DNA of 64,000 bases from Candidatus Bathyarchaeia archaeon (GCA_050010755.1 JBEKKK010000002.1:32001-96000); one strand, 5' to 3'; positions 1 through 64,000 are shown, numbered from the stretch's first letter. Translations and numbers: made by a program. Notes: generated from the sequence alone by a model not told the origin.

Positions 1-1
1 A

Positions 2-712
2 GCACTGAGCAGGCACAACAAGCGTCTTATTTCAAATTTAGGTGCGCCAGAGCACAAGATAGCCATCGTGCCCAACGGCGTTGATGCTGTGGAATATGCA
101 AATCTTCATCGAAGCAAGAGAATTCTTGAGGAACTCCACTCAGATGGTCCTATATTGCTCTACGTTGGGAGGATAGATTGGAATAAGCGAGTGGATAAGA
201 TCGTTGAGGCTCTACCCGCTATCTTGAAAGATTTTCCGTCCGCTAAGCTTGTCGTTGTTGGCCCCGACTACTCAAATTGCGTAAATGAACTTTTAGACGT
301 CTCTAGGAAGCTCAAAGTGAAGGATTCTCTTGTTATTACGGGCAACGTTCCGAGGGAGAAGCTACTCGAGTTCTATTCAGTCGCCAATGTTTTCCTGTTC
401 CCATCTTCATACGAAGGGTTCGGTCTAAGTATGCTCGAAGCGATGTGCAGCAAAATTCCTGTCATTGCTTCTCCTTCTGGGGGCCCAGGCGATATTTTGA
501 AGGATAGAACACACGCGTTGTTACTCAAGGAATCTACTTCTGGCGAAATCTCAAAATTGGTTCATGCTGTGCTGACAGATCAGTCGTTGAAAGAGGAACT
601 CGTCAAGAACGCATTGGAACTCGTCGAGACAAAGTATACTTGGAAAAAGGTCGTGAACCATTTAGAAATGGTTTACGGACGAGCTATTGCAGAAAAGAGA
701 GTGAGCGCGTAG
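2..712 (+). CDS. Glycosyltransferase family 4 (GT-B), 5'-partial
   Basis: Frame open from window start; LYVGRI..K and FPSSYEGFGLSMLEAM (EX7E) motifs. Confidence 0.9.
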   Translation, partial: ALSRHNKRLISNLGAPEHKIAIVPNGVDAVEYANLHRSKRILEELHSDGPILLYVGRIDWNKRVDKIVEALPAILKDFPSAKLVVVGPDYSNCVNELLDVSRKLKVKDSLVITGNVPREKLLEFYSVANVFLFPSSYEGFGLSMLEAMCSKIPVIASPSGGPGDILKDRTHALLLKESTSGEISKLVHAVLTDQSLKEELVKNALELVETKYTWKKVVNHLEMVYGRAIAEKRVSA

Positions 713-897
713 CCGCCCGCCGAAGGCCTATCAGGCCCAAATACGGGCACCATATTCCATTGCCATGTGCAGATGACTTCTCTCTTTACTTAGGATTGTT
801 ATTCTCCAAAAACGAATGCAAAGGGATCTGCCCGCGGTTTTTCTCCCTTATGCGCGCAGATTTCAACAAGTCTGTTCAGGCCTAGGTTCAACCAACG

Positions 898-1671
898 CTA
901 GCCTGCCGATTCTTTTAGTCTCTTAATTTTTAAAATCTCCGAGGTGAACTCCTTGATTTCGTTTGCGGAGAGCTTCGATTTTCCGTTCTTTCTATTAACG
1001 AAGGTCATCGGGAATTCCCTTACGTCGAATCCTCTTTTGTGGGCTTGCCGTATAGTTTCTATTTGTATTTCGTAGGTTTCACTGTGCAAGTCTGGGACCA
1101 TTTCTCTGACAAGCCTTGTCGAGTAGCATCGCAAACCGCTGGTGTAGTCATGGATTTTTGCTCTCACCAAAATGTAAGCGAGAATGTTTGCTATACGACT
1201 GGTCAGGCGGCGAAATATGCTCCATTTCACCACGCCGCCTCCCTTGCAGTATCTACTTCCTATTGCCAGACCTTTGCTTTCTCTTGCGGTTTGGATTGCG
1301 CGCGGAACTTCTCTGGGATTGTGCGAGTAGTCAGCGTCCATGGTCACTATGTAGCTTGGAGGGTTCTTCAATGATATGAGTGTCTTGAAACCGTCGGTTA
1401 TGGCTGTTCCAAGGCCGGACTTCTTCGGTCTCACTAGGAGGAGAATGTTGCTGTACTTTTTCTGCAGTGTCCGAACGGCATCAGCCGTCCCATCTGGGCT
1501 GGAATCGTCGATGACTAGGATGCGGACATCAAGATCCAAGCTTTCGATGTCGCCTATTAGCTTTTCAATGTTTGAAACTTCACAATACGTGGGGAGGATC
1601 AGTCCGATCTCTGATTTTGCGCCTAGGTCTCCTTCAACGCGTGCGAGGTTTGCTGTTATTGTTTGGTTCAT
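898..1671 (-). CDS. Polyprenol/dolichol-phosphate mannose synthase-like GT2
   Basis: ILPTYCE, IDDSSPDGT, MDADYSH, GSRY, DYTSGLR motifs. Confidence 0.9.
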   Translation of the reverse strand: MNQTITANLARVEGDLGAKSEIGLILPTYCEVSNIEKLIGDIESLDLDVRILVIDDSSPDGTADAVRTLQKKYSNILLLVRPKKSGLGTAITDGFKTLISLKNPPSYIVTMDADYSHNPREVPRAIQTARESKGLAIGSRYCKGGGVVKWSIFRRLTSRIANILAYILVRAKIHDYTSGLRCYSTRLVREMVPDLHSETYEIQIETIRQAHKRGFDVREFPMTFVNRKNGKSKLSANEIKEFTSEILKIKRLKESAG

Positions 1672-1773
1672 CTTTCCCTGTCCTGTAGGACGAACTGATT
1701 TGTTACGCTGTCAATATTAAACTTTTGACCGTTCTGGCATACAAGCATACAGCCATCACGGTTTTAACTCTTT

Positions 1774-2814
1774 CTAGTGTGGGGATGTAACCTTTCTTCT
1801 ATAGTAGCCCAATGGATGATGTATCCTTCTGCACAGGCTATCAGGGTTTATGCAAACTCCGTGAGTTTTCAGCGTGTCACATTTTGGAGTTGTGTAGCGG
1901 GTTCGGGAGCCTCTTTCTCCAGCTATGTGTTCAACCTGGTAGCGGGTCATTCTTTCGTTGAAATCGGAGATGTTTTTGAAGAGTTCCACAACTTTTTCCG
2001 AGGGCATTCCGATGTTTACGAGGAATGATGTTAGGGTGAACCTGCCGATGTGTGAGAGGTGGCGTCCAGATGAAAAGGCCTCGTATAGTTTCTGTATGCA
2101 GGGTGGAAAGGCTGTTTGTGTTATGGACTTCGGAAAGCCTTCTATCTCGGTTTTGCCTATTTTGTCTATTGCCAGTTTGTTGATTCTTTCGGCTGTTTCT
2201 AGGACTTTTGTCGGAAATTTGGGCAGTTCTTCGGTTTCTGTGTGTTCTTCGACGTATCTGCGAACTTCTTCGGCGAGCAGTCTGGCGGTTTCGCCGCTTG
2301 TTAGGTAGACTTTTCCGTTTGCCAAAGGGCGGTTGATGAGTTTCCATTTTTTTTCTCGCAGGTATGTCGTGTTCTTGAGGTAACTGGTGAAGTCGAGTGC
2401 GAATTCGTATGGTATTTGGAGGTTGTTGTTGGGTTGCAGTTTCCATTGAAAGTTCTGGGCGATTTTTGCTAGTTTTTCTTTGGGTTCGAGTTTGAAGTCT
2501 TCGTATGCTTGTTTTGCTTCGGCCAGTGCGTATCTCTTCTTGATGAACGTGTTTTGGGTTGCTATCGTTAGGACTATGGCGACTGTGAATGAGAGGATTT
2601 CTACGTCTTCGGCGTGGTGGGGGTTTCTGGTGACTCTTGTGTATAATATCGCTTCTTCGACTCTTTCTTCTGCTCGGTCGAGTATCTGTTTGAGTTCGAT
2701 GTTTTCTAGGTCTTCGATGTTTAGGTTTGGGAGTTTCAGGTATTTTGCTGCTTCTTTTAGGAATGGGTATTTGGTGTAGTCGCTTTTGGCGAATTTGGAG
2801 AAGACGGTTTGCAT
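1774..2814 (-). CDS. priL: DNA primase large subunit
   Basis: KYPFL N-terminus; FPPCI, HLSHIGRF, TRYQVEHIAG, C-terminal Fe-S cysteines, HPLGYY. Confidence 0.95.
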   Translation of the reverse strand: MQTVFSKFAKSDYTKYPFLKEAAKYLKLPNLNIEDLENIELKQILDRAEERVEEAILYTRVTRNPHHAEDVEILSFTVAIVLTIATQNTFIKKRYALAEAKQAYEDFKLEPKEKLAKIAQNFQWKLQPNNNLQIPYEFALDFTSYLKNTTYLREKKWKLINRPLANGKVYLTSGETARLLAEEVRRYVEEHTETEELPKFPTKVLETAERINKLAIDKIGKTEIEGFPKSITQTAFPPCIQKLYEAFSSGRHLSHIGRFTLTSFLVNIGMPSEKVVELFKNISDFNERMTRYQVEHIAGERGSRTRYTTPKCDTLKTHGVCINPDSLCRRIHHPLGYYRRKVTSPH

Positions 2815-2827
2815 GTGGTTTTTCTCG

Positions 2828-3592
2828 TTATTCGCTTTCGATTCGGGGTGCGAGGTAGAAGGTTAGTTTTCCTTCTTTTGCCTGTTGGAAGTCTAGTTTT
2901 ATGGGCATGTCTGAGGAGAATTCGAGTGTTGCTATGTCTGAGGTTGCGGATGCCGTTTTTATTATTTCAGTCAGGTAGCTGAGGCTGAAGGTTGCTTTTT
3001 GCTGTTCTTTGGCGTCGAGTTCGAGCAGGGTGTCGCTTCCTTTTTGGAGGGTTATCGTTGCGCCCATCAGGTCTCCGGCGGCGTTGAAGACCACTTTTTC
3101 GGGGTCTGCTTCGATTCTCACGTGGTCGCTCACGAGCTGGGCGTCTTCGATTGCTTGGCTCAGGCCTTCGGTCGTGGCTTTTATTTTGACGTTGAATGTG
3201 ATTTTGGGTGTTGGGACTTCCTCTTCTGAGGCTTCGAGTGTGGGCATGGTGAAGTTGCGCGAGTATTTTCCGGTGATTGAGATTTGTAGTTTTCCGGTTT
3301 TTTCGTCTTTGGAGAGTTCGAGCGTTTCGTCTTTGCCGGCTCTCTTGAGGAGTTTGAGGAGTTCGGTTATGTTTACGCACATTTTTGTGGGTTCCGTGCA
3401 GATGTATTCCTCGAAGATGGTTTTGGGCCATTCGAAGTCTATCATGGCGACGCGTGATGGGTCCATTGCGCGAAGTTTGATGCCTTCTGCGTCGAGTTTG
3501 AAAGTGGCTTCGTCTACGAGTATGGAGATGGATGTGATCATGTCTCTGAGTTGTTTGGCGTCGGCGACTTTGACTTTGAACATGAGTGTCAC
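2828..3592 (-). CDS. pcn: PCNA sliding clamp
   Basis: LRAMDPSRVAMID, FYLAPRIE; ~250 aa (ATG alternative at 3583). Confidence 0.97.
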   Translation of the reverse strand: MTLMFKVKVADAKQLRDMITSISILVDEATFKLDAEGIKLRAMDPSRVAMIDFEWPKTIFEEYICTEPTKMCVNITELLKLLKRAGKDETLELSKDEKTGKLQISITGKYSRNFTMPTLEASEEEVPTPKITFNVKIKATTEGLSQAIEDAQLVSDHVRIEADPEKVVFNAAGDLMGATITLQKGSDTLLELDAKEQQKATFSLSYLTEIIKTASATSDIATLEFSSDMPIKLDFQQAKEGKLTFYLAPRIESE

Positions 3593-3744
3593 CTTTGGAG
3601 GTGTGTTTAGTTGTTGTTTATGACTTTATTTAGCTTTAGGTTGGCTTCTGCTGGGACCTGCTGTGTGTGTCGTCCTGTTTGGGCGGCGGGGGTTGATGGT
3701 TTTTTGCGAAATTTTTAAGTTGTTCTTGTCCGTAGGCTGTTGGT

Positions 3745-4143
3745 ATGCACGAGTGGGCGCTGGCTGAAGCCGTAGTATCTGCGGCTTCTGAGGCGGCGGA
3801 GAAGGAGGGTTTTAGAGAGGTCAAGGAAGTGAGGATTAGGGTTGGGGAGCTGCAGCAGATAGATGAGGACGTGTTATTGTTTGCTCTTCAACAGGTCAAG
3901 GGGCCCAGGTTCGAGAGTGCGGTGTTCAAGGTTGAGGAGGCGCGGGCGAGGTTGAGTTGTCGGGTGTGTGGTCGTGTGTGGGTTTTTGACAGGCGGAAGC
4001 TGGATGAGGGCGTGGTTGAGGCTATTCATTTTGTTCCTGAGGTGGCGCACGCGTATGTTAAGTGTCCGAGGTGTGGGAGTCCGGATTTTGAGGTGGTGGA
4101 GGGGCGTGGGGTTTCACTTGTTAGCGTTAGGGGTGTGAGGTAG
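3745..4143 (+). CDS. hypA: Hydrogenase nickel incorporation protein HypA
   Basis: MHEWALA, VGELQQID, CRVC and CPRCGS zinc sites, GRG. Confidence 0.95.
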   Translation: MHEWALAEAVVSAASEAAEKEGFREVKEVRIRVGELQQIDEDVLLFALQQVKGPRFESAVFKVEEARARLSCRVCGRVWVFDRRKLDEGVVEAIHFVPEVAHAYVKCPRCGSPDFEVVEGRGVSLVSVRGVR

Positions 4144-4145
4144 GC

Positions 4146-4868
4146 TTGGTTGATCCTCGGGCGAGCATCGTGAATGAGAGGTTGAAGGGTGTGCGTCGCA
4201 TCATAGCAGTTTCAGGTGGCAAGGGTGGGGTGGGCAAGAGCCTGTTTGCGACGACGTTTGCCTTGATTCTTGCTAGGAAGGGGTTCAAAGTCGGTCTATT
4301 TGACCTGGATTTCACGAGCCCGTCTACGCATGCTGTCTTAGGCGTTCAGGATCTGCGACCTATGGAGGATAAGGGCATTGTTCCTCCGCGGGTGTGCGGT
4401 TTGGAGTATATGTCGATTGTCTATTTTTCGGGTAGTCTTGCGACTCCGCTGAGGGGGGTGGATGTTTCTAATGCGTTGTTGGAGCTTTTGTCGGTGGTTG
4501 TGTGGGGGGAGCTGGATTATCTTGTGCTTGATGTGCCGCCGGGGATTGGTGATGCTACTCTTGATTTGGTGAGGTTGATTGGGAGGGTGGAGTTTCTGAT
4601 TGTGACGACGCCTTCGCGGTTGGCTTTTGAGACTGTGAGGAGGCTGGTTGGGTTGTTGCAGGAGTTGAGGGTGCGGGTGATTGGGGTTGTTGAGAATATG
4701 GAGTTGGTTCGTTCCGATGTTGTGGAGCGAGAGGCGGATGCGTTGGGTTTGGCGTTCTTGGGGAGGATTCCTTTTGACGAGGGGGTGGAGGCGGCGTTGG
4801 GGAAGCCTGATGAGCTTCTGGGCACCGTCTTTGCGGAAAAGGTGAGACAGCTCGCCTCGAGAATCTGA
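4146..4868 (+). CDS. Mrp/NBP35-family ATPase, probably ATPase-type HypB partner of HypA
   Basis: SGGKGGVGKS, DLD, LDVPPGIGD, VENM; no C-terminal CxxC; coupled to hypA. Confidence 0.85.
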   Translation: MVDPRASIVNERLKGVRRIIAVSGGKGGVGKSLFATTFALILARKGFKVGLFDLDFTSPSTHAVLGVQDLRPMEDKGIVPPRVCGLEYMSIVYFSGSLATPLRGVDVSNALLELLSVVVWGELDYLVLDVPPGIGDATLDLVRLIGRVEFLIVTTPSRLAFETVRRLVGLLQELRVRVIGVVENMELVRSDVVEREADALGLAFLGRIPFDEGVEAALGKPDELLGTVFAEKVRQLASRI

Positions 4869-4884
4869 CAAAATCGGTGCAGTT

Positions 4885-4962
4885 GCCCCCTCCCCTTTTT
4901 TTCTTTACATCAGATGTAATGTTGCTGTGTAATGTTGCCGTGTAAGTTTTCCATGTTGCGCG
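4885..4962. repeat. Dispersed intergenic repeat, copy 1 (subtype A)
   Basis: CCCCTCCCC-T7-CTTTACATCAGATGTAATGTTGCTGTGTAATGTTGCCGTGTAAGTTTTCCATGTTGCGCG. Confidence 0.9.
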
Positions 4963-5066
4963 TGCGCGTTGCGGAAAACGCTAAAACTTGGTCCTAGCTG
5001 GAGTCTAGGTCGCCCTTTTTCTTCGGGTTTGCTCTGGCATCACTTAGATTGCGATGTTGAACGGTG

Positions 5067-5142
5067 CTCCCCTCCCCTTTTTTTACACACATCAGATGTA
5101 ATGGATCCGTGTAATGGATCCACGTGTGTGTCCATGTTGCGT
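5067..5142. repeat. Dispersed intergenic repeat, copy 2 (subtype B)
   Basis: CCCCTCCCC-T7-ACACACATCAGATGTAATGGATCCGTGTAATGGATCCACGTGTGTGTCCATGTTGCG. Confidence 0.9.
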
Positions 5143-5259
5143 GGCGCAGTGTTCCGGAAAAAGAATTAATTTTGGTTCTGGCTTGTGTTGCGCGTGCTGG
5201 TCGTCTCTTTTGTTCGAGTTTGTCGATTAACGTTATGTGGTTTCGACGATGAAGCGTGA

Positions 5260-5332
5260 CCCCCTCCCCTTTTTTTCTTCACATCAGATGTAATGTTGCA
5301 ATGTAATGTTGCAGCGTAAACCGCGATGTTGC
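5260..5332. repeat. Dispersed intergenic repeat, copy 3 (subtype A)
   Basis: CCCCCTCCCC-T7-CTTCACATCAGATGTAATGTTGCAATGTAATGTTGCAGCGTAAA...ATGTTGC. Confidence 0.9.
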
Positions 5333-5467
5333 TTTTTGTCCTTGTGTCCAGTGTTTGTGAGGTTGGTTGTAGTGCGCTTGGGTGATGCTGTTTTGATGTG
5401 AGTATGTTTTTATTAGTGCTTGGAGGTAACGTATAGGCTGGGAGGTTTGTGTTGTTTGAGTTTCGAG

Positions 5468-6427
5468 ATGTGGGCTGAGAAGTACAGGCCAAAGAAGCTG
5501 AGCGATATTGTTGATCAGAAGGATATTGTGGAGCGTTTGAAGAGTTTCGCGGAGTCTAGGAACGTTCCTCATTGCATTTTTGCGGGGCCGCCGGGCACTG
5601 GGAAGACGACTGCGGCTCTTTGTTTGGCGAGGGATCTTTATGGTGATGTGTTTAGGGAGCATATGCTGGAGTTGAATGCGAGCGATGAGAGGGGCATTGA
5701 CGTGGTGAGGGAGACCGTGAAGACTTTTGCGAGGGTGAAGTCGATTGGTGAGATTCCGTTTAAGATTATGATTCTGGATGAGGCGGATAACATGACTTCT
5801 GATGCTCAGCAGGCGTTGAGGCGAACGATGGAGCGTTACACTGGGACTTGCCGTTTTATCATGTGTGCTAATTATAGTGGGAGGATAATCGAGCCCATTC
5901 AGTCCCGTTGTGCTCCTTTCAGGTTTGCTCATTTGCCGAGAGAAGCTCAGGATTCTTACTTGAAGGGCATTGCCGAGAAGGAGAAAGTGAAGTTGTTAGT
6001 TGATGGTTTCGAGGCTATTTTTGAGGTTTCTGGCGGAGACTTGAGACGTGCCATTAATACGCTACAGTCTGCTGCTTCCTTGGACAAGCCCATTGATGCG
6101 AAGGTTGTTTATTCTGTTACTGGAAAGGCTAGCCCTGCAGACGTGGCGAAGATGATCATGACGGCTATGGAGGGTGACTTTGTCGGTGCGCGAAAAAGAC
6201 TGCGCGAAATGATCCAGCAGTACGGTGTGGCCGGGAGCGATTTGATGCGTCAGATTCACACGGAGATTTTCAGATCTGAGATGCCCGAGCAGTGGAAGAT
6301 AAAGCTGGCTGACGTTGTGGGTGAGGCGGATTTCAGGCTCGTTGAAGGAGCTGATGAGGAGATCCAGTTGAGCGCGTTGCTGGCTAGGCTCGTTGAAGCA
6401 GGCTGCGACATGAGAAGCGCAAAATAG
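5468..6427 (+). CDS. rfcS: Replication factor C small subunit
   Basis: MWAEKYRP, GPPGTGKT, ELNASDERG, LDEAD, IQSRC; ATG 5468 preferred over 5420. Confidence 0.97.
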   Translation: MWAEKYRPKKLSDIVDQKDIVERLKSFAESRNVPHCIFAGPPGTGKTTAALCLARDLYGDVFREHMLELNASDERGIDVVRETVKTFARVKSIGEIPFKIMILDEADNMTSDAQQALRRTMERYTGTCRFIMCANYSGRIIEPIQSRCAPFRFAHLPREAQDSYLKGIAEKEKVKLLVDGFEAIFEVSGGDLRRAINTLQSAASLDKPIDAKVVYSVTGKASPADVAKMIMTAMEGDFVGARKRLREMIQQYGVAGSDLMRQIHTEIFRSEMPEQWKIKLADVVGEADFRLVEGADEEIQLSALLARLVEAGCDMRSAK

Positions 6428-6437
6428 GTGCGAACTC

Positions 6438-7697
6438 TTGCACTATGCTTGGACTGCTAAGCACAAGCCGAAATCTCTGGCTGGAATCATCGGGAACGCT
6501 GACGCGGTTGAAAAGTTCGCCGAATGGATAAAATCTTGGCAGAAAGGAATTCCAAAGAAAAGAGCTGCATTTCTCTATGGGCCGCCAGGCGTGGGAAAAA
6601 CTATCACTGTGGAGGCTCTGGCTCATGATAATGGCATGGAGTTCGTGGAGAAAAACGCAAGCGACTATCGAACCGAAGACGCCATAAACCGTTTTGCCGG
6701 ACTGGCCTCACAATACGGCTCACTGTTCGGTGGAAAAAGAATCATTCTTCTTGACGAACTGGACGGTATAACGGGGACCTCAGACAGGGGCGGGGTGAAG
6801 GCAATAACCGACGTGGTCAAGGCTGCCCAGTGCCCGGTAGTCCTGATTTCTAACAGCGCTTACGAGCCTCGCTTCTTAACCCTTCGCAGTTACTGCCTTC
6901 TTATAGAGTTCAAGAGGCTGGCGGCAGGCGAAGTTGCGAAGCTTTTGAAATTGATAAGCCAAGATGAGGGGATTCAGGCAGATGAGGCGGCGCTGAGGTT
7001 CATTGCTCAACGCTCGGGAGGCGATGTGCGGTCGGCAGTGAACGATCTTCAGGCGCTGGGCCAGAGCAAGAAGACGTTGACCTACGAGGATGTTTCATGG
7101 CTGGGGTACCGGGATAGACAAGACAGTATCTTCAACGTTTTGAGAATGATACTCTACGGAAAGACCTGTTCCAGCGCGAAGCAGGCGGCCAACACGGCGG
7201 ACGTTGACTCTGACATGCTTTTCGAATGGATCTACGAGAACGTTCCAGCACACTTGACGGATCCTCATGATCTGGCCGACGCGATGGATGCACTGTCCAT
7301 TGCAGATGTCTACAGGGGCAGAATTCGCGCCACTCAGGATTGGGGTCTGCTGCGTTACGTCATGGACTACATGACGGCCGGGGTGGCCTTGTCCAGAAAG
7401 AACACCAAACCTCCAGGGTGGATTCCTTTCAAGTTCCCTGAACGTATCCAAATGCTTTCGAGATCCAGAGGCGAGCGTGCCATGAAGCTGAGCATAGGTG
7501 CCCAGGTTAAGCGGAGGAACCACATTTCAGCTAGAAGAGCCACGACGGAAGTCCTTCCGTACCTTAGGATAATTTTCAACAACAATCCTGAGATGGCGGC
7601 TGGACTGGCAAAGTGGCTGGATTTGAGCCAGGAAATGGTTGAGTATCTGGTCGACAGCGAGAAAAAGGCTGAAACCATCATCAAACTTATTGGTTAG
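6438..7697 (+). CDS. rfcL: Replication factor C large subunit
   Basis: WTAKHKP, GPPGVGKT, NASDYR, LDELDG, GDVRSAVNDLQ; follows rfcS. Confidence 0.93.
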   Translation: MHYAWTAKHKPKSLAGIIGNADAVEKFAEWIKSWQKGIPKKRAAFLYGPPGVGKTITVEALAHDNGMEFVEKNASDYRTEDAINRFAGLASQYGSLFGGKRIILLDELDGITGTSDRGGVKAITDVVKAAQCPVVLISNSAYEPRFLTLRSYCLLIEFKRLAAGEVAKLLKLISQDEGIQADEAALRFIAQRSGGDVRSAVNDLQALGQSKKTLTYEDVSWLGYRDRQDSIFNVLRMILYGKTCSSAKQAANTADVDSDMLFEWIYENVPAHLTDPHDLADAMDALSIADVYRGRIRATQDWGLLRYVMDYMTAGVALSRKNTKPPGWIPFKFPERIQMLSRSRGERAMKLSIGAQVKRRNHISARRATTEVLPYLRIIFNNNPEMAAGLAKWLDLSQEMVEYLVDSEKKAETIIKLIG

Positions 7698-7712
7698 ATA
7701 CTGGATCGCTTG

Positions 7713-8039
7713 CTAGTGGATTCTGCTTCCGATTGCAATGTCTTTTTCGGGCTGCAAGATCACCACGTTGCCCTTATCGTCCTCTGCGGCGAATACCATA
7801 CACTGGGATTCGACACCCATCATTTTGCGTTTTTGAAGGTTGAGAATAAAGGCGCACTTTCTGCCCGTGAGATCCTCGGGTTTGTACCACTGCAAGAGGC
7901 CAGCAACGGCTTGTCTCTTTTCGGTTCCGAAGTCGACTATCATTCTTATTAGGTTTCGTGACCCTGGGATTTGGTTGGCTTCCACTATTTTGCCAATGCG
8001 CAGATCGAGTTTCTGGAATTCATCAAAGGAGATTTCCAA
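7713..8039 (-). CDS. tRNA-binding OB-fold protein (CsaA/Trbp111/MetRS C-terminal-like)
   Basis: ISFDEFQKLDLRIGKI, VAGL, NL..RKMMGVESQ. Confidence 0.9.
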   Translation of the reverse strand: MEISFDEFQKLDLRIGKIVEANQIPGSRNLIRMIVDFGTEKRQAVAGLLQWYKPEDLTGRKCAFILNLQKRKMMGVESQCMVFAAEDDKGNVVILQPEKDIAIGSRIH

Positions 8040-8080
8040 TCTTATTTCCCTGTTTCTCAGTTTTCACGCTGGTTGGGCTA

Positions 8081-8797
8081 TTAAGTTTTGCGCGTTTTCC
8101 TTCTGCGACGTATTTTTTCAATGGTTTTTTCAACGCCTTCCCAGCCTTCGACTGACTTCGAATGGACTATTTCGAAGGCTTCCTTCGAGTTCATCATGAA
8201 AAGTTCTTGACCCACGGCTCTTCTTGAAAGGTATGCTGCTGCATTCAGGATTTCGCCGTTCAAAAGTGAATCTGTGGAGTCTGCCAAGTGGCATATCAGA
8301 GCCTCAACAGTCTTCGGTCTTATCGGTCCTGCCTCGCCATGGTGTGCCGATACTATGTGAATCAGTTCCAGCGGAAAGTCCCTGCGAACGAGTTCCGAAG
8401 TTGCGAGTAACAGGTGGTCCAAGTAGTCGGCCAAGCTTGCTGAGCTGTAGCTTCCGTTCTTGTTGATCGTGTAAGTTGCTGGTTTGAATATGTCGTGCAA
8501 CAGAACGCCTGATATGACAAGGTCGCGGTTTACTTTGCCGTGGTACGTGTTCTCAACGGAGTCGCACAATGCTAATGCGAGGTTTGCTGTTGAAGCGACG
8601 TGCTCAATGTATCCGCCGGGGTAGCTGTGATGACGTGAGATGCCGGCGGGCGATGTTTTAAGTGGTAAGCCTGTGTATGTTCTGCCGTTGATTTCGATGC
8701 TGGGGTTTTTCAGCAGTTCTATGACTTTTCGGCGAAGGGGCTCGTTGCGAATTTTTTTGGCCAATGCGTTGAGTGTTGGATCCAGCAATTCATTCAC
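8081..8797 (-). CDS. HD-domain phosphohydrolase (YhaM-like)
   Basis: HHSYPGGYIEH, LLHDIFK, SAHHG, HLAD. Confidence 0.85.
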   Translation of the reverse strand: MNELLDPTLNALAKKIRNEPLRRKVIELLKNPSIEINGRTYTGLPLKTSPAGISRHHSYPGGYIEHVASTANLALALCDSVENTYHGKVNRDLVISGVLLHDIFKPATYTINKNGSYSSASLADYLDHLLLATSELVRRDFPLELIHIVSAHHGEAGPIRPKTVEALICHLADSTDSLLNGEILNAAAYLSRRAVGQELFMMNSKEAFEIVHSKSVEGWEGVEKTIEKIRRRRKTRKT

Positions 8798-9483
8798 TAA
8801 CGGTTCTTAATGTCATAGAGGATATTGATTTTTCGTTTTTCTGCTGTTGCTAGGCTGTGGGCCATGAGAATGGGTTCTGGTATTCGGTTGTTCTTGGCGC
8901 AGTGCCTGACTATTTCGATGGCAGTTTCTAGAGAAATCATGTTTCCAACGCTGACGTAGACGGGTTTGCATCCTCTGTTGGTTATCACTGCTGCGCCGAC
9001 GATTTTTTGGTGGTACTCGATGAGATTCGCATCGGCTTCGGATTTTGCGGCTTTGACTTCGCCTATCAATTTGTTTTTTGCAACGCCGATTACCGGTTTT
9101 CTCAGAATGAGTCCCAGATGGCTTGCAAGTCCGCAGTGGTAAGGGTGCGCGAAACCGTGGGCGTCTACCATGAACAAGTCTGGTTGGTTGCCCAGTTTTC
9201 GGATGCACTGGATTGCGGGTTCTGCTTCTCTGAAGGAGAGTAGGGTTGGAATGTAGGGAAAACGGGTCTTGCAGAAGGCTGTTTGCTTTTCCATGGGCTT
9301 GAAGGAGTCATAATCTAGAACTGCCACGGCTCCTATTGATGTGCCTTCGGTATAGGCGATGTCTACTCCAGCTACTGTGCGGATTGTTTTGGGGAGTCTG
9401 TCCTGGAAAACGATCTTCTCGGACATGCGTAGTTGTGTTTGGTGGGCTTTCTTGGCGGAAAAGTGATGCTTGATGTTATTCAC
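8797..9483 (-). CDS. nfi: Endonuclease V
   Basis: AGVDIAY, FPYIPTLLSFRE, VDAHGFAHP, GVAK, PVYVSVG, RIPEP. Confidence 0.95.
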   Translation of the reverse strand: MNNIKHHFSAKKAHQTQLRMSEKIVFQDRLPKTIRTVAGVDIAYTEGTSIGAVAVLDYDSFKPMEKQTAFCKTRFPYIPTLLSFREAEPAIQCIRKLGNQPDLFMVDAHGFAHPYHCGLASHLGLILRKPVIGVAKNKLIGEVKAAKSEADANLIEYHQKIVGAAVITNRGCKPVYVSVGNMISLETAIEIVRHCAKNNRIPEPILMAHSLATAEKRKINILYDIKNR

Positions 9484-9509
9484 CGATGTTTTTCGGTGCC
9501 GGTGGGGGT

Positions 9510-10148
9510 TTATTTTCTGCTTTTGGCGTATTTTTCAAACTGTTTGAGATGTTTCTCGAGTTCGTTTCTTCGGATTTCTTGGGTTATGTCTCCGCGTGTG
9601 ATCTCGATGAGTTTTCTGGCGACGTCGCATTTTCTTCTTAGGCCTGGCACTAGCATGTAGGATTCGTCCATGGCCATGAGTTCGATGTAGATTTGGTCCA
9701 TTGTTTGCAGGTATTTTTCTCCTTTTCTTGTGTTACCTTCGCGCAGCGCGTCGAGCACGGCTCTTCGGCATTCGCCTATGACATCGGCCAGTCCGAGGAT
9801 GTAGTCATCGGATGGGGCATCGATTTCTTTGGGCGTTATGAACTTTGATTCTTGGACTAGCTTTAGGAATATGTTTGCTTCCGAGTATTCTTGAAGGGCG
9901 GCGCTGTGTTGGCCGCTGTAGATTATGCTGGGTTGCGATGCTGACATTTCGTTAACTGTTAGAATGTTTTTGTGGGCTTTTTCGATGGATTTTTCTGCTT
10001 CTTTTAATCTTTTTTGATGGATGAGGAGTATTGCTTGTTTGGAGAGGCTTGTTGCTTCTCTTAGGTCTTTGAAGGCTGTTTCGCGCACTTTGTCCTTGCA
10101 CATTAGCTCTTTTTTTGTTTCGTTCAGTATGGTTTTTAGTGTGTCCAT
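9510..10148 (-). CDS. Translin/TRAX-family protein (archaeal C3PO-like)
   Basis: QEYSEA, DYILGLADVIGECRR, LRRKCD motifs. Confidence 0.88.
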   Translation of the reverse strand: MDTLKTILNETKKELMCKDKVRETAFKDLREATSLSKQAILLIHQKRLKEAEKSIEKAHKNILTVNEMSASQPSIIYSGQHSAALQEYSEANIFLKLVQESKFITPKEIDAPSDDYILGLADVIGECRRAVLDALREGNTRKGEKYLQTMDQIYIELMAMDESYMLVPGLRRKCDVARKLIEITRGDITQEIRRNELEKHLKQFEKYAKSRK

Positions 10149-10244
10149 TGCGTTGGCTCCTTTTCGTATGGAATGTTTAGAATGAACGGGTATTTTATGG
10201 TATCTTCAAAAATAGGGAGGGGCGACTGTTGCCGTGTGCCTTGT

Positions 10245-10442
10245 TCATTCTTCTGGTGCTGGTTCTATCCATTTCTCTACCAGTAGTTTGGTGTCGCCGC
10301 TTGGTTTGAAGGATATCTTTACGAATATGGAGTCGGAGCCCTTGAATGGGAACATGCTGTCTTCGGCTAAGTCTTTCGGAATGTAGATGAGGAATTTGCC
10401 GTCTTTTCTTCGGAATAGGCGCCCTCGTCCGTCATTAACCAT
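10245..10442 (-). CDS. Small protein, AbrB/SpoVT-like fold possible
   Basis: 65 aa, SD GAGGTG upstream, GKFLIYIPKDLAED pattern. Confidence 0.6.
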   Translation of the reverse strand: MVNDGRGRLFRRKDGKFLIYIPKDLAEDSMFPFKGSDSIFVKISFKPSGDTKLLVEKWIEPAPEE

Positions 10443-10729
10443 CCATCAACACCTCGATTTAATCTTTGGTTTAAGAGTAAGGGTAATGCTCAAGGGAATA
10501 TAAGCTTTGTTCTCATTTGATTCAAGAATACCTCTTGTTAATCTGGGAAGTTGTCCAATATTGAATAAACTGCAAAGAATATTGCGCATTGTTAAATCTC
10601 GTAGAACTGCGAGGATTGCTCACCAGTGTAATCGGGGCGTTCTGCGGTGGGCTGGACGCATTTCGAGTTTGGCAACCTTCGGGTTTGTTGCGCGGCTGTT
10701 TCAGGGATGAGAATGGGGTTGTCGAGTTG

Positions 10730-11911
10730 TTAGGAGTCGAAGCAGTATTGGGGTTTCTGGAATTCGGTTGCGAGTTTTGCTACGCTTTTTTTGATGGTGT
10801 CTGGTTTTTCGTTGTCGATGATTGTTCTTTTGACTAGTTCGGCTATTTTCTGCATTTCTGGTTCTTTCATTCCGCGTCTTGTGGCTTCGCAGGTGCCGAA
10901 TCTGATTACGCAGTCTGTGATTATGTTTGCGCGTTGGAGTTTTTCTGCTATGGTTCTTCCTTTTTCGTAGTTTCCATAGTCTACGATGACCTGGTGTGAC
11001 TGGGTGAAGCCTATCTGGCCGCAGACGACTGGGCAGCCGATGTCATTCAGTGCTTTTGCTAGGGTTTTCGCGTTGCGTGTGACTTGTGTGGCGTAGGCTT
11101 TGCCGAATCGTTTCATTTCTGCTAGGGCCATTGCGAGGGCTGCGATGCGGTTCCAGTGGGCGTTGTCTACGAAGGCGGGGTAGATTTTTTGTTTTAGGGG
11201 TTCTCCGATTTCTTTGTTTGCGAGTAGTATGCCTCCTTGTGGGCCGAAGAGGCTCTTGTGGGTTGAGCCGAACAGGGCTTCTGCTCCTTCGCGAAGTGGG
11301 TCTTGGAATTGTTGGCCGGCGATGAGTCCTAGGACGTGGGAGCCGTCGTATCCTACGGTTGCGCCGTTTTCGTGGGCGATTTTGGCCATGGTGGCGAGTT
11401 GGTATGGGAAGAGTATGAGGCTTGCGCCGAAGATGACTATTCGGGGCTTGTGCTGTGTTATGGCTTGTTTGGCTTCTTCGGTTTTTATGTTCCAGTCTGT
11501 TTTTGAGAATGGGAAGGGGATTGTTTTGAGTTTGAAGAGTCCTGCGAGGCCTTCGTTCCACATTCCGGGGTATCCTCCGTCTTCGGGGCTGATGCACATG
11601 AGGGTGTCGCCGGGTTTTGTGAGGTTTGCCAGGATGATGGTGTCGGCGATGTGTCCTGAGAGGGGTCGCAGATCCGCGGTTTCGGCTTTGAAGAGTTCTC
11701 TTGCGAGTTTTTCGCCGGTTTGTTCGATTTCGTCGGTGAAGTGTGTTCCCATGTAGAACCGATCTACCGAGGTGTAGCGGTGTGCGAGTTCTGAGCTGAG
11801 AAGTTTGCGCGCTGTCGGGCTCATTATGTTCTCGGATGGGATTAGGTTTAAACACTGTTTGCCGCGCCACTCTTCATGCTTTTTGACCAGGTTTAGAATT
11901 TCCTCGCTCAT
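10730..11911 (-). CDS. glyA: Serine hydroxymethyltransferase
   Basis: LNLIPSENIMS, YDGSHVLGLIAG, STHKSLFGPQGG (PLP lysine). Confidence 0.95.
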   Translation of the reverse strand: MSEEILNLVKKHEEWRGKQCLNLIPSENIMSPTARKLLSSELAHRYTSVDRFYMGTHFTDEIEQTGEKLARELFKAETADLRPLSGHIADTIILANLTKPGDTLMCISPEDGGYPGMWNEGLAGLFKLKTIPFPFSKTDWNIKTEEAKQAITQHKPRIVIFGASLILFPYQLATMAKIAHENGATVGYDGSHVLGLIAGQQFQDPLREGAEALFGSTHKSLFGPQGGILLANKEIGEPLKQKIYPAFVDNAHWNRIAALAMALAEMKRFGKAYATQVTRNAKTLAKALNDIGCPVVCGQIGFTQSHQVIVDYGNYEKGRTIAEKLQRANIITDCVIRFGTCEATRRGMKEPEMQKIAELVKRTIIDNEKPDTIKKSVAKLATEFQKPQYCFDS

Positions 11912-12092
11912 GTCTGGATGCCTCGAACCCAATACTGCTCATTTCAGGCTTAAGTTGCTTTTCGTTGACGCACGTTTGCTCGCACGCACCTGCTTCCATG
12001 ATTCTGGGGCGAATATTTTTTGGTGCCTTACGTTCGGGTTCAAGGAGTGGTTTAGCAGGATCATTAGTGTGAAGCTTACGAGTGGCGCGATC

Positions 12093-12170
12093 GGCCCCTC
12101 CCTTTTTTTTCTTTACATCAGATGTAATGTTGCAATTTAATGTTGCTTTGTAAGTTTTCCATGTTGCGCG
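12093..12170. repeat. Dispersed intergenic repeat, copy 4 (subtype A)
   Basis: GGCCCCTCCC-T8-CTTTACATCAGATGTAATGTTGCAATTTAATGTTGCTTTGTAAGTTTTCCATGTTGCGCG; near-identical to copy 1. Confidence 0.9.
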
Positions 12171-12377
12171 GGGGCGTTCCGAGAAAGGCAGGGACTTGTT
12201 GGGCGCGAGTTGCAATATTGTGTTTTTCATCATCCATCGTGGATGGTTTATTGTCAAACAGCCGGGACGTCGGACGGAACCGTTAAGAAGGGGAAACCGT
12301 TTTGTGGCTGATTTCGGAATTGACATCCGAGTGAGGGTTGTGGGGCGATGAAAAGGTAAAGTTTAAAATGCACCCTA

Positions 12378-14561
12378 GTGTTAGAGTTGTTCACAATCTT
12401 GGATGTATGGTTCGAGGGAAGACGGTTGGCGAAGATTCGGCTTAGAGCCAAACAGTTGACGTGTTTGTTCTTGATGTTTACATCTGTGCTGTTGGGTTTT
12501 TCATTCTTGCCCAGGGCCAAGGCTCAGATGGAGGTGTTCTCCGTTACTCCTACGACTGGAAATGTGGGTACTAACGTTACGGTGGTGGCGAACCTGACTA
12601 CGGTGAATGGGGCGTATAATGTTGCTTTTAATGGGGCAGTTCTTGCGGTTGGAACTGCTGTTGGAAACAGTGTGACGGCTTCGTTTTTCGTTCCGGAAGC
12701 CGCGGCCGGCAATTACACGGTAACGGTAAACGATGTGAGCGCTAATGAGAGCGCCACGTTTGAGAACTTCACTGTTTTGACAGCGTATTTCCTGAATGTG
12801 ACTGTGCCTCCCGCTCCCGCCCAGTTTCAGGAAGGCAACTCGGTGCCGATTTCGTTTAATGTGACTGGTGATGGTGCCGACGTTGCTGAAGACGCTCAGA
12901 TTGAGGTTGTGAACCCAGATGGTTTATCATATCAAGAATCGGTAGGCCTTGTAACATCAGCACTTGGAAGCGGCGTCGTAACGGTGCCTTATCCTGGGAA
13001 TTTCACTTCGGGCGCTAACACGAACTTCGTTGGCATTTACACCGTTTCCACTGTTGCTAACGGCACTTTGGTGTCGCCAATCGGGTTCCCGGTGGGCTTG
13101 ACTAATTCGACGGAATATCACAGGCTGCAGACGGTTTACATAGTGGCAACCGGATACAATGTTAACGAAAATGTCACGCTGAATGTGACGGGAACCAACG
13201 TTCAATATTCCGTGAACTTGACCGCCACCCCTGCGGGTTTAATCAATTTTTCGGGCTTTGTAGTACCGACGAATGCGACTGTGGACAACTACACTGTGAG
13301 CATTGTTTCAACAGAGATCGCTCTTCCTACGGCGAAGGTTCCTCCAGATACCCAGGTCTTCGAGGTTCCAGGTTTTGCTTTCAATGTGACTACGGTGAAT
13401 TTGGCCGGAGAGGCTGTGCCAGGCGTCGTTGTTGAGGCGTTTGAAAACGGGACGTCGGTCAGCAATCAAACGGCCGATTCGAATGGTCTGACGGTGTCTA
13501 TGCTTGAAATTGGGAACTTCACTTTGGAAGGATTTTATCAAGCTGTAGAGGTCGGAGAGGGCAATTTTACGGTGAACAACACTGAGACAGGTAATCTTGT
13601 GCTCAATCTTACGGATCTTGGCGTTAAGGTTGTTGCATTTGTGAACGGCAATGAAGTGGGTATTCCCGAGGCGGGGGTGAACTTGACGCCTGTGGACGTG
13701 ACTTTGTTTACTGATGTCAACGGAAATGCGGAAGAGCAATCGTTGCTGCCGAATAGTACCTACGATCTGACAGCGGGTCGGTACGATACGCTGTTCAACG
13801 CGACGAACGTTATTGAGTCTTCTTCCAATAGCACTCTGTCCAACGGAACGATTTTGAATCTTTTTGTTGGTGAAAGTCCAGTTGCAGTCTACAACGTGAC
13901 CATAGCTTGTCCGTCGTTCGCGTTGCAAATCGTGGCCTTGGAGGCGAGTGGGCAGCCGTTTAGTAATGCGACGGTGGAGGCAAGCGAGCTGGCTGGCGGT
14001 ATTAACTATGAAGGAAGTACAGATTCGAGTGGTGCTGTCGTTTTCCAGAATGCCACTTTTGGCGAGTACTATGTGGAAGTTTTTGACAGTGCTGGAACGG
14101 AGATTAACAGCACAACGTTGGAATTGTTCCAGGATCAAAATGTGACCGTGAACTGTTATCTCTACGGCTTGAGTATTTCGGTAACTGTGACTGATTACTT
14201 TGGTCAACCTTTTGGGAACACAGAGGTAACGTTGCAGGGAAATGGTGTTCAGCCTGTTTCGAGTAGAACACAGGCCAATGGCACGGTTACGTTCGCCAAT
14301 CTGGTAGGGCAAAGTTACAACGTCTCGGTTTACTTGTCAAATAATGGTTCGCCGAATTACGTGGCGAATCTTTTTGTTGACGGTTCAACGGCGGTTTCGA
14401 TTAAGATGAACAGGTACGTGTTGCTGGCTGGCGATCCAGTGGAGACAACTCAACTGGTTGTGGTCATAATCATCGTACTGACCGTGCTTCTGGTGCTTGT
14501 GTTTGAAGTATTCAGGAGAATGAGAGGCAGGGGCAAGAAACAGACGGTTGAGTCGAAATAA
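12378..14561 (+). CDS. Secreted, C-terminally anchored surface glycoprotein with repeated Ig/prealbumin-like domains
   Basis: Signal peptide, many NxT/S sequons, beta-rich, C-terminal TM plus basic tail; true start probably downstream. Confidence 0.8.
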   Translation: MLELFTILDVWFEGRRLAKIRLRAKQLTCLFLMFTSVLLGFSFLPRAKAQMEVFSVTPTTGNVGTNVTVVANLTTVNGAYNVAFNGAVLAVGTAVGNSVTASFFVPEAAAGNYTVTVNDVSANESATFENFTVLTAYFLNVTVPPAPAQFQEGNSVPISFNVTGDGADVAEDAQIEVVNPDGLSYQESVGLVTSALGSGVVTVPYPGNFTSGANTNFVGIYTVSTVANGTLVSPIGFPVGLTNSTEYHRLQTVYIVATGYNVNENVTLNVTGTNVQYSVNLTATPAGLINFSGFVVPTNATVDNYTVSIVSTEIALPTAKVPPDTQVFEVPGFAFNVTTVNLAGEAVPGVVVEAFENGTSVSNQTADSNGLTVSMLEIGNFTLEGFYQAVEVGEGNFTVNNTETGNLVLNLTDLGVKVVAFVNGNEVGIPEAGVNLTPVDVTLFTDVNGNAEEQSLLPNSTYDLTAGRYDTLFNATNVIESSSNSTLSNGTILNLFVGESPVAVYNVTIACPSFALQIVALEASGQPFSNATVEASELAGGINYEGSTDSSGAVVFQNATFGEYYVEVFDSAGTEINSTTLELFQDQNVTVNCYLYGLSISVTVTDYFGQPFGNTEVTLQGNGVQPVSSRTQANGTVTFANLVGQSYNVSVYLSNNGSPNYVANLFVDGSTAVSIKMNRYVLLAGDPVETTQLVVVIIIVLTVLLVLVFEVFRRMRGRGKKQTVESK

Positions 14562-14642
14562 GTAGCTTTGAAGAAAAAAGTTTATATGACGTTCAAGGCA
14601 TGATATTGCTTAAGAGACTTAGCTGACGACGCAGTTTTGTGA

Positions 14643-14957
14643 ATGAAATGGTCAAAGGAAGTGGAAACAATGACACAGGTTAAGGCTTGTTCTCCAACGT
14701 GTCAATCCTTCAAGTGCTCAAAGGACGCAACTGTTCCCCGCCGGGATGTCGTGTGGTGCAGATGGACGGAGGAGACGTGCGCCATAGCAAATTGCACGTA
14801 TGCGATGTGCTTGAAAAGGCGGCTTTTGCCAAGAGGCGTGTGTGGAGAAACAATCAAGAGGAAAACTGTTGAAAAAGAGCCAGACGAGGTCGTGGGCCCC
14901 GCGATAAAGCTTCGCGGCAGAGCGGCCCGAAAGATCGGAGAAAAGGAGATATTCTAA
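14643..14957 (+). CDS. Small Cys-rich hypothetical protein
   Basis: 8 Cys, basic C-terminus, TATA-like TTTATAT at 14581. Confidence 0.65.
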   Translation: MKWSKEVETMTQVKACSPTCQSFKCSKDATVPRRDVVWCRWTEETCAIANCTYAMCLKRRLLPRGVCGETIKRKTVEKEPDEVVGPAIKLRGRAARKIGEKEIF

Positions 14958-15019
14958 ACCGGGACTTTCAGAAGTGAGAGAGCGAGTTACAGAAAAATCC
15001 TATTCTATTTTTCTCTCTT

Positions 15020-15187
15020 TCACTTGGCCTGAATACGCTTGACAACGGGCGGCTTCGCTTTGCGCAGGATTCTGTAGCCGCAGACAATGCATTTAGTTTC
15101 CCCGCCCCGCATCTCCAGTTCTTCAGAGGGAACTTTTGCTCCACACCTTACGCATTCATAAACTATGCCGGCTGGTAACCTTTCCAT
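15020..15187 (-). CDS. rpo12: RNA polymerase subunit Rpo12 (RpoP)
   Basis: Hand-translated 55 aa MERLPAGIVYECVRCG...KCIVCGYRILRKAKPPVVKRIQAK; below ORF-track cutoff. Confidence 0.92.
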   Translation of the reverse strand: MERLPAGIVYECVRCGAKVPSEELEMRGGETKCIVCGYRILRKAKPPVVKRIQAK

Positions 15188-15386
15188 GATAACCCTCTTC
15201 CTAAGAAGGAAATCCGTTCTGCATTTAAATGTTTTCCAGAGATTTCCATATCCATAGCCCGGCCTGCGGCAACGATCATGAGTCTCCGGAAGGATCTTGA
15301 GGAGAGCGTTTCTTTTTGCCAGACGAAGCGTCGTTCATGAAAGAGTTTTATAGTTATGAAGCAGAAGGGAATTGGAGGGATAGCTC

Positions 15387-15662
15387 ATCAAGAAGAAGTT
15401 GATGGAAATACTCGCCTGTCCAATTGACAAATATTACCCCCTTGAACTGGTTGTCTTTGAGGAAAAAGAAGAGATCGTGGAAGGGATGATTATCTGTCCG
15501 AAATGTTCAAGGTGGTACCCGATACGCGATGAGATTCCTGAAATGCTGCCAGATGAGTTGAGAGTTGAAAAGGATGACTTGCCCTTCTTAAAGAAGTGGA
15601 AGGCTAAAACTCCTGAGAAGATTCTGAAGGAGGGGCAGCCGTTCAACCTGGGAAAACGCTGA
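15387..15662 (+). CDS. trm112: Trm112 methyltransferase activator
   Basis: LMEILACP..CPKC..YPIRDEIPEMLPD; SD GGAGG at 15374 points to ATC start 15387 (alternatives 15399/15402). Confidence 0.88.
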   Translation: MKKKLMEILACPIDKYYPLELVVFEEKEEIVEGMIICPKCSRWYPIRDEIPEMLPDELRVEKDDLPFLKKWKAKTPEKILKEGQPFNLGKR

Positions 15663-15675
15663 CAATCTGCTTTGT

Positions 15676-16623
15676 CTATTTCAATTTTATTATTCTGTCG
15701 GTCATTGAGGATTTTATAGCAGATTCAGCTATCCTGAGCGCTTTCAGGCCGTCGAGGCCTGTTACCAGCGGTTTCTCTTTCTTAAGGATGCAATTTGCGA
15801 AGTGCTGAAGCTCAAGTTTTAGGGGTTCTTGGATTTGGTATCTCGGCTGCATCGTTTGCGTTGCGTCTTCAACTGTTAACTCTTGGGTGATGTAGTCGAG
15901 TTTCAATATAGCGTCGCTGCCAGTGGCTGTCAGAATTCGAGTCTTGTACGGCGTCAGCCAGTTGGATTCGATGAACGCGCTTTTTCCTCCTTCGAAGGTT
16001 AGCATTATCTGGGCGTAATCCTCAAATTTTTTGTGTTTCATGTTTCCAGTCTTGGCGTAAACGGAAATCGGGTCTTGGTTGAACAGGTATAACATTACGT
16101 CTATGTCGTGAATAGCGGTGTCTTTGACTACGCCGACGTCGCCTATTCTTTCAGGCCATTGAGAAACTCTCTTGGCGGTGGCGCATACGAGTTCCCCGAT
16201 TGATTTGTTTTCAACTGCTTTTTTCATTTCTCGTAACCCTGGGATGAACCGCATCAAGAATCCGACGGTGAGGAGTACCCCCATTTTTTCAGATGCGGCG
16301 AGAAGTTTCTCTGCCTGTTTCGTGTTTGCGGCCATGGGCTTCTCGACGAGGACGTGTTTTCCATGCTCCACAGCCTTGGTGGCTTCCTTTGCCAGGCTAG
16401 TTGACCATGTGCAAACGCTCACGGCTTCGATGTCTTCGTTCCTGAGCATCTTTTCCACGCTGCTGTAGGGTGTGACGCCTAGCTGTTTGGCCAGGTTGTT
16501 GGCCCTTTCAGCGTCTATGTCGCATATGGCCAGGAGTTCTGTTTCTGCCAGTTCCTTGTATGTTCTCGCGTGGTTTTTGCCCCAGGAACCTGTTCCTATC
16601 ACGGCCGTTTTTACTTTGTTCAT
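15676..16623 (-). CDS. Gfo/Idh/MocA oxidoreductase (UDP-sugar 3-dehydrogenase-like)
   Basis: VIGTGSWGKNH, HVLVEKPM, DTAIHDID. Confidence 0.9.
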   Translation of the reverse strand: MNKVKTAVIGTGSWGKNHARTYKELAETELLAICDIDAERANNLAKQLGVTPYSSVEKMLRNEDIEAVSVCTWSTSLAKEATKAVEHGKHVLVEKPMAANTKQAEKLLAASEKMGVLLTVGFLMRFIPGLREMKKAVENKSIGELVCATAKRVSQWPERIGDVGVVKDTAIHDIDVMLYLFNQDPISVYAKTGNMKHKKFEDYAQIMLTFEGGKSAFIESNWLTPYKTRILTATGSDAILKLDYITQELTVEDATQTMQPRYQIQEPLKLELQHFANCILKKEKPLVTGLDGLKALRIAESAIKSSMTDRIIKLK

Positions 16624-17996
16624 TCCGTCCAGACACCCCGTCCTAGCCCTCGGTATAGGAAACCTTCCTTTTCAATCTTGCTAGGGTCGGCTACGCCCTG
16701 CAGGTCGATTATGGCTGCGGGCATTTTCATCGTGAGCTTCATTTTCTTGAGGTTCAGGCGTTTGAACTGGTCGTGTGCCGTCAAGATTATTACGCAGTCA
16801 GCGCGTTCCATGGCTTCGGTTGAGTCTTTTTTGAAGTGATACGAGGTTTCTGCAATTTCGGTTTCTAACACGTGCGGGTCGTAAATGCTTATTTTTGCTC
16901 CTCTTGCTTCTAGAGTGTCGATGATTTTTCTTGCTGTTTTCTTGATGGGGCTTTGCATGTTGGGGGTTTGTGTGACTCCCAGAATGGCAATTCTTGCTCG
17001 TTTCATTGTTTTTCCACAGTCTTTCAACGCATCCTTGACTAGGTTGGCCACGTGTCTAACTGTCTCTTCGTTCGTGTCTCTTGCCGCCATTGCCAGTCGA
17101 GGCTTAAGGTTGAGGCTTTCGGCATCATTCAACAGAACGTATGGCTTATCGCTGAGACTGTCGTCCAGGAGCGTCGGTGTGGGAGACAGCTTGTCAATGT
17201 CTGTCCCAGCGATTCTGACGGCTTCAGTGTAGTCCACGCCTACTTTTTCACAGAGGAGTGCAGTTTCATTTCCTAACGCGATGCTTACGTCCCGCTGTAG
17301 GACTTCGAGGAGCGCGGCCACTTCAGCCGTTTTCATGTCGCCTGTTCCTCGGACGCCTCGTTTAGCAAGCTTTTCAAGAACGAGTGAAGCACTTCTGAGG
17401 CTGTCCTTGTCGGTTGCTGCGACGACTCTCTGATAATTTGCGGCTTCCTCACAAGTCGAGGCGTGCACTTTTTGAATTGGACTGTACGCCAGTCCGAAGT
17501 CCTTGCCGATTTTGAGTCCTGAAGTGTTTTCCAATGTGTCTTTTATGAGGCCTTCTGTGAGGCCGATTCCGGTTAGGCTCGTAACTATTACGAGGGATCC
17601 GGGGCGAAGGTTTGAGCCGATTTTTTTGCAGGTGTTTTCTAAGTCTGAGCACTCTGCTTTTTTCCTCAGGTTGATTTTTACGGGGGTTGTGATTATGATT
17701 AGGTCGCTGTGGGCGGCCGCTTCTCCGATTTCACTGGTTGCGGTCAAGTGTCCTGTTTTCACGTGGTTTTTGAGTTTGGTCCATATTTCTGACGTCGCCG
17801 CGGCCCTTCCCTTTGTTATGCGTGCGATCGTGGTTTGGTCAGTGTCCACGCAGGTCACCTTGAAGCCTGCGTCGGCAAAGAGAACCGCTTGAAGAATGCC
17901 GGCTTGTCCACATCCTATTATACTTACAACACGGTTTCCCCGTTTTTCCGGGGAATCTAGATCCTCTGATTTGGTTTGTATCATCGACGATGACAT
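16620..17996 (-). CDS. Nucleotide-sugar dehydrogenase family protein (WecC/WbpA-like) with degenerate active site
   Basis: Rossmann GCGQAG, LENTSGLKIGKDFGLAYSP, ILG..YDP..TAHDQF; catalytic GGHC and AK motifs absent. Confidence 0.8.
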   Translation of the reverse strand: MSSSMIQTKSEDLDSPEKRGNRVVSIIGCGQAGILQAVLFADAGFKVTCVDTDQTTIARITKGRAAATSEIWTKLKNHVKTGHLTATSEIGEAAAHSDLIIITTPVKINLRKKAECSDLENTCKKIGSNLRPGSLVIVTSLTGIGLTEGLIKDTLENTSGLKIGKDFGLAYSPIQKVHASTCEEAANYQRVVAATDKDSLRSASLVLEKLAKRGVRGTGDMKTAEVAALLEVLQRDVSIALGNETALLCEKVGVDYTEAVRIAGTDIDKLSPTPTLLDDSLSDKPYVLLNDAESLNLKPRLAMAARDTNEETVRHVANLVKDALKDCGKTMKRARIAILGVTQTPNMQSPIKKTARKIIDTLEARGAKISIYDPHVLETEIAETSYHFKKDSTEAMERADCVIILTAHDQFKRLNLKKMKLTMKMPAAIIDLQGVADPSKIEKEGFLYRGLGRGVWTE

Positions 17997-18029
17997 TGGG
18001 TTGTTCTCCGCGGGCTTTGTCTTAGCTGT

Positions 18030-19403
18030 TTAGCTTAGGTCTTTGATTATTTTTTGGAGTTTCGAGCTGTATTCTTTGACGAGTTTTTTGGTTGTTTGGC
18101 TGGTTTTGGCTTCGGCGTATATTCTGTAGATTGGTTCGGTGCCGCTTGGCCTTATTAGTATGCTGCTCTTGTCTTTGAACCAGATTTTGACGCCGTCGAG
18201 AGTGTTCGTTTTTAGGCCTTTGGTTTGTTCGATGAGTTTTTGCAGGATTTCTTGTTTGAGTTCTTCTTTGCATTCGATTTTGGCTTTTTCGATGAAGTAT
18301 AGGGGTAGTTCTTTTATGAGTGTGGAGAGTTTTTTGCCGGTTCTGGCCATGATGTTCAAGATTAATGCTGTTGTCATCGCGCCGTCTCTGACTGGCTGGT
18401 GAGGTCCGTAGAAGACTCCGCCGTTTTCTTCGCCTCCGAGTTTGGCTTTCAGTTCTTTCATGGTTTGTGCGACTGTTACGCTTCCTATTTTGGTCCATTC
18501 GATTTTTCCGTTGTATTCGTCGGCTATGTCCTGGATTATGGTTGAGGAGCTCACGGGTGTGACGATTTTTTCGCCTGGGTTGTCTTTCAGAAAGTATTTG
18601 GCGACGAGGGCGAAGGTTTGGTCTCCCATGATGATGTTGCCTTTCTCGTCGACGAAGATGGAGCGGTCCGCGTCGCCATCATATGCTACTCCTAGGTCTG
18701 AGTTTGTTGCCTTGACGGCGATGGCTAGGTCTCCTAGGTTTTCGGGGCGGGGTTCGGGTGGTCTGCCTGGGAATGTTCCGTCTATGTTCGCGTTTATCGT
18801 CGTGACCTTGCATCCTAGTTCTCGGGCGAGGCGTGGTCCTGTCAGGCTGCCTACGCTGTTTGCTCCGTCGATTAGGATGTGGTAGTGTTTCTGGGTTATT
18901 GCTTTGGTGTTGACGTGTTTTTTTATGGCGTTGATGTATTCGTCGATTATTCCTGGCAGTTCTTGCGTTGTTCCCAGTGCGTTCCATGGGGCGAGCTTTG
19001 CTTTTTCGTTGAAGTAGATGTTTTCGATTTCGATTTCATATTCGTGTGGTATTTCTATTCCGTCGTTTCCTATGACTTTGATTCCGTTGTATTCCGGCGG
19101 GTTGTGTGATGCTGTGATGATGACTCCGCCGCTGGGCTTGTGATGTTTCACGGCGAACTGGAGTGTCGGCGTCGGAGCCATCCCTGCTAGGAGGACGTTG
19201 CATCCTGTCGAGTTTAGGCCGGCGACGACGGCCTTTTGGAGCATGGGTCCTGTGGTTCTGGCGTCGTGGCCGATTATGAGTTCGCCTTGTTTGAAGAAGG
19301 TGCCTATGGCACTGCCGACTTTGATGGCCATTTCGGGGGTGAGTTCTTTGTTGGCGAGGCCGCGGATGCCGTTGGTGCCGAATAAGTGTTTTGAGGTTAA
19401 CAT
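18030..19403 (-). CDS. glmM: Phosphohexomutase (phosphoglucosamine mutase/PMM-PGM)
   Basis: LFGTNGIRG, TASHNP, YDGDADR, GGEENGG, RPSGTEP. Confidence 0.9.
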   Translation of the reverse strand: MLTSKHLFGTNGIRGLANKELTPEMAIKVGSAIGTFFKQGELIIGHDARTTGPMLQKAVVAGLNSTGCNVLLAGMAPTPTLQFAVKHHKPSGGVIITASHNPPEYNGIKVIGNDGIEIPHEYEIEIENIYFNEKAKLAPWNALGTTQELPGIIDEYINAIKKHVNTKAITQKHYHILIDGANSVGSLTGPRLARELGCKVTTINANIDGTFPGRPPEPRPENLGDLAIAVKATNSDLGVAYDGDADRSIFVDEKGNIIMGDQTFALVAKYFLKDNPGEKIVTPVSSSTIIQDIADEYNGKIEWTKIGSVTVAQTMKELKAKLGGEENGGVFYGPHQPVRDGAMTTALILNIMARTGKKLSTLIKELPLYFIEKAKIECKEELKQEILQKLIEQTKGLKTNTLDGVKIWFKDKSSILIRPSGTEPIYRIYAEAKTSQTTKKLVKEYSSKLQKIIKDLS

Positions 19404-19428
19404 GATCTGATGAGCCTCTTTCTTTCTA

Positions 19429-20514
19429 TCAGACGCAGTTAGATGTTAATACGCTTTCGGAGACTTCGTTTGCTGGGCAGATTGTGGTTCCCTGGGCGAG
19501 GGACACGTCGTTTTTTATTTTGGCGTGGTCGCCGATTATGCAGCCTTTCTGGATTTTGGCTCTTTCTCCGATGATTGCGCCTTCGCCGATTATTGCGCCC
19601 GTTATAATAGAAGAGTCTTGTATGATGGCTCCTGAGAAGATGATTGAATCTATTATCTGCACGTTTTTTCCGATGATGACATCCTTGCCCAAGACTGCGT
19701 ATGGTCCCAGGGTGGTTTCTTGTCCTATGCGGACGTTTTTGTCGATGGCCACGGGTTTCTCGAAGTTTACGTTCTTGGCTGGTCTGCTTTTCTGTTGTTC
19801 GTTTGTGTTGTTGAGCATTTTTCGGTTGATTTGCATGTAGTCTTCGGGTTTGCCGATGTCCATCCATGTGCCGTTGAAGGTGTGTGCGTAGAGTTTGCCT
19901 TCTTGGGCGAGTTTTGGGAAGATTTCGTGTTCGATGCTGACGGCTCGTCCTTCGGGGATGTAATCGAAGATTTGGGGGTTGAAGGCGTAGGCTCCGGCGT
20001 TGATGAGGTTTGAGGGGGCGGTTCCTTGTGGGGGTTTTTCGACGAATCTTGTTATGCGGTTGTCTTGGGCTAGTTGGACGACTCCGTATCTGCTCGGGTC
20101 TTCTACGCTGTGGACGGCTAATGTTGCTACTGCTTTGTTTTGTTTGTGGGTTTGCATGAGTTCTGTGTAGTTTACGTCTGCGAATATGTCTCCGTTGAGT
20201 ACGATGAAGGGTTGGTCGTGTCCGATTCGTTTTTCTGCTCTTTTTATTGAGCCGCCGGTTCCTAGGGGTTTTCTGAGTGGATCATGCGAGTAGGTTACGT
20301 GGACGCCGGATCTTGGGACTCGGTGGTGTTTTATGTACATCTCGGTTTGGTAGAAGACAGCCATTATGGCGTCTTGTATGTTGTTGCGTGCGAGTCTTTC
20401 ATAAGTCCACTGAAGCAGGGGTTTGTTGACTATGGGGAAGAGTATTTTTGGTCTTGTGCAGCTGAGCGGTCTCAGTCTTGTGCCGAAGCCCCCTGCGAGA
20501 ATAACTGCCTTCAG
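19429..20514 (-). CDS. Sugar-phosphate nucleotidyltransferase (GDP-mannose pyrophosphorylase-like) with left-handed beta helix
   Basis: Frame extends to CTG 20514 giving KAVILAGGFGTRLRPLS; NGD, FVEKP, WMDIG, hexapeptide repeats. Confidence 0.9.
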   Translation of the reverse strand: MKAVILAGGFGTRLRPLSCTRPKILFPIVNKPLLQWTYERLARNNIQDAIMAVFYQTEMYIKHHRVPRSGVHVTYSHDPLRKPLGTGGSIKRAEKRIGHDQPFIVLNGDIFADVNYTELMQTHKQNKAVATLAVHSVEDPSRYGVVQLAQDNRITRFVEKPPQGTAPSNLINAGAYAFNPQIFDYIPEGRAVSIEHEIFPKLAQEGKLYAHTFNGTWMDIGKPEDYMQINRKMLNNTNEQQKSRPAKNVNFEKPVAIDKNVRIGQETTLGPYAVLGKDVIIGKNVQIIDSIIFSGAIIQDSSIITGAIIGEGAIIGERAKIQKGCIIGDHAKIKNDVSLAQGTTICPANEVSESVLTSNCV

Positions 20515-20588
20515 GGTTTTTTCACCGCCATTAATAATGTAGGTTTATATGCGGTGTGTTTGCTAATAAAACAGTTTGGTGTTGAAGT

Positions 20589-21347
20589 TTGAAGGTTTTG
20601 CTTCATGAGATGAGTTGGCCTGAGGCTAAGGAGTACTTTTCGAAGAACGACATTGCGATTCTTCCAGTTGGCGCTAATGAGCAGCATGGGGGGGCGAACC
20701 CGTTGGGGACGGATCATCTTATTGCCAAGAGCATCGGGGAGGAGACTGCGAGGCGCACGGGCGTTGTGTGTCTGCAGGTTGTTCCGTTCGGTGTTAGCGC
20801 GCATCATAAGCAGTTTTGGGGGACGATTTTTATTTCTCCTAAGTCGTTGAAGAGTTACGTTAGAGACGCGTGCCAGTCTCTCATGTATTATGGTGTGCGT
20901 AAGATTGTGGTTGTTAACGGTCACGGGGGTAATTTGGCGGCTTTGACGGAGTTGGCTAGGGAGTTGAGGGAGGAAGGGGTTTTCATGTCTGTTTTTCAGT
21001 GGTGGCCCGCGGCTGGGAAGCTTGTGCCCGACGTTTTCACCGCTATAGAACGGAGGCACGCAGGGGCTGAGGAAACATCTGTGAATCTGGCTTTACACCC
21101 GAACCTTGTCAACATGAAAGCAGCGTTTGATGAGAAGCCTCGTGAACACGCGTTACAAGGCGAAGGCCTAACACTACCGTTAAGCACGGTGGATGAGACA
21201 GGCTCAGGCGTTTACGGGACACAATCAACAGCTTCGGCAGAAAAAGGCAAGAAAGTCCTGGAAGCCTGCATAAGCGAGCTAGTCAGACACGTCAACCTGC
21301 TGAAGAAGGCAAGAATGGACGATCTAATACAGAAGCCGAAGGTCTAA
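20589..21347 (+). CDS. Creatininase/mycofactocin peptidase family amidohydrolase
   Basis: PVGANEQHG, GTD, NGHGGN, HAGAEETS. Confidence 0.9.
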   Translation: MKVLLHEMSWPEAKEYFSKNDIAILPVGANEQHGGANPLGTDHLIAKSIGEETARRTGVVCLQVVPFGVSAHHKQFWGTIFISPKSLKSYVRDACQSLMYYGVRKIVVVNGHGGNLAALTELARELREEGVFMSVFQWWPAAGKLVPDVFTAIERRHAGAEETSVNLALHPNLVNMKAAFDEKPREHALQGEGLTLPLSTVDETGSGVYGTQSTASAEKGKKVLEACISELVRHVNLLKKARMDDLIQKPKV

Positions 21348-21370
21348 AAACGAAATTCATGCGAGGGCTG

Positions 21371-21440
21371 GTCCCACGGCTTTTTTTCTTTACGTCTATT
21401 GAAATGTTGCTTTGTAATGTTGCTTTGTAAAGCCGTATTT
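21371..21440. repeat. Dispersed intergenic repeat, copy 5 (diverged subtype A)
   Basis: T7-CTTTACGTCTATTGAAATGTTGCTTTGTAATGTTGCTTTGTAAAG. Confidence 0.75.
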
Positions 21441-21483
21441 AAACGTCCGTGTCGAAGGTTGACGCGGACTGGGAGAATCTGCC

Positions 21484-21543
21484 GGCCCCTCCCTTTTTTT
21501 CACACACATCCAATGTAATGGATCCACATATGTGTCTATGTTG
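21484..21543. repeat. Dispersed intergenic repeat, copy 6 (subtype B, one inner unit)
   Basis: GGCCCCTCCC-T7-CACACACATCCAATGTAATGGATCCACATATGTGTCTATGTTG. Confidence 0.85.
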
Positions 21544-21592
21544 ACAAGCAGAGTTTGCGGCGCCTGCTTAAGATTTCTGTGTTTCAGCTTGA

Positions 21593-23356
21593 CTAGATCT
21601 TTTCGTGAGACATGGTTTTCTTTTTGTAGATTATGATTGCTAGTAGTGTTGCTATCATGAACAATGGCAGAATTAGGAATGATGGAAACTCTGGAACTAC
21701 TGCATATGGAACCGTAAGCGGATAGTAGTCTGTGTTGTTTGCGTCAATGACGTATGATGTGTTCCAGACGCCGTCTGTTTCGGTGGCGTTCGGATACTTT
21801 GTCAGGTAGTCGCTCCAGTAGTTACCCACGCTCCCATTATCCCAAACGTTGGTTCCGCCAGAAAAGAAAGGAGGAACTTGGCTGGTGTTGTTTATGAAGT
21901 TGTTGTGGTATATCGTATTATTGTTAGAAGAAGAATCGAGACAGATTCCCCACAAGTTGTTTGCAACGTTGTTGCCAGATAAAGTGTTATTAGAACAAGA
22001 GCCGAGGCTGATGCCATAGTTTTGGTTTCCTGTTATGTTGTTTCCGGAAATATCGTTGCTGTCACAAGAGTCGAGACAAATGCCTTCGAGCTCGTTTGCG
22101 GTTACGTTGTTTCCAGAAATGCTGTTGCTGTTGGAAGAGTCCTCAAGAAAGATGCCCTGGCCACTTCCAGCTGCACTGTTGTCTGAAATAGTGTTATTGT
22201 TACAAGACTCCATGAGAACGATGCCTACGCCGAACCCTGTTACATTAGCTGTTACGACGTTTCCAGAGATAATGTTGTCATTACAAGAATTCTCGAGATT
22301 TATGCCATCGCTGGTGCCTGTAAGGTCAATTAAGGCGTTTCCAGAAATAGTGTTATTATTAGAAGAATCCGTGAGAAGAATAGCTATTTGTCCATCGTAG
22401 TCGTTTGTGACGTTGTTGCCAGACAAAGTGTTACTGGAAGAAAACTCGAGGTCAATGCCCAACTTGTTGTCTGCGATGTTGTTGCCGGTGATTTTTGAGT
22501 CGTTTGTATAAGCGAGTAGAAGTCCTTGGCCGTTGTTTGTTAGGTTCATACCTTGCACGGTCACGTTGACACAGCCAACGAAGCCCAAGAATCCAACCTC
22601 TGGATATGCATCAGGGTTTACTATCATGTTCGACTGGTTCACGAAGTAATAGACGGGTTTACCGTCCACGAGGTTTGAGGCGTCAATGGACTGTGGAAAG
22701 TCGCCAAAAACAGTGCCAAGGACGCCAAAGTTGTATTCGTTTCCCACCATAACGTTGTCAGATAAAGTGTTGCCAGAAGAAGATTCGAGATAAATGCCAT
22801 AATCGAGGTTTGCCGTAACGTTGTTGCCAGACAAAGTGTTCCCAGAAGAAGCGTAGAGCGCAATGCCCTCCCCGTTGTTTGCGATGTTGTTGCCAGACAA
22901 AGAGTTATTAGAAGAATAAGAGCCGAGTTCAATGCCATCCACGCTGTTTGCCGTAACGTTGTTGCCAGACAAAGTGCAGTTAGAAGAAGAGTAGAGCCAA
23001 GTGCCATATGTGAAGTTCTTTATCGTCAGGTTTCTTACTGTCACGTTGCTTATGCCCGTAAGCGCTATTCCGTCGCTGCTGGAAGAGTTGCTTCCAGTCA
23101 CGGTGTAGTCTGCCCCATTCAAAACAATGTTGTCTCTCTCAATCACGATTCCATCGCTAACGGCGGTGATGTTGCCAGTTAACGTGTATGTGACATTATC
23201 TGCAGTGTAAATGGGAGCTGTTGACGGGCTTATGCTTCCGTCTGCATTGATGGTAATGGTTCCACCCTCAGCCTTGACTACTCTTATCAATCCCGTCATT
23301 GACGATACGGAAAGCAAAAGCAGAATTGCAATCAAAGCAAAAACAACTCTGTTCAT
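21593..23356 (-). CDS. NosD-like parallel beta-helix surface protein with PEF-CTERM-like sorting signal
   Basis: GIxLxxSxNNTISGN repeats, GNYWSDY, D.YPL, VPEFP-TM-KKK; signal peptide MNRVV. Confidence 0.9.
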   Translation of the reverse strand: MNRVVFALIAILLLLSVSSMTGLIRVVKAEGGTITINADGSISPSTAPIYTADNVTYTLTGNITAVSDGIVIERDNIVLNGADYTVTGSNSSSSDGIALTGISNVTVRNLTIKNFTYGTWLYSSSNCTLSGNNVTANSVDGIELGSYSSNNSLSGNNIANNGEGIALYASSGNTLSGNNVTANLDYGIYLESSSGNTLSDNVMVGNEYNFGVLGTVFGDFPQSIDASNLVDGKPVYYFVNQSNMIVNPDAYPEVGFLGFVGCVNVTVQGMNLTNNGQGLLLAYTNDSKITGNNIADNKLGIDLEFSSSNTLSGNNVTNDYDGQIAILLTDSSNNNTISGNALIDLTGTSDGINLENSCNDNIISGNVVTANVTGFGVGIVLMESCNNNTISDNSAAGSGQGIFLEDSSNSNSISGNNVTANELEGICLDSCDSNDISGNNITGNQNYGISLGSCSNNTLSGNNVANNLWGICLDSSSNNNTIYHNNFINNTSQVPPFFSGGTNVWDNGSVGNYWSDYLTKYPNATETDGVWNTSYVIDANNTDYYPLTVPYAVVPEFPSFLILPLFMIATLLAIIIYKKKTMSHEKI

Positions 23357-23470
23357 CCTATCCCCTTCCACGCATAATTCATAGGTTGATTGAATCAATA
23401 CTTATGATTTTTGGAAGAATCCTCAATTGAAATCGTGACTATAAGCAAACAAAAGGGAGCCCAGCGCGCT

Positions 23471-23541
23471 GGCTTGTCCCAAAATTAAGTGTTGAAGTAA
23501 GTCGGTGACACTGCTTTGTCTTTTCGCTAGGTGTTTTGAGC
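23471..23541 (-). mobile_element. Truncated right end of an IS related to 45976-47074
   Basis: Reverse strand encodes DKAVSPTYFNT*, the same C-terminus as the transposase, followed by TIR GGGACAAGCC and AGCGCGCT. Confidence 0.88.
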
Positions 23542-23591
23542 GCGTGTTTTAAATTCATCAGTCCCTGATTGGAGCTAATAGCTGGCGGTTC

Positions 23592-24509
23592 TTGGTGATC
23601 GATACAGAAAACCTGACAAAAAAATTCGGGAACCTTACAGCCGTTGACAGCCTCACGCTGCATGTTAATGATGGCGAAGTTTTCGGCTTTCTCGGTCCGA
23701 ATGGCGCAGGGAAAACAACGACTGTCAGAATGCTTTGCTGTCTAATATCAAAGACTGGCGGCTCTGCGAAGATAGGAAATTACGAAGTCGGAAACAGAGC
23801 AGATCAACAGAAAATAAGAAGAATGATCGGTCTACTGACTGAAAATGTCGGTCTCTACGAGGAACTGAGCGCCTATGACAATCTCGATTTTTACGGTCGA
23901 TTCTACAGGCTGGACGAACAGAAAAGGAAAGAGCAAATACAGTATCTTCTCAAGATGCTGGGGTTATGGGAAAGAAGAAACGAAGCAGCAGGAACTTTTT
24001 CCAAGGGGATGAAGCAGAAACTCGCAATAGCCCGCGCCCTCATCCATGACCCACAAGTCCTGTTCTTGGATGAGCCAACTGCAAACCTCGATCCGGAAGC
24101 CGCTAAGACGGTTAGAGACTTCATTCTCGAGCTGAAAAAGGAGAAAAGAACAATCTTCCTAAATACGCATCTTTTGGATGAGGCTGAAAAGATCTGTGAC
24201 CGGGTTGCGATACTAAACACTCGACTAATCGCAACAGGCACCCCGCAAGAGCTAAGGCGTTCGCTATCTGGCAGAAAGATAAAGGTTCAGCTTCAGCGGG
24301 TTGATAATGTAATCGTGGAAGCGATAAAGAAAATCGGTTTCCAAGTTTCCGAGGTAACTCCTAATAGTCTAGTCGTTGATGTCAGCGACCCTGAAAAAGA
24401 GAATCCAGCAATTTTAAAAGCGATTGAAGCTGCAGGCGGACACGTGCAATTCGTAACGGAGATCGGCTCGTCTTTAGAAGATGTGTATCTCAAGCTTGTG
24501 AGGGGATGA
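23592..24509 (+). CDS. ABC-2 type transporter ATP-binding protein
   Basis: GPNGAGKTT, FSKGMKQK, FLDEPT, NTH. Confidence 0.95.
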   Translation: MVIDTENLTKKFGNLTAVDSLTLHVNDGEVFGFLGPNGAGKTTTVRMLCCLISKTGGSAKIGNYEVGNRADQQKIRRMIGLLTENVGLYEELSAYDNLDFYGRFYRLDEQKRKEQIQYLLKMLGLWERRNEAAGTFSKGMKQKLAIARALIHDPQVLFLDEPTANLDPEAAKTVRDFILELKKEKRTIFLNTHLLDEAEKICDRVAILNTRLIATGTPQELRRSLSGRKIKVQLQRVDNVIVEAIKKIGFQVSEVTPNSLVVDVSDPEKENPAILKAIEAAGGHVQFVTEIGSSLEDVYLKLVRG

Positions 24510-25255
24510 AAAAAATGGATTTGCGAAGCGCTTGGGCAGTTGCCGCAAAAGACTTCAAGATCTTCAAACGGAAGAGTACAGTCATCTATGCATGTATTGC
24601 TATTCCTCTTGTAGTCGGAATTGCGTTCCCATTGATTGTGCAGTATGCACTGCACATTGGCAGCGGTCATGGAATAACCGCCTTAACTGTTCCCAGGTAC
24701 ATGGACGCGTTCTCGGTATGGTTTCTCATAGGAGCAGCCATAATTCCCGCCACTATAGCCTCCTACAGTTTAGTAGGAGAGAAGATCCAAAAGAGCTTGG
24801 AACCACTTCTGGCAACGCCAATGACCGACGGAGAAATCCTGTTGGGCAAAACCATTTCAGGGCTCGTCGTACCTTTAGCGGCGATCTATGCCGGTTCAGT
24901 GATATACATGTCGCTCATGGATTTGGTGACGCACAGCACACTGGGCTATCTTTACTATCCTAACTGGCATATGGGGGCGATTTTGCTTGTTGCGCCATTG
25001 ATATGTCTTCTCAGCGTTGAACTAAATATCATTATCTCATCCAGACTAAACGATGTGCGATCAGCGCAACAAATGGGAATGCTGGCCGCATTCCCCTTCA
25101 TTGGATTATACGTAGCGTCTGAAGTTGGATTCTTTGCGTTCAATGACACAAATCTGATGATTTTGGCAGGTATTATCTTGGTAATAGATGTGGTTGTCTT
25201 CTTTGTCAGCAGGGTCACATTCCAGAGGGAGGAAATACTGACAAAATGGAAGTAA
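24506..25255 (+). CDS. ABC-2 type transporter permease
   Basis: 6 TM, SLVGEK..SLEPLLATP; overlaps the ATPase stop. Confidence 0.9.
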   Translation: MKKMDLRSAWAVAAKDFKIFKRKSTVIYACIAIPLVVGIAFPLIVQYALHIGSGHGITALTVPRYMDAFSVWFLIGAAIIPATIASYSLVGEKIQKSLEPLLATPMTDGEILLGKTISGLVVPLAAIYAGSVIYMSLMDLVTHSTLGYLYYPNWHMGAILLVAPLICLLSVELNIIISSRLNDVRSAQQMGMLAAFPFIGLYVASEVGFFAFNDTNLMILAGIILVIDVVVFFVSRVTFQREEILTKWK

Positions 25256-25311
25256 AGGCTCTTTATCTTTGCCGAGAAGTGAAAAGCACAATTAATGAGA
25301 GGTAGTAGTAA

Positions 25312-25563
25312 ATGACAAAAGCCAAGTTTGAAATAGGAGAGACTGAAAAACATACCATTATTATTAATGCGAGCGCGCTTCTAAAATACATCAAGATAGA
25401 AGTGGATGGCGAAAAAGTCGTTAATGAAGCAAACTTTCAGCCATTGCCAAAGAAGTTCCAGTTGGACGTGGGAAATTCCGAAAAGCATCATTTGGAAATC
25501 AGCGCTGGACCGTTCTCGCCTATCAAACTATTCGTGGACGGAAAAGAAGCTCAAAAAACCTGA
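25312..25563 (+). CDS. Hypothetical protein with two internal beta repeats
   Basis: SD GAGGT; IGETEKH / VGNSEKH and VDG repeats. Confidence 0.7.
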   Translation: MTKAKFEIGETEKHTIIINASALLKYIKIEVDGEKVVNEANFQPLPKKFQLDVGNSEKHHLEISAGPFSPIKLFVDGKEAQKT

Positions 25564-25695
25564 AAGTGCATCGCGCGCGCCCGGTATGCACCGAAAAGCC
25601 CCGATGGCTAACAAACAATCCCTTAAGAAGTCAGAAGTTGCGAAGGGTTATTTGACAAATCTGAAGTTTAATTAGGCATTTGCAACTATTCTTTC

Positions 25696-26643
25696 TTGGA
25701 GAGGACTGGTTTGGCACATAACCTACTTCGCAAAACGATTGTAGCTGTTCTCATTACAATGCTTCTTATCCTCATAAGTTCGACAATCGTGATAGCTTCG
25801 ATGCCTATCGAAAGCTTTCCTATCAGAGGCACGTTCACGTACAACGTATGGGTTGAGCCAGACTACGAGGCCAACGTCGACCCTGTTTCATTTGTCTACT
25901 CCATTTCGTCTGTTGCCTTCAGCTACGGTTCGTACTGGGATGTTACTACTCCTGTTTATCAGTCTTTACCGATGGACAGGCTGAGAATCTTTCCGGACAC
26001 GTTAGAAGACGACCTTTTGGGTGTGGGTAATGGATCGCCCCTTGCTGACGATGACAACTTTCACGTCGCCGTCTCGTACTCTTGGCTGAATACTCGAAAC
26101 AGTTCGTCCAATTCTCCCGTGAGCGGCACTTATTGGGTTGCCAATTCCAGAGGAATCACTCCTCCAGATGGAAATGATGAAGGATACCAATTTCCAACGG
26201 TTGTAGTTGACTTGAACGATATTATCTCCAGATCAAACGTCATAAACGACACGTTAACCCTGACATGGAGCCTTAATTTCGGTCGATTAATAGCCACCTT
26301 TGACACTCACCCGCCCCAGCAGGGCTTCATGAAATCTGCATGGATAGATCAAACCTATGTGCAAGATTATACACTGTACGTGCAGGTTGTAAACGGAACT
26401 GCAATCACAGTGACGGCCAGCAACGAAACGACAGGCATTTCATACTCCTCAGCCCCGGGCATCCTCTTCAACACTACAGAATGGGTTTATCAGGATTCAC
26501 TGGACATTCCAAACCCAACTGTCCTGCAGGCGAAAGAAGACATTCCTATTCTTTTGGCAGCAAGCTTCATTCTAGCATGCGCAATTCCGATAGCTCAATA
26601 CTATCCAAGACCGAAGCAAACGCCCGTACCAGAACCTGGCTAG
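25696..26643 (+). CDS. Hypothetical secreted/membrane-anchored protein
   Basis: N-terminal hydrophobic signal, C-terminal TM. Confidence 0.7.
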   Translation: MERTGLAHNLLRKTIVAVLITMLLILISSTIVIASMPIESFPIRGTFTYNVWVEPDYEANVDPVSFVYSISSVAFSYGSYWDVTTPVYQSLPMDRLRIFPDTLEDDLLGVGNGSPLADDDNFHVAVSYSWLNTRNSSSNSPVSGTYWVANSRGITPPDGNDEGYQFPTVVVDLNDIISRSNVINDTLTLTWSLNFGRLIATFDTHPPQQGFMKSAWIDQTYVQDYTLYVQVVNGTAITVTASNETTGISYSSAPGILFNTTEWVYQDSLDIPNPTVLQAKEDIPILLAASFILACAIPIAQYYPRPKQTPVPEPG

Positions 26644-26772
26644 TGCATCTGGATTTCTGCTCGTCGCAAACCAGCAAATTTGTTCCGGCTTAGGGCGAAG
26701 AAGCTTCATTCTCGATACGAGAAAATCTTATACAGTGCAACGTTGCTTTGTCATCATTGATCAAGCAAAAAG

Positions 26773-27339
26773 GTGGGGTCGACGGCGAGAAAACTCCCTC
26801 GTAGATACATTGGCATCGCAGTTATTCTTGTCTTGGTTGCCGTTTTTGGCGCAGAAGTTTACGCACATAATTACGTGCAGGTTGCCACCTTGCCAGTTGT
26901 AACGGCCGATTATGCCCTAAGTCATCTGAGAGCAATGAATATCGCGATAAATGATACATACATATTTTCAAGTAACGGGGCCACGTGGTTGCTGGTATTA
27001 TCATTGTATAGAATTTCAAATCCAGGGGCCGTTTTGCTGTACGTTTTCAAAATTCAAGAAAATACAACTTTTTTCACTCAGAGCGTTGACCTCGTGGGCG
27101 TAAGTTTTGACGTTTCATCTCGACCCATGAATATCGTTCTCCCATACTCGAGCATTAGCTTCGGACTCAACGATGGCAACAGCAGTATTCTTCTTGCGCA
27201 ATATACGGTCAGCTCTCCAGGAACCTTTTATTTTGATTTTGCCTTCACCTTCAAGACTTACGAAAAGACACTAGTTGGCATTCTGTCAAGTGGCAAAATG
27301 ACTGTTCTCTTCACAGAAAACATTGCTATTCCAGAATAG
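26773..27339 (+). CDS. Hypothetical membrane-anchored protein
   Basis: N-terminal TM, beta-rich body. Confidence 0.65.
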   Translation: MGSTARKLPRRYIGIAVILVLVAVFGAEVYAHNYVQVATLPVVTADYALSHLRAMNIAINDTYIFSSNGATWLLVLSLYRISNPGAVLLYVFKIQENTTFFTQSVDLVGVSFDVSSRPMNIVLPYSSISFGLNDGNSSILLAQYTVSSPGTFYFDFAFTFKTYEKTLVGILSSGKMTVLFTENIAIPE

Positions 27340-27431
27340 CGCGAGGCTGTCGCCAATAACTTAACAGTATCAGCAGACAGATAAGATTTAATTTAGGTCT
27401 GTAAACTAGGATAGAGCGATAGATCTTTAAA

Positions 27432-27519
27432 GCGGGGGTTGCCAAGCATGGTCAAAGGCGTAGGCCTGAGGCGCCTATCCTGTAGGGGTTCGTGGGTTCA
27501 AATCCCACCCCCCGCACCA
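27432..27519 (+). tRNA. tRNA-Leu (GAG), CCA encoded
   Basis: GCGGGGG/CCCCCGC acceptor stem, TAGGC-CTGAGGC-GCCTA anticodon arm, long variable arm, GGTTCAAATCCC T arm. Confidence 0.95.
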
Positions 27520-28445
27520 TCATTGAACACCCCGCTGTTAATGAGATTCTGACCAAATATCTGAACTATTTGCTATGCAAGAAAGCCTTGAAGCCAACTA
27601 CCATCAAGCGAAAAGTCAAGACAATCAAGAGCCTTTTGAAACACGGTGTTGAACTGCCTAATCCAGACAATGTGATAGCCTTCTTGAATACTAGTGGTTG
27701 GGCTAGTGGAACTAAGGACATCACGATTGACGCTTATCGAGACTATCTGAATATGCTGGGATTGACAGAGGTCAAGTTGCCTCACATTAGAAGAGAGGAG
27801 ACTTTGCCTTTTGTTCCGTTGGAAGAAGAACTGGATTCCGTCATTTCAAGTGTTAGAACGAAGATGGCAACGTTTCTCAGGGTGCTGAAAGATACGGGTG
27901 CTCGACCTATTGAGGCTTGGACGTTGAAATGGACTGACATTAGCACAACTGCTAAGTGTGTTACTATTACGCCAGCAAAATACAGTCACGCAAGGAAACT
28001 CGGCATTACGGAGCAGACATTGAATATGCTTCTAGCCCTGCCAAAGAAGAACCAATACGTTTTTTCCTCAAGCGGTCAAAGAGACAGATTCGCTGATGAA
28101 CTGGAGCATTTCGCTATCAATTTTGTCAAAGCAAGAACCAGAGTAGCAAATAAGATGCAAAACCCTCGAATCAGGTTGATAAGTCTTAGGACTTTTAGAC
28201 ATTGGAAAGCCACAATGCTCTACCACAGAACAAAAGACATTCTGTTTGTCAAGGAAAGTCTTGGGCACGTCAACATTCAGAATACGCTAAGATACATCCA
28301 TTTAGCAAACGCTGTTGCGACTATTCAGGACGAATATGTGTGCAAGGCGGCTAAGACAATCGAAGACGCATCGCAATTGATTGAGAACGGATTTGAGTAT
28401 ATCTGTGACCTTGATGATGCGAGATTATTCAGGAAAAGGAAGTGA
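27492..28445 (+). CDS. Tyrosine recombinase, int(C) part of a split integrase
   Basis: TGARPIE (R), AK, RTFRH (RH), LGH, RY catalytic set; ORF starts inside the tRNA T arm. Confidence 0.92.
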   Translation: MGSNPTPRTIIEHPAVNEILTKYLNYLLCKKALKPTTIKRKVKTIKSLLKHGVELPNPDNVIAFLNTSGWASGTKDITIDAYRDYLNMLGLTEVKLPHIRREETLPFVPLEEELDSVISSVRTKMATFLRVLKDTGARPIEAWTLKWTDISTTAKCVTITPAKYSHARKLGITEQTLNMLLALPKKNQYVFSSSGQRDRFADELEHFAINFVKARTRVANKMQNPRIRLISLRTFRHWKATMLYHRTKDILFVKESLGHVNIQNTLRYIHLANAVATIQDEYVCKAAKTIEDASQLIENGFEYICDLDDARLFRKRK

Positions 28446-28450
28446 GAACA

Positions 28451-28546
28451 ATGACTGAGCGAGAACAGATTATTGAGTTACTGAAAGAAATCAGCAAGAA
28501 ACTTGACGAAGCAAATTCGCTCTTGAACCAAATCGCCTTTAAATAA
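28451..28546 (+). CDS. 31-aa coiled-coil peptide downstream of integrase
   Basis: MTEREQIIELLKEISKKLDEANSLLNQIAFK*, ATG 5 nt after int stop, followed by T-rich terminator-like tract. Confidence 0.55.
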   Translation: MTEREQIIELLKEISKKLDEANSLLNQIAFK

Positions 28547-28699
28547 TAGCCCCACTTTTTTCCATTTTCGTTTTTCTAGTCTATTTCCCAGTTGTAACTT
28601 TTTCTGCAAAACCGAAAACTGGCGTGAAAGGACTGAAAAGAAACTATCAGCAACCATATTCAGCCATCAATTCAAGCTATCATACACTTCGATGATGCA

Positions 28700-28980
28700 T
28701 TAACACTTTTTGTTAAGTAGTCTCCATCATCTCAACGTAGATTTTCTGTCTTTTCCCTATCTTATATAATTCATTAGTTGTTGAGTATAGTATCGATGAT
28801 TGATGTAGTTACTAGGTTAATCACTATTACAATTCTAACTAACAGTAACTGACTACCTAACTGACTGATAACTAACAAAAACTGTAAATACAGCATCGAA
28901 AAAGTGACGGGTTCGCTTTTGTCTGTTGTGTTGGTGTGGATGTTAAAAGAAATATTCGTGCGTTTAACACTTTTTGTTAA
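28700..28980. repeat. Two identical 17-bp imperfect palindromes TTAACACTTTTTGTTAA flanking an AT-rich tract
   Basis: Copies at 28700-28716 and 28964-28980; related inverted copy at 29711. Confidence 0.75.
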
Positions 28981-29657
28981 TGAATGACTTGAAGGTAGCT
29001 GGGCTTTAGACGTGTCTGTTGCTTTGGTTGCAAGAATCTGTTACCATAGTATTCCTTTTTCAGCCAGTAGAAATTCCTGATGAGTTTGCCTTTCGCTTTT
29101 TGTTCTTGTGCAGGAGTCAGTATTTGCATCCCTAAACCGTGGACTTTCCAGCCGTGTTTATTGAGATAAAGGCGGAGTGATTTTCTAGGCTTGAAACTGA
29201 AAAGGACAATCTTGTGCCTGTGGTTGAGGGGATACCGTCTTTTTATGACGTTCTTGTCAAGCCAATCCTCTGAAACTGTATGGTCAACTTGTTTCTTGCT
29301 CAGGTTTTTGCATTCGATGACCACATCAATTCTCGGTATGGTTATGTCTGCTCGCTTGTTTTGGTAGCAGGGATACGTGTTATCGAAAGGGTTATGATTG
29401 TGCGGTATCTTCAAAGAGTATAAGGCTGTGCTAACTGCCCTTTCCAGCAACAAGCCCTTAATGTCGTTTCTGTTGAGCCGTTTTCCCATAGCAAGACGTT
29501 TCAATTCAAGCTGAGACATCTTACACACTAGGGGTTGCGCACCTTGCTTCACACAGCACCTACAACATATACCAATACGGCAGACTGACCCACTATCAAG
29601 AGTTATCCTAGTATATTCTTGTCCGCATACTGTGCACTTGTAGTCTATTATGTTCAT
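28977..29657 (-). CDS. Zn-finger plus PD-(D/E)xK nuclease-fold protein
   Basis: CTVC...CCRCC N-terminus; LLE..V, RADITI...IECKN. Confidence 0.7.
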   Translation of the reverse strand: MNIIDYKCTVCGQEYTRITLDSGSVCRIGICCRCCVKQGAQPLVCKMSQLELKRLAMGKRLNRNDIKGLLLERAVSTALYSLKIPHNHNPFDNTYPCYQNKRADITIPRIDVVIECKNLSKKQVDHTVSEDWLDKNVIKRRYPLNHRHKIVLFSFKPRKSLRLYLNKHGWKVHGLGMQILTPAQEQKAKGKLIRNFYWLKKEYYGNRFLQPKQQTRLKPSYLQVIH

Positions 29658-30267
29658 TGGGCTTGGATAGACTGCCGTTCGGTTATGTAATTTATGAATA
29701 GAGAATCAGTTTAACAAAAATTGTTTTAACAAAAGTATATTTGCATAAAGGGTTTGGTAAGTCGAAAAACCGTAGTGGTTGCTCGCTTAAAGTCTCATAA
29801 AAAAGATACTATTATCAATTTGGGGTCTATTCATTGAAAGAAACTTGCTGTGGATTCTATAAACTACTCTCTCAGCCCAACAACCCCTATTTCCTTTTGG
29901 CTGGCTAAAAAGCCGTTTGTGAAAAGATGCTTATGGAATGGGGGATTTCGGTTCTTGCGTCAAATATGGCGTAAGTCGCCTTTGAAATCGAATGGGAATC
30001 GGCTAGAAAATGGCTGCAAAAAGCCAGTTTAAAAATTCCAGCTTAAAAATCAAATTTTTCGAAAAATCGCCGCTATGTACTCTCTTTCCCTTCAACCAGT
30101 TTATCTCCCCTGCCTTCTGTCACCCTAGCCAAATCATTTGGTCATACGTCCGTGTATGCTTGAAATGGTGCTGGATAGTGGATGGTATTAACAATTATTG
30201 ATAAGTGATATAGAGGTTGATTGGTTCCTTTCGCCTTTCCTCTATCAACTTGTATTTCTCATTCTTA

Positions 30268-31221
30268 TCAGAGGTGTTCTTGCTCTGCAAATTGTTGTAT
30301 CTGGTTAATGTAGTCCTTTGTTTTGTCATATAAAAAGTACGGGTCAGTATTGTTTGCTGTCCCATCATAATGAGGTTCAATCTCTGTTCTTTCAACATAC
30401 TCGTTCCACGAAGTTATCATTATAGTGTCAATCCTTCCATCTTTCCAGAGTTTTATGGCATTTTCCCACTCTTTATCGTAAGTTCCTTGAGTCAAGTTAG
30501 GGTCAACTACACAACTGGGCGTTCTGTAACGAGAATCATCAAATCTGGGAGTTACGCTGATTTCATTGGTATAGGGCACACGGCTCGGTTGCACGTAATA
30601 GTCCAAATCAGTATAAACCCATTGGACGTAGGGTGATTGCCCCACGAGAACGGTATTGAACCTTCTGTCCAGTGGAATGGAACCATTATCAGTCAAGTTC
30701 TCGTCATTAAAGAAACAAATCAAAGGCATAGTAGTGTAATTGTAGTAAATCGAAGAATAAGGCACAACGAATTCATCGTAAATATGGTCGTAGATTCCGC
30801 TATAATCATAGGAGTTGCCTGTCTTGTTGAAAGGTTCAACCATAATGGCAAATTTCAAATTAGTCATATTGTCTTCTGCTACCTCGAAAACCTGTTTTGT
30901 CGCATTATCAATGAACTGCTCATACGGAGAATAGAACCCCCACCAAGAAATCACAACGAAATCAATACCTGCGTCTTTCATCCAAATAAGTTGTTGTTTT
31001 ATTACCGTGGCGTTGGAACTGCTGTAATTACCCAAAACGGGATAGTCAATGAACTTTGAGGCGTTCCAATTGTCTGAGTCAGGGGCACCGTACCAAAGAT
31101 AATAGAAGATTCCGATTTTAGGAGCGACAACCTTTGAAGGCGGGGGGAGAGTTATCAAATAAGCGACAAAAGCACTCACAATCACTATACAAATCAAGAC
31201 TGCAACTAGCCACCGCTTCAT
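30268..31221 (-). CDS. Membrane-anchored GH99/GH71-like glycoside hydrolase
   Basis: FYYLWYG, YPVLGNYSS, AGIDFVVISWW, ITSWNEYVERTEIEP; start MKRWL followed by TM. Confidence 0.85.
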   Translation of the reverse strand: MKRWLVAVLICIVIVSAFVAYLITLPPPSKVVAPKIGIFYYLWYGAPDSDNWNASKFIDYPVLGNYSSSNATVIKQQLIWMKDAGIDFVVISWWGFYSPYEQFIDNATKQVFEVAEDNMTNLKFAIMVEPFNKTGNSYDYSGIYDHIYDEFVVPYSSIYYNYTTMPLICFFNDENLTDNGSIPLDRRFNTVLVGQSPYVQWVYTDLDYYVQPSRVPYTNEISVTPRFDDSRYRTPSCVVDPNLTQGTYDKEWENAIKLWKDGRIDTIMITSWNEYVERTEIEPHYDGTANNTDPYFLYDKTKDYINQIQQFAEQEHL

Positions 31222-31335
31222 TCTCTCCCTCAAGCTCCATTTTCTGTTGCTGTGCAGATTAAAGATTTCTGTGTTTGAGTATTTGCAGAAGTAGTTATAA
31301 GAGCAAAATGCCATAGGGTTGAATAGTGACGGAAG

Positions 31336-31614
31336 TTGACAAAGAGAGTTGACATATATCATCATTCAGCGAAGGACACCTCTGACACTAAACCTTGTGC
31401 TTGGTGTAAAGGCAAGGGCACGTTAGCCAACAGCATTACAGGTTCGAGAAAGACTTGTGATGTTTGTGGCGGAACAGGCTGGAACGCATTTCACGGAACA
31501 GTAAAAGTTTGTGGAACGTGTAGTGGCACGGGTTCAAAAGGAACAACACTTGTAATGAGCAATCGCATCAGATGTCCTATTTGCCGCGGCAAAGGCTATA
31601 ATGAAATTGGTTGA
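31336..31614 (+). CDS. DnaJ-type zinc finger protein
   Basis: Four CxxCxGxG repeats. Confidence 0.75.
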   Translation: MTKRVDIYHHSAKDTSDTKPCAWCKGKGTLANSITGSRKTCDVCGGTGWNAFHGTVKVCGTCSGTGSKGTTLVMSNRIRCPICRGKGYNEIG

Positions 31615-31680
31615 AGAGCAGAAGAGGATGAGAAACTCATAGAGCTGGATACTGCAAATATAAGGGTGGTGTATTAGAGG

Positions 31681-32037
31681 ATGATAGACCCACTCCTAAT
31701 TCCAATACTGCTGGTAATACTGATAGTGTTTGGCATTCCATTTTTTATTGGATTTAAGGTTGCAGACTCGATAAACAAAAAGTACAGATTAAAGACTGCT
31801 ATTGTAGTTTGGTATTTAATTCCTAACTCTATAATTTTTGTTATTCCAATCTTAGTCTTCAATAAATTTTGGACTATGACGGCATTATTAACCCGTTCGC
31901 TGATGCTTGTAGGGTTTCTTTCCATCTTTACGATACCAATTTGGTTGATTGGAACAGCATTATTAGTTCACAGGAATCGTGAATATAAGAAAACAGCCAC
32001 AAGAGATTTCGAACTTGGAGCATCTCAAGCAACTTAA
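31681..32037 (+). CDS. Small membrane protein
   Basis: Three hydrophobic segments, SD GAGG. Confidence 0.6.
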   Translation: MIDPLLIPILLVILIVFGIPFFIGFKVADSINKKYRLKTAIVVWYLIPNSIIFVIPILVFNKFWTMTALLTRSLMLVGFLSIFTIPIWLIGTALLVHRNREYKKTATRDFELGASQAT

Positions 32038-32351
32038 AGGCAAAAGGATTGGGATTGGTGGACCTTGCTGTGCAGAAACAGAAATCTGGAACAGATAGCA
32101 AACCCAAACTAACCATCAGCAAGTTCTTCAAGCAACTTTAAGTCTTCTCGTAACCCTTCAATATGTCTGGTTGCCCGAAATTTCAGGACCTTGATGAGGT
32201 TCGTTGATTCCCTATTTTTCAAAAACCGCTTAATTTCCTCTCGTTCTTTCTTAGTTAAGATATATAGCCGCATAACAATCTCTTATCTGGTTACAACTAC
32301 AGTAATAAATAAATACTTCGATTACCACTACAGTAACCGAGGAAATCAAGA

Positions 32352-32486
32352 ATGAACTACGACAATTATCCTGTAGGGGTTCGTAGGCATCAGCCTTTGA
32401 GCAACAATTCTTATGCTGATGATAGCCAAAGCGTTGCGAGGGGTTCAAATCCCACCCCCCGCACTGTTGCTCACTTCTGGGTTTAA
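32352..32486 (+). CDS. int(N) fragment reading through attR
   Basis: MNYDNYPVGVRRHQPLSNNSYADDSQSVARGSNPTPRT...; GSNPTPRT is the same frame as int(C); GAGGA upstream. Confidence 0.75.
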   Translation: MNYDNYPVGVRRHQPLSNNSYADDSQSVARGSNPTPRTVAHFWV

Positions 32487-32624
32487 ACTGTCAACTTTCA
32501 GAAAGCCGCGAGAATCTTACGCTTCATCAGATTGTACGATCGCATCGCTCGATATATCGAGCAAAGCCTGGAGTTACTAATCATACAGCAACCAAGCTCG
32601 CTAGACAATTCATCAAAGTAGACT

Positions 32625-34320
32625 TTACACAAAAACGTTTTCTCTTATTTTTCTGCGGACAAATTTCTCGATGCTTTCATTACTGGTATGGAACCCTTCT
32701 AGCTCTTGTCCGCTCAGCATGAGGAACGAATAAGGTTTGGAAGTGTGACGAAGCATCTCGTCTCGAGAATCCCGTGAGAATCCCGAAGTTGAAACGATTA
32801 TCGCTAGCTTGATCTTTTCACTGTACGAATCAACTACTGCGACAAAGCTCCTGACCGCTGAAGCGCTCATAGGTCCTTCCAAGTTCTTGCATTCCACTAA
32901 GCAATAAGGCGAGTAACTTCTTAGCGCGCCTTTTTCAATCTCAGCTATTAGATCAATTTCGGCGGTCCTCGTTCTTTTTCTGGTTTCTGTAACTTTGACG
33001 CCTTTTATGGAGTTTAAGAAGACTCTGAAATAATTCTCGAGGGCAATGCCTCTCTCGTTTGGGGTGGTTTGCCTTCTCTTTACGCCGTTTCTCCAAAGCT
33101 GAAGCAGTTGAATTTTCAAGGGTAAATCCTTCATTCCTAGATCTTTAATAGTTTCGTTTGAAGGAAGATTGGATAGCTTGTTTAGGTACTGAGCCAGCAT
33201 AGATTTCTTGAAGCTGGTTTTGACATCTTCTTCGCCCAATCTGTCATAAACCACATTTAGAAGGATATTGGCATCTTCCAGAACCGTTCTTCCTTTGACG
33301 AGCTCTTTTTCCACATTAGTGTAAACTTCATTCAAGTGATCTTTTGAAATGACGACATTGCTGGTTTTGGATTTGACGGCCTTAACTATGGTATTAGCGA
33401 AACCAGCATCAACACTTATCGGAGAGAGTGACTGAGACACGGTATTGACTTGCTGACGTAGAGTTTCGTCCGAAAAACCGATAGTTTCCAATTCCTGAAG
33501 GATCAATCTTATTCGGTCTCTAATCGGAGGGTGAGTCGCTTGGATACTATCATGAACAAGATAGTCAGGTGAATTGAGAAACAAACAAAGATATGGGGGG
33601 CCAAGATAGCGCGCCGATATTATGTCCGGAACGATTTCGCTCGTCCATTCGTAAGCCAATCTGACGGAAGATTCGTCTAATTGTCTGTGCGCCATTGAGT
33701 TAAATATATCAGAGGATATTTTTAGGTGCTCGTCGACAATGTGAGCTGCCTCATGTATAAGTGCTGGCAACTTTTTCCAATTGTCAATGTCTATCAGTGG
33801 AACTGAAACAAAATACGGTAGTTTCATTAATTTCTGGATTAAGTTGGCATCCAAAACATTCGAAAATCCAGCTACCTCCTTGCCTGGGAAATAGACGCTA
33901 AACTCTGATCCTACTGTAAAGAACAGAGCATTCTTTATCTCGAACCTGTCAAGAAAATCATACATAAACGCATTCAATTCTAGGAAGGTATTTGAGGAAC
34001 CTAGACTGAACTGATGCAAGAAATAAGCTATCCTTTTCAACAAATGATCATAGAATTCGAGGTAGCCCAGAATTGCTTCCATATTTTTGCTTCCGACGCC
34101 TGCTTCCACGTCCCGCAAAATTCCGATCTTGTACTCAATGCTTCCTTTCAACCATTCCAGCGCTTCTTCAAAAGTCGATATGTTGAATAGGTTTGGCGAT
34201 ACAGCTTCATTTTTCTTGATGTTTTTTAAGTAGTTCTGGACATCCCTGTGTCTTTCCCTCAATAGTTCGACGTATTTTTTCGAAAGGTATATCAATGAAG
34301 CTTCTCGGGACATCTCCATC
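32625..34320 (-). CDS. HExxH metalloprotease-like domain fused to Mrr-like restriction endonuclease
   Basis: IHEAAH, WTSEIVPD..GPPY, THPP; C-terminal GIALE, EIDL...VECKN, VSTSGFS. Confidence 0.78.
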
Positions 34321-34455
34321 GTGTCAGCTCCAGTAAAACCGTTTGTGTAAATAGGCAACTGCAGTCTACACACAAGATAATTTCAACATAAATTCTTTTG
34401 TATGTTCTGAGCACGTTTTGAGCAGAACATTCGGCAATGTCCAAAAGAACTCTAC

Positions 34456-36666
34456 TCAAACGAACAGATTTTCGCGGATTACCTCTTTTTCGTATTCAGA
34501 AAGTCCCGAACCCTCTAGGAAATCCTTGTTACCTATTTTTTCCAATAATTCGCTTTCACCAAGACCCAGCGGCACTGCACGCTCCAACTTTCTAATTGCT
34601 GAATTAGGGATTCCATATTCCACCAGAATTGAAAGATCATCCCTAACAAAATCGTTTTCAATCTGCTTTGCGAAGAATGAGTAATCTCCAGCGGACAATC
34701 CACATTTTTCGCAGACGAATTTCTGCAGGCTGTTAACTACGCTGAGCCATTTGGGAACTTTGTAGTGGAACCAATGTCTTAGTATGTCAAATGCTTCTCT
34801 AATTGAGTCGTCAATAAGTGCTTGCTCCGATTGGTTCTTTTTGTTTGCTTTGAAGTACCGGTATGTGCTTGCCGCTAGCTGCGAAATATCCTGGCTCCTT
34901 TTATAGTCATTTGTGACCTTGACTAGTCGTTTGAGAGTCATTGGTCTCGTTGTTTCGGTTTTCTTAAGCAAGTTTTTCCAACCTAATGTCAAGACGTATT
35001 CAAGTTGTCGATAGTTTGGAAGACCACTCCAGTAAAGAAGTTCACGTTTCTCTAGAATCTCTTTCTTAAGACAATCAAGAATCGCTGCTTGACCTTTTAC
35101 TAGGACACCATTTTTCCTGAATAGGTCCCTTTCTTCTTTGGGGATTTTCTGAAGATCATTGTATTGCTCTGTTTGTTTGTTTCTGACGTCTTCTTCATCT
35201 AGCTGAATCAATACTTCATCAGAGATTTTCTCGGTTTGTTCAAAAAAAGGTATGTCCACTATAATTCTTTCCTTTTCAGGTGGTCTATTAAAATTAAAAA
35301 TCCTTCCGACATAATGAATCATCATCCTCCCAGATCTACCCTTAATGTTGTTGTAATCGAAGTAATCTATCGCTTTTCTGTATCCCTTGTACTTGTCAAA
35401 AAATACTACATTCTTGGCACTCGTATTTACTCCTTCAATTATCGTTGTTGTGCAGAACAGATAGTTTAGTTTGGGCGCATTAAAGTAACGAATCATCGAA
35501 GAGGTTAAATGCCTCTGTAAAGCCCCATCATGTATTCCAATTCCGTGATTTAAGCACTCAATCAATCCCCATCTTTCGTTGACATTTTCCTTAATCCAAT
35601 CAACAAGATTTAGTTCTTTACTAGCAACATCAGTATTTTTGTCTTTTAGATAGTTGCAGAATTCTCTCGAGAGATATCGCACCTTGTGTGGTGACGAACA
35701 ATAGATTATCGTTTGCTCGTTTCGTAGACTATAGAGAAGATCGAACAAAGCCTTTTCTTTCGCTGTCTTCTTTTTCCCTCGTTCACCAAAATCCTCTGAG
35801 CATTTATCGATCACTCGATTGTCAACCAAAGTGTACGTAGTTGGGAAAAACGTCGCGTTGTATTTTTCAGCAAAACCTGCCGAAATACCGTCGATATTGG
35901 GCCCGAGCAAATAGAACTTGCTTTTATGTTTACTAAGCAACAAATTAAAAGCATTATTCAAGACGTCAGATCTTTCTTCATCTCTGTTCGCGCTCAACTT
36001 ATAGAATTCGTCTACAACGGCGAAGTCTATTTGCGGGAGTTGAGGATATTCCATCACTCTCTCAGCAGTGAACAGAAATATGTTTCCTTTCTCTCTTGAG
36101 AAATCTTGAGAAGTTCGCACAATTACCTTGTAATAGTCGCCATATCTCTGCAATTTCTTTCTCGTTTCATCTATTAATGCGAGCGTGGGTTGAATAATAA
36201 CTATGTTTTTGTACTTTTTGCTCGCCACAACTTCTTGTATTAAAAGGCTTTTTCCAAAGCTTGTTGGAGCACTTGCTATCACATTTCTTCCTTTTTTCAG
36301 TAAGTCAGAGAGAAATCTCTGCTCTTCGTGAAAGTAGCACTCATGGAGATAATCTGAGCCATAAGTTCCCTTTCTAATTTCACCAGCCGTGTTCTTGAAG
36401 ACTAAATTTACCTTTTCTTTTTCAAGATATGGATAGAAGCCTGCAGACTCAATTAAATCCGTCCACATTTCACGGGTCGAAGTATCGATCTTGGTCCAAT
36501 TATCAAGAACATTTATAATTATTCGTCTTCCCATCTCTTCGGTTTCTGCTTTTCCTAATAATTCTGAACATGTTTTCGCGATATCGAAACTTTTGCTCAT
36601 ATCTACGAGATTTGTAGCCACCAGCTCATCGATTATTTTTTCAACTGAATTCTCCAACATCATCAC
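34456..36666 (-). CDS. hamB: Hachiman helicase HamB (SF2 Ski2-like)
   Basis: APTSFGKS, QPTLAL, DEFYK, GIGIHDG, TTTIIEGVN, NIKGRSGR; abuts hamA. Confidence 0.85.
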   Translation of the reverse strand: MMMLENSVEKIIDELVATNLVDMSKSFDIAKTCSELLGKAETEEMGRRIIINVLDNWTKIDTSTREMWTDLIESAGFYPYLEKEKVNLVFKNTAGEIRKGTYGSDYLHECYFHEEQRFLSDLLKKGRNVIASAPTSFGKSLLIQEVVASKKYKNIVIIQPTLALIDETRKKLQRYGDYYKVIVRTSQDFSREKGNIFLFTAERVMEYPQLPQIDFAVVDEFYKLSANRDEERSDVLNNAFNLLLSKHKSKFYLLGPNIDGISAGFAEKYNATFFPTTYTLVDNRVIDKCSEDFGERGKKKTAKEKALFDLLYSLRNEQTIIYCSSPHKVRYLSREFCNYLKDKNTDVASKELNLVDWIKENVNERWGLIECLNHGIGIHDGALQRHLTSSMIRYFNAPKLNYLFCTTTIIEGVNTSAKNVVFFDKYKGYRKAIDYFDYNNIKGRSGRMMIHYVGRIFNFNRPPEKERIIVDIPFFEQTEKISDEVLIQLDEEDVRNKQTEQYNDLQKIPKEERDLFRKNGVLVKGQAAILDCLKKEILEKRELLYWSGLPNYRQLEYVLTLGWKNLLKKTETTRPMTLKRLVKVTNDYKRSQDISQLAASTYRYFKANKKNQSEQALIDDSIREAFDILRHWFHYKVPKWLSVVNSLQKFVCEKCGLSAGDYSFFAKQIENDFVRDDLSILVEYGIPNSAIRKLERAVPLGLGESELLEKIGNKDFLEGSGLSEYEKEVIRENLFV

Positions 36667-37599
36667 CTAAATATTCTGAAGCATCCATAATTTCTCGTGC
36701 ATTTTCCTCACCAGGTCATCCTTGCATTTTACTGGAAAAAGCATTAGGATTATGTTCAAGTTTGTCTTAAGTGGGTGGTCATTATGCTTGTCAAAATAAT
36801 CCCTTAATTCATTCACCTCTTGTTGATAGTCTGTAATGAACTGAGGCAGAGCTTCATCATTATACTTGACGAAATTCTGGCTTGAATATGTCAGCAGTAG
36901 CGGAATGGTTACAGAGTGAAGAACGTCGAGTAGTTTCTTGCTTCTGTGCATTAGATCAAGCCAATATTCTTTATGCGGTATTTCTTTGTAGAGTTTTATT
37001 CTCTTTGAGATAATCGCAAATTCGTCTTGAAGATAATCTCGCTTGAAGTGATCTTTCACGTCCTTTAGCAAGGCGCTAATTCCTTTTCTCCCGTTTGTAT
37101 ACAGCTTGGATTCCCCGAGCCACAGGCTTTTTTCTGGAGGATAAATATGCACAGCATCAAAGCCATGTGGAGGCAATCCATAAGAATCCTTGAAGTAAAT
37201 CTTTGACAACAAAGGAACGGTGTTGTTGAAATCTCTCAAGATGAGATGAAGTACTAATTCGCCAAATTCTCCTCTTTCAAGGTATTCCTTCTCTGCGCTT
37301 TCGTCAGAAATGCATCCTCCTTGTTGGTAGATTTCCCACAAATCTCGGAATTCCTTTATTTTGTATATGGATTTTGCAGCTTCACGCAGCTTTTCCACCA
37401 TGTTAATCGAAGTGATTTTCTCGTCACAATAATATTCAAAAGCAAATTCGGGGATCACATTCGTCAGAAGAGTTATCAATTCATCCAATCGGTAATATTT
37501 TTTACCATCATTGTTTGAGTCAAATCCCACAAAATAAGTCTTAAAATGAGCGTCTGATATCTTTTCAGTTATAACTTTCGCTGCTCCAAACGACTGCAT
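36667..37599 (-). CDS. hamA: Hachiman HamA (DUF1837) nuclease
   Basis: GEFGELVLHLIL, SKIYFKD, HGFDAVH, LWLGESKLY. Confidence 0.88.
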   Translation of the reverse strand: MQSFGAAKVITEKISDAHFKTYFVGFDSNNDGKKYYRLDELITLLTNVIPEFAFEYYCDEKITSINMVEKLREAAKSIYKIKEFRDLWEIYQQGGCISDESAEKEYLERGEFGELVLHLILRDFNNTVPLLSKIYFKDSYGLPPHGFDAVHIYPPEKSLWLGESKLYTNGRKGISALLKDVKDHFKRDYLQDEFAIISKRIKLYKEIPHKEYWLDLMHRSKKLLDVLHSVTIPLLLTYSSQNFVKYNDEALPQFITDYQQEVNELRDYFDKHNDHPLKTNLNIILMLFPVKCKDDLVRKMHEKLWMLQNI

Positions 37600-37788
37600 G
37601 TCCAGTCATTAAGGTTGATCGCTTTTTAACTTTTGGCATGGAAACATGGGCTAGGTTTGTCCAAAATAAAGGAAACATGAGGGAGCCGCCCTATTTCGAG
37701 AGCCTTTTAAGCCTAATAAATGTCATAGTTAGCCTGTAACGGCTTGAAATATGACCGAAATTGAAAATAATCCTGAAACAATATCCGA

Positions 37789-37821
37789 TGGCCGACGAGA
37801 GTTCGAATCTCTCCGAGGCTA
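37789..37821 (+). other. Orphan tRNA 3'-half fragment (Gln-like), probable att scar inside short ORF 37751-37822
   Basis: GCCGAC-GAGAG-TTCGAAT-CTCTC-CGAGGCT-A = T arm plus acceptor 3' strand; no 5' half nearby. Confidence 0.7.
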
Positions 37822-38145
37822 ACGCACCTTCAACCCCTCTAAACAATGCAAATCGACCGCCTTTTCGGTATAAAAGCCATAGAAATTGTTGTTTAATCGC
37901 GGACAGATAGAACAATTTTCTAGAAGGTTCAAATTCTCGGCTTGATATGAACCCCCAACTTTTACTTGATGGTTATAATTGCTGCGTCCAACTGAACAAT
38001 AGAATAGCGAACGTTGTGAGATACGATGTTTCAAGAACCCGCAGACTTCTTTTGATGCGATCTGGAGGCATCATTCGAAAGTCAAGTTGTTGAAACACAG
38101 GTGAAAGAAGTGAGTGAGCGAAACTGTACTTAATCTAAAATCCGC

Positions 38146-39729
38146 TTAGAAGGTTAAGCCCAAACTGTCCATCAATTTGGAGCCTTGTTTTGGTTCTCCT
38201 TTAATCCTAGGTCCAGAACACTGGACATTGATTCCGAAAATGTCGGCACCGAACCCATCGAATATCAGTGTCGAAATGTTGGGCGGATTGACGTCAACTA
38301 TTTTTCCAGAATCTACCTCTTCACAATCTGGAACCGTATTTGTTATGCTCACGATTATTTCATCTAATTCACCTATCGGACAAGCAAGTCCATTCGCAAA
38401 GAATTCTTGATCGTCTTGCAATAGCCTAATTCTTCTGCGAAAAGGTCCATCAATAGGGGTTTCAGGCGTATTCCACGATTCTTGAATCGTGTACTTGGTA
38501 GAAGACAACGACTTGCCTGTGACGATCACTCCTTCATACGTGCCAATTTCTCTTTCCCTGCGCGATAATTCAAAAACTTCTCGATTTATCCCTCCCAGTA
38601 TCTCAAGTTTCATTCTCTTTTTGGTTTTTGAAGCCCAAGAGCAATATCTGAGAGGTTCCATAGTGAAATGTTCTATCCTCACTCGACTTCCTTCGAGGCG
38701 ACTGAAATGTTCAAAAGACTTGTAAATATCCTCAAACCCGCTCCAACTCGTAGGAATGCAACTCAAATAGAAGTCTACACCAATATCTAGAACCCAATCT
38801 CCCTTCCTATATGCGTAGAGCACCAGAAAGCAGGTTCGATCATAATGTTCGCCGTAACATCCTTGCATTATTCCGCCTACTGCAGCTCTACTATGTTTTC
38901 TCAACTCCGTAATCAGATTTTTTGCACCGCAACCATAAGTATACTTGTGGTCTTCGGAAATCGTCCAATTGAGTGATCCATATGTCGAAAGCAAGTAAGA
39001 GGCAAACTTCCATTTTTGCTCAACTTCTTGAGCAAATTTTCCAAACTCTTCGATTTCACCATCGCATGGCGGTCTAGAACTGGCGTACACACAAGCTCGA
39101 GTTCCCCCGATCTGAGGAGGAGGAACCCATGTGAAATGAGGAATGAATACTGGAATCATCGCAAGCGCCGATAGTATTCCCCTTTTTTCAGTTGTTCGCG
39201 AAATTGCAGGTTTCGTTCCAATTATGACGATACTATTATTTCCATTCATGGAAAATCTTTCGCCCAGCCTAATTACTTCGACGGCCCTCCCTAACCCTTC
39301 CTTAGTGAGTTTTAGCAAAGCGCAACCCAATTTTTCCCAGTCTTTCTCGCAGGGCACCCTTTCTCCGATTAAGCTGTGATAAATCTCACTGACCTTTCTG
39401 TATTTTAGTTGCACTTTTCGGTGTTCACCGTGCTCACGTGCATGAATGAAATGGTGCCTCAATTCACTTATGGATAATCTCATTGAATCTACCCATGGAT
39501 CACTTGGAAGCCGCTTCCCATCAGCAGAAGACTCGATTATGAACTTGTACAACTTCTCTACGAGCTTATGGAAGTCATCTTCTGATCGGCAAAGAAACGA
39601 CGACAGTTCAATTACTAGACGTTCATTTTCCAGTACTGTACTGAATATTGGGTCTTTCCCTTGAAATCTAGCTGCCTCATTACACCTTATTCTTGAAGAA
39701 ACAATGTCAGTAACGATCTCGTTAGTCAT
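38146..39729 (-). CDS. Hypothetical protein, possible N-terminal HEPN-like domain
   Basis: 527 aa, SD GAGGTG; helical N-terminus with LRHHFIH (Rx4H). Confidence 0.65.
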   Translation of the reverse strand: MTNEIVTDIVSSRIRCNEAARFQGKDPIFSTVLENERLVIELSSFLCRSEDDFHKLVEKLYKFIIESSADGKRLPSDPWVDSMRLSISELRHHFIHAREHGEHRKVQLKYRKVSEIYHSLIGERVPCEKDWEKLGCALLKLTKEGLGRAVEVIRLGERFSMNGNNSIVIIGTKPAISRTTEKRGILSALAMIPVFIPHFTWVPPPQIGGTRACVYASSRPPCDGEIEEFGKFAQEVEQKWKFASYLLSTYGSLNWTISEDHKYTYGCGAKNLITELRKHSRAAVGGIMQGCYGEHYDRTCFLVLYAYRKGDWVLDIGVDFYLSCIPTSWSGFEDIYKSFEHFSRLEGSRVRIEHFTMEPLRYCSWASKTKKRMKLEILGGINREVFELSRREREIGTYEGVIVTGKSLSSTKYTIQESWNTPETPIDGPFRRRIRLLQDDQEFFANGLACPIGELDEIIVSITNTVPDCEEVDSGKIVDVNPPNISTLIFDGFGADIFGINVQCSGPRIKGEPKQGSKLMDSLGLTF

Positions 39730-40051
39730 GGAGACACCTCATCGATATTACCTCTCCCTTATGTGATATTAAAAAGAGTGTTCCTTAGTGTGCGCTATTT
39801 ACAGTTGCGCTTCTTCAAAAATCAAGAAAGTCTTTAGAGACTTGAATGGTACGTGCGCGCCTTTAACAACGATTAGAAATGTGTGCAGATTGAAGTGGAA
39901 TTCGAGACCAATTGGGTTCCGAAAGACGAGGAAGAAGTCAAAAAAATTCATTCAACTTGGGTATGATAACAAGTTCAACGAAAAATAGTGAAAAATGTCA
40001 AAGAAAAACTGCAAGGTAGGCAACCAAGAATAGGCTGAGACTAACGCGCCG

Positions 40052-42100
40052 CTAAAGCTTTGGATGTTTCATAACTGCAGCACGGTTTTGAATGTCGAAC
40101 GCACATTCTAGGATGGAATTGATTGTTTGGGCAAGTGCAAGTGGGTTCTTGATCATCAGCGCATGAACGAACTCATGCATGAATATTGGTTTCCCAACTT
40201 TGCCTCCACGCCTGCTGACAGAATCTGCCACCTTTTTGTAAAGTTTTGGATCCAGATTCCCCATGAATTTCTCTACATCTTCCTTGAAAAAGAAGACTCT
40301 ATGCTTACATGCATCGTCGGACACTTCCGACTCTATGATCCTGTAGTCTCCATTGCCGCTGTATGAAAAGGCACGCCCTCTGAGGTCAGACTCATCTTGG
40401 TTGTCCCCGTCTGCCACCACGGTGTAGGGCACACAAAAATAATTAAGCAGTTTGTGATACTTCGGAAGCCCGCACTTCCCTCCAGCATCCACAATAACGT
40501 CCTCGTATGTGTCTGGTTCCATATTGCAAGCGTCCGAAACGGCCTCCAGGAACCCCCGATCTGTCTCCCCTTCAACCAACAGAACATGACGCGCGAAAAA
40601 TATTCGAGTATCTATCTGGTAGGACAGCCTGTACCTTTCCGTGCTGGACCAAACATTCTTTGTGTCTAACACGGTCGCCACGCTCTCTTTGACAGGTCTG
40701 CGAACATGGATGATCGATGCATCTCTCTCAAAAAGAAGATAACGCAACAGTGTGGGCGAATGCGTGATGACTACAAGCTGGTTCGACGGCTGTTTGGCCA
40801 TCTTAAAGAGGGCTTTCATCTGAGCTGGGTGTAGATTGACGGCGGGCTCGTCGAGTAACACTAAAGAATCTTTCAACCCGATGAGGGCGGTCAATATGAA
40901 CAGGGATTCGGATATTCCGGCACCCACCTTGTCCATAAAGAACTGTTTTGAGTTTCTTGCGTCTTTGACAACGACGTGGGGATAACGAAAATCATTGTTG
41001 GAACCTGGCGCCACCTGTTGAGAAGCCCGGTGCATGCTCAACGGGAGGATCACAACATCAAGGGTGAGATTGGCAAAGAGCGTGCCGAACATATCTTGAA
41101 TGAGACCAAATCTCTCACGTTCTTCTGGCAGATAAGAATTCTTAAGGCCATACAGATACTCTGCAAGATTCCAACCGTCTGGCTCCAAGATAGCTGGAAG
41201 TCTTGTCGAATCAATTATCTCCTGAGCAACCGTTTTTTGTGTGCCTGTGCTCTCTTCGAACTGAAGGGCCTTTCGAAAGAAGATTGTTCCTCCACTGGAA
41301 AGGAAAAATGCGTGCTTGAAAATTGCAGCTACCATCTGAGAGAATGAAATACTGTAACCATAGTTTGGACCGAAACTCAGTCCAGCAAACCTGAAAAGCC
41401 TATCCAGAACCATCCAGTCAGCTGTAGGATTTGCTAGGTTACTACCGGAAACTGGCGGAACAGGGAAATACCAGCCTTTCGATCCTGCAAGTTGTGACGC
41501 ATTGGCCGTTTCTGGGTTTTCTGTAGCGAGGCTTTCGATAAACTGGGGAAGTCTATCATGAGGGGTCGAACCTTGTGGAAACGGAAATTCGGGCGCAACA
41601 AACGCTGTCGCTTGCGGTGCTTGACTGTAAATCTTCAGACCAAGGCCATCAATGTAGAAGATGCAGATTGGCGATAGCGCTGCATTATTTGAAGGTTGCC
41701 AGATCACCTCTATGCGCAAGGTTTTCAATAAGTCTGCAACCTTCATCCGATTCTTGAACGAATGAACAAAGGTTTGCTCAATATTGCCTTGGGTTTTTAA
41801 TTGATACACACTGAAGAAATCGAGTAGGGTTTCCGCCTCTTCGTCGGAAAACCGAATACAGACCTCCAGTCGCGGGTCGGAAAGACGAGAGAAGATGTCT
41901 GCATCGCTGAGCGCAGAACTGATGGTTAAGGTGTCAACAAGCAGCTTGAGTGCACGAAAGATGTTAGATTTGCCCGAGTCGTTCGGACCCACAATCACAC
42001 TCACTTCGGAGAAAGAAATCGTATCGTGGTCCGAGTTGGCCGCACTGATATCGCCATACGAATACAGGTTTGAGATTCTGAGTCGGTCAATGTGCACCAT
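40052..42100 (-). CDS. OLD-family ATP-dependent nuclease (ABC ATPase + TOPRIM)
   Basis: GPNDSGKSN, LLDEPAVNLHP, ITHSP, LVEGETD, AGGK, ADGD. Confidence 0.88.
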   Translation of the reverse strand: MVHIDRLRISNLYSYGDISAANSDHDTISFSEVSVIVGPNDSGKSNIFRALKLLVDTLTISSALSDADIFSRLSDPRLEVCIRFSDEEAETLLDFFSVYQLKTQGNIEQTFVHSFKNRMKVADLLKTLRIEVIWQPSNNAALSPICIFYIDGLGLKIYSQAPQATAFVAPEFPFPQGSTPHDRLPQFIESLATENPETANASQLAGSKGWYFPVPPVSGSNLANPTADWMVLDRLFRFAGLSFGPNYGYSISFSQMVAAIFKHAFFLSSGGTIFFRKALQFEESTGTQKTVAQEIIDSTRLPAILEPDGWNLAEYLYGLKNSYLPEERERFGLIQDMFGTLFANLTLDVVILPLSMHRASQQVAPGSNNDFRYPHVVVKDARNSKQFFMDKVGAGISESLFILTALIGLKDSLVLLDEPAVNLHPAQMKALFKMAKQPSNQLVVITHSPTLLRYLLFERDASIIHVRRPVKESVATVLDTKNVWSSTERYRLSYQIDTRIFFARHVLLVEGETDRGFLEAVSDACNMEPDTYEDVIVDAGGKCGLPKYHKLLNYFCVPYTVVADGDNQDESDLRGRAFSYSGNGDYRIIESEVSDDACKHRVFFFKEDVEKFMGNLDPKLYKKVADSVSRRGGKVGKPIFMHEFVHALMIKNPLALAQTINSILECAFDIQNRAAVMKHPKL

Positions 42101-42293
42101 GAATACAAAAGATGATGTAACTCCTAATGAAGATTATGGGCGGTCGATAATCATGTATTGTCAAGTTGGTATAGAGCGCGCGCTAAGATTCATATTCCTT
42201 ACATGAACAATTTAACACTTATCAGGTGCTAGGTGACGAGGAGGCTAGGAAATGAAGAATGCAGCGCGTGCTCGGGGCGGTCTCTGGCTTGAA

Positions 42294-43640
42294 TTAGGCA
42301 CCCAAAATGTCCTCGATGTCTTGTTCTTTGATTACCCCAGTTATAGCGAAGAGCATCTCCAAGTCTTCCTTTGTTATATCTGGGTCCATAAAGTATCGTT
42401 TAAGAACGGATAGGAGCAGTTCAGCCCTCATCATGATTATGCTGCTAGCGCCAGAAGACACGCTTATCTTTCTGAGTTGCTTTTCCGAGACATCAAAGTC
42501 GCTTGAGATTATCATGAAGTAGATTTTTTCTATTCCCTCTTTCTTCAACTTTTTCTTGTTTTCATCTATATACTCGATTAAGGTTCTATCATCCACTGCA
42601 TGGAGCGAGAATTTATCCATCCTGCATTTGCAATCATAGATAATTGCATAGTGGTTTTCCTTATCTTTGGCTATCCCGTCAGGACCTCTTTTACCTCTCC
42701 CTAATTTCTCAACTTCAAACTTCATAAGTCTGAAAAGAAGGTAGACTTTATCTTCAAAAACGTCCTCAAGCTCCTTCCCAACATATCTTTTTTGGATTGT
42801 ATCGTCGTTTCTGGCTATCAAGGGCAAATCTGATATTACCGGTGGCAAGAAATCATCCGAAACAACAAGAGGGCCTTTCATTCCTTGCGGTTGTAAGACG
42901 ACTTTAGTTTTCAGTCTAACCTCAGCATTATAATAGTTCCATACGATGTGTTCGACGTCCCAAAAATTAGTCTTCCTGTTCAGGTTTTGTGCAAAAAGGT
43001 CTTTCAAACAGTTGTTCAGTTCAAAAAAAGATTCATAGTATAAATCCAATTGCTCGGTCTCTGTCAGAAAACCGAGATTCTTAAATGATATTTCCAATGA
43101 ATTGTAGAATATCGGAAACTTTTCTGGGTCTTGAATCTGCCAGAAGTAACTCAGGAAAAACAATGATGACTTAGTTTTCGGCGCCTTCCTTTTAGCCATG
43201 CCTTTGGACATCATCGAATGGTTGATATTCCCTACAAATCCGACAAATCTCGCTAGTTTTTCTTTAGCTTCTTTCAAATCCCTCGGAGCTTTCAAACAGT
43301 CTAGAAGTGTTTGGTGCAAACTCTGAAGAAGCCCGACTTCCTGTGAGCTGTTGTAGAGCATGTTGAAGAACATCATTCCATTCATGCCCTTGAATCCCCA
43401 TAACCTATTCCTTTTGTTTATGCTATCAATTTCCAGTTTGAACTTCTCAAGAGTGATCTTTTGATCAAAGAAGCTATTGAGAAGTGGCGCAATTCTGCCG
43501 ATAACCGTCAACCTCTTTTCGTCTAACTCTTTGCACGGAACTTGCACATCCAAGCTCGGTTCAAGACACCTCTCTCCATTCTTGGTGTAGCTTTCAAGCA
43601 GATTCAGTGCAACTTCACGTTCTCGAGAATTAAGGTTCAT
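42294..43640 (-). CDS. Orphan endonuclease with FokI-like C-terminal cleavage domain
   Basis: FEDKV..F, GPDGIA...IIYDCK resembles FokI PDG..IVDTK; helical N-terminal domain. Confidence 0.75.
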   Translation of the reverse strand: MNLNSREREVALNLLESYTKNGERCLEPSLDVQVPCKELDEKRLTVIGRIAPLLNSFFDQKITLEKFKLEIDSINKRNRLWGFKGMNGMMFFNMLYNSSQEVGLLQSLHQTLLDCLKAPRDLKEAKEKLARFVGFVGNINHSMMSKGMAKRKAPKTKSSLFFLSYFWQIQDPEKFPIFYNSLEISFKNLGFLTETEQLDLYYESFFELNNCLKDLFAQNLNRKTNFWDVEHIVWNYYNAEVRLKTKVVLQPQGMKGPLVVSDDFLPPVISDLPLIARNDDTIQKRYVGKELEDVFEDKVYLLFRLMKFEVEKLGRGKRGPDGIAKDKENHYAIIYDCKCRMDKFSLHAVDDRTLIEYIDENKKKLKKEGIEKIYFMIISSDFDVSEKQLRKISVSSGASSIIMMRAELLLSVLKRYFMDPDITKEDLEMLFAITGVIKEQDIEDILGA

Positions 43641-43827
43641 ACAATATAGGTATCTTGGAATCCTTAAAAGTCTTCATCGCATGAATACTAATGGAACATC
43701 AGCGCGCCATGAATGACAGTAAGGATCCTTCTAGTGTAAATTGAATGGACAAAACTGCCACTGATTCTTTAAAAGAGCTTACCTATTTCCACTTGCTACT
43801 GGATCCGCCTTGCAAAGAGACTGTTTA

Positions 43828-44721
43828 TCAAGGAGAAGTGTGGGTGTGAGTTAGGCTTTTGCTTATTTTTTCTACTTGAAAGCCTAGGCTTCGTAGGAGT
43901 GCATTCGAGGATGCGTTTTGTTCGGAGGTTCCTAGTATGACATGGTCCATTCCTTTTTTGTACAGGAAATTCATGGCTCTGGCCGTTAGGGCTGATGCGA
44001 GGTGTCTGTTGCGATATTCGGGAAGGGTCGCTGCTGGGCCTAGATAGCCTCTGTTGAGATGCAGATGTTTCATCGCGTCTGTGTCTGGTTTTGCCACGAC
44101 GGCTGACACGATTCTGCCGTTGATCTCGGCGATCTGCACCCACTCCTCATTAAACGGTGGATCTTCAACCATCCAGTTTTCCAGATCTCCGAGTTGCAGC
44201 CTTTTCCATCCAAAACCCCTGTTCATGGCCTCAACGAACTCTTCTTCCTCGTCGGCTCTCAGGCTTCGAAGCGTGGTGTCTTCGTCAACCTTGGGGACGG
44301 GTCTTAACCCGTCGAGTTTTGCCTTCATTCGCTGAAAGCCCGGCTGCAACGTGTACCCGCGTTTGATCCAATCGGCTATTCTAGGGCTTCCCTCATCAAT
44401 CATAATCATGACAGCGCCGGCTTTAGCACTCTTTTCAACAGCGTTCACGAGCATGTCCTCAACGATTCTCCGATTCTGCCCCTTGCCCGCAGCCATCCAA
44501 GTAACGTGCTCCGAATCCTCATGAGAGTGAGTCGCTATGAGGCCCAGCACCCTGCCATCCTCTTCCGCCACGAGAATCCTGAGACGGCGACTACGAATTT
44601 CGGAACAAACCCTCTCCTCATCGAACAGAATAAACTCAGAGTCATCCCTGTACTCATCATTCAACAAACTGACAACGGCGCGCAAATGCCTCTCAGCGAA
44701 TTCTACAATCTGGACGGTCAT
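43828..44721 (-). CDS. Tandem GNAT acetyltransferase
   Basis: Two GNAT folds; TLPEYRNRHLASAL, N..S..L..SLGF. Confidence 0.85.
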   Translation of the reverse strand: MTVQIVEFAERHLRAVVSLLNDEYRDDSEFILFDEERVCSEIRSRRLRILVAEEDGRVLGLIATHSHEDSEHVTWMAAGKGQNRRIVEDMLVNAVEKSAKAGAVMIMIDEGSPRIADWIKRGYTLQPGFQRMKAKLDGLRPVPKVDEDTTLRSLRADEEEEFVEAMNRGFGWKRLQLGDLENWMVEDPPFNEEWVQIAEINGRIVSAVVAKPDTDAMKHLHLNRGYLGPAATLPEYRNRHLASALTARAMNFLYKKGMDHVILGTSEQNASSNALLRSLGFQVEKISKSLTHTHTSP

Positions 44722-45216
44722 ATTCCCTTCAGCAGAAGCAGAAACCGTCTATAAACTTTTTGTGAAGCGCACACTCTTGCTCTCCTATTCGCCCACATTC
44801 GACGCCGCTCTAACAGCAAACAGCGCGCGCAACACGGATTAATCAAAACTCGTTTTTATTCGTTTTATTCGTTTTTGTTTTTTTGTTTTCGGAGCGAACA
44901 TTCATTCGGATAATCGGAAGCATGGTTCGCGAGAAGTCGCGGATTCTGTCGTTGTTGGTGTAGTGTTGAGAACGAACGAAAGAAAAAGGGACTTTGAGCG
45001 CGTTAATCAAAACGCGTCTGTTCGTCGTCTTGTATGTCAAGTCGCATAGTCGGAAGTTCAAGTCCTTTAAGCGCGCGCTAGACACGAGACAAACAAGACG
45101 GAAGTGAAATCGTCAAAAACGGATGAACCCCGCAAGCGCGCAGTTGCATCTTGCGCGAGAAAAGCAGCCTATTGTCCTATGACTTTAGATGAATCTAATT
45201 AAGGTGTTACACAATA

Positions 45217-45966
45217 GTGCATATAGAAGGTTTAAGAATGAGTGGCCCACAAACAAGCGGAAACAAACCAAATAAAATGGTTAGCAGGAAAGTCGTGTAC
45301 TCGTTAGGTTTAGCCTGCATAGTCTTGACTGCTCTCGTAGCCTATTTCGCGGTGACTAGCATTTCGCAAGACAGTTACACTAATCTTCAGAACCAAAACA
45401 AACAACTGCAAACGTGGCTATCGGGCAATGAAACCTTACTCAATCTGACACAAGCTGACAACGCAAACCTCGCAGAGCAGATAGCGAACCAAAACAACAC
45501 GATTTCCCAGTTAGAATCTAACATTGCCAGCCTAGAAAACCAAATTGCCAATGACAATGCAACCATCACAAGTCTGGAAAACAGCATTACCCCAAGCGTA
45601 TGGATCGCCTCGGTATCGAAATTCGAGGTTTGGTCGAGCACTTATCTTTATTTCGATTTCACAGTTAACGTAACAAACAACGGAACAGACACTGTGAACA
45701 ATATAACCGTAGTGATTGTACCTCACCCTCCTCCGAATGCCAGTTCTCCTTTAAACATCACCTTGGACTTTGGAACAATCGTTGCTGAGGCCAATGAAAC
45801 CAAACACACAGGAGAATTCGTAGACGACGTTGTGGGTGGCGCAGCTCTCATAAACTCTGCAGTTTTGACTCTCTATGTTGCAAACATTCCCATCAATCAA
45901 CAAACTCTGCAGGGTTTTATCGAACCGCAATATACTGAGAACAGACAAACCTGGGTCTTTTCATAA
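45217..45966 (+). CDS. Membrane-anchored coiled-coil protein
   Basis: TM, N/Q-rich heptads, C-terminal CARDB-like beta domain; ATG 45238 likely start. Confidence 0.7.
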   Translation: MHIEGLRMSGPQTSGNKPNKMVSRKVVYSLGLACIVLTALVAYFAVTSISQDSYTNLQNQNKQLQTWLSGNETLLNLTQADNANLAEQIANQNNTISQLESNIASLENQIANDNATITSLENSITPSVWIASVSKFEVWSSTYLYFDFTVNVTNNGTDTVNNITVVIVPHPPPNASSPLNITLDFGTIVAEANETKHTGEFVDDVVGGAALINSAVLTLYVANIPINQQTLQGFIEPQYTENRQTWVFS

Positions 45967-45975
45967 TAGCGCGCT

Positions 45976-47074
45976 GGCTTGTCCCTAAATTGAGTTAATG
46001 TTTAATTTGGGAAGTGGGGTCTCGTATTTTGTGTTACGTCCAAGCACAGGAGGTGAATCCTTTAGCTGGACAAGATGAACACGAGACCCTAGAAACCCTC
46101 TTCAAAAACATAGACTTAAGCTTTGCTAGGAATGTCTTGCGCGGATGCTTTCACGCTTCCGGTGCGGGCAGGCCTCCTAGGAACCCATTGGGGCTCTTCA
46201 GAACCTTCATCGTCATGCGAATGAAAGGCGTTCGCAGTCTAAGAGAAATGACCCGCCTACTCGACACGGACCTGCGGCTCAGAAGACTGTGCCTCATCAA
46301 ACCAGGCGAAGCAGGCTATCCCAGAAGCGTTCTGAGCAGGTTCATTCGCAAAGTCGGAGAAGACAACCTCACCAAGATAATCGAGGAGAAAGTAGTCAAA
46401 CTCTTGAAACGGAACAACGCAAAAGACGTTGACGCCGTGTTTGACGCTTCCTTCATCAAGGCCTGGAGCACACGCCACCCACTGGACAACCAGAGAGGCC
46501 TTTCTGATGGTGATGCAAGGGTTGGAAGAGCAGGCAGAACCTTCGGACTCGGTTACAAGCTGCACCTTTCCATCGACTCCAAGAGCATGCTTCCTCTAAC
46601 GAACGTTTTTGCCTCGGCAAACCAGAACGAGAAGAAACACTCGCTGAACATACTGGAGAAGACGAAGACTATTCTAAAGCGGTCTGCAGCCAAATTGAGA
46701 AGCGTGATAGCTGACAGCCAATACAGCGACGGCAAACTCAGAAACGCCGTCGACGCGACAGTGATTCCTTACCCGGCAAACCAGAAACGCGGCGTAAGAG
46801 ACATACTCAGGGTGGACAAGAAGTTTCGAACCTACGGGCCTGAAGACCAGAAGAATGAGTATCATAAGAGGCCTCATATAGAGGCGGTCTACAGCTTCCT
46901 GAAGAACCAGTACAGCCTATCCATAAACAAAGTCAGAGGAGTAAGAAACGTGGCTTCCTACGCGCTCTACAGCCTACTGTGCCTGGTTCTGAACAGAGAA
47001 GCAGCAGAAAACACAGGAAGACCAGACAAAGCAGTCTCACCAACATACTTCAACACATAATAAAGGGACAAGGC
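45976..47074 (+). mobile_element. IS element (IS5/IS1182-like DDE), 1099 bp
   Basis: TIRs GGCTTGTCCCT / AGGGACAAGGC, flanked by AGCGCGCT and AGCGCGCG. Confidence 0.9.
46014..47060 (+). CDS. DDE transposase
   Basis: GRPP N-terminal domain, FDASFI, GYKLH, IADSQY, RPHIEAVYSFLK. Confidence 0.92.
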   Translation: MGSRILCYVQAQEVNPLAGQDEHETLETLFKNIDLSFARNVLRGCFHASGAGRPPRNPLGLFRTFIVMRMKGVRSLREMTRLLDTDLRLRRLCLIKPGEAGYPRSVLSRFIRKVGEDNLTKIIEEKVVKLLKRNNAKDVDAVFDASFIKAWSTRHPLDNQRGLSDGDARVGRAGRTFGLGYKLHLSIDSKSMLPLTNVFASANQNEKKHSLNILEKTKTILKRSAAKLRSVIADSQYSDGKLRNAVDATVIPYPANQKRGVRDILRVDKKFRTYGPEDQKNEYHKRPHIEAVYSFLKNQYSLSINKVRGVRNVASYALYSLLCLVLNREAAENTGRPDKAVSPTYFNT

Positions 47075-47126
47075 AGCGCGCGATTTATAAGTGCGCTCTG
47101 ATTCTGTTCGGGAGCCTTGAGGGGAA

Positions 47127-47843
47127 TTGGAATTGACGGATCAGAAGTCACGCGGGATTTATCGCAATATCAGCGCGACAAGAATGGTAGCCTCAACACT
47201 CGGTGTTTTCGGCGGACTCATGAGTATGGAACACGGTTTTTTTGAAACACTTCAGGGTAATCACTCACCAAACAGCATAATCATAGACGCTATCGGTAAC
47301 CAAGCAAACAGCGCCTTTCAGGGCAGTGAACCTGCCTTAACGATCATACCCAACTTCTTAGTAACTGGCATACTTGCGATGATTGTCAGCCCTATAGTCA
47401 TAGTATGGGCGGCCAAGTTTATCCAAAGGAAGAACGGCGTATTCTTCCTGATTCTTCTCTCAACCATCCTTTTTCTGTTTGGAGGAGGACTTGCACCTCT
47501 ATTAATTCTTGTTATCGCAAGTGCAGTCGCCACCAGGATAAACAAGCCGTTAACGTTTTGGCGCGTGCATCTCTCAGGCAACGCAGGTCGCTTCTTGGCA
47601 AAGTTGTGGCCTTATCCATTCATCGTCGTGTTCTTGCCGTCTTTAATCAACGTTCAAAATGCAATTTTTGGGAATTTCTTCGGTTTGAACATTCCGAATT
47701 TTTCAGCAATTCTTTTTCTCTTCATTTTTGGGCTACTTCTGCTAAGTGTTGTCAGTGGATTTGCGTATGATATCCAAAAAAAGACCGATTCACATCAGAC
47801 ACCTTCAAAGACCCAGCAAACAAGCCGCACGCGCCCTAATTAA
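47127..47843 (+). CDS. Hypothetical multi-TM membrane protein
   Basis: 5-6 TM, EHG.FE..QG, EPA.T..P. Confidence 0.75.
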   Translation: MELTDQKSRGIYRNISATRMVASTLGVFGGLMSMEHGFFETLQGNHSPNSIIIDAIGNQANSAFQGSEPALTIIPNFLVTGILAMIVSPIVIVWAAKFIQRKNGVFFLILLSTILFLFGGGLAPLLILVIASAVATRINKPLTFWRVHLSGNAGRFLAKLWPYPFIVVFLPSLINVQNAIFGNFFGLNIPNFSAILFLFIFGLLLLSVVSGFAYDIQKKTDSHQTPSKTQQTSRTRPN

Positions 47844-47857
47844 TTTAGGGACAAGCC
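47842..47857 (-). repeat. Extra IS terminal inverted repeat
   Basis: AATTTAGGGACAAGCC is the exact reverse complement of 45976-45991, followed by AGCGCGCT. Confidence 0.85.
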
Positions 47858-47863
47858 AGCGCG

Positions 47864-48217
47864 CTATTGCATAAGGCTGCTCACCCAAGCCCAAGCTATG
47901 AGACTCAGGAGGATACCCCAAATAATCCCAAAAATAAGCAAGTTTTTAGCCATATCCTTGTCTCTGTCTTTCGTTCCGACATATCCAATCAGCCCCCCAA
48001 TAATTCCGAAAAAGAACGGTACCAGATACCATAATGACGACGGCGCGTCAACACCGTAGTATTCCTCAGTTTCTTGAAGTTCTGAAGGATTATAAGTGCG
48101 CGCGTTAACATTTATTCTGCGAGCTCCGCAATATGGACATGCTACCCATGTTGACTCGATCACTTTCTTGCATTGAAGGCAAACTGTGGTAGGAGTTGTC
48201 CCTTCCCTCTCTGACAT
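47864..48217 (-). CDS. Zinc-ribbon membrane protein
   Basis: CLQC..CPYCG, two C-terminal TMs. Confidence 0.75.
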   Translation of the reverse strand: MSEREGTTPTTVCLQCKKVIESTWVACPYCGARRINVNARTYNPSELQETEEYYGVDAPSSLWYLVPFFFGIIGGLIGYVGTKDRDKDMAKNLLIFGIIWGILLSLIAWAWVSSLMQ

Positions 48218-48420
48218 CTCTATTCCATGATCATTACTGAAGTAGCACCTTAAAAAGACTAATCCTACGAGCACTCTCCATGCGCGCGCGAACCAAACAC
48301 CTCCAAAAACACAATAGTCTGAGATCCAATTAGCGCGTGCGCTAAGGGCAACCCACGAATATCCTCTTGGGCGAAATCATTAATTAGTCGGCAAGCAAAT
48401 CATGGAGTTGTGAGTCACGA

Positions 48421-48813
48421 TTGTCGATTAGTAAGAATGGAATCATGCAGGTGCAAAGTGGGCATTCTTTTGCAGAAACATTCGAACGACTAAAGTCCAT
48501 TGCAGTGTCCCACGGACTCACAATTTTCGCCACAATAGATTTCAGCGAAGACGCCGAACGAGCAGGTTTGAAAATGAATCCCACACGACTGCTTATCTTC
48601 GGCAACCCAAAAGCAGGCACTCCACTGATGATCTCCTCACCAACCGTTGCCATCGATTTTCCGCTAAAAGCCCTCGTCTCCGAAGATGAAAACCGGAAAG
48701 TTACAATATCCTACAACTCGCCGCAGTACCTAGAGGCGCGCCACAACATTCCAGATGAACTATTAAAAAACATCTCAGGCATAGTGTCAATCGTAGAATC
48801 TGCAGCTAAATAG
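48421..48813 (+). CDS. DUF302 family protein
   Basis: FATIDF..A..AGL, LIFGNPKAGTPLM, DFPLKALV. Confidence 0.88.
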   Translation: MSISKNGIMQVQSGHSFAETFERLKSIAVSHGLTIFATIDFSEDAERAGLKMNPTRLLIFGNPKAGTPLMISSPTVAIDFPLKALVSEDENRKVTISYNSPQYLEARHNIPDELLKNISGIVSIVESAAK

Positions 48814-48871
48814 CATAAACATTTTGCTTAGACAGAGCTTAGTTTGGTTCTGAGACCGCGCGCCCTTTTTG

Positions 48872-49570
48872 TCAGGGGTCGCGGAGAATGTGCTTAACCT
48901 TGATTTGGTAATTTTTTAGGAACAGTTCCATCGGGAATGGCTTGCCGTGCCCGGGGTAGACAGTAGTTACTTTTAGATATCTCAGTTTTTCGATGCTGGC
49001 CTCAAATCCTGCCTTATCGAAAATACCAAAACCAGGAGCTGGTTTCCCCCCGTTCCTCAGCAGGTCGCCGCAGAACAAATCGCCGCTGGCGGTCAGGATG
49101 CCTATGGAACCGTTGGAGTGCCCCGGTATATGAAGGACTCGGGCGTCGAAACCGTACTCCTGCAGATCATTTCCATCCTCAAGAAATACATCTGGCCTGA
49201 ACCTATCGGATTTCTTGAGCTTGTAGAAACGTAGTAGCGTTCTGACCATGATTCCTTTGAAGTTACGCCCGATTTTCTTGTTAAGAACCGGGTTTCCACT
49301 TTCAACCGCATCCAATTCGCCGCGGTTCATGGCTATGCTAGTGCCATACTTCTCTCGGAGATACGCGCAATTGCCCACATGGTCAGAATCTCCATGAGTC
49401 ACGAAGATGAGCTTCAAATTTCCAGGCTTGCAGCCCGCGCTTTCAAGTTCTTTTTCAATTTCGAAGCGATTCTTTGAAAATCCAGTGTCAATCAGGATAA
49501 ATCCGCTGTTAACTCTAACAAGATAACAATTTACGCCGCTGAAACTGATGGATCTTATTTCTTGAATCAC
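48872..49570 (-). CDS. MBL-fold metallo-hydrolase
   Basis: LIDTG, THGDSDHVG, PGHS, GD, PGHG. Confidence 0.9.
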   Translation of the reverse strand: MIQEIRSISFSGVNCYLVRVNSGFILIDTGFSKNRFEIEKELESAGCKPGNLKLIFVTHGDSDHVGNCAYLREKYGTSIAMNRGELDAVESGNPVLNKKIGRNFKGIMVRTLLRFYKLKKSDRFRPDVFLEDGNDLQEYGFDARVLHIPGHSNGSIGILTASGDLFCGDLLRNGGKPAPGFGIFDKAGFEASIEKLRYLKVTTVYPGHGKPFPMELFLKNYQIKVKHILRDP

Positions 49571-49618
49571 GGTTTTCCTCTTTCACTGTGTATTTTGTAC
49601 GGTATTAGTCTCTCCGAA

Positions 49619-50326
49619 CTAAAGCCTCGCGCGCGCTAGCGCGTAAGGCCGATCGTGCATTTTGGCTTCGGCATTGTTTTCTTTTGCCTCCTTGTTCCAG
49701 CCTCGACCGCCGAATAGACGCGTCATACTCTTCGCCAGAAAAAGCGGGAGGAAGAGGGCGGAAGCCAGGTCTTCAGCTTCTTCTGACATGGGCTGGCCTT
49801 CTGAAAGGTTGACGGAAGCTAACGAAAGACCTCTCGTGAGTTTCCTGGTCATTCCCTTCTTCTCATCCAACGGTTCGCTATTTAGGGCCATACCCGAGCC
49901 GACGCGGATTCCGCCTCCCCATTCAAGATTTGACTCTTGAGCAAAGTTGCGGATGATTTTGAGGGCGATGTCCATGTGTTCCTTTTCTGGGAAGCCGCTG
50001 TTCATGACGGCAACTAACATCTGCGTTTTCGTTGGAGACACAGCCTTTCGATGTTCATGAATCAGTTCCAAGACTCTGATAGTTGAAGAGGGCAAGCTGT
50101 CAACGTACAGTGGAGTGGCAAGGATTATCACGTCAGCGTTATCAACGGAACCCAACAGTTTCTCAGTGCCTTCACACGTTTTCACTAAGCGAGTGGCAAA
50201 CGCCTCTTCAACTACTAGACTCTTTTCCTCCAGTTTGTCTGCCAGAAATTTTCCGATTACATGAGAGTTGCTTCTTTCGCATCTCGGGCTTGCCGTCAGA
50301 AGCAGGACGTTTCTAGGCTGGCTCAT
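49619..50326 (-). CDS. Flavodoxin-like NAD(P)H-dependent oxidoreductase
   Basis: ASPR..SNS, ATPLYVDSLP, NSGFPE. Confidence 0.82.
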   Translation of the reverse strand: MSQPRNVLLLTASPRCERSNSHVIGKFLADKLEEKSLVVEEAFATRLVKTCEGTEKLLGSVDNADVIILATPLYVDSLPSSTIRVLELIHEHRKAVSPTKTQMLVAVMNSGFPEKEHMDIALKIIRNFAQESNLEWGGGIRVGSGMALNSEPLDEKKGMTRKLTRGLSLASVNLSEGQPMSEEAEDLASALFLPLFLAKSMTRLFGGRGWNKEAKENNAEAKMHDRPYALARARL

Positions 50327-50895
50327 GATATTACCTCCACCTTCTTCAGTTGTTCCTCAACGAAGGCGGGTATCTTTTCCGCATTTTCACCACGCTGAAA
50401 CACGCTCGCAGAATAGGCAGGAGGCCGAAAATTGAGCCTGTTCCGTTCGACTAGCGCTACAAACGTTTCTTCATAATCCATGCCCGATTCTTGCACTCCG
50501 ATGACTAGGAGTCTCGGATATTTCTTGTAGCGCATCTTGTGATGAATTTGCCCGTGATATGTTTGGAAATATGGCAACAAGATCGGTATGATGCGATCAA
50601 GTGCCTTCTTCAGTTCAGAGGAGTATCCGCCGAAGGTAACTGGGGTCAGCCACACCATCAGATCGCTCTGGATGGCTTTTCCAGTCGTTTCCCTCCCATA
50701 GTCATCGATCACGCAGGTTCCCGGAGTCTTGACCCAACAGCCGAAACAGCCTACGCAAGGAGCGATCTGCATGTTGCGCAGTTCGATGGGCTCAACGTTC
50801 CAGCCCTCTTCGATCAACTGATCGGCAATGTTTTTTTCTATTGCGTTAATTGTCAGATCGCCTTCTTTGGCTCCGTTAAAGATTACGGCTTTCAT
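50323..50895 (-). CDS. Iron-sulfur flavoprotein/flavodoxin family
   Basis: CVGCFGCW.KTPG.C, TPVTFGGYS..LK..LDR. Confidence 0.88.
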   Translation of the reverse strand: MKAVIFNGAKEGDLTINAIEKNIADQLIEEGWNVEPIELRNMQIAPCVGCFGCWVKTPGTCVIDDYGRETTGKAIQSDLMVWLTPVTFGGYSSELKKALDRIIPILLPYFQTYHGQIHHKMRYKKYPRLLVIGVQESGMDYEETFVALVERNRLNFRPPAYSASVFQRGENAEKIPAFVEEQLKKVEVIS

Positions 50896-51563
50896 TTTTT
50901 TGGCCCTCCTATCTTGGTTTGAGTGTTCTCTAGCGAACGGCGCAACGCTTGCAGCGTGAACTTCATTGTGGCGTCTTTGTCTACACCTGCCTGTCTCAGA
51001 AGCATCTCGAAAGCTGGTGGAAGCAGTATCATGGCTCTGGTCGACTGAGCGAGGAAAATCGATGTCTGTATCGAATTCACGTCGGGTTTTATGGAGCCGT
51101 CCTTTATGCCCTTGATCACGGCGTTTAGTAATATTTCGAGGTTTTCGTAGTTTACTTTCATCAATTCCGCTGCGTTTGGGTCGTCGCTGGTTGCAACGGG
51201 CAGGCTTTCTGCTTCTTCAAACATGCGAAAATAGTGCGGTTGGCGCTTGTAGAACTCATAATAGGCTTCGCCTATTGCAAAGGCTTTTTCCAATCCGCTC
51301 CGGCTTCGGCCTGCTGCGTCCTTAAACATCGCGTTCATTGTGTGAACCCCTCTTAGAGCGACGGCTGAGTACAAGGCTTCTTTGCTCTTGAAGTACAGGT
51401 ATACTGTGCCCTTCGCAAGCTGGGACTTCTTCGCAATTTCCTCAATGGTTATTTCGTCATAACGTTTAGAGAAGAAAAGCGTCTGGGCAGCATCTACAAT
51501 GAGCTTGCGGCGTTGCTCTTTCTCCCTTTCTTTCCTTTTGCGGGTTGACATTGTGACCGACAT
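50892..51563 (-). CDS. TetR/AcrR transcriptional regulator
   Basis: TIEEIAKKSQLAKGTVYLYFKSKEAL. Confidence 0.93.
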   Translation of the reverse strand: MSVTMSTRKRKEREKEQRRKLIVDAAQTLFFSKRYDEITIEEIAKKSQLAKGTVYLYFKSKEALYSAVALRGVHTMNAMFKDAAGRSRSGLEKAFAIGEAYYEFYKRQPHYFRMFEEAESLPVATSDDPNAAELMKVNYENLEILLNAVIKGIKDGSIKPDVNSIQTSIFLAQSTRAMILLPPAFEMLLRQAGVDKDATMKFTLQALRRSLENTQTKIGGPKK

Positions 51564-51567
51564 CCAT

Positions 51568-51602
51568 TAATTGACTAACAGTCAATTACTGACCAACAGT
51601 CA
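51568..51602. promoter_or_regulatory. Putative TetR operator pair
   Basis: TAATTGACT-aac-AGTCAATTA and TGACCaacAGTCA just upstream of tetR. Confidence 0.75.
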
Positions 51603-51667
51603 CAAAGTCCTATAAAAACCTATCCATCCAGAACAATGATTCAACTCGAAACACTCGCACTTCCGTG

Positions 51668-51707
51668 CGCACCATCATTGAACACTCTGCTGTCAATGAA
51701 ATTGACC
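51668..51707 (+). pseudogene. 40-bp relic of a tRNA-end/int(C) junction
   Basis: CGCACCATCATTGAACACTCTGCTGTCAATGAAATTGACC closely matches 27513-27554. Confidence 0.75.
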
Positions 51708-52218
51708 AGCGCGGCTAGTCAACGCTAAAACTGCAGAAGATTCAAGCAGGAACAATTGAATGGTTTTGAAAAGGATCCGAAAAAACTACAGGAAAATTTA
51801 GCGAACATTCAAGGATGGATAAGGGAAATTGAAGCCTTGTTGAATGCGTTTACACTTTAGCGCGCGCGGAATCTCCTTTCTATATACGGAAACATGTCCT
51901 CAATAGATTATTTGCAGATTACAGATTAGTCGGTTTGATACTTTCTAGGATTAGCGAACGCTTGAGGATGAGAAGAATGAAGGGGAAGACGAAGAAGAGG
52001 AAAACAAAAGGCGTGGAAGTTGTCTCCGATACTATCAATTGCTTATTAGCGTTTGAACTTGATGGCGATTCTCGCTGTGCCGGAGATGCCTGCCTTAGTG
52101 GCTGTTAAAACAGTGGGGTCTCACTTTCAAAAGAGTATCCTCGCCATCGGATAGAGCTGATTCAGCTCGCCCTATGACGCTCAAATGAAAGCTTCCGCCC
52201 GCGCTCATCTTGTCTCGT

Positions 52219-52929
52219 TTATATCTGTTCGGCAGAGCTGGAAGCGAGTACTGATGAATTGAATCCTTTGATTATCAGCCATACCGCAAGAACCATTTCT
52301 TGCACGGCTATTGGAAGAGCCAAAACGACCTGGCCCGTCGACAAAGGCCCTATGACGCTGAACATGACCAATAGGCCTGCTATCATTGTCAACGTGGCTC
52401 CGACAAGACCCCAAACTGATAACCATCGAGGGACAAGTCTCGTTTGATAGAATATGACATAATACATCAGAGCACCCAAGCAAAAAGCCAGCAGCGACCC
52501 CACATTGCCCACCCAGTGATATCCTGCTAGCAGCAATGCGCCCAAGGTTTGATAATACGATGAACTCGGAGCTCCAGCGCTTACGAATTCTTTGCTCAAT
52601 GTTATCAGTAATAGCAGGCCCATCACGCCTACGATATAGAACACTCCTTCAATAAGCCTGAAACCGACAGCTCCAAGAGCCAGACCTTCATTGTATTTTT
52701 TCAGTATTGGATACAGCGAAATTGCAATACTGGCCGATGCAGCAGCAGCGATAAACGCAAGAAGGGCTCCTGCTGTTACTTGGTTTCCATTTGTAGAAAC
52801 ACTAACAAGATAATTCGAAGCATTGATAGGTTCCAAAAACGGCAAGCTCAGTATACTCGCAACCGTCGCAATTATGAACAATACTCCTGCAATTACCGCT
52901 ATCTTCTTGGCCGTATTCATTTCGTCCAC
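52219..52929 (-). CDS. DUF4386 family membrane protein
   Basis: AGVLFIIAT, RLIE, LVPRWLSVWG, E..LA.WLI.KGF. Confidence 0.85.
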   Translation of the reverse strand: MDEMNTAKKIAVIAGVLFIIATVASILSLPFLEPINASNYLVSVSTNGNQVTAGALLAFIAAAASASIAISLYPILKKYNEGLALGAVGFRLIEGVFYIVGVMGLLLLITLSKEFVSAGAPSSSYYQTLGALLLAGYHWVGNVGSLLAFCLGALMYYVIFYQTRLVPRWLSVWGLVGATLTMIAGLLVMFSVIGPLSTGQVVLALPIAVQEMVLAVWLIIKGFNSSVLASSSAEQI

Positions 52930-53247
52930 TCTTTTCGGTTAATAGCATACTATTCACTTAAAACCTTCCGTCGGCCCGATCTCATTTCCCGCAGTTGCTC
53001 CTGCAAGTGCGTTCGTGAATCATTGATTTACGACTTCAGAAAAGCGTTCAGTGGGAGCGAGTTTCTCTGCTCGCTTTGCAGAAAGAACAACGTCACTCTC
53101 CTTCACAGCGGCGAGCGCGCCATAAACTTTTTGTAAAACGAACCATTTTACTCTCCTATCCGTCCACAACCCTGACTCCGCACGCGTACCGGTTTTGGGG
53201 AAAAGTTATAGCTGAACCGAAAGTAATTGGCTTGAAGGGTGTTCTGA

Positions 53248-53775
53248 TTGCTTGAGGGTAAACTTGTGAATCTGAGGGTTGTGGAGAAAGAAGACTTGCC
53301 GTTATTAGCTGAGTGGCGCAACGATCTTGAGTTTTTCGGTGAATTCGAGCGGTTTCCACAGCTTTCTCGAGCGGAGTTGGAAAGGAGGTACGACGCTCTC
53401 ACCTCTGACGATAAGTGGTTCTTCATAGAGAAAAAAGACGGCACGAAAATTGGGATTGCCACCCACGGTTTGACAGGAAACCTCCTCGAAATAGGATATA
53501 TCCTCGTTCCGAATGAGAGAGGAAAGGGCCACTGCACGGAAGCCGTGAAAATAATGGTTGATTACCTGTTTCTCAGCAAAGACACAGTGCGCATCCAAGC
53601 CGCAACTGTCACAGGAAATGTAGCCTCTCAGAAGGTCCTGAAGAAAGCTGGCTTCAAGAAAGAAGGAACACTTCGGAAAAGCTACTTCCTGAGAGGCGAA
53701 TGGACAGACAGCCTAATCTACAGCATCCTCAGAGAAGAATGGAAAGAACCAAAAATACTGACAAAAACCGCTTAA
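53248..53775 (+). CDS. RimJ/RimL-type GNAT acetyltransferase
   Basis: EIGY, RGKG..TEA, NVASQKVL.K.GF..EG. Confidence 0.9.
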   Translation: MLEGKLVNLRVVEKEDLPLLAEWRNDLEFFGEFERFPQLSRAELERRYDALTSDDKWFFIEKKDGTKIGIATHGLTGNLLEIGYILVPNERGKGHCTEAVKIMVDYLFLSKDTVRIQAATVTGNVASQKVLKKAGFKKEGTLRKSYFLRGEWTDSLIYSILREEWKEPKILTKTA

Positions 53776-54014
53776 AGAAAGCTAATTTGATAAAAACCTG
53801 GCTTGCGCCCACGCGATGTATCGGTTGTTTTGGCAGTTTTGATTTTAACTTTTTCCATGATTCGCTTTTCATATCCTCTCGCGCCCCACATTACGGACGT
53901 GACGGAGACTCAAACGAGGTAAGACCTGCCGTACCAACAGTTGGAACGGTGCAGTACTAATGCCTAGGATTAACTAGGAGACTCTAATCTAGAACTAGCA
54001 TGGAGTGAGATTGA

Positions 54015-55142
54015 ATGAACATGACAAAAATCAAATTTTCGGTTTTGGCAATCGTTTTGCTGATAAGCTTCGCATCCTTGATATGTTTCAGCTCATTATC
54101 CCTGGCTCAGACAGGTTCTTACAATAGCGTGCAGGTGTTCATCCAGACGGCCAGCAGCCTTCCAGACTACTTCACCCTCTCCGCCTTCAACACGACCGGC
54201 TACATGGTTTCTTCATGCCAAACTCAATATCCAGCAGCCTCGTTCGAGCTTCCCAACGGGCAATACATATTCACCGTCACGGCTGATCAATCCGGCAATA
54301 ACATCTACTACTCACCCGCGCCCATGGTAGGCACAAATATCGCACAGGGCGTCCCATCATTACAAATCTACGAAGCGCCAGTCGTAGAGTATGGCTACTG
54401 GGTTCAGCAGATATCCGGCCCCACAACATTCACAATCTCAACGCAGAACGTCACATCATATCCAACGACCACGCTCACGATACAGGTTTCTTACGCCAAC
54501 GGAACAGCAGCTCAAGGCGCATCCGTGACCGCATCCATCCTCGGATCCGACTACTACTGGGGCTACGAAAGCAACACCGTCATGTGGAACACCACCCAAG
54601 CCGACGGCTCGGCCACCCTCGTGACGCCATTGGCACCCGTCCAAATCGACGCTTGGAACTGGATACCCGTATCGCTACCCCAAAATGAGACAACCATCAC
54701 CGTCACAGTCGCAGGCGAACAGGTCAATGTAACCGTCTACTGGCAGCCAACCTACGTCGGACTAGCGGCTTCAACGCTAATTCTTCCCCCCCAGAACAGT
54801 GCCCAACTCGTCCTGCACGTCCAACAGCCCAGCTACTGGGCAGTGCCGCTCGGAATCCAATCAACCCCGACGCTCGGAGGACAAGCAACAGCCTCATCAA
54901 GCCCCACATCAATCCCCGCCACCGTATACCAGCAACAACAAGGAAACCCCATCCTGAAAAACTACCAAGCCCCCTCAACCACGTCCTCGACAACAACACC
55001 GACTCAAGCACCAGCATCAGACCCCGATCCAGGCAACGGCCCGCTGTTGATAATCATAGCTGGAGCAAGCATAGCCATAGCAGCAGTGAGCCTGGCAGTC
55101 GCAGTTAGAACCAGAACCCGAGAACAAAAAAGCAAAACCTAA
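54015..55142 (+). CDS. Secreted, C-terminally anchored hypothetical protein
   Basis: Signal peptide, T/S/P-rich linker, C-terminal TM. Confidence 0.75.
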   Translation: MNMTKIKFSVLAIVLLISFASLICFSSLSLAQTGSYNSVQVFIQTASSLPDYFTLSAFNTTGYMVSSCQTQYPAASFELPNGQYIFTVTADQSGNNIYYSPAPMVGTNIAQGVPSLQIYEAPVVEYGYWVQQISGPTTFTISTQNVTSYPTTTLTIQVSYANGTAAQGASVTASILGSDYYWGYESNTVMWNTTQADGSATLVTPLAPVQIDAWNWIPVSLPQNETTITVTVAGEQVNVTVYWQPTYVGLAASTLILPPQNSAQLVLHVQQPSYWAVPLGIQSTPTLGGQATASSSPTSIPATVYQQQQGNPILKNYQAPSTTSSTTTPTQAPASDPDPGNGPLLIIIAGASIAIAAVSLAVAVRTRTREQKSKT

Positions 55143-55154
55143 ATTTCGCGCATG

Positions 55155-55658
55155 CTACTCTGCCAGTTTCTTTTTCAAGAATTCCCTTCTCTCTTTTCTT
55201 TCCAGTTTCTCGATTTCCGCTCTGTATTTCTGGCTAATCAGATTCAGCTTACAGTTCGTGTACAGCGCATCGTAAACAGGGCTTGCCTTGGCAATGGTTT
55301 CATAATCGTCTCTTGAAACAATGCCGAAACCGGTCATGACGGCTTCCAACCCGGCTGCTTCAGGAGCCATTTCCAACTTGTCCGTGTCGGCGGCTTGCAC
55401 AATTCTCGCTAAATCCAAGACCGCCTGATCCTTAATATCGTATTTCTCAACTATTGCGTTGAAACTGCATTTATCGCCATGATGGCCAAGCTCGACGCCC
55501 GGTGCGTCATACGGTATTGCCTTCTCTTTTTTGACGGTTTCACCGATCTTCTCTGCTGGAACGAAGAGGAATTCAGCTTTCGGATCGATAAATCGTTTTA
55601 TTAACCATGGACACGCGGTTCTGTCCACGTGCACGAACTGCCTCGTTACCCACTTCAT
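55155..55658 (-). CDS. Chromate resistance protein ChrB-like domain
   Basis: MKWVTR...DRTACPWLIKRFID, YD.PG.E..H.GD.CSF; ATG 55658. Confidence 0.88.
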   Translation of the reverse strand: MKWVTRQFVHVDRTACPWLIKRFIDPKAEFLFVPAEKIGETVKKEKAIPYDAPGVELGHHGDKCSFNAIVEKYDIKDQAVLDLARIVQAADTDKLEMAPEAAGLEAVMTGFGIVSRDDYETIAKASPVYDALYTNCKLNLISQKYRAEIEKLERKERREFLKKKLAE

Positions 55659-55848
55659 GCTTTTGAGCCTCCACACATCCTTTTCACACATACGCAGATT
55701 AACTACTTTACGCAAAAGAAAACGACAAGAACGAAATCCACACGGAGCCCGAATCGATGGCATCCGACGGCAAGTCTGAGAAAAGAGACGTAAAAGACAG
55801 CAAAATGTAGGAGAACCGCGTCAAAATGATTTCAAGCTGGTTCAGAGC

Positions 55849-57081
55849 ATGAATCTGACGTCTGACAAAATGGGAAAAACTGTCTTTTGGACACTCTGCA
55901 TAATGGGAGTATTCGCAATCCTGAGCTCGACGATGTCCAAGACTCTGCTCAACCCCTTTGCTGCTGCGCTGGGCACGCCCACTGTTTGGTCAGGCTTTGT
56001 GGGTGCGGCTTCAACCATACCGGGCATTCTAGTCAGTCTCCCCGCCTCTTCACTATCCGACATCTACGGCAGAAAAAAGTTTCTGCTGGTTTCCGGCTTC
56101 GTGTTTGCGAGCGCACCTTTCCTTTACCTTTTCATATCAACATGGTGGCAACTCATACTCGTCAGATTCTACCACGGGTTCGCAACTGCCATCTTCATTC
56201 CCGTGGCCGAAGCCTCAATGGCCGAGATGTATCCGTCACAGCGAGGAGAACGCATCTCACTCTTCACCTCTGCAACGTACGTCGGCAGAAGCATAGCACC
56301 TTTCCTCGGCGGCTATATACTGTTCAGCACCGCAAGCACTTCCGACCCCCTGTACAACTATCACGTCATGTACCTCGCGGTCGCAGCGGCCGGACTGGCT
56401 GCCTTCATCATGGCACTGCTGTTTCTAGCCCAGAGAAAGCCGCCTGTCGCTGCCGCGTCGAGAAACCGAGACAATCTAAGGCGGATGTATGCTGGGTGGG
56501 GCGCCTTGGCCAAGAATCGTGCCGTGTTGGCCGTCAGTTTCGTGCAGGCCAGCTTGTACTACTCCTTCGGTATAGTGGACTATTTTCTCTCAGGATACTT
56601 GAAGGATACACTGCATTTTGACTTCTTCTCAACGGCCGCCGTTTCGGGCAGCATCATCGTGCTTGCCCTCTTCGTCAGGGCTTACATGGGAAGAGTCTCG
56701 GACAGAACGGGAAGACGGACACCGATAATCGTCGGTCTACTAGTGTGTTCCGCCCCGCTAATAATGCTGCCATACACTTCAGACCTTAGGATAATCTTAC
56801 TGCTCTCGCTCACGTATGGATTTGGCTTCGCTACGGCCACAGCATCCACTTGCCCTCTGATGACAGAGCTTGCACCGAGCCAATTCGTTGGCACTTCAAC
56901 AGGTTTTCTGGACACCATGATGGATGTGGGGCAGACGATTGGCCCCATAATCGGCGGGTTCATCCTTGGAACGACCCTTGGATACGTTGGCCTGTTTCTA
57001 TCGCCCACTCTGGTTCTGCTCTCTGCCTGCCTAGTTTTTGCGCTGTCAGGAGCTGCCAACAGAAAAAACCAACTGCGTTGA
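55849..57081 (+). CDS. MFS transporter
   Basis: 12 TM, SDIYGRKK and SDRTGRR motif A. Confidence 0.92.
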   Translation: MNLTSDKMGKTVFWTLCIMGVFAILSSTMSKTLLNPFAAALGTPTVWSGFVGAASTIPGILVSLPASSLSDIYGRKKFLLVSGFVFASAPFLYLFISTWWQLILVRFYHGFATAIFIPVAEASMAEMYPSQRGERISLFTSATYVGRSIAPFLGGYILFSTASTSDPLYNYHVMYLAVAAAGLAAFIMALLFLAQRKPPVAAASRNRDNLRRMYAGWGALAKNRAVLAVSFVQASLYYSFGIVDYFLSGYLKDTLHFDFFSTAAVSGSIIVLALFVRAYMGRVSDRTGRRTPIIVGLLVCSAPLIMLPYTSDLRIILLLSLTYGFGFATATASTCPLMTELAPSQFVGTSTGFLDTMMDVGQTIGPIIGGFILGTTLGYVGLFLSPTLVLLSACLVFALSGAANRKNQLR

Positions 57082-57525
57082 GGTCTAATGTCTCATCACT
57101 GAGGTTACGTAAGCGCTATCACTTCCGCTGATCGTTCGGAATAAGCTTGAGCGCGCGCTACGAGTTGTGCTCAGCACCGGCAAAAAATTTCAGATTCCCA
57201 CTGCACCGAACATGCCTTTCTTCGCCAGCTTGGCTCGAACGCCTCCTAGAATCCTTTCCGATGCGCCTATTCGCACCAAGAAATGATAGTATTGAAGAAG
57301 CATTCTATAATAGAGCAATTGCAAGCCAAGAAGAGTCAACTGCACTGCCATTCCAACAGCTCAATTGCAGTAGAGATTTGCAACTTATTAAAGATTTAGA
57401 AGGCGCACGCTACTACCCATAAACCCTTTTCCTGATTCATAGAAATCTCTAATCTGCACAGCAACAAAAGCGCGCCCGACTTAGGGCAGTGAACTGTAAG
57501 GATCAGAAGTCTTATATTTACAGCA

Positions 57526-58179
57526 TTGGAACAACCAGTTTGGCGAAAAATCACGTTAAAATCTGAGAATTCACCTCCCATTCCTCCACCACCTCCTACT
57601 CCTCCCCCATCAGGAGTAACGCCCAAGAGTCGCATGAAGCTTATCATTGCTTCCACACTCATAATCGTCGTTGTAATCGCAGCCGTTCTAGGCTACTGGC
57701 TATTGTTCAGATCTGGAGGAGGAAACCAGTCATGGATTTTCAAAGGAGCCTACGCGAACTATCAGGGACAGGAAACGCTAACAGGCTTGAATTACACTAT
57801 AAACATGACGATTCACATGGAAGTCTTGGGCTTCAACAGCACAGACGTGGAGATACTCTCAAACACTACGTCAGAAACGGCATTAGGAACGCCCTTCAGC
57901 TACAATTATACATCGTGGATGCTTCGCACCAGCGCTAACGACTTCAACGTCGAAGGCGGAAATTTGACTAACAGCTATGACACAACCATCACATTGAGCA
58001 ACTTGGGAAAACGCAACTGCATAGCCTATGAATACTCGATCGCAGGAACAAATGAGATCATGACAGTATACGTTGACAAAACAGTAGACTTTCCAGTCGA
58101 GTGGAGCGTGACTTCAACAGGAACCCCCAGCCTCAACTTTGACGTAACCCTAGTCTCAACAAACATACCTGGCCTGTAG
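57526..58179 (+). CDS. Membrane-anchored hypothetical protein with Pro-rich N-terminus
   Basis: PPPPP tract, TM, W.F.GAYA.Y; start uncertain. Confidence 0.7.
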   Translation: MEQPVWRKITLKSENSPPIPPPPPTPPPSGVTPKSRMKLIIASTLIIVVVIAAVLGYWLLFRSGGGNQSWIFKGAYANYQGQETLTGLNYTINMTIHMEVLGFNSTDVEILSNTTSETALGTPFSYNYTSWMLRTSANDFNVEGGNLTNSYDTTITLSNLGKRNCIAYEYSIAGTNEIMTVYVDKTVDFPVEWSVTSTGTPSLNFDVTLVSTNIPGL

Positions 58180-58325
58180 TTAACGCAGTGTTATGAGAAT
58201 ATGTCAGAAGCGTTACCATCAGCAAAGCGCCCGCACTCCTGAAAGGGTTTTAAGATATGTCTGACTTTATTTCACCGTTTTCGTACTTCAGGAGTAGCGT
58301 CAAAAAGCCAGCAATAAGCTAAACG

Positions 58326-58937
58326 ATGCTAGCGCGCGCTAGTGTTAAATATAGCGAATCAGAAACGAGCAAGCTGAAGGCGAAGTCTTTGAAGGAAATC
58401 GAGTTGAAACTTCTCATTGAGCTTTTGAGGGGAAGTCGGAGAAGCGACAGAGAATTGTCAAAAGTATTGGGGATTTCCCAGCCTACTGTTTCGAGAGTCA
58501 GGTTGAGGCTTGAGAAGGAAGGCATAATCAAGGAATACACTATAATTCCCGATTTTGCAAGTCTCGGTTTCCAATTAATGTCCGTGACCTTTCTCAAGTT
58601 TGCAGGGCCACTTTCTAGCGAAGGGCTCGAAAGCCTGAGAAAAAACAGTCAGAAACTGAAGGAAAACTATCCTTCCGCAACCATACTTGCCCTAAGCGGA
58701 ATGGGCATGGACGGCCAACGTGTAATCCTGACTTACCACAAGGACTACTCAGAATACGTTGCCTTTGTAAAGAATGCAAAGAGTGAGCGCGCTCCAGAAA
58801 TCGTCAGTGAAATCAGAAGCTTCCTCGTAGATTTAAATGACAAGAGCAATTTCATGCCCCTAACATTCTCGTACATGGCCAAGTACCTCCAGAAGACCAA
58901 TGGAAACTCAGAGAAAGCCCACGCGCCTTCCACTTGA
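58326..58937 (+). CDS. Lrp/AsnC-like winged-HTH regulator
   Basis: SRRSDRELSK.LGISQPTVSR...LEKEGII..YT; true start probably ~58374-58389. Confidence 0.85.
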   Translation: MLARASVKYSESETSKLKAKSLKEIELKLLIELLRGSRRSDRELSKVLGISQPTVSRVRLRLEKEGIIKEYTIIPDFASLGFQLMSVTFLKFAGPLSSEGLESLRKNSQKLKENYPSATILALSGMGMDGQRVILTYHKDYSEYVAFVKNAKSERAPEIVSEIRSFLVDLNDKSNFMPLTFSYMAKYLQKTNGNSEKAHAPST

Positions 58938-59064
58938 AAACGAATTTGCCGATGATCCGCGTTGCAAGTCCTTGATTAGCGCGCGCCAACCAGACAGACA
59001 AGACTTCGTGCCCACAAATCTATTTCAATACTGAACGGGATATGTTTTGTGCGGATGCGTGCAC

Positions 59065-59412
59065 ATGGAAGCTGAGTTCGGCTGGATAAAAGTGAACGGA
59101 GTCAGATACGAAAAAGACATCATCATACACACCGACGGCACGATAACTAAAAGAGAAAAGAAAAAATCCCGAGATCTAAAGCCCAAGTACGGTCACACTC
59201 CTCTCTCTGAACGCGAGCTCATGTTCCTTGAAAATGAAAAGCCCGAAGTAGTGTACATCGGAACGGGCCATCAAGCAGCGCTGCCCATCACGCCTGAAGC
59301 CCAACAAATCCTGAAAAAATACGAAACCATCATCCTCCCCACACCCCAGGCAATTGAAAGAATAGACCAAGAGCACCGAAAACTAGCCGCACTCATACAC
59401 GTAACATGCTAG
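59065..59412 (+). CDS. Mth938-like (DUF498) protein
   Basis: FG.I.VNG..Y..DIII, PEVVYIGTG, PT..A, HVTC. Confidence 0.88.
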   Translation: MEAEFGWIKVNGVRYEKDIIIHTDGTITKREKKKSRDLKPKYGHTPLSERELMFLENEKPEVVYIGTGHQAALPITPEAQQILKKYETIILPTPQAIERIDQEHRKLAALIHVTC

Positions 59413-59492
59413 TGCCCGCTATTCTCCCAGTTCTCGCCAGCCTTATTACTCTATAAGACAATCATTTAATCGACCAAGGAGTAGGGATTGCC

Positions 59493-59793
59493 ATGAAAGT
59501 TCGGCTTAGTAAGGTAAACGTCTATTATGAGCCATTCGGGAATGGACGACCATTCGTTGGGCTGCACGGTTTTGGGCCTGATCATCGTTTAATGAAGGGT
59601 TGTCTTGCTCCTTGCGGGCCTGCAGGACTCTTCTGTCGGCTATTCCGCTGCCTGGTCTATAATGGACAAGTACCCTCGGATGACGTTCGCCCTACTGGAC
59701 AAAGCTGGCCATGACCTACAAATCGAACAGGAGACACTATTCAAAGCGCTCGTTAACGAGTGGCTCGACCGCGTCGAAGAATCCACACATTAG
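59493..59793 (+). pseudogene. Alpha/beta hydrolase pseudogene with internal deletion
   Basis: N-terminal G.GRP...LHGF joined out of frame to C-terminal G.QD..AGH.LQIEQ; nucleophile region missing. Confidence 0.8.
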
Positions 59794-59824
59794 ATGCTTC
59801 AAGCGCGTGCATGCTGAAAGGAGA

Positions 59825-60280
59825 TCATGACGTGGGTTGTTGCTCTATTTGTTTTATTTTCGTCTGTATATACTCTGCAACTTTCTTTTCGGAGTACGCT
59901 TGGTCTTCTTCTTGTTTCTTGAGTTCGTTTCTCACCGTTTGAAGCAAGATTGCCGGGTCCACTGGTTTGACGAGAAAGGCGTCAGCATGCTTGTTGACGG
60001 ACTCTATGGCATTAGCCGTTGAAGGGTATCCCGTGACCATTATCTTAGCCATCTTGGGAACGTTCTCCTTGAACGTGCTCAAAAGCGCCGTTCCATCCAT
60101 ATCTGGAAGTCGATAGTCTAACAAAGCTAAGTTGTAATAATTAGACCGTGCTTTTTCAATCGCTTCTTTCCCCGTTTCAACGACATCAACAATGTATCCT
60201 TCTTCCTCCAGGATAAAGGAAATCGTCGTTCTTATGCTGGAGTCATCGTCCACCACGAGAATTCGCTTGCGACCGTTCAA
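59825..60280 (-). CDS. Response regulator receiver protein
   Basis: ILVVDDD, LLDYRLPDMDG, VTG, KP. Confidence 0.95.
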   Translation of the reverse strand: MNGRKRILVVDDDSSIRTTISFILEEEGYIVDVVETGKEAIEKARSNYYNLALLDYRLPDMDGTALLSTFKENVPKMAKIMVTGYPSTANAIESVNKHADAFLVKPVDPAILLQTVRNELKKQEEDQAYSEKKVAEYIQTKIKQIEQQPTS

Positions 60281-60621
60281 CGTCTTTCACCTCCCTTCTC
60301 AACCTGCGCCTGGGCTTTTTCAAGAGATGAAATAAAAGCCGCTTCAGGATGCTCACCGGGTTCAAAGGTCAAGCCAAGTTTCTCGTACAATATCTTTAGT
60401 ATCTCTGCCTCAAGGAACCCCGCTCCTGATCCAAAGATCCTCTCTATTGCCGGAACAAAAAGATCCGTCCGGCTTGCAATATTTTCCTTTCGCAGATTGT
60501 ACTTGTCCTCAAGATAAGAATAAATTACCTGTTTCGGAGATTCTCCAAGGACTGATAATCCCTTTTCAACCGAATCTGCAAGAATACTCTCAAACTCTAA
60601 GTTAGGTTTCACCTGAAACAC
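60277..60621 (-). CDS. Small archaeal signalling-associated protein (DUF3227-like)
   Basis: L..LGE..K..IY..LE..Y.L, IE.IFG.GA..LE..I...LY; overlaps the receiver gene. Confidence 0.7.
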   Translation of the reverse strand: MFQVKPNLEFESILADSVEKGLSVLGESPKQVIYSYLEDKYNLRKENIASRTDLFVPAIERIFGSGAGFLEAEILKILYEKLGLTFEPGEHPEAAFISSLEKAQAQVEKGGERR

Positions 60622-60886
60622 CCCGAGGCAGACACAATGAAAATGCGCTTGGGCCTAATATTAGCTGTGAATTCTGAGTATTGAGACTCAATTCGCAAAG
60701 AAAGCACAAGCCGTCGCGCTCTGAGAAGACTAGAGCAATAGAAGCTCCAAGCGCAAATCGCGCGAGTTTGAATCAATACTACACTTTGTAGCTATATATT
60801 GCATGTTCGCAGCATTTAATTACAATCTTTTTTGCATTATATGTTACGTTCGGATTTAAACCTGTCTCAGGAAGTATTCGAGAAAA

Positions 60887-62884
60887 ATGATCGCGGACCA
60901 GTTGTTAGGAGCCTTATTCTGGGCGGTCCCATTGGCCTTCACGTTAGCTCTTTCTGTGTTTCTCATTTATCGGGCGCGCAAGGATAAAGACAAACGCAAG
61001 CAGAACCCACAGAAAAAAGCCTTGGAGGACCTTGAAGCATCCGAAGAGAGATACAGAAACCTCTGTGAAAACGCTCGAGTCGGCATACTTAGAATGGATC
61101 GGAAGGGAACCGTCACCTACGCGAACAGGCTCATAAACGAGTACGGACTGAACAGAGAGGATATCATTGGAAAAAACATGCTCAGATTCATACCCATGAA
61201 AAACCGGCCGAAGATGTTCATGGAACACATTAGCGTTGTCCGCGGAAACAACGCTGAGGGCGAAACAGAAATCATAACGCCCAAGGGGAAACGCATCATA
61301 GAATACGTAAGCAACCCTGTGAGGCATGACGGAAAGATAATCGGCTGCGAAACGGTAATGCAAGACGTCACCGATAAGAAGGAGATGAAAAAGAAGCTTG
61401 AAGAATACGCGGCACGCCTAGAGACGATGGTGGAAGCGAGAACCGTTGAACTGAAAAAAAGCGAGGAAAAGCTCGGCCTCATGGTTGTCCAACAAGCATC
61501 GTTGATGCGAAGTTCAGCGGAAATGATTCGTTCAAGCGATATGCGTCAACGTCTTCAAGCCATTGTGGATGCGATTCAGGGTCTAGGTTGGCGAAGAGTC
61601 ATACTCTCAGTGAGAGATGAGGAACTAGACCTTTCAGAACCTCAGAATCTAGTGACAGCCGGATTAACAGAGAAGGAACAAGAGTTCATTTGGACCAACC
61701 GGCAATCGGGTAAGATTTGGCGAGAACGTTTTGGACCCGAATTTGAGCGTTTCAAACTCGGAGAATTCTACTACCTACCCTACAGCGATCCTATGGTCAG
61801 AGAGAAGTTCCGCAGAGGAGTCGTGTTCAGCCACCTTAACCCCAAAGAGATGGTCGATTGGAACCCTGATGACCTGCTCTACGCACCGCTTCGTCTCGCA
61901 GACGGGCGCATCGTCGCAGTGTTAAGCATTGACGACCCAAACGACGGAAGAAGACCCACCAAGGACACTTTGAAACCATTAGAGCTGTTTCTGCATCAGG
62001 CTGCTGTCGCGATTGAAAATGCTCAGTTGATCAAACAGTTGAATGAGGCTAACGCCCAGATCCAACAATACGCAGGGCAACTTGAGGAAAGAGTGAAAGA
62101 AAGAACGCAGGAATTGGTTGACGCCCAGAAAAAACTGTTGCAATCTGAGAGACTGGCCGCGATTGGTCAAATTGCGGCAATGGTCGGACACGACCTGCGC
62201 AGTCCCTTGGCCGGCATCAGGAACGCGGCTTACATCATCAAAACACGAGCAGGCCCCAAGTTGGATGAAAAAGAGAAACAAATGCTTGAAACAATAGATG
62301 ACAACGTAACCCACTCGAACAACATCACAAACGACCTGCTAGATTTTTCGAGAGAGATCAAACTCGAAAAACAACTGATAAACCTGAAAGCAGTGGTTCA
62401 ACACTCATTGATGGCTGCCGGCATACCTACGAACATTGACGTGAAAGATCTGATACCCGACAGTATCATAATAGAAGCCGCAGCGGACAAAATGGAAAGA
62501 GTTTTCACGAACATCATCAAGAACGCCGCAGAATCAATGCCAAACGGTGGCCTCTTGACGATAGCCTCAAACACTGGCGGGGAAAATTTGTCCGTCAATT
62601 TTACGGACACTGGAGTCGGAATGCCAGATGAAACCTTGCAGAAGCTCTGGACACCCCTCTTCACAACCAAGCCAAGAGGAATTGGACTTGGACTTGTTAT
62701 TTGCAAGAGATTCATCGAAGCCCACGGTGGCACAATAACCGTTACTAGCACATTAGACAAAGGAACAACCTTCACGATAACCCTGCCTAAGATCCAAGAC
62801 GACAAGAAGCAGGAAGCAGTTCAGGTGGCTATTGTGCCCGCCACTGAGACACCACAGGTAGTCAGTGAAATCCGGAGTGCTTGA
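60887..62884 (+). CDS. PAS/GAF sensor histidine kinase
   Basis: PAS, GAF, HDLRSPL, NIIKNA, DTGVG, FTTK..G.GLGL. Confidence 0.95.
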   Translation: MIADQLLGALFWAVPLAFTLALSVFLIYRARKDKDKRKQNPQKKALEDLEASEERYRNLCENARVGILRMDRKGTVTYANRLINEYGLNREDIIGKNMLRFIPMKNRPKMFMEHISVVRGNNAEGETEIITPKGKRIIEYVSNPVRHDGKIIGCETVMQDVTDKKEMKKKLEEYAARLETMVEARTVELKKSEEKLGLMVVQQASLMRSSAEMIRSSDMRQRLQAIVDAIQGLGWRRVILSVRDEELDLSEPQNLVTAGLTEKEQEFIWTNRQSGKIWRERFGPEFERFKLGEFYYLPYSDPMVREKFRRGVVFSHLNPKEMVDWNPDDLLYAPLRLADGRIVAVLSIDDPNDGRRPTKDTLKPLELFLHQAAVAIENAQLIKQLNEANAQIQQYAGQLEERVKERTQELVDAQKKLLQSERLAAIGQIAAMVGHDLRSPLAGIRNAAYIIKTRAGPKLDEKEKQMLETIDDNVTHSNNITNDLLDFSREIKLEKQLINLKAVVQHSLMAAGIPTNIDVKDLIPDSIIIEAAADKMERVFTNIIKNAAESMPNGGLLTIASNTGGENLSVNFTDTGVGMPDETLQKLWTPLFTTKPRGIGLGLVICKRFIEAHGGTITVTSTLDKGTTFTITLPKIQDDKKQEAVQVAIVPATETPQVVSEIRSA

Positions 62885-62984
62885 CGGGAATGAGAATAGC
62901 CTATGCTCCTTCTTTGGTGCACGGCGCGCTAGAATATTTCGACAGCTTCAGTCAATTATCCATAATGCGTTGGGCGGTGGCATC

Positions 62985-64000
62985 GTGAAGATACGTGCAA
63001 AGACAGCTCTCATCATATCAGCCGTGTGCTTATGCACAATAATTGGCGTGTTTCTGTTGTCGCAGACGGTGCTGACCAGCGGCTTTGTGAGTCTGGAAGA
63101 AACGACAACTAGTCAAGAAATGGAAAAAGTGGTGAGTTCATTCAATGACACCTTCAACAGTCTGATCCTGTTTGCCAGCGACTATGCACAATGGAATGAC
63201 ACTTACGCATTCATAGAAAACAACAACACCGCATACATCCAGGACAACCTAGTAGACTCCACCTTCCAATACTCAAACGTGGACTTCATGATATACATAA
63301 ACCAAACAGGAGGAATTGTGTATGCAAAAGCCTACAACCAATCGGCTGAATGCGATATCCCAATTTCCCAAGAACTGATGCACACGATATCAAACAACGA
63401 GGAACTCTGGCATTTTGACACCTCAACTGAGAATGTTGCAGGGATATTGACTCTGTCGAATACCACAGTGATGATTTCTTCAGAGCCAATATTGACAAGC
63501 GAGGCCAATGGTCCTGTCCGAGGAGCAGTGATCATCGGCAAATACCTGGACCAAGCAAGAATCATCGCCCTGTCCGGAGAGACTCATCTGCCATTAGCTC
63601 TGTACAGAACTGACGATCCGTATCTCCCAGACGACTTCCGAGTGGCCAACTCAACATTATCCATTGAAAACCCTCTCTTTGCAAGAGCTCTGAATGGCAC
63701 AGTAATCGGTGGTTATGCTTTGATAACAGACGTATTCTCGAACCCGGCCATCATTGTCAGGGCCGAGATGCCCAGAACCCTTCTTGCTCAAGGCCAAACA
63801 ACCATCAACTACTTCCTATTGCTGCTCATCGCTGGCCTAGTGATAGTATTCGCCACCATCATGATTCTCCTTGAAAAAGGTGTACTGTACCGCCTGACCA
63901 AGCTGAATGGCGAAATTGGCTCATTAGGCGAGTCCAGCGACCTGTCCAAACGCGTCCAAGTCAAAGGTGATGACGAGATAACATCCCTAGCTCAAAGCCT
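62985..64000 (+). CDS. CHASE4-HAMP membrane sensor, 3'-partial
   Basis: GTG start, TM, DYAQWNDTYAF, second TM, RL..L....GDDEI..LA; open to window end. Confidence 0.85.
   Translation, partial: MKIRAKTALIISAVCLCTIIGVFLLSQTVLTSGFVSLEETTTSQEMEKVVSSFNDTFNSLILFASDYAQWNDTYAFIENNNTAYIQDNLVDSTFQYSNVDFMIYINQTGGIVYAKAYNQSAECDIPISQELMHTISNNEELWHFDTSTENVAGILTLSNTTVMISSEPILTSEANGPVRGAVIIGKYLDQARIIALSGETHLPLALYRTDDPYLPDDFRVANSTLSIENPLFARALNGTVIGGYALITDVFSNPAIIVRAEMPRTLLAQGQTTINYFLLLLIAGLVIVFATIMILLEKGVLYRLTKLNGEIGSLGESSDLSKRVQVKGDDEITSLAQS

Follow-up and report, generated by a model that had tools for sequence, protein, structure and literature searches.

Why do short palindromes of alternating G and C recur where unrelated accessory genes meet in this peat archaeon of the Bathyarchaeia? 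The original prediction, made for the same 64,000 nt of DNA (the window), was cassette assembly at the motif, and this interpretation is partly supported. The runs do mark joints of unrelated genes, gene fragments and mobile elements, and they may mediate accessory-gene shuffling. In our view there is an even chance that (GC)3-5 runs are lineage-specific recombination joints and insertion hot spots, at which DNA is inserted, deleted and re-joined. We found no published description of such runs.

The window holds 43 overlapping occurrences of GCGCGC. They form 35 separate runs of alternating GC that are 6 nt or longer, and 26 of these runs are placed from 39855 onward. Dinucleotide-preserving shuffles of the window gave a mean of 11.55 GCGCGC (s.d. 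3.56, maximum 22), and 43 was reached in none of 100. The presence of palindromes at accessory-gene junctions is partly confirmed as a real observation: 21 of the 31 sites listed earlier hold a run of (GC)3 or more, but the other ten (23539, 27337, 40045, 42263, 44997, 48331, 51667, 51708, 52200 and 59802) hold just GCGC or GCGCG. With simple ORF calls (crude longest-ORF calling), 13 of the 26 intergenic regions from 39.7 to 64 kb contain a run, and the claim that most junctions carry the palindrome was overstated. The corresponding figures are one of 21 for 1–23.4 kb and one of 14 for 23.4–39.7 kb; the latter segment comprises the tRNA-integrated element and the Hachiman block, from which the motif had been said to be missing, and the contrast with 39.7–64 kb fits that statement. 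Copies within ORFs, also predicted, are found at 25373, 32924, 33609 and 58787.

Across the genome (G000), which contains 668 runs, GCGCGC occurs 921 times compared with 392–619 expected. Intergenic DNA makes up 14.6% of the genome and holds 59% of GCGCGC and 70% of GCGCGCGC, compared with 10–17% for other GC-rich hexamer palindromes. The intergenic density of (GC)3-5 runs is about eight times the coding density genome-wide, and they supply the top over-represented 6-mer and 8-mer of intergenic DNA. The intergenic enrichment that was anticipated is thus strong, and the sister species (G002) repeats the pattern, with 1.68 runs per kb in intergenic and 0.22 in coding DNA. According to PMC4060949, alternating GC of 6–8 nt is generally suppressed in prokaryotes, so that an excess demands a cause.

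The runs are 6–11 nt long and begin with G on both strands (intergenic GCGCGCGC, n = 102; CGCGCGCG, n = 17). In 740 flanks from 370 intergenic runs, the only preferences are for A at −1 and for T at +1, with T weakly favoured at −2; the T content at −12 to −3 is 27–29% on both sides. By sequence, the runs are alternating G–C of at least 6 nt and as such are Z-DNA-prone. The decayed variants GCGCAC and GCACGC are also over-represented in intergenic DNA, which argues for continual production and not for conservation. Replication slippage of a dinucleotide microsatellite was considered and rejected: relative to a first-order model, GC/CG repeats are enriched 9-fold to 49-fold and all others onefold to fivefold, and the maximum length is 11 nt. 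Runs lie close behind stop codons and are under-represented in the 60 bp that precede starts, and their density is highest in convergent spacers (1.77 per kb, compared with 0.89 per kb in divergent spacers). An intrinsic terminator consists of a stem-loop followed by a T-run in bacteria and of an oligo-T tract in archaea. This function was also rejected, as the runs have no T-tract or hairpin context and are frequent in divergent spacers too.

The relation of the runs to mobile DNA is clearest around one insertion sequence (IS). The features concerned are as follows, with runs given without strand.

45969–45974: GCGCGC immediately outside the left IS end.
45975–47075, plus strand: IS of 1.1 kb with ends TGGCTTGTCCC...GGGACAAGGCA (TG...CA); transposase ORF 46014–47060.
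47076–47082: GCGCGCG immediately outside the right IS end.
47083–47858, plus strand: passenger unit, closed by a second IS right end, with ORF 47127–47843 (238 amino acids, no family).
47859–47864: GCGCGC after the second right end, overlapping the TAG stop of the minus-strand ORF 47864–48274.
23464–23521, plus strand: GCGCGC (23464–23469) and then a solo IS-end relic (TGGCTTGTCCC...), 86% identical to the right-end region of the IS (47024–47081) in reverse.

The transposase matches DDE_Tnp_1 (PF01609, 4e-13) and DUF772 (PF05598, 1.6e-9), and its bit scores lie below the NCBIfam cut-offs for IS1182 (87.7, cut-off 270) and IS5_4 (66.3, cut-off 140). Judged from these matches, the element appears IS5/IS1182-like and is placed in neither NCBIfam family. 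Its termini carry inverted repeats, and multiple copies lie in differing surroundings; copies in G001, G003 and G004 share 85–89% DNA identity. Contigs from other samples (X4, X5, X9 and X11) diverge right past the run at 47076–47082 (loose ends at 47081–47083), and loose ends also lie at 47866, by the run at 47859–47864. A unit 93% identical to the passenger unit lies elsewhere in G001, and second right ends with a passenger gene occur at other IS loci. The predicted IS-end relic near 23471–23541 is genuine, and it stops near GCGCG at 23540.

Among the 59 copies with both ends found (80 loci), GCGCGC flanks 48 on the left, 44 on the right and 36 on both sides, or 51 on both sides within one mismatch. 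The position of TG...CA inside GCGCGC suggests that the runs are flanks and not tips, but GCGCGC on both sides fits either target duplication or a repeat tip. As in the target-site duplications of DDE transposons of the IS5/IS1182-like kind, there are a DDE_Tnp_1 and DUF772 transposase, inverted TG...CA ends and the same 6 bp on both sides; unlike the usual duplications, the target is a fixed 6 bp palindrome in 36–51 of 59 copies, which is unusually strict. The suggestion that the motif is an IS target holds for this IS family, but this IS alone is not enough: the enzyme acting at the runs is not this IS alone. G000 has one IS copy and 668 runs, and of the 1336 flanks of runs only seven can be assigned to a repeated family. 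Outside the genus, a transposase homologue is present in one of five run-rich and two of five run-poor genomes. G080, in which no homologue was found, has 13 and 18 GCGCGC in two 20 kb stretches (2.7 and 1.7 expected), with 13 of 16 runs outside ORFs.

Besides IS copies, the segments with runs at their borders are MITE-like repeats, duplicated gene units, fragments of genes and one truncated gene. The truncated gene and two duplicated units lie side by side in the window.

57088–57150, plus strand: 5′ relic of an EamA-type transporter gene, intact in G004, L188, L189 and L196 and cut off here.
57151–57158: (GC)4 run exactly at the EamA truncation joint, missing there in all four relatives.
57159–57399, plus strand: unit A, with a second copy (91%) at C4:94873–95125.
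57470–57475: GCGCGC at the start of unit B.
57476–58186, plus strand: unit B, with ORF 57526–58179 and a second copy (92%) at C8:5376–6087.

The second copy of unit A has (GC)4 on each side and unrelated outer flanks, and homology between the copies of unit B begins at the run in both. Elsewhere, gene fragments of 316 and 155 bp are run-bounded whereas their intact paralogues are without runs, a secreted-protein gene has an in-frame junction (an in-frame deletion) at a run, and MITE-like repeat families are also run-bounded. That gene fragments are joined at the motif is therefore true, as the EamA truncation, units A and B, the two fragments and the L188 cases below illustrate. The remaining run sites of interest in the window are less uniform in context.

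42176–42183: (GC)4 run between an OLD-family nuclease gene and a FokI-like gene.
44823–44830: (GC)4 run after a GNAT gene, kept in L188, whose homology ends 25 bp beyond.
48282–48289: (GC)4 run that directly adjoins a possible ATG of a minus-strand ORF.
48857–48863: run after a DUF302 gene, common to L188; the sequence beyond is unlike.
49628–49636: run through which the 3′ end of an FMN-reductase-like ORF (...PYALARARL*) reads, as predicted.
51860–51868: run in the 650 bp gap from a TetR gene to a DUF4386 gene.
58329–58342: CTAGCGCGCGCTAG, the fullest palindrome and, as predicted, found at this position, with one copy in the window; a contig of another sample (X5 record 21) matches only from 58335.
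58979–58986: (GC)4 run in a 95 bp intergenic stretch (joint 58914–59010), where another sample has 37 different letters instead.
62924–62929: GCGCGC then TAG, 40 bp past the histidine-kinase ORF 60887–62884 (3′ end at 62884).

Comparison with relatives indicates that the runs cluster in the intergenic parts of variable regions. Run density is 0.36 per kb in the 408 intergenic regions syntenic with the sister species and 1.13–1.36 per kb elsewhere, and runs are three to five times rarer where gene order is kept. This holds for every length class of spacer; for spacers of at least 100 bp, eight of 102 syntenic and 88 of 357 other spacers hold a run (p = 1e-4). The predicted enrichment at accessory junctions is borne out. 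Runs also turn over fast between species: only three of the 11 syntenic intergenic regions with a run in G000 have one in G002. In this comparison, which covered 1.55 of the 2.33 Mb of G002, both flanks of intergenic runs were collinear in five cases, one flank in 95 and neither in 270, compared with 442, 575 and 1983, respectively, for random intergenic positions. Intergenic runs are thus found nearly always at an edge of homology with the sister species.

Homology breakpoints with L188, a metagenome relative of roughly 91% identity, coincide with runs, as do some with G002, in agreement with the prediction. Of nine internal ends of HSPs of at least 90% identity, five are no more than 5 bp from a run, where about 0.3 would be expected, compared with four of 12 ends at 80–90% and one of 94 at 60–80%; the background is 1.6–1.8% of positions. 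Repeat ends from self-BLAST behave similarly, confirming that runs lie at the ends of intragenomic duplicates: 23 of 345 intergenic and 19 of 521 coding ends fall within 5 bp of a run, where 2.0% and 0.24% are expected at random. A run is present only in the rearranged genome at many breakpoints, among them the EamA joint (relative to four relatives), L188 position 1248, both ends of C1:934686–936447 and an L188 DUF302 fragment. The breakpoint runs 48857 and 44823 are common to this genome and L188.

Several observations weigh against reading the runs as joints. Four of the nine high-identity L188 breakpoints are away from runs; five insertions relative to the sister species, one with its own 8 bp direct repeat, have runs within the inserted DNA and none at the outer borders; and empty sites are mostly without a run. 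In one-sided cases homology came within 2 bp of the run in 32 of 118, compared with 254 of 548 random positions, a control ill-suited to the question. We found no clean pair with two runs in the filled and one in the empty site. In alignable, mostly coding, DNA the runs are conserved or one or two substitutions away from the relative, and five of 172 resemble small insertions; a few small replacement scars lie within otherwise continuous sequence. We note that the relatives are 83–91% identical, so that many breakpoints are located only to within tens of bases.

If the runs are joints and insertion hot spots, staggered breaks or insertions would preferentially occur at a run. The run would then be copied by fill-in, leaving one on each side of every insertion, and runs would thereby multiply. 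Run-anchored deletions would leave a run at truncated genes, and end-joining of unrelated segments would be favoured because any two runs can pair in either orientation. Scars within genes and tight core spacers would be purged, which could yield the picture of 'promoter plus gene' units set apart by runs. As the ancestral sequence of the truncated genes is without a run, a pure pre-existing-target model requires an extra deletion step.

A more far-reaching proposal, unlikely in our judgement though a serious possibility, is that some Bathyarchaeia splice arbitrary DNA independently of Ku through a self-complementary (GC)n linker. Either a palindrome-specific nuclease would cut and duplicate this linker, or it would be synthesised where DNA ends are broken. 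Such linker ligation would assemble accessory islands, and reshuffle them, from gene fragments and modules of promoter plus gene, and IS elements would have evolved to land in the linkers. Slightly less probable is that the runs are made at the joint, by a lineage-specific end-joining or integration pathway that adds or builds a self-complementary (GC)n linker on broken ends, which anneal and are ligated so that each illegitimate joint receives a run. The breakpoints with a run only in the rearranged genome, the fragments flanked on both sides, the variable length with G at the start on both strands and the few replacement scars agree with this. Run-rich genomes also occur scattered in several Bathyarchaeia families, a distribution expected from the gain or loss of a single enzyme, and a search of G000 for Ku gave no match. 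Against it, no polymerase or ligase has emerged as a candidate, the preference for A at −1 and for T at +1 suits site recognition better than tailing, pure scars are rare (the five of 172), target duplication is the simpler account of an IS between two GCGCGC, and two breakpoint runs are shared with L188. End-joining filler, microhomology joints and excision footprints leave short extra sequence, which is palindromic for hairpin opening or Tc1/mariner. The runs are likewise short extra sequence at illegitimate joints, but fillers vary with local sequence, whereas the joint here is always alternating GC, and G000 has, as stated, no Ku match.

We consider it doubtful that the runs serve accessory genes as a functional boundary element, such as a protein-binding site, a Z-DNA-forming insulator or a 3′-end signal, present at breakpoints only since each mobile gene carries its own. 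Their placement after stops and away from starts, their density in convergent spacers, the same pattern in a distant family and an excess that needs a cause would suit such an element. Yet conserved spacers of every length class are poor in runs, eight of 11 runs are not conserved in orthologous spacers, divergent spacers, which lack gene ends, are nearly as rich, decayed copies are common, runs lie at joints within broken genes and a T-tract or hairpin context is lacking.

There is only a slim chance that the runs are tips or excision footprints of GCGCGC-ended transposons (this IS family and MITEs), with cassettes as former composite transposons whose IS copies are gone. GCGCGC at both ends of nearly all IS copies, with transposases 57–90% identical, the run-bounded MITE-like families and the second right ends with a passenger gene point this way, and self-complementary donor-site ends could re-anneal in different registers to give (GC)3-5. 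However, the single IS copy in G000, the seven of 1336 flanks, the distribution of transposase homologues, the runs of G080 and the TG...CA ends inside GCGCGC all speak against it.

The original reading, dedicated site-specific shuffling between GCGCGC sites by an integron-like recombinase or a restriction-like nuclease and ligase, has a similarly slight probability. Integron attC sites are imperfect inverted repeats of about 55–140 bp with conserved core sites, and an IntI tyrosine recombinase and attI head the array. Like integron cassette arrays, the window has unrelated accessory genes with a recurring recombination-associated sequence after each gene. In favour of shuffling, run-bounded units recur elsewhere with unrelated flanks, and units occur in either orientation, as a palindromic site permits. 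The run system is nevertheless not an integron: there is no attC-like inverted repeat or extended consensus in the flanks and no integrase match beside the array, genes point either way and have upstream regions of their own, a run is often in just one breakpoint partner, the same segment may be run-bounded in one genome and not in the other, and the outer borders of the five insertions lack runs. No recombinase linked to the runs was found, and the only Phage_integrase match in the window (27492–28445) overlaps tRNA-Leu in the run-poor part and belongs to the element there. Cut-and-join at GCGCGC has no enzyme in its support, and run lengths of 7–11 nt are unlike a fixed cut site. A type II restriction–modification system at GCGCGC or GCGC would have a cognate cytosine methyltransferase; the N4/N6 methylase PF01555 is present in all five genomes of the genus, and the C5 methylase PF00145 has no match over cut-off in any of the five.

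REP/BIME elements are insertion targets of specific IS (IS1397, ISKpn1 and IS110-family members). Like them, the runs that we regard as joints and hot spots are short, highly over-represented intergenic palindromes, lineage-specific and the landing site of a dedicated IS. REPs (PMC3733652) are imperfect palindromes of 20–40 bp, whose head is a conserved GTAG or CGTC and with which a RAYT transposase is associated. The runs differ: they consist solely of alternating GC over 6–11 nt, lack a conserved flank or tetranucleotide head and mark mosaic joints, even within broken genes; moreover, the Y1 transposase PF01797, present in G002 and G004, was not found in G080 or in G000 (93% complete).

The strong intergenic excess is unusual in itself, given the general suppression of alternating-GC words in prokaryotes that PMC4060949 describes. 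The Bathyarchaeia, archaea that are abundant in peat and sediments, are uncultured, and the assembly of their accessory genomes is hardly known. A joint-marking palindrome of 6–10 nt is a simple tag with which to map gene flux in Bathyarchaeia MAGs, and the runs give an archaeal IS family a defined target specificity. They also provide a concrete search image for a recombination or end-joining activity; as genomes rich and poor in runs alternate throughout the class, phylogenetic profiling is a way to seek it.

The window is rich in alternating-GC stretches of at least 6 nt, (GC)3–5 in type with GCGCGC as the shortest form, which we refer to as runs. Counted with overlaps, GCGCGC occurs 43 times in it, in 35 distinct runs, compared with 11.55 ± 3.56 in dinucleotide shuffles, and none of the 100 shuffles reached 43; the observation behind the original prediction is borne out, with corrections. 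The same prediction placed GC palindromes at most junctions between unrelated accessory genes. Of its 31 sites, 21 are (GC)≥3 runs but the other ten are only GCGC or GCGCG, and in the 39.7–64 kb part a run is present in 13 of 26 intergenic regions, which is half rather than most of them. The absence of the motif noted for junctions in the tRNA element and the Hachiman part is closely matched (a run in one of 14 intergenic regions); in the core part of the window the count is one of 21.

The window is positions 32001–96000 of contig C2 of the genome G000. Core genes occupy its first 21.3 kb and are collinear there with those of four congeneric genomes, and collinearity returns only at the window equivalent of ∼79.8–87 kb. 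The finding therefore sits in a hypervariable region of 58–66 kb by tRNA-Leu, the equivalent of which in relatives is ∼10–12 kb. The region encodes an ABC transporter, an integrase overlapping tRNA-Leu, GNATs, TetR, FMN reductases, an MBL-fold gene, ChrB and MFS, together with a defence cluster (32625–43640) of the following content.

32625–34373, Mrr-like gene
34456–36666, helicase of the Hachiman pair
36667–37599, HamA of the Hachiman pair
40052–42100, OLD-family ATPase/TOPRIM nuclease
42294–43640, gene with a FokI-like cleavage domain

At 27432–28445, the start of a tyrosine-integrase gene overlaps tRNA-Leu(GAG), and tRNA-Leu was the sole match in an Rfam scan of the window. In G004, a genome of the same genus, the homologous integrase lies ∼19 kb from the tRNA, behind the ChrB–MFS–EamA genes, which implies rearrangement of the island about its attachment site. 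The GNAT (Acetyltransf_3) gene at 53248–53775 reaches a contig depth of up to ∼300 in other peat samples, compared with 1–15 for its neighbours, and many contig joints fall at 53190–53780, including some of a 'goes back 578–588' type with varying filler. Depth and joints suggest that this gene occurs elsewhere in tandem or multi-copy arrays. The sequencing datasets that contain the window stretch are peat and wetland metagenomes, and no RNA datasets with it were found.

The genome under study, G000, has 2.19 Mb in eight contigs designated C1–C8 and 47.7% GC; an rRNA search of it returned no match. Genes for PriL, RFC and ribosomal protein L15e, all archaeal, lie in the window. Crude longest-ORF gene calls (2246 ORFs, minimum length 70 aa) leave 14.6% of the genome as intergenic, and this fraction holds 546 of the 921 copies of GCGCGC and 176 of the 253 copies of GCGCGCGC. 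The resulting densities are 1.71 per kb in intergenic and 0.20 per kb in coding DNA, a contrast repeated in the sister species G002 (1.68 and 0.22 per kb). For eight other GC-rich hexamer palindromes the intergenic share is 10–18%, and no other dinucleotide repeat is enriched to a comparable degree in the intergenic DNA of G000, where GCGCGC and GCGCGCGC are the most over-represented hexamer and octamer. The octamer ranked second is ACATTACA, with 52 copies. Runs start with G on both strands (102 intergenic GCGCGCGC against 17 CGCGCGCG) and are flanked symmetrically by A at −1 (56%) and T at −2 (35%), with no other conserved position. They gather just 3′ of stop codons, and the 60 bp upstream of starts are poor in them; convergent spacers have the highest density, divergent spacers are also rich in runs, and the density is uneven along the genome with its maximum in 20 kb bins of lower GC content.

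Comparison with G002, for which 1.55 of 2.33 Mb was used (762 reciprocal-best orthologues, ∼83% identity in shared genes), indicates that runs avoid conserved neighbourhoods, as had been predicted. The 408 spacers between adjacent orthologues contain 11 runs, a density of 0.36 per kb, compared with 1.13 where synteny is broken, 1.20 with one orthologue and 1.36 with none. The deficit persists across all length classes (8/102 against 88/357 for spacers of 100 bp or more; Fisher p = 1e-4), and only three of the 11 syntenic spacers with a run in G000 also have one in G002. When the 120 bp flanks of each run were scored for collinearity with G002, intergenic runs were seldom found within collinear DNA, which agrees with the expectation that breakpoints map to the motif.

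Collinearity of flanks with G002 (both flanks, one flank, neither)
Intergenic runs: 5, 95, 270
Random intergenic positions: 442, 575, 1983
Coding runs: 73, 37, 188
Random coding positions: 982, 244, 1774

Contact of the homology with the run to within 2 bp was observed in just 32 of 118 one-sided cases and the control was poor, so exact coincidence is not supported. Within G000, 23 of 345 intergenic repeat ends (2.0% for random positions) and 19 of 521 coding ones (0.24%) have a run no more than 5 bp away. The metagenome contig L188, which is ∼91% identical, is a mosaic of G000 segments. Its internal HSP ends fall within 5 bp of a run in either sequence in 5 of 9 cases for HSPs of at least 90% identity, 4 of 12 for those of 80–90% and 1 of 94 for those of 60–80%; 1.6–1.8% of background positions are that close. 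Contigs from other samples (Logan, against 44–63.9 kb) are short and show presence only; among the loose ends and joints listed, matches are lost right behind the runs at 47081–47083 and 47866, and one contig begins to match at 58335, inside CTAGCGCGCGCTAG.

Individual genes and repeated units illustrate these joints. The EamA-type gene that follows the MFS gene is intact in G004, L188 and two further relatives, L189 and L196, whereas in G000 only its first ∼60 nt remain, and the break coincides exactly with the (GC)4 of 57151, a spot without a run in any of the four relatives. Two duplicated units, in each of which homology begins at the run while the outer flanks are unrelated, follow.

57159–57399, unit A, second copy at C4:94873–95125 between two (GC)4 runs
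57476–58186, unit B, second copy on C8

Gene fragments of 316 and 155 bp each sit between two runs, with intact copies elsewhere that lack a run there, and in L188 a 204 bp 3′ fragment of a DUF302 gene lies between two runs, the right one of which is shared with G000. The segment C1:934686–936447 is bounded by runs at both ends in G000 and by none in L188. Of two paralogous secreted-protein genes, that at C6:58233–59168 is ∼990 bp shorter than that at C4:78444–80390, the difference being ∼330 codons of a repeated N-terminal domain; GCGCGCGCG (Ala-Arg-Ala-Gly) stands in frame at the gap, but may also be aligned with a GC-rich stretch of the paralogue.

Mobile elements also make use of the runs. 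The insertion sequence (IS) of the window is as follows.

45975–47075, IS with a DDE_Tnp_1 + DUF772 transposase, TG...CA ends and GCGCGC directly outside each end

The transposase scores below the cut-offs for IS1182 and IS5. A survey of 80 related loci, drawn from many Bathyarchaeia MAGs, allowed both ends to be located in 59 copies, of which 48 have GCGCGC at the left flank, 44 at the right and 36 at both, or 51 at both within one mismatch. Insertion of the IS between two copies of GCGCGC is the one step shown here; for this IS, the suggestion that the motif is an IS target also holds. Several copies, including that of the window, have a second right end behind a passenger segment. The passenger ORF of the window (47127–47843, 238 aa), between the first and second right ends, has no family match and only unnamed clusters in the ESM Atlas; a 93% identical copy occurs elsewhere in G001, of the same genus. 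A MITE-like family with terminal inverted repeats resembling GGCTAGTTAAATAATT includes several copies that abut (GC)n at one or both ends.

C1:578433, 898022, 1361838, 1071522, 1414264, 219975 and 317913; C2:143193; C7:6302, nine copies in G000 of the MITE-like family, ∼470 bp

ACATTACA lies in a second short repeat family, whose copies in G002 (C1:217677–218028 and C13:55754–56040) have a (GC)4 at each end. Could such elements account for the runs? G000 has one IS copy and 668 runs, and only 7 of 1336 run flanks could be assigned to a repeated family. Close homologues of the transposase were found in this genus alone, and a homologue outside it is present in one of five run-rich and two of five run-poor genomes. 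The IS therefore uses the runs and does not explain them.

All five genomes of the genus contain 168–646 copies of GCGCGCGC, roughly double the number for the reversed word; in the majority of the family's other genera there are 0–30. In a class-wide sample of 151 genomes, like excesses occur in a few other families (601 against 339 in G080, 373 against 122 in G089, 325 against 133 in G105 and 120 against 32 in G153, for GCGCGCGC and CGCGCGCG), and some high-count genomes show a 1:1 ratio. G094 and G100 also combine a high count with a ratio of about 2 or more. Two 20 kb stretches of G080, assessed by eye, contain 13 and 18 copies of GCGCGC (2.7 and 1.7 expected), with 6/9 and 7/7 runs either on a stop or clear of any ORF of 100 aa or more. 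Ku (PF02735) was not found in G000 and is present in 33 of the 151 genomes, concentrated in three families and mostly in run-poor ones; this distribution is confounded by phylogeny and we draw no conclusion from it. A literature search returned no description of the motif, and a keyword search of PMC11697101 gave a single, irrelevant passage.

As the main rival to pre-existing runs, each run may instead be made during joining, which would account for many of the same observations. Several results speak against a simple cassette or target model. Empty sites mostly lack a run, and no clean pair of two runs filled and one run empty was noted among those listed against the sister species; the matches listed are runs in coding repeats and single runs of a substitution type. 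The outer borders of five insertions relative to G002 lie away from runs, one having its own 8 bp direct repeat. In a wider scan, most apparent insertions relative to G002 were small-ORF artefacts of the ORF caller. In alignable DNA, runs are either conserved (30 of 78 and 30 of 94 cases) or the product of one or two substitutions; 5 of 172 are insertion-like. A role as functional boundary elements is unlikely, because runs are rare in conserved spacers, their positions are not conserved, they decay and they occur in broken genes. The integron-like or fixed-site cut-and-join array originally proposed is also unlikely, since there is no attC-like structure, the partner at a breakpoint is frequently free of runs, and the five genomes of the genus gave no C5 methylase hit over the cut-off. 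Readings as terminator, microsatellite or REP/RAYT were rejected, the runs not having the defining characters of any of these.

In our view, the runs are best taken as joints of recombination and hot spots for insertion that belong to a lineage-specific process. Such a process may involve staggered breakage and duplication at runs, deletions could be anchored at them, and the runs, being self-complementary, would pair during end-joining.
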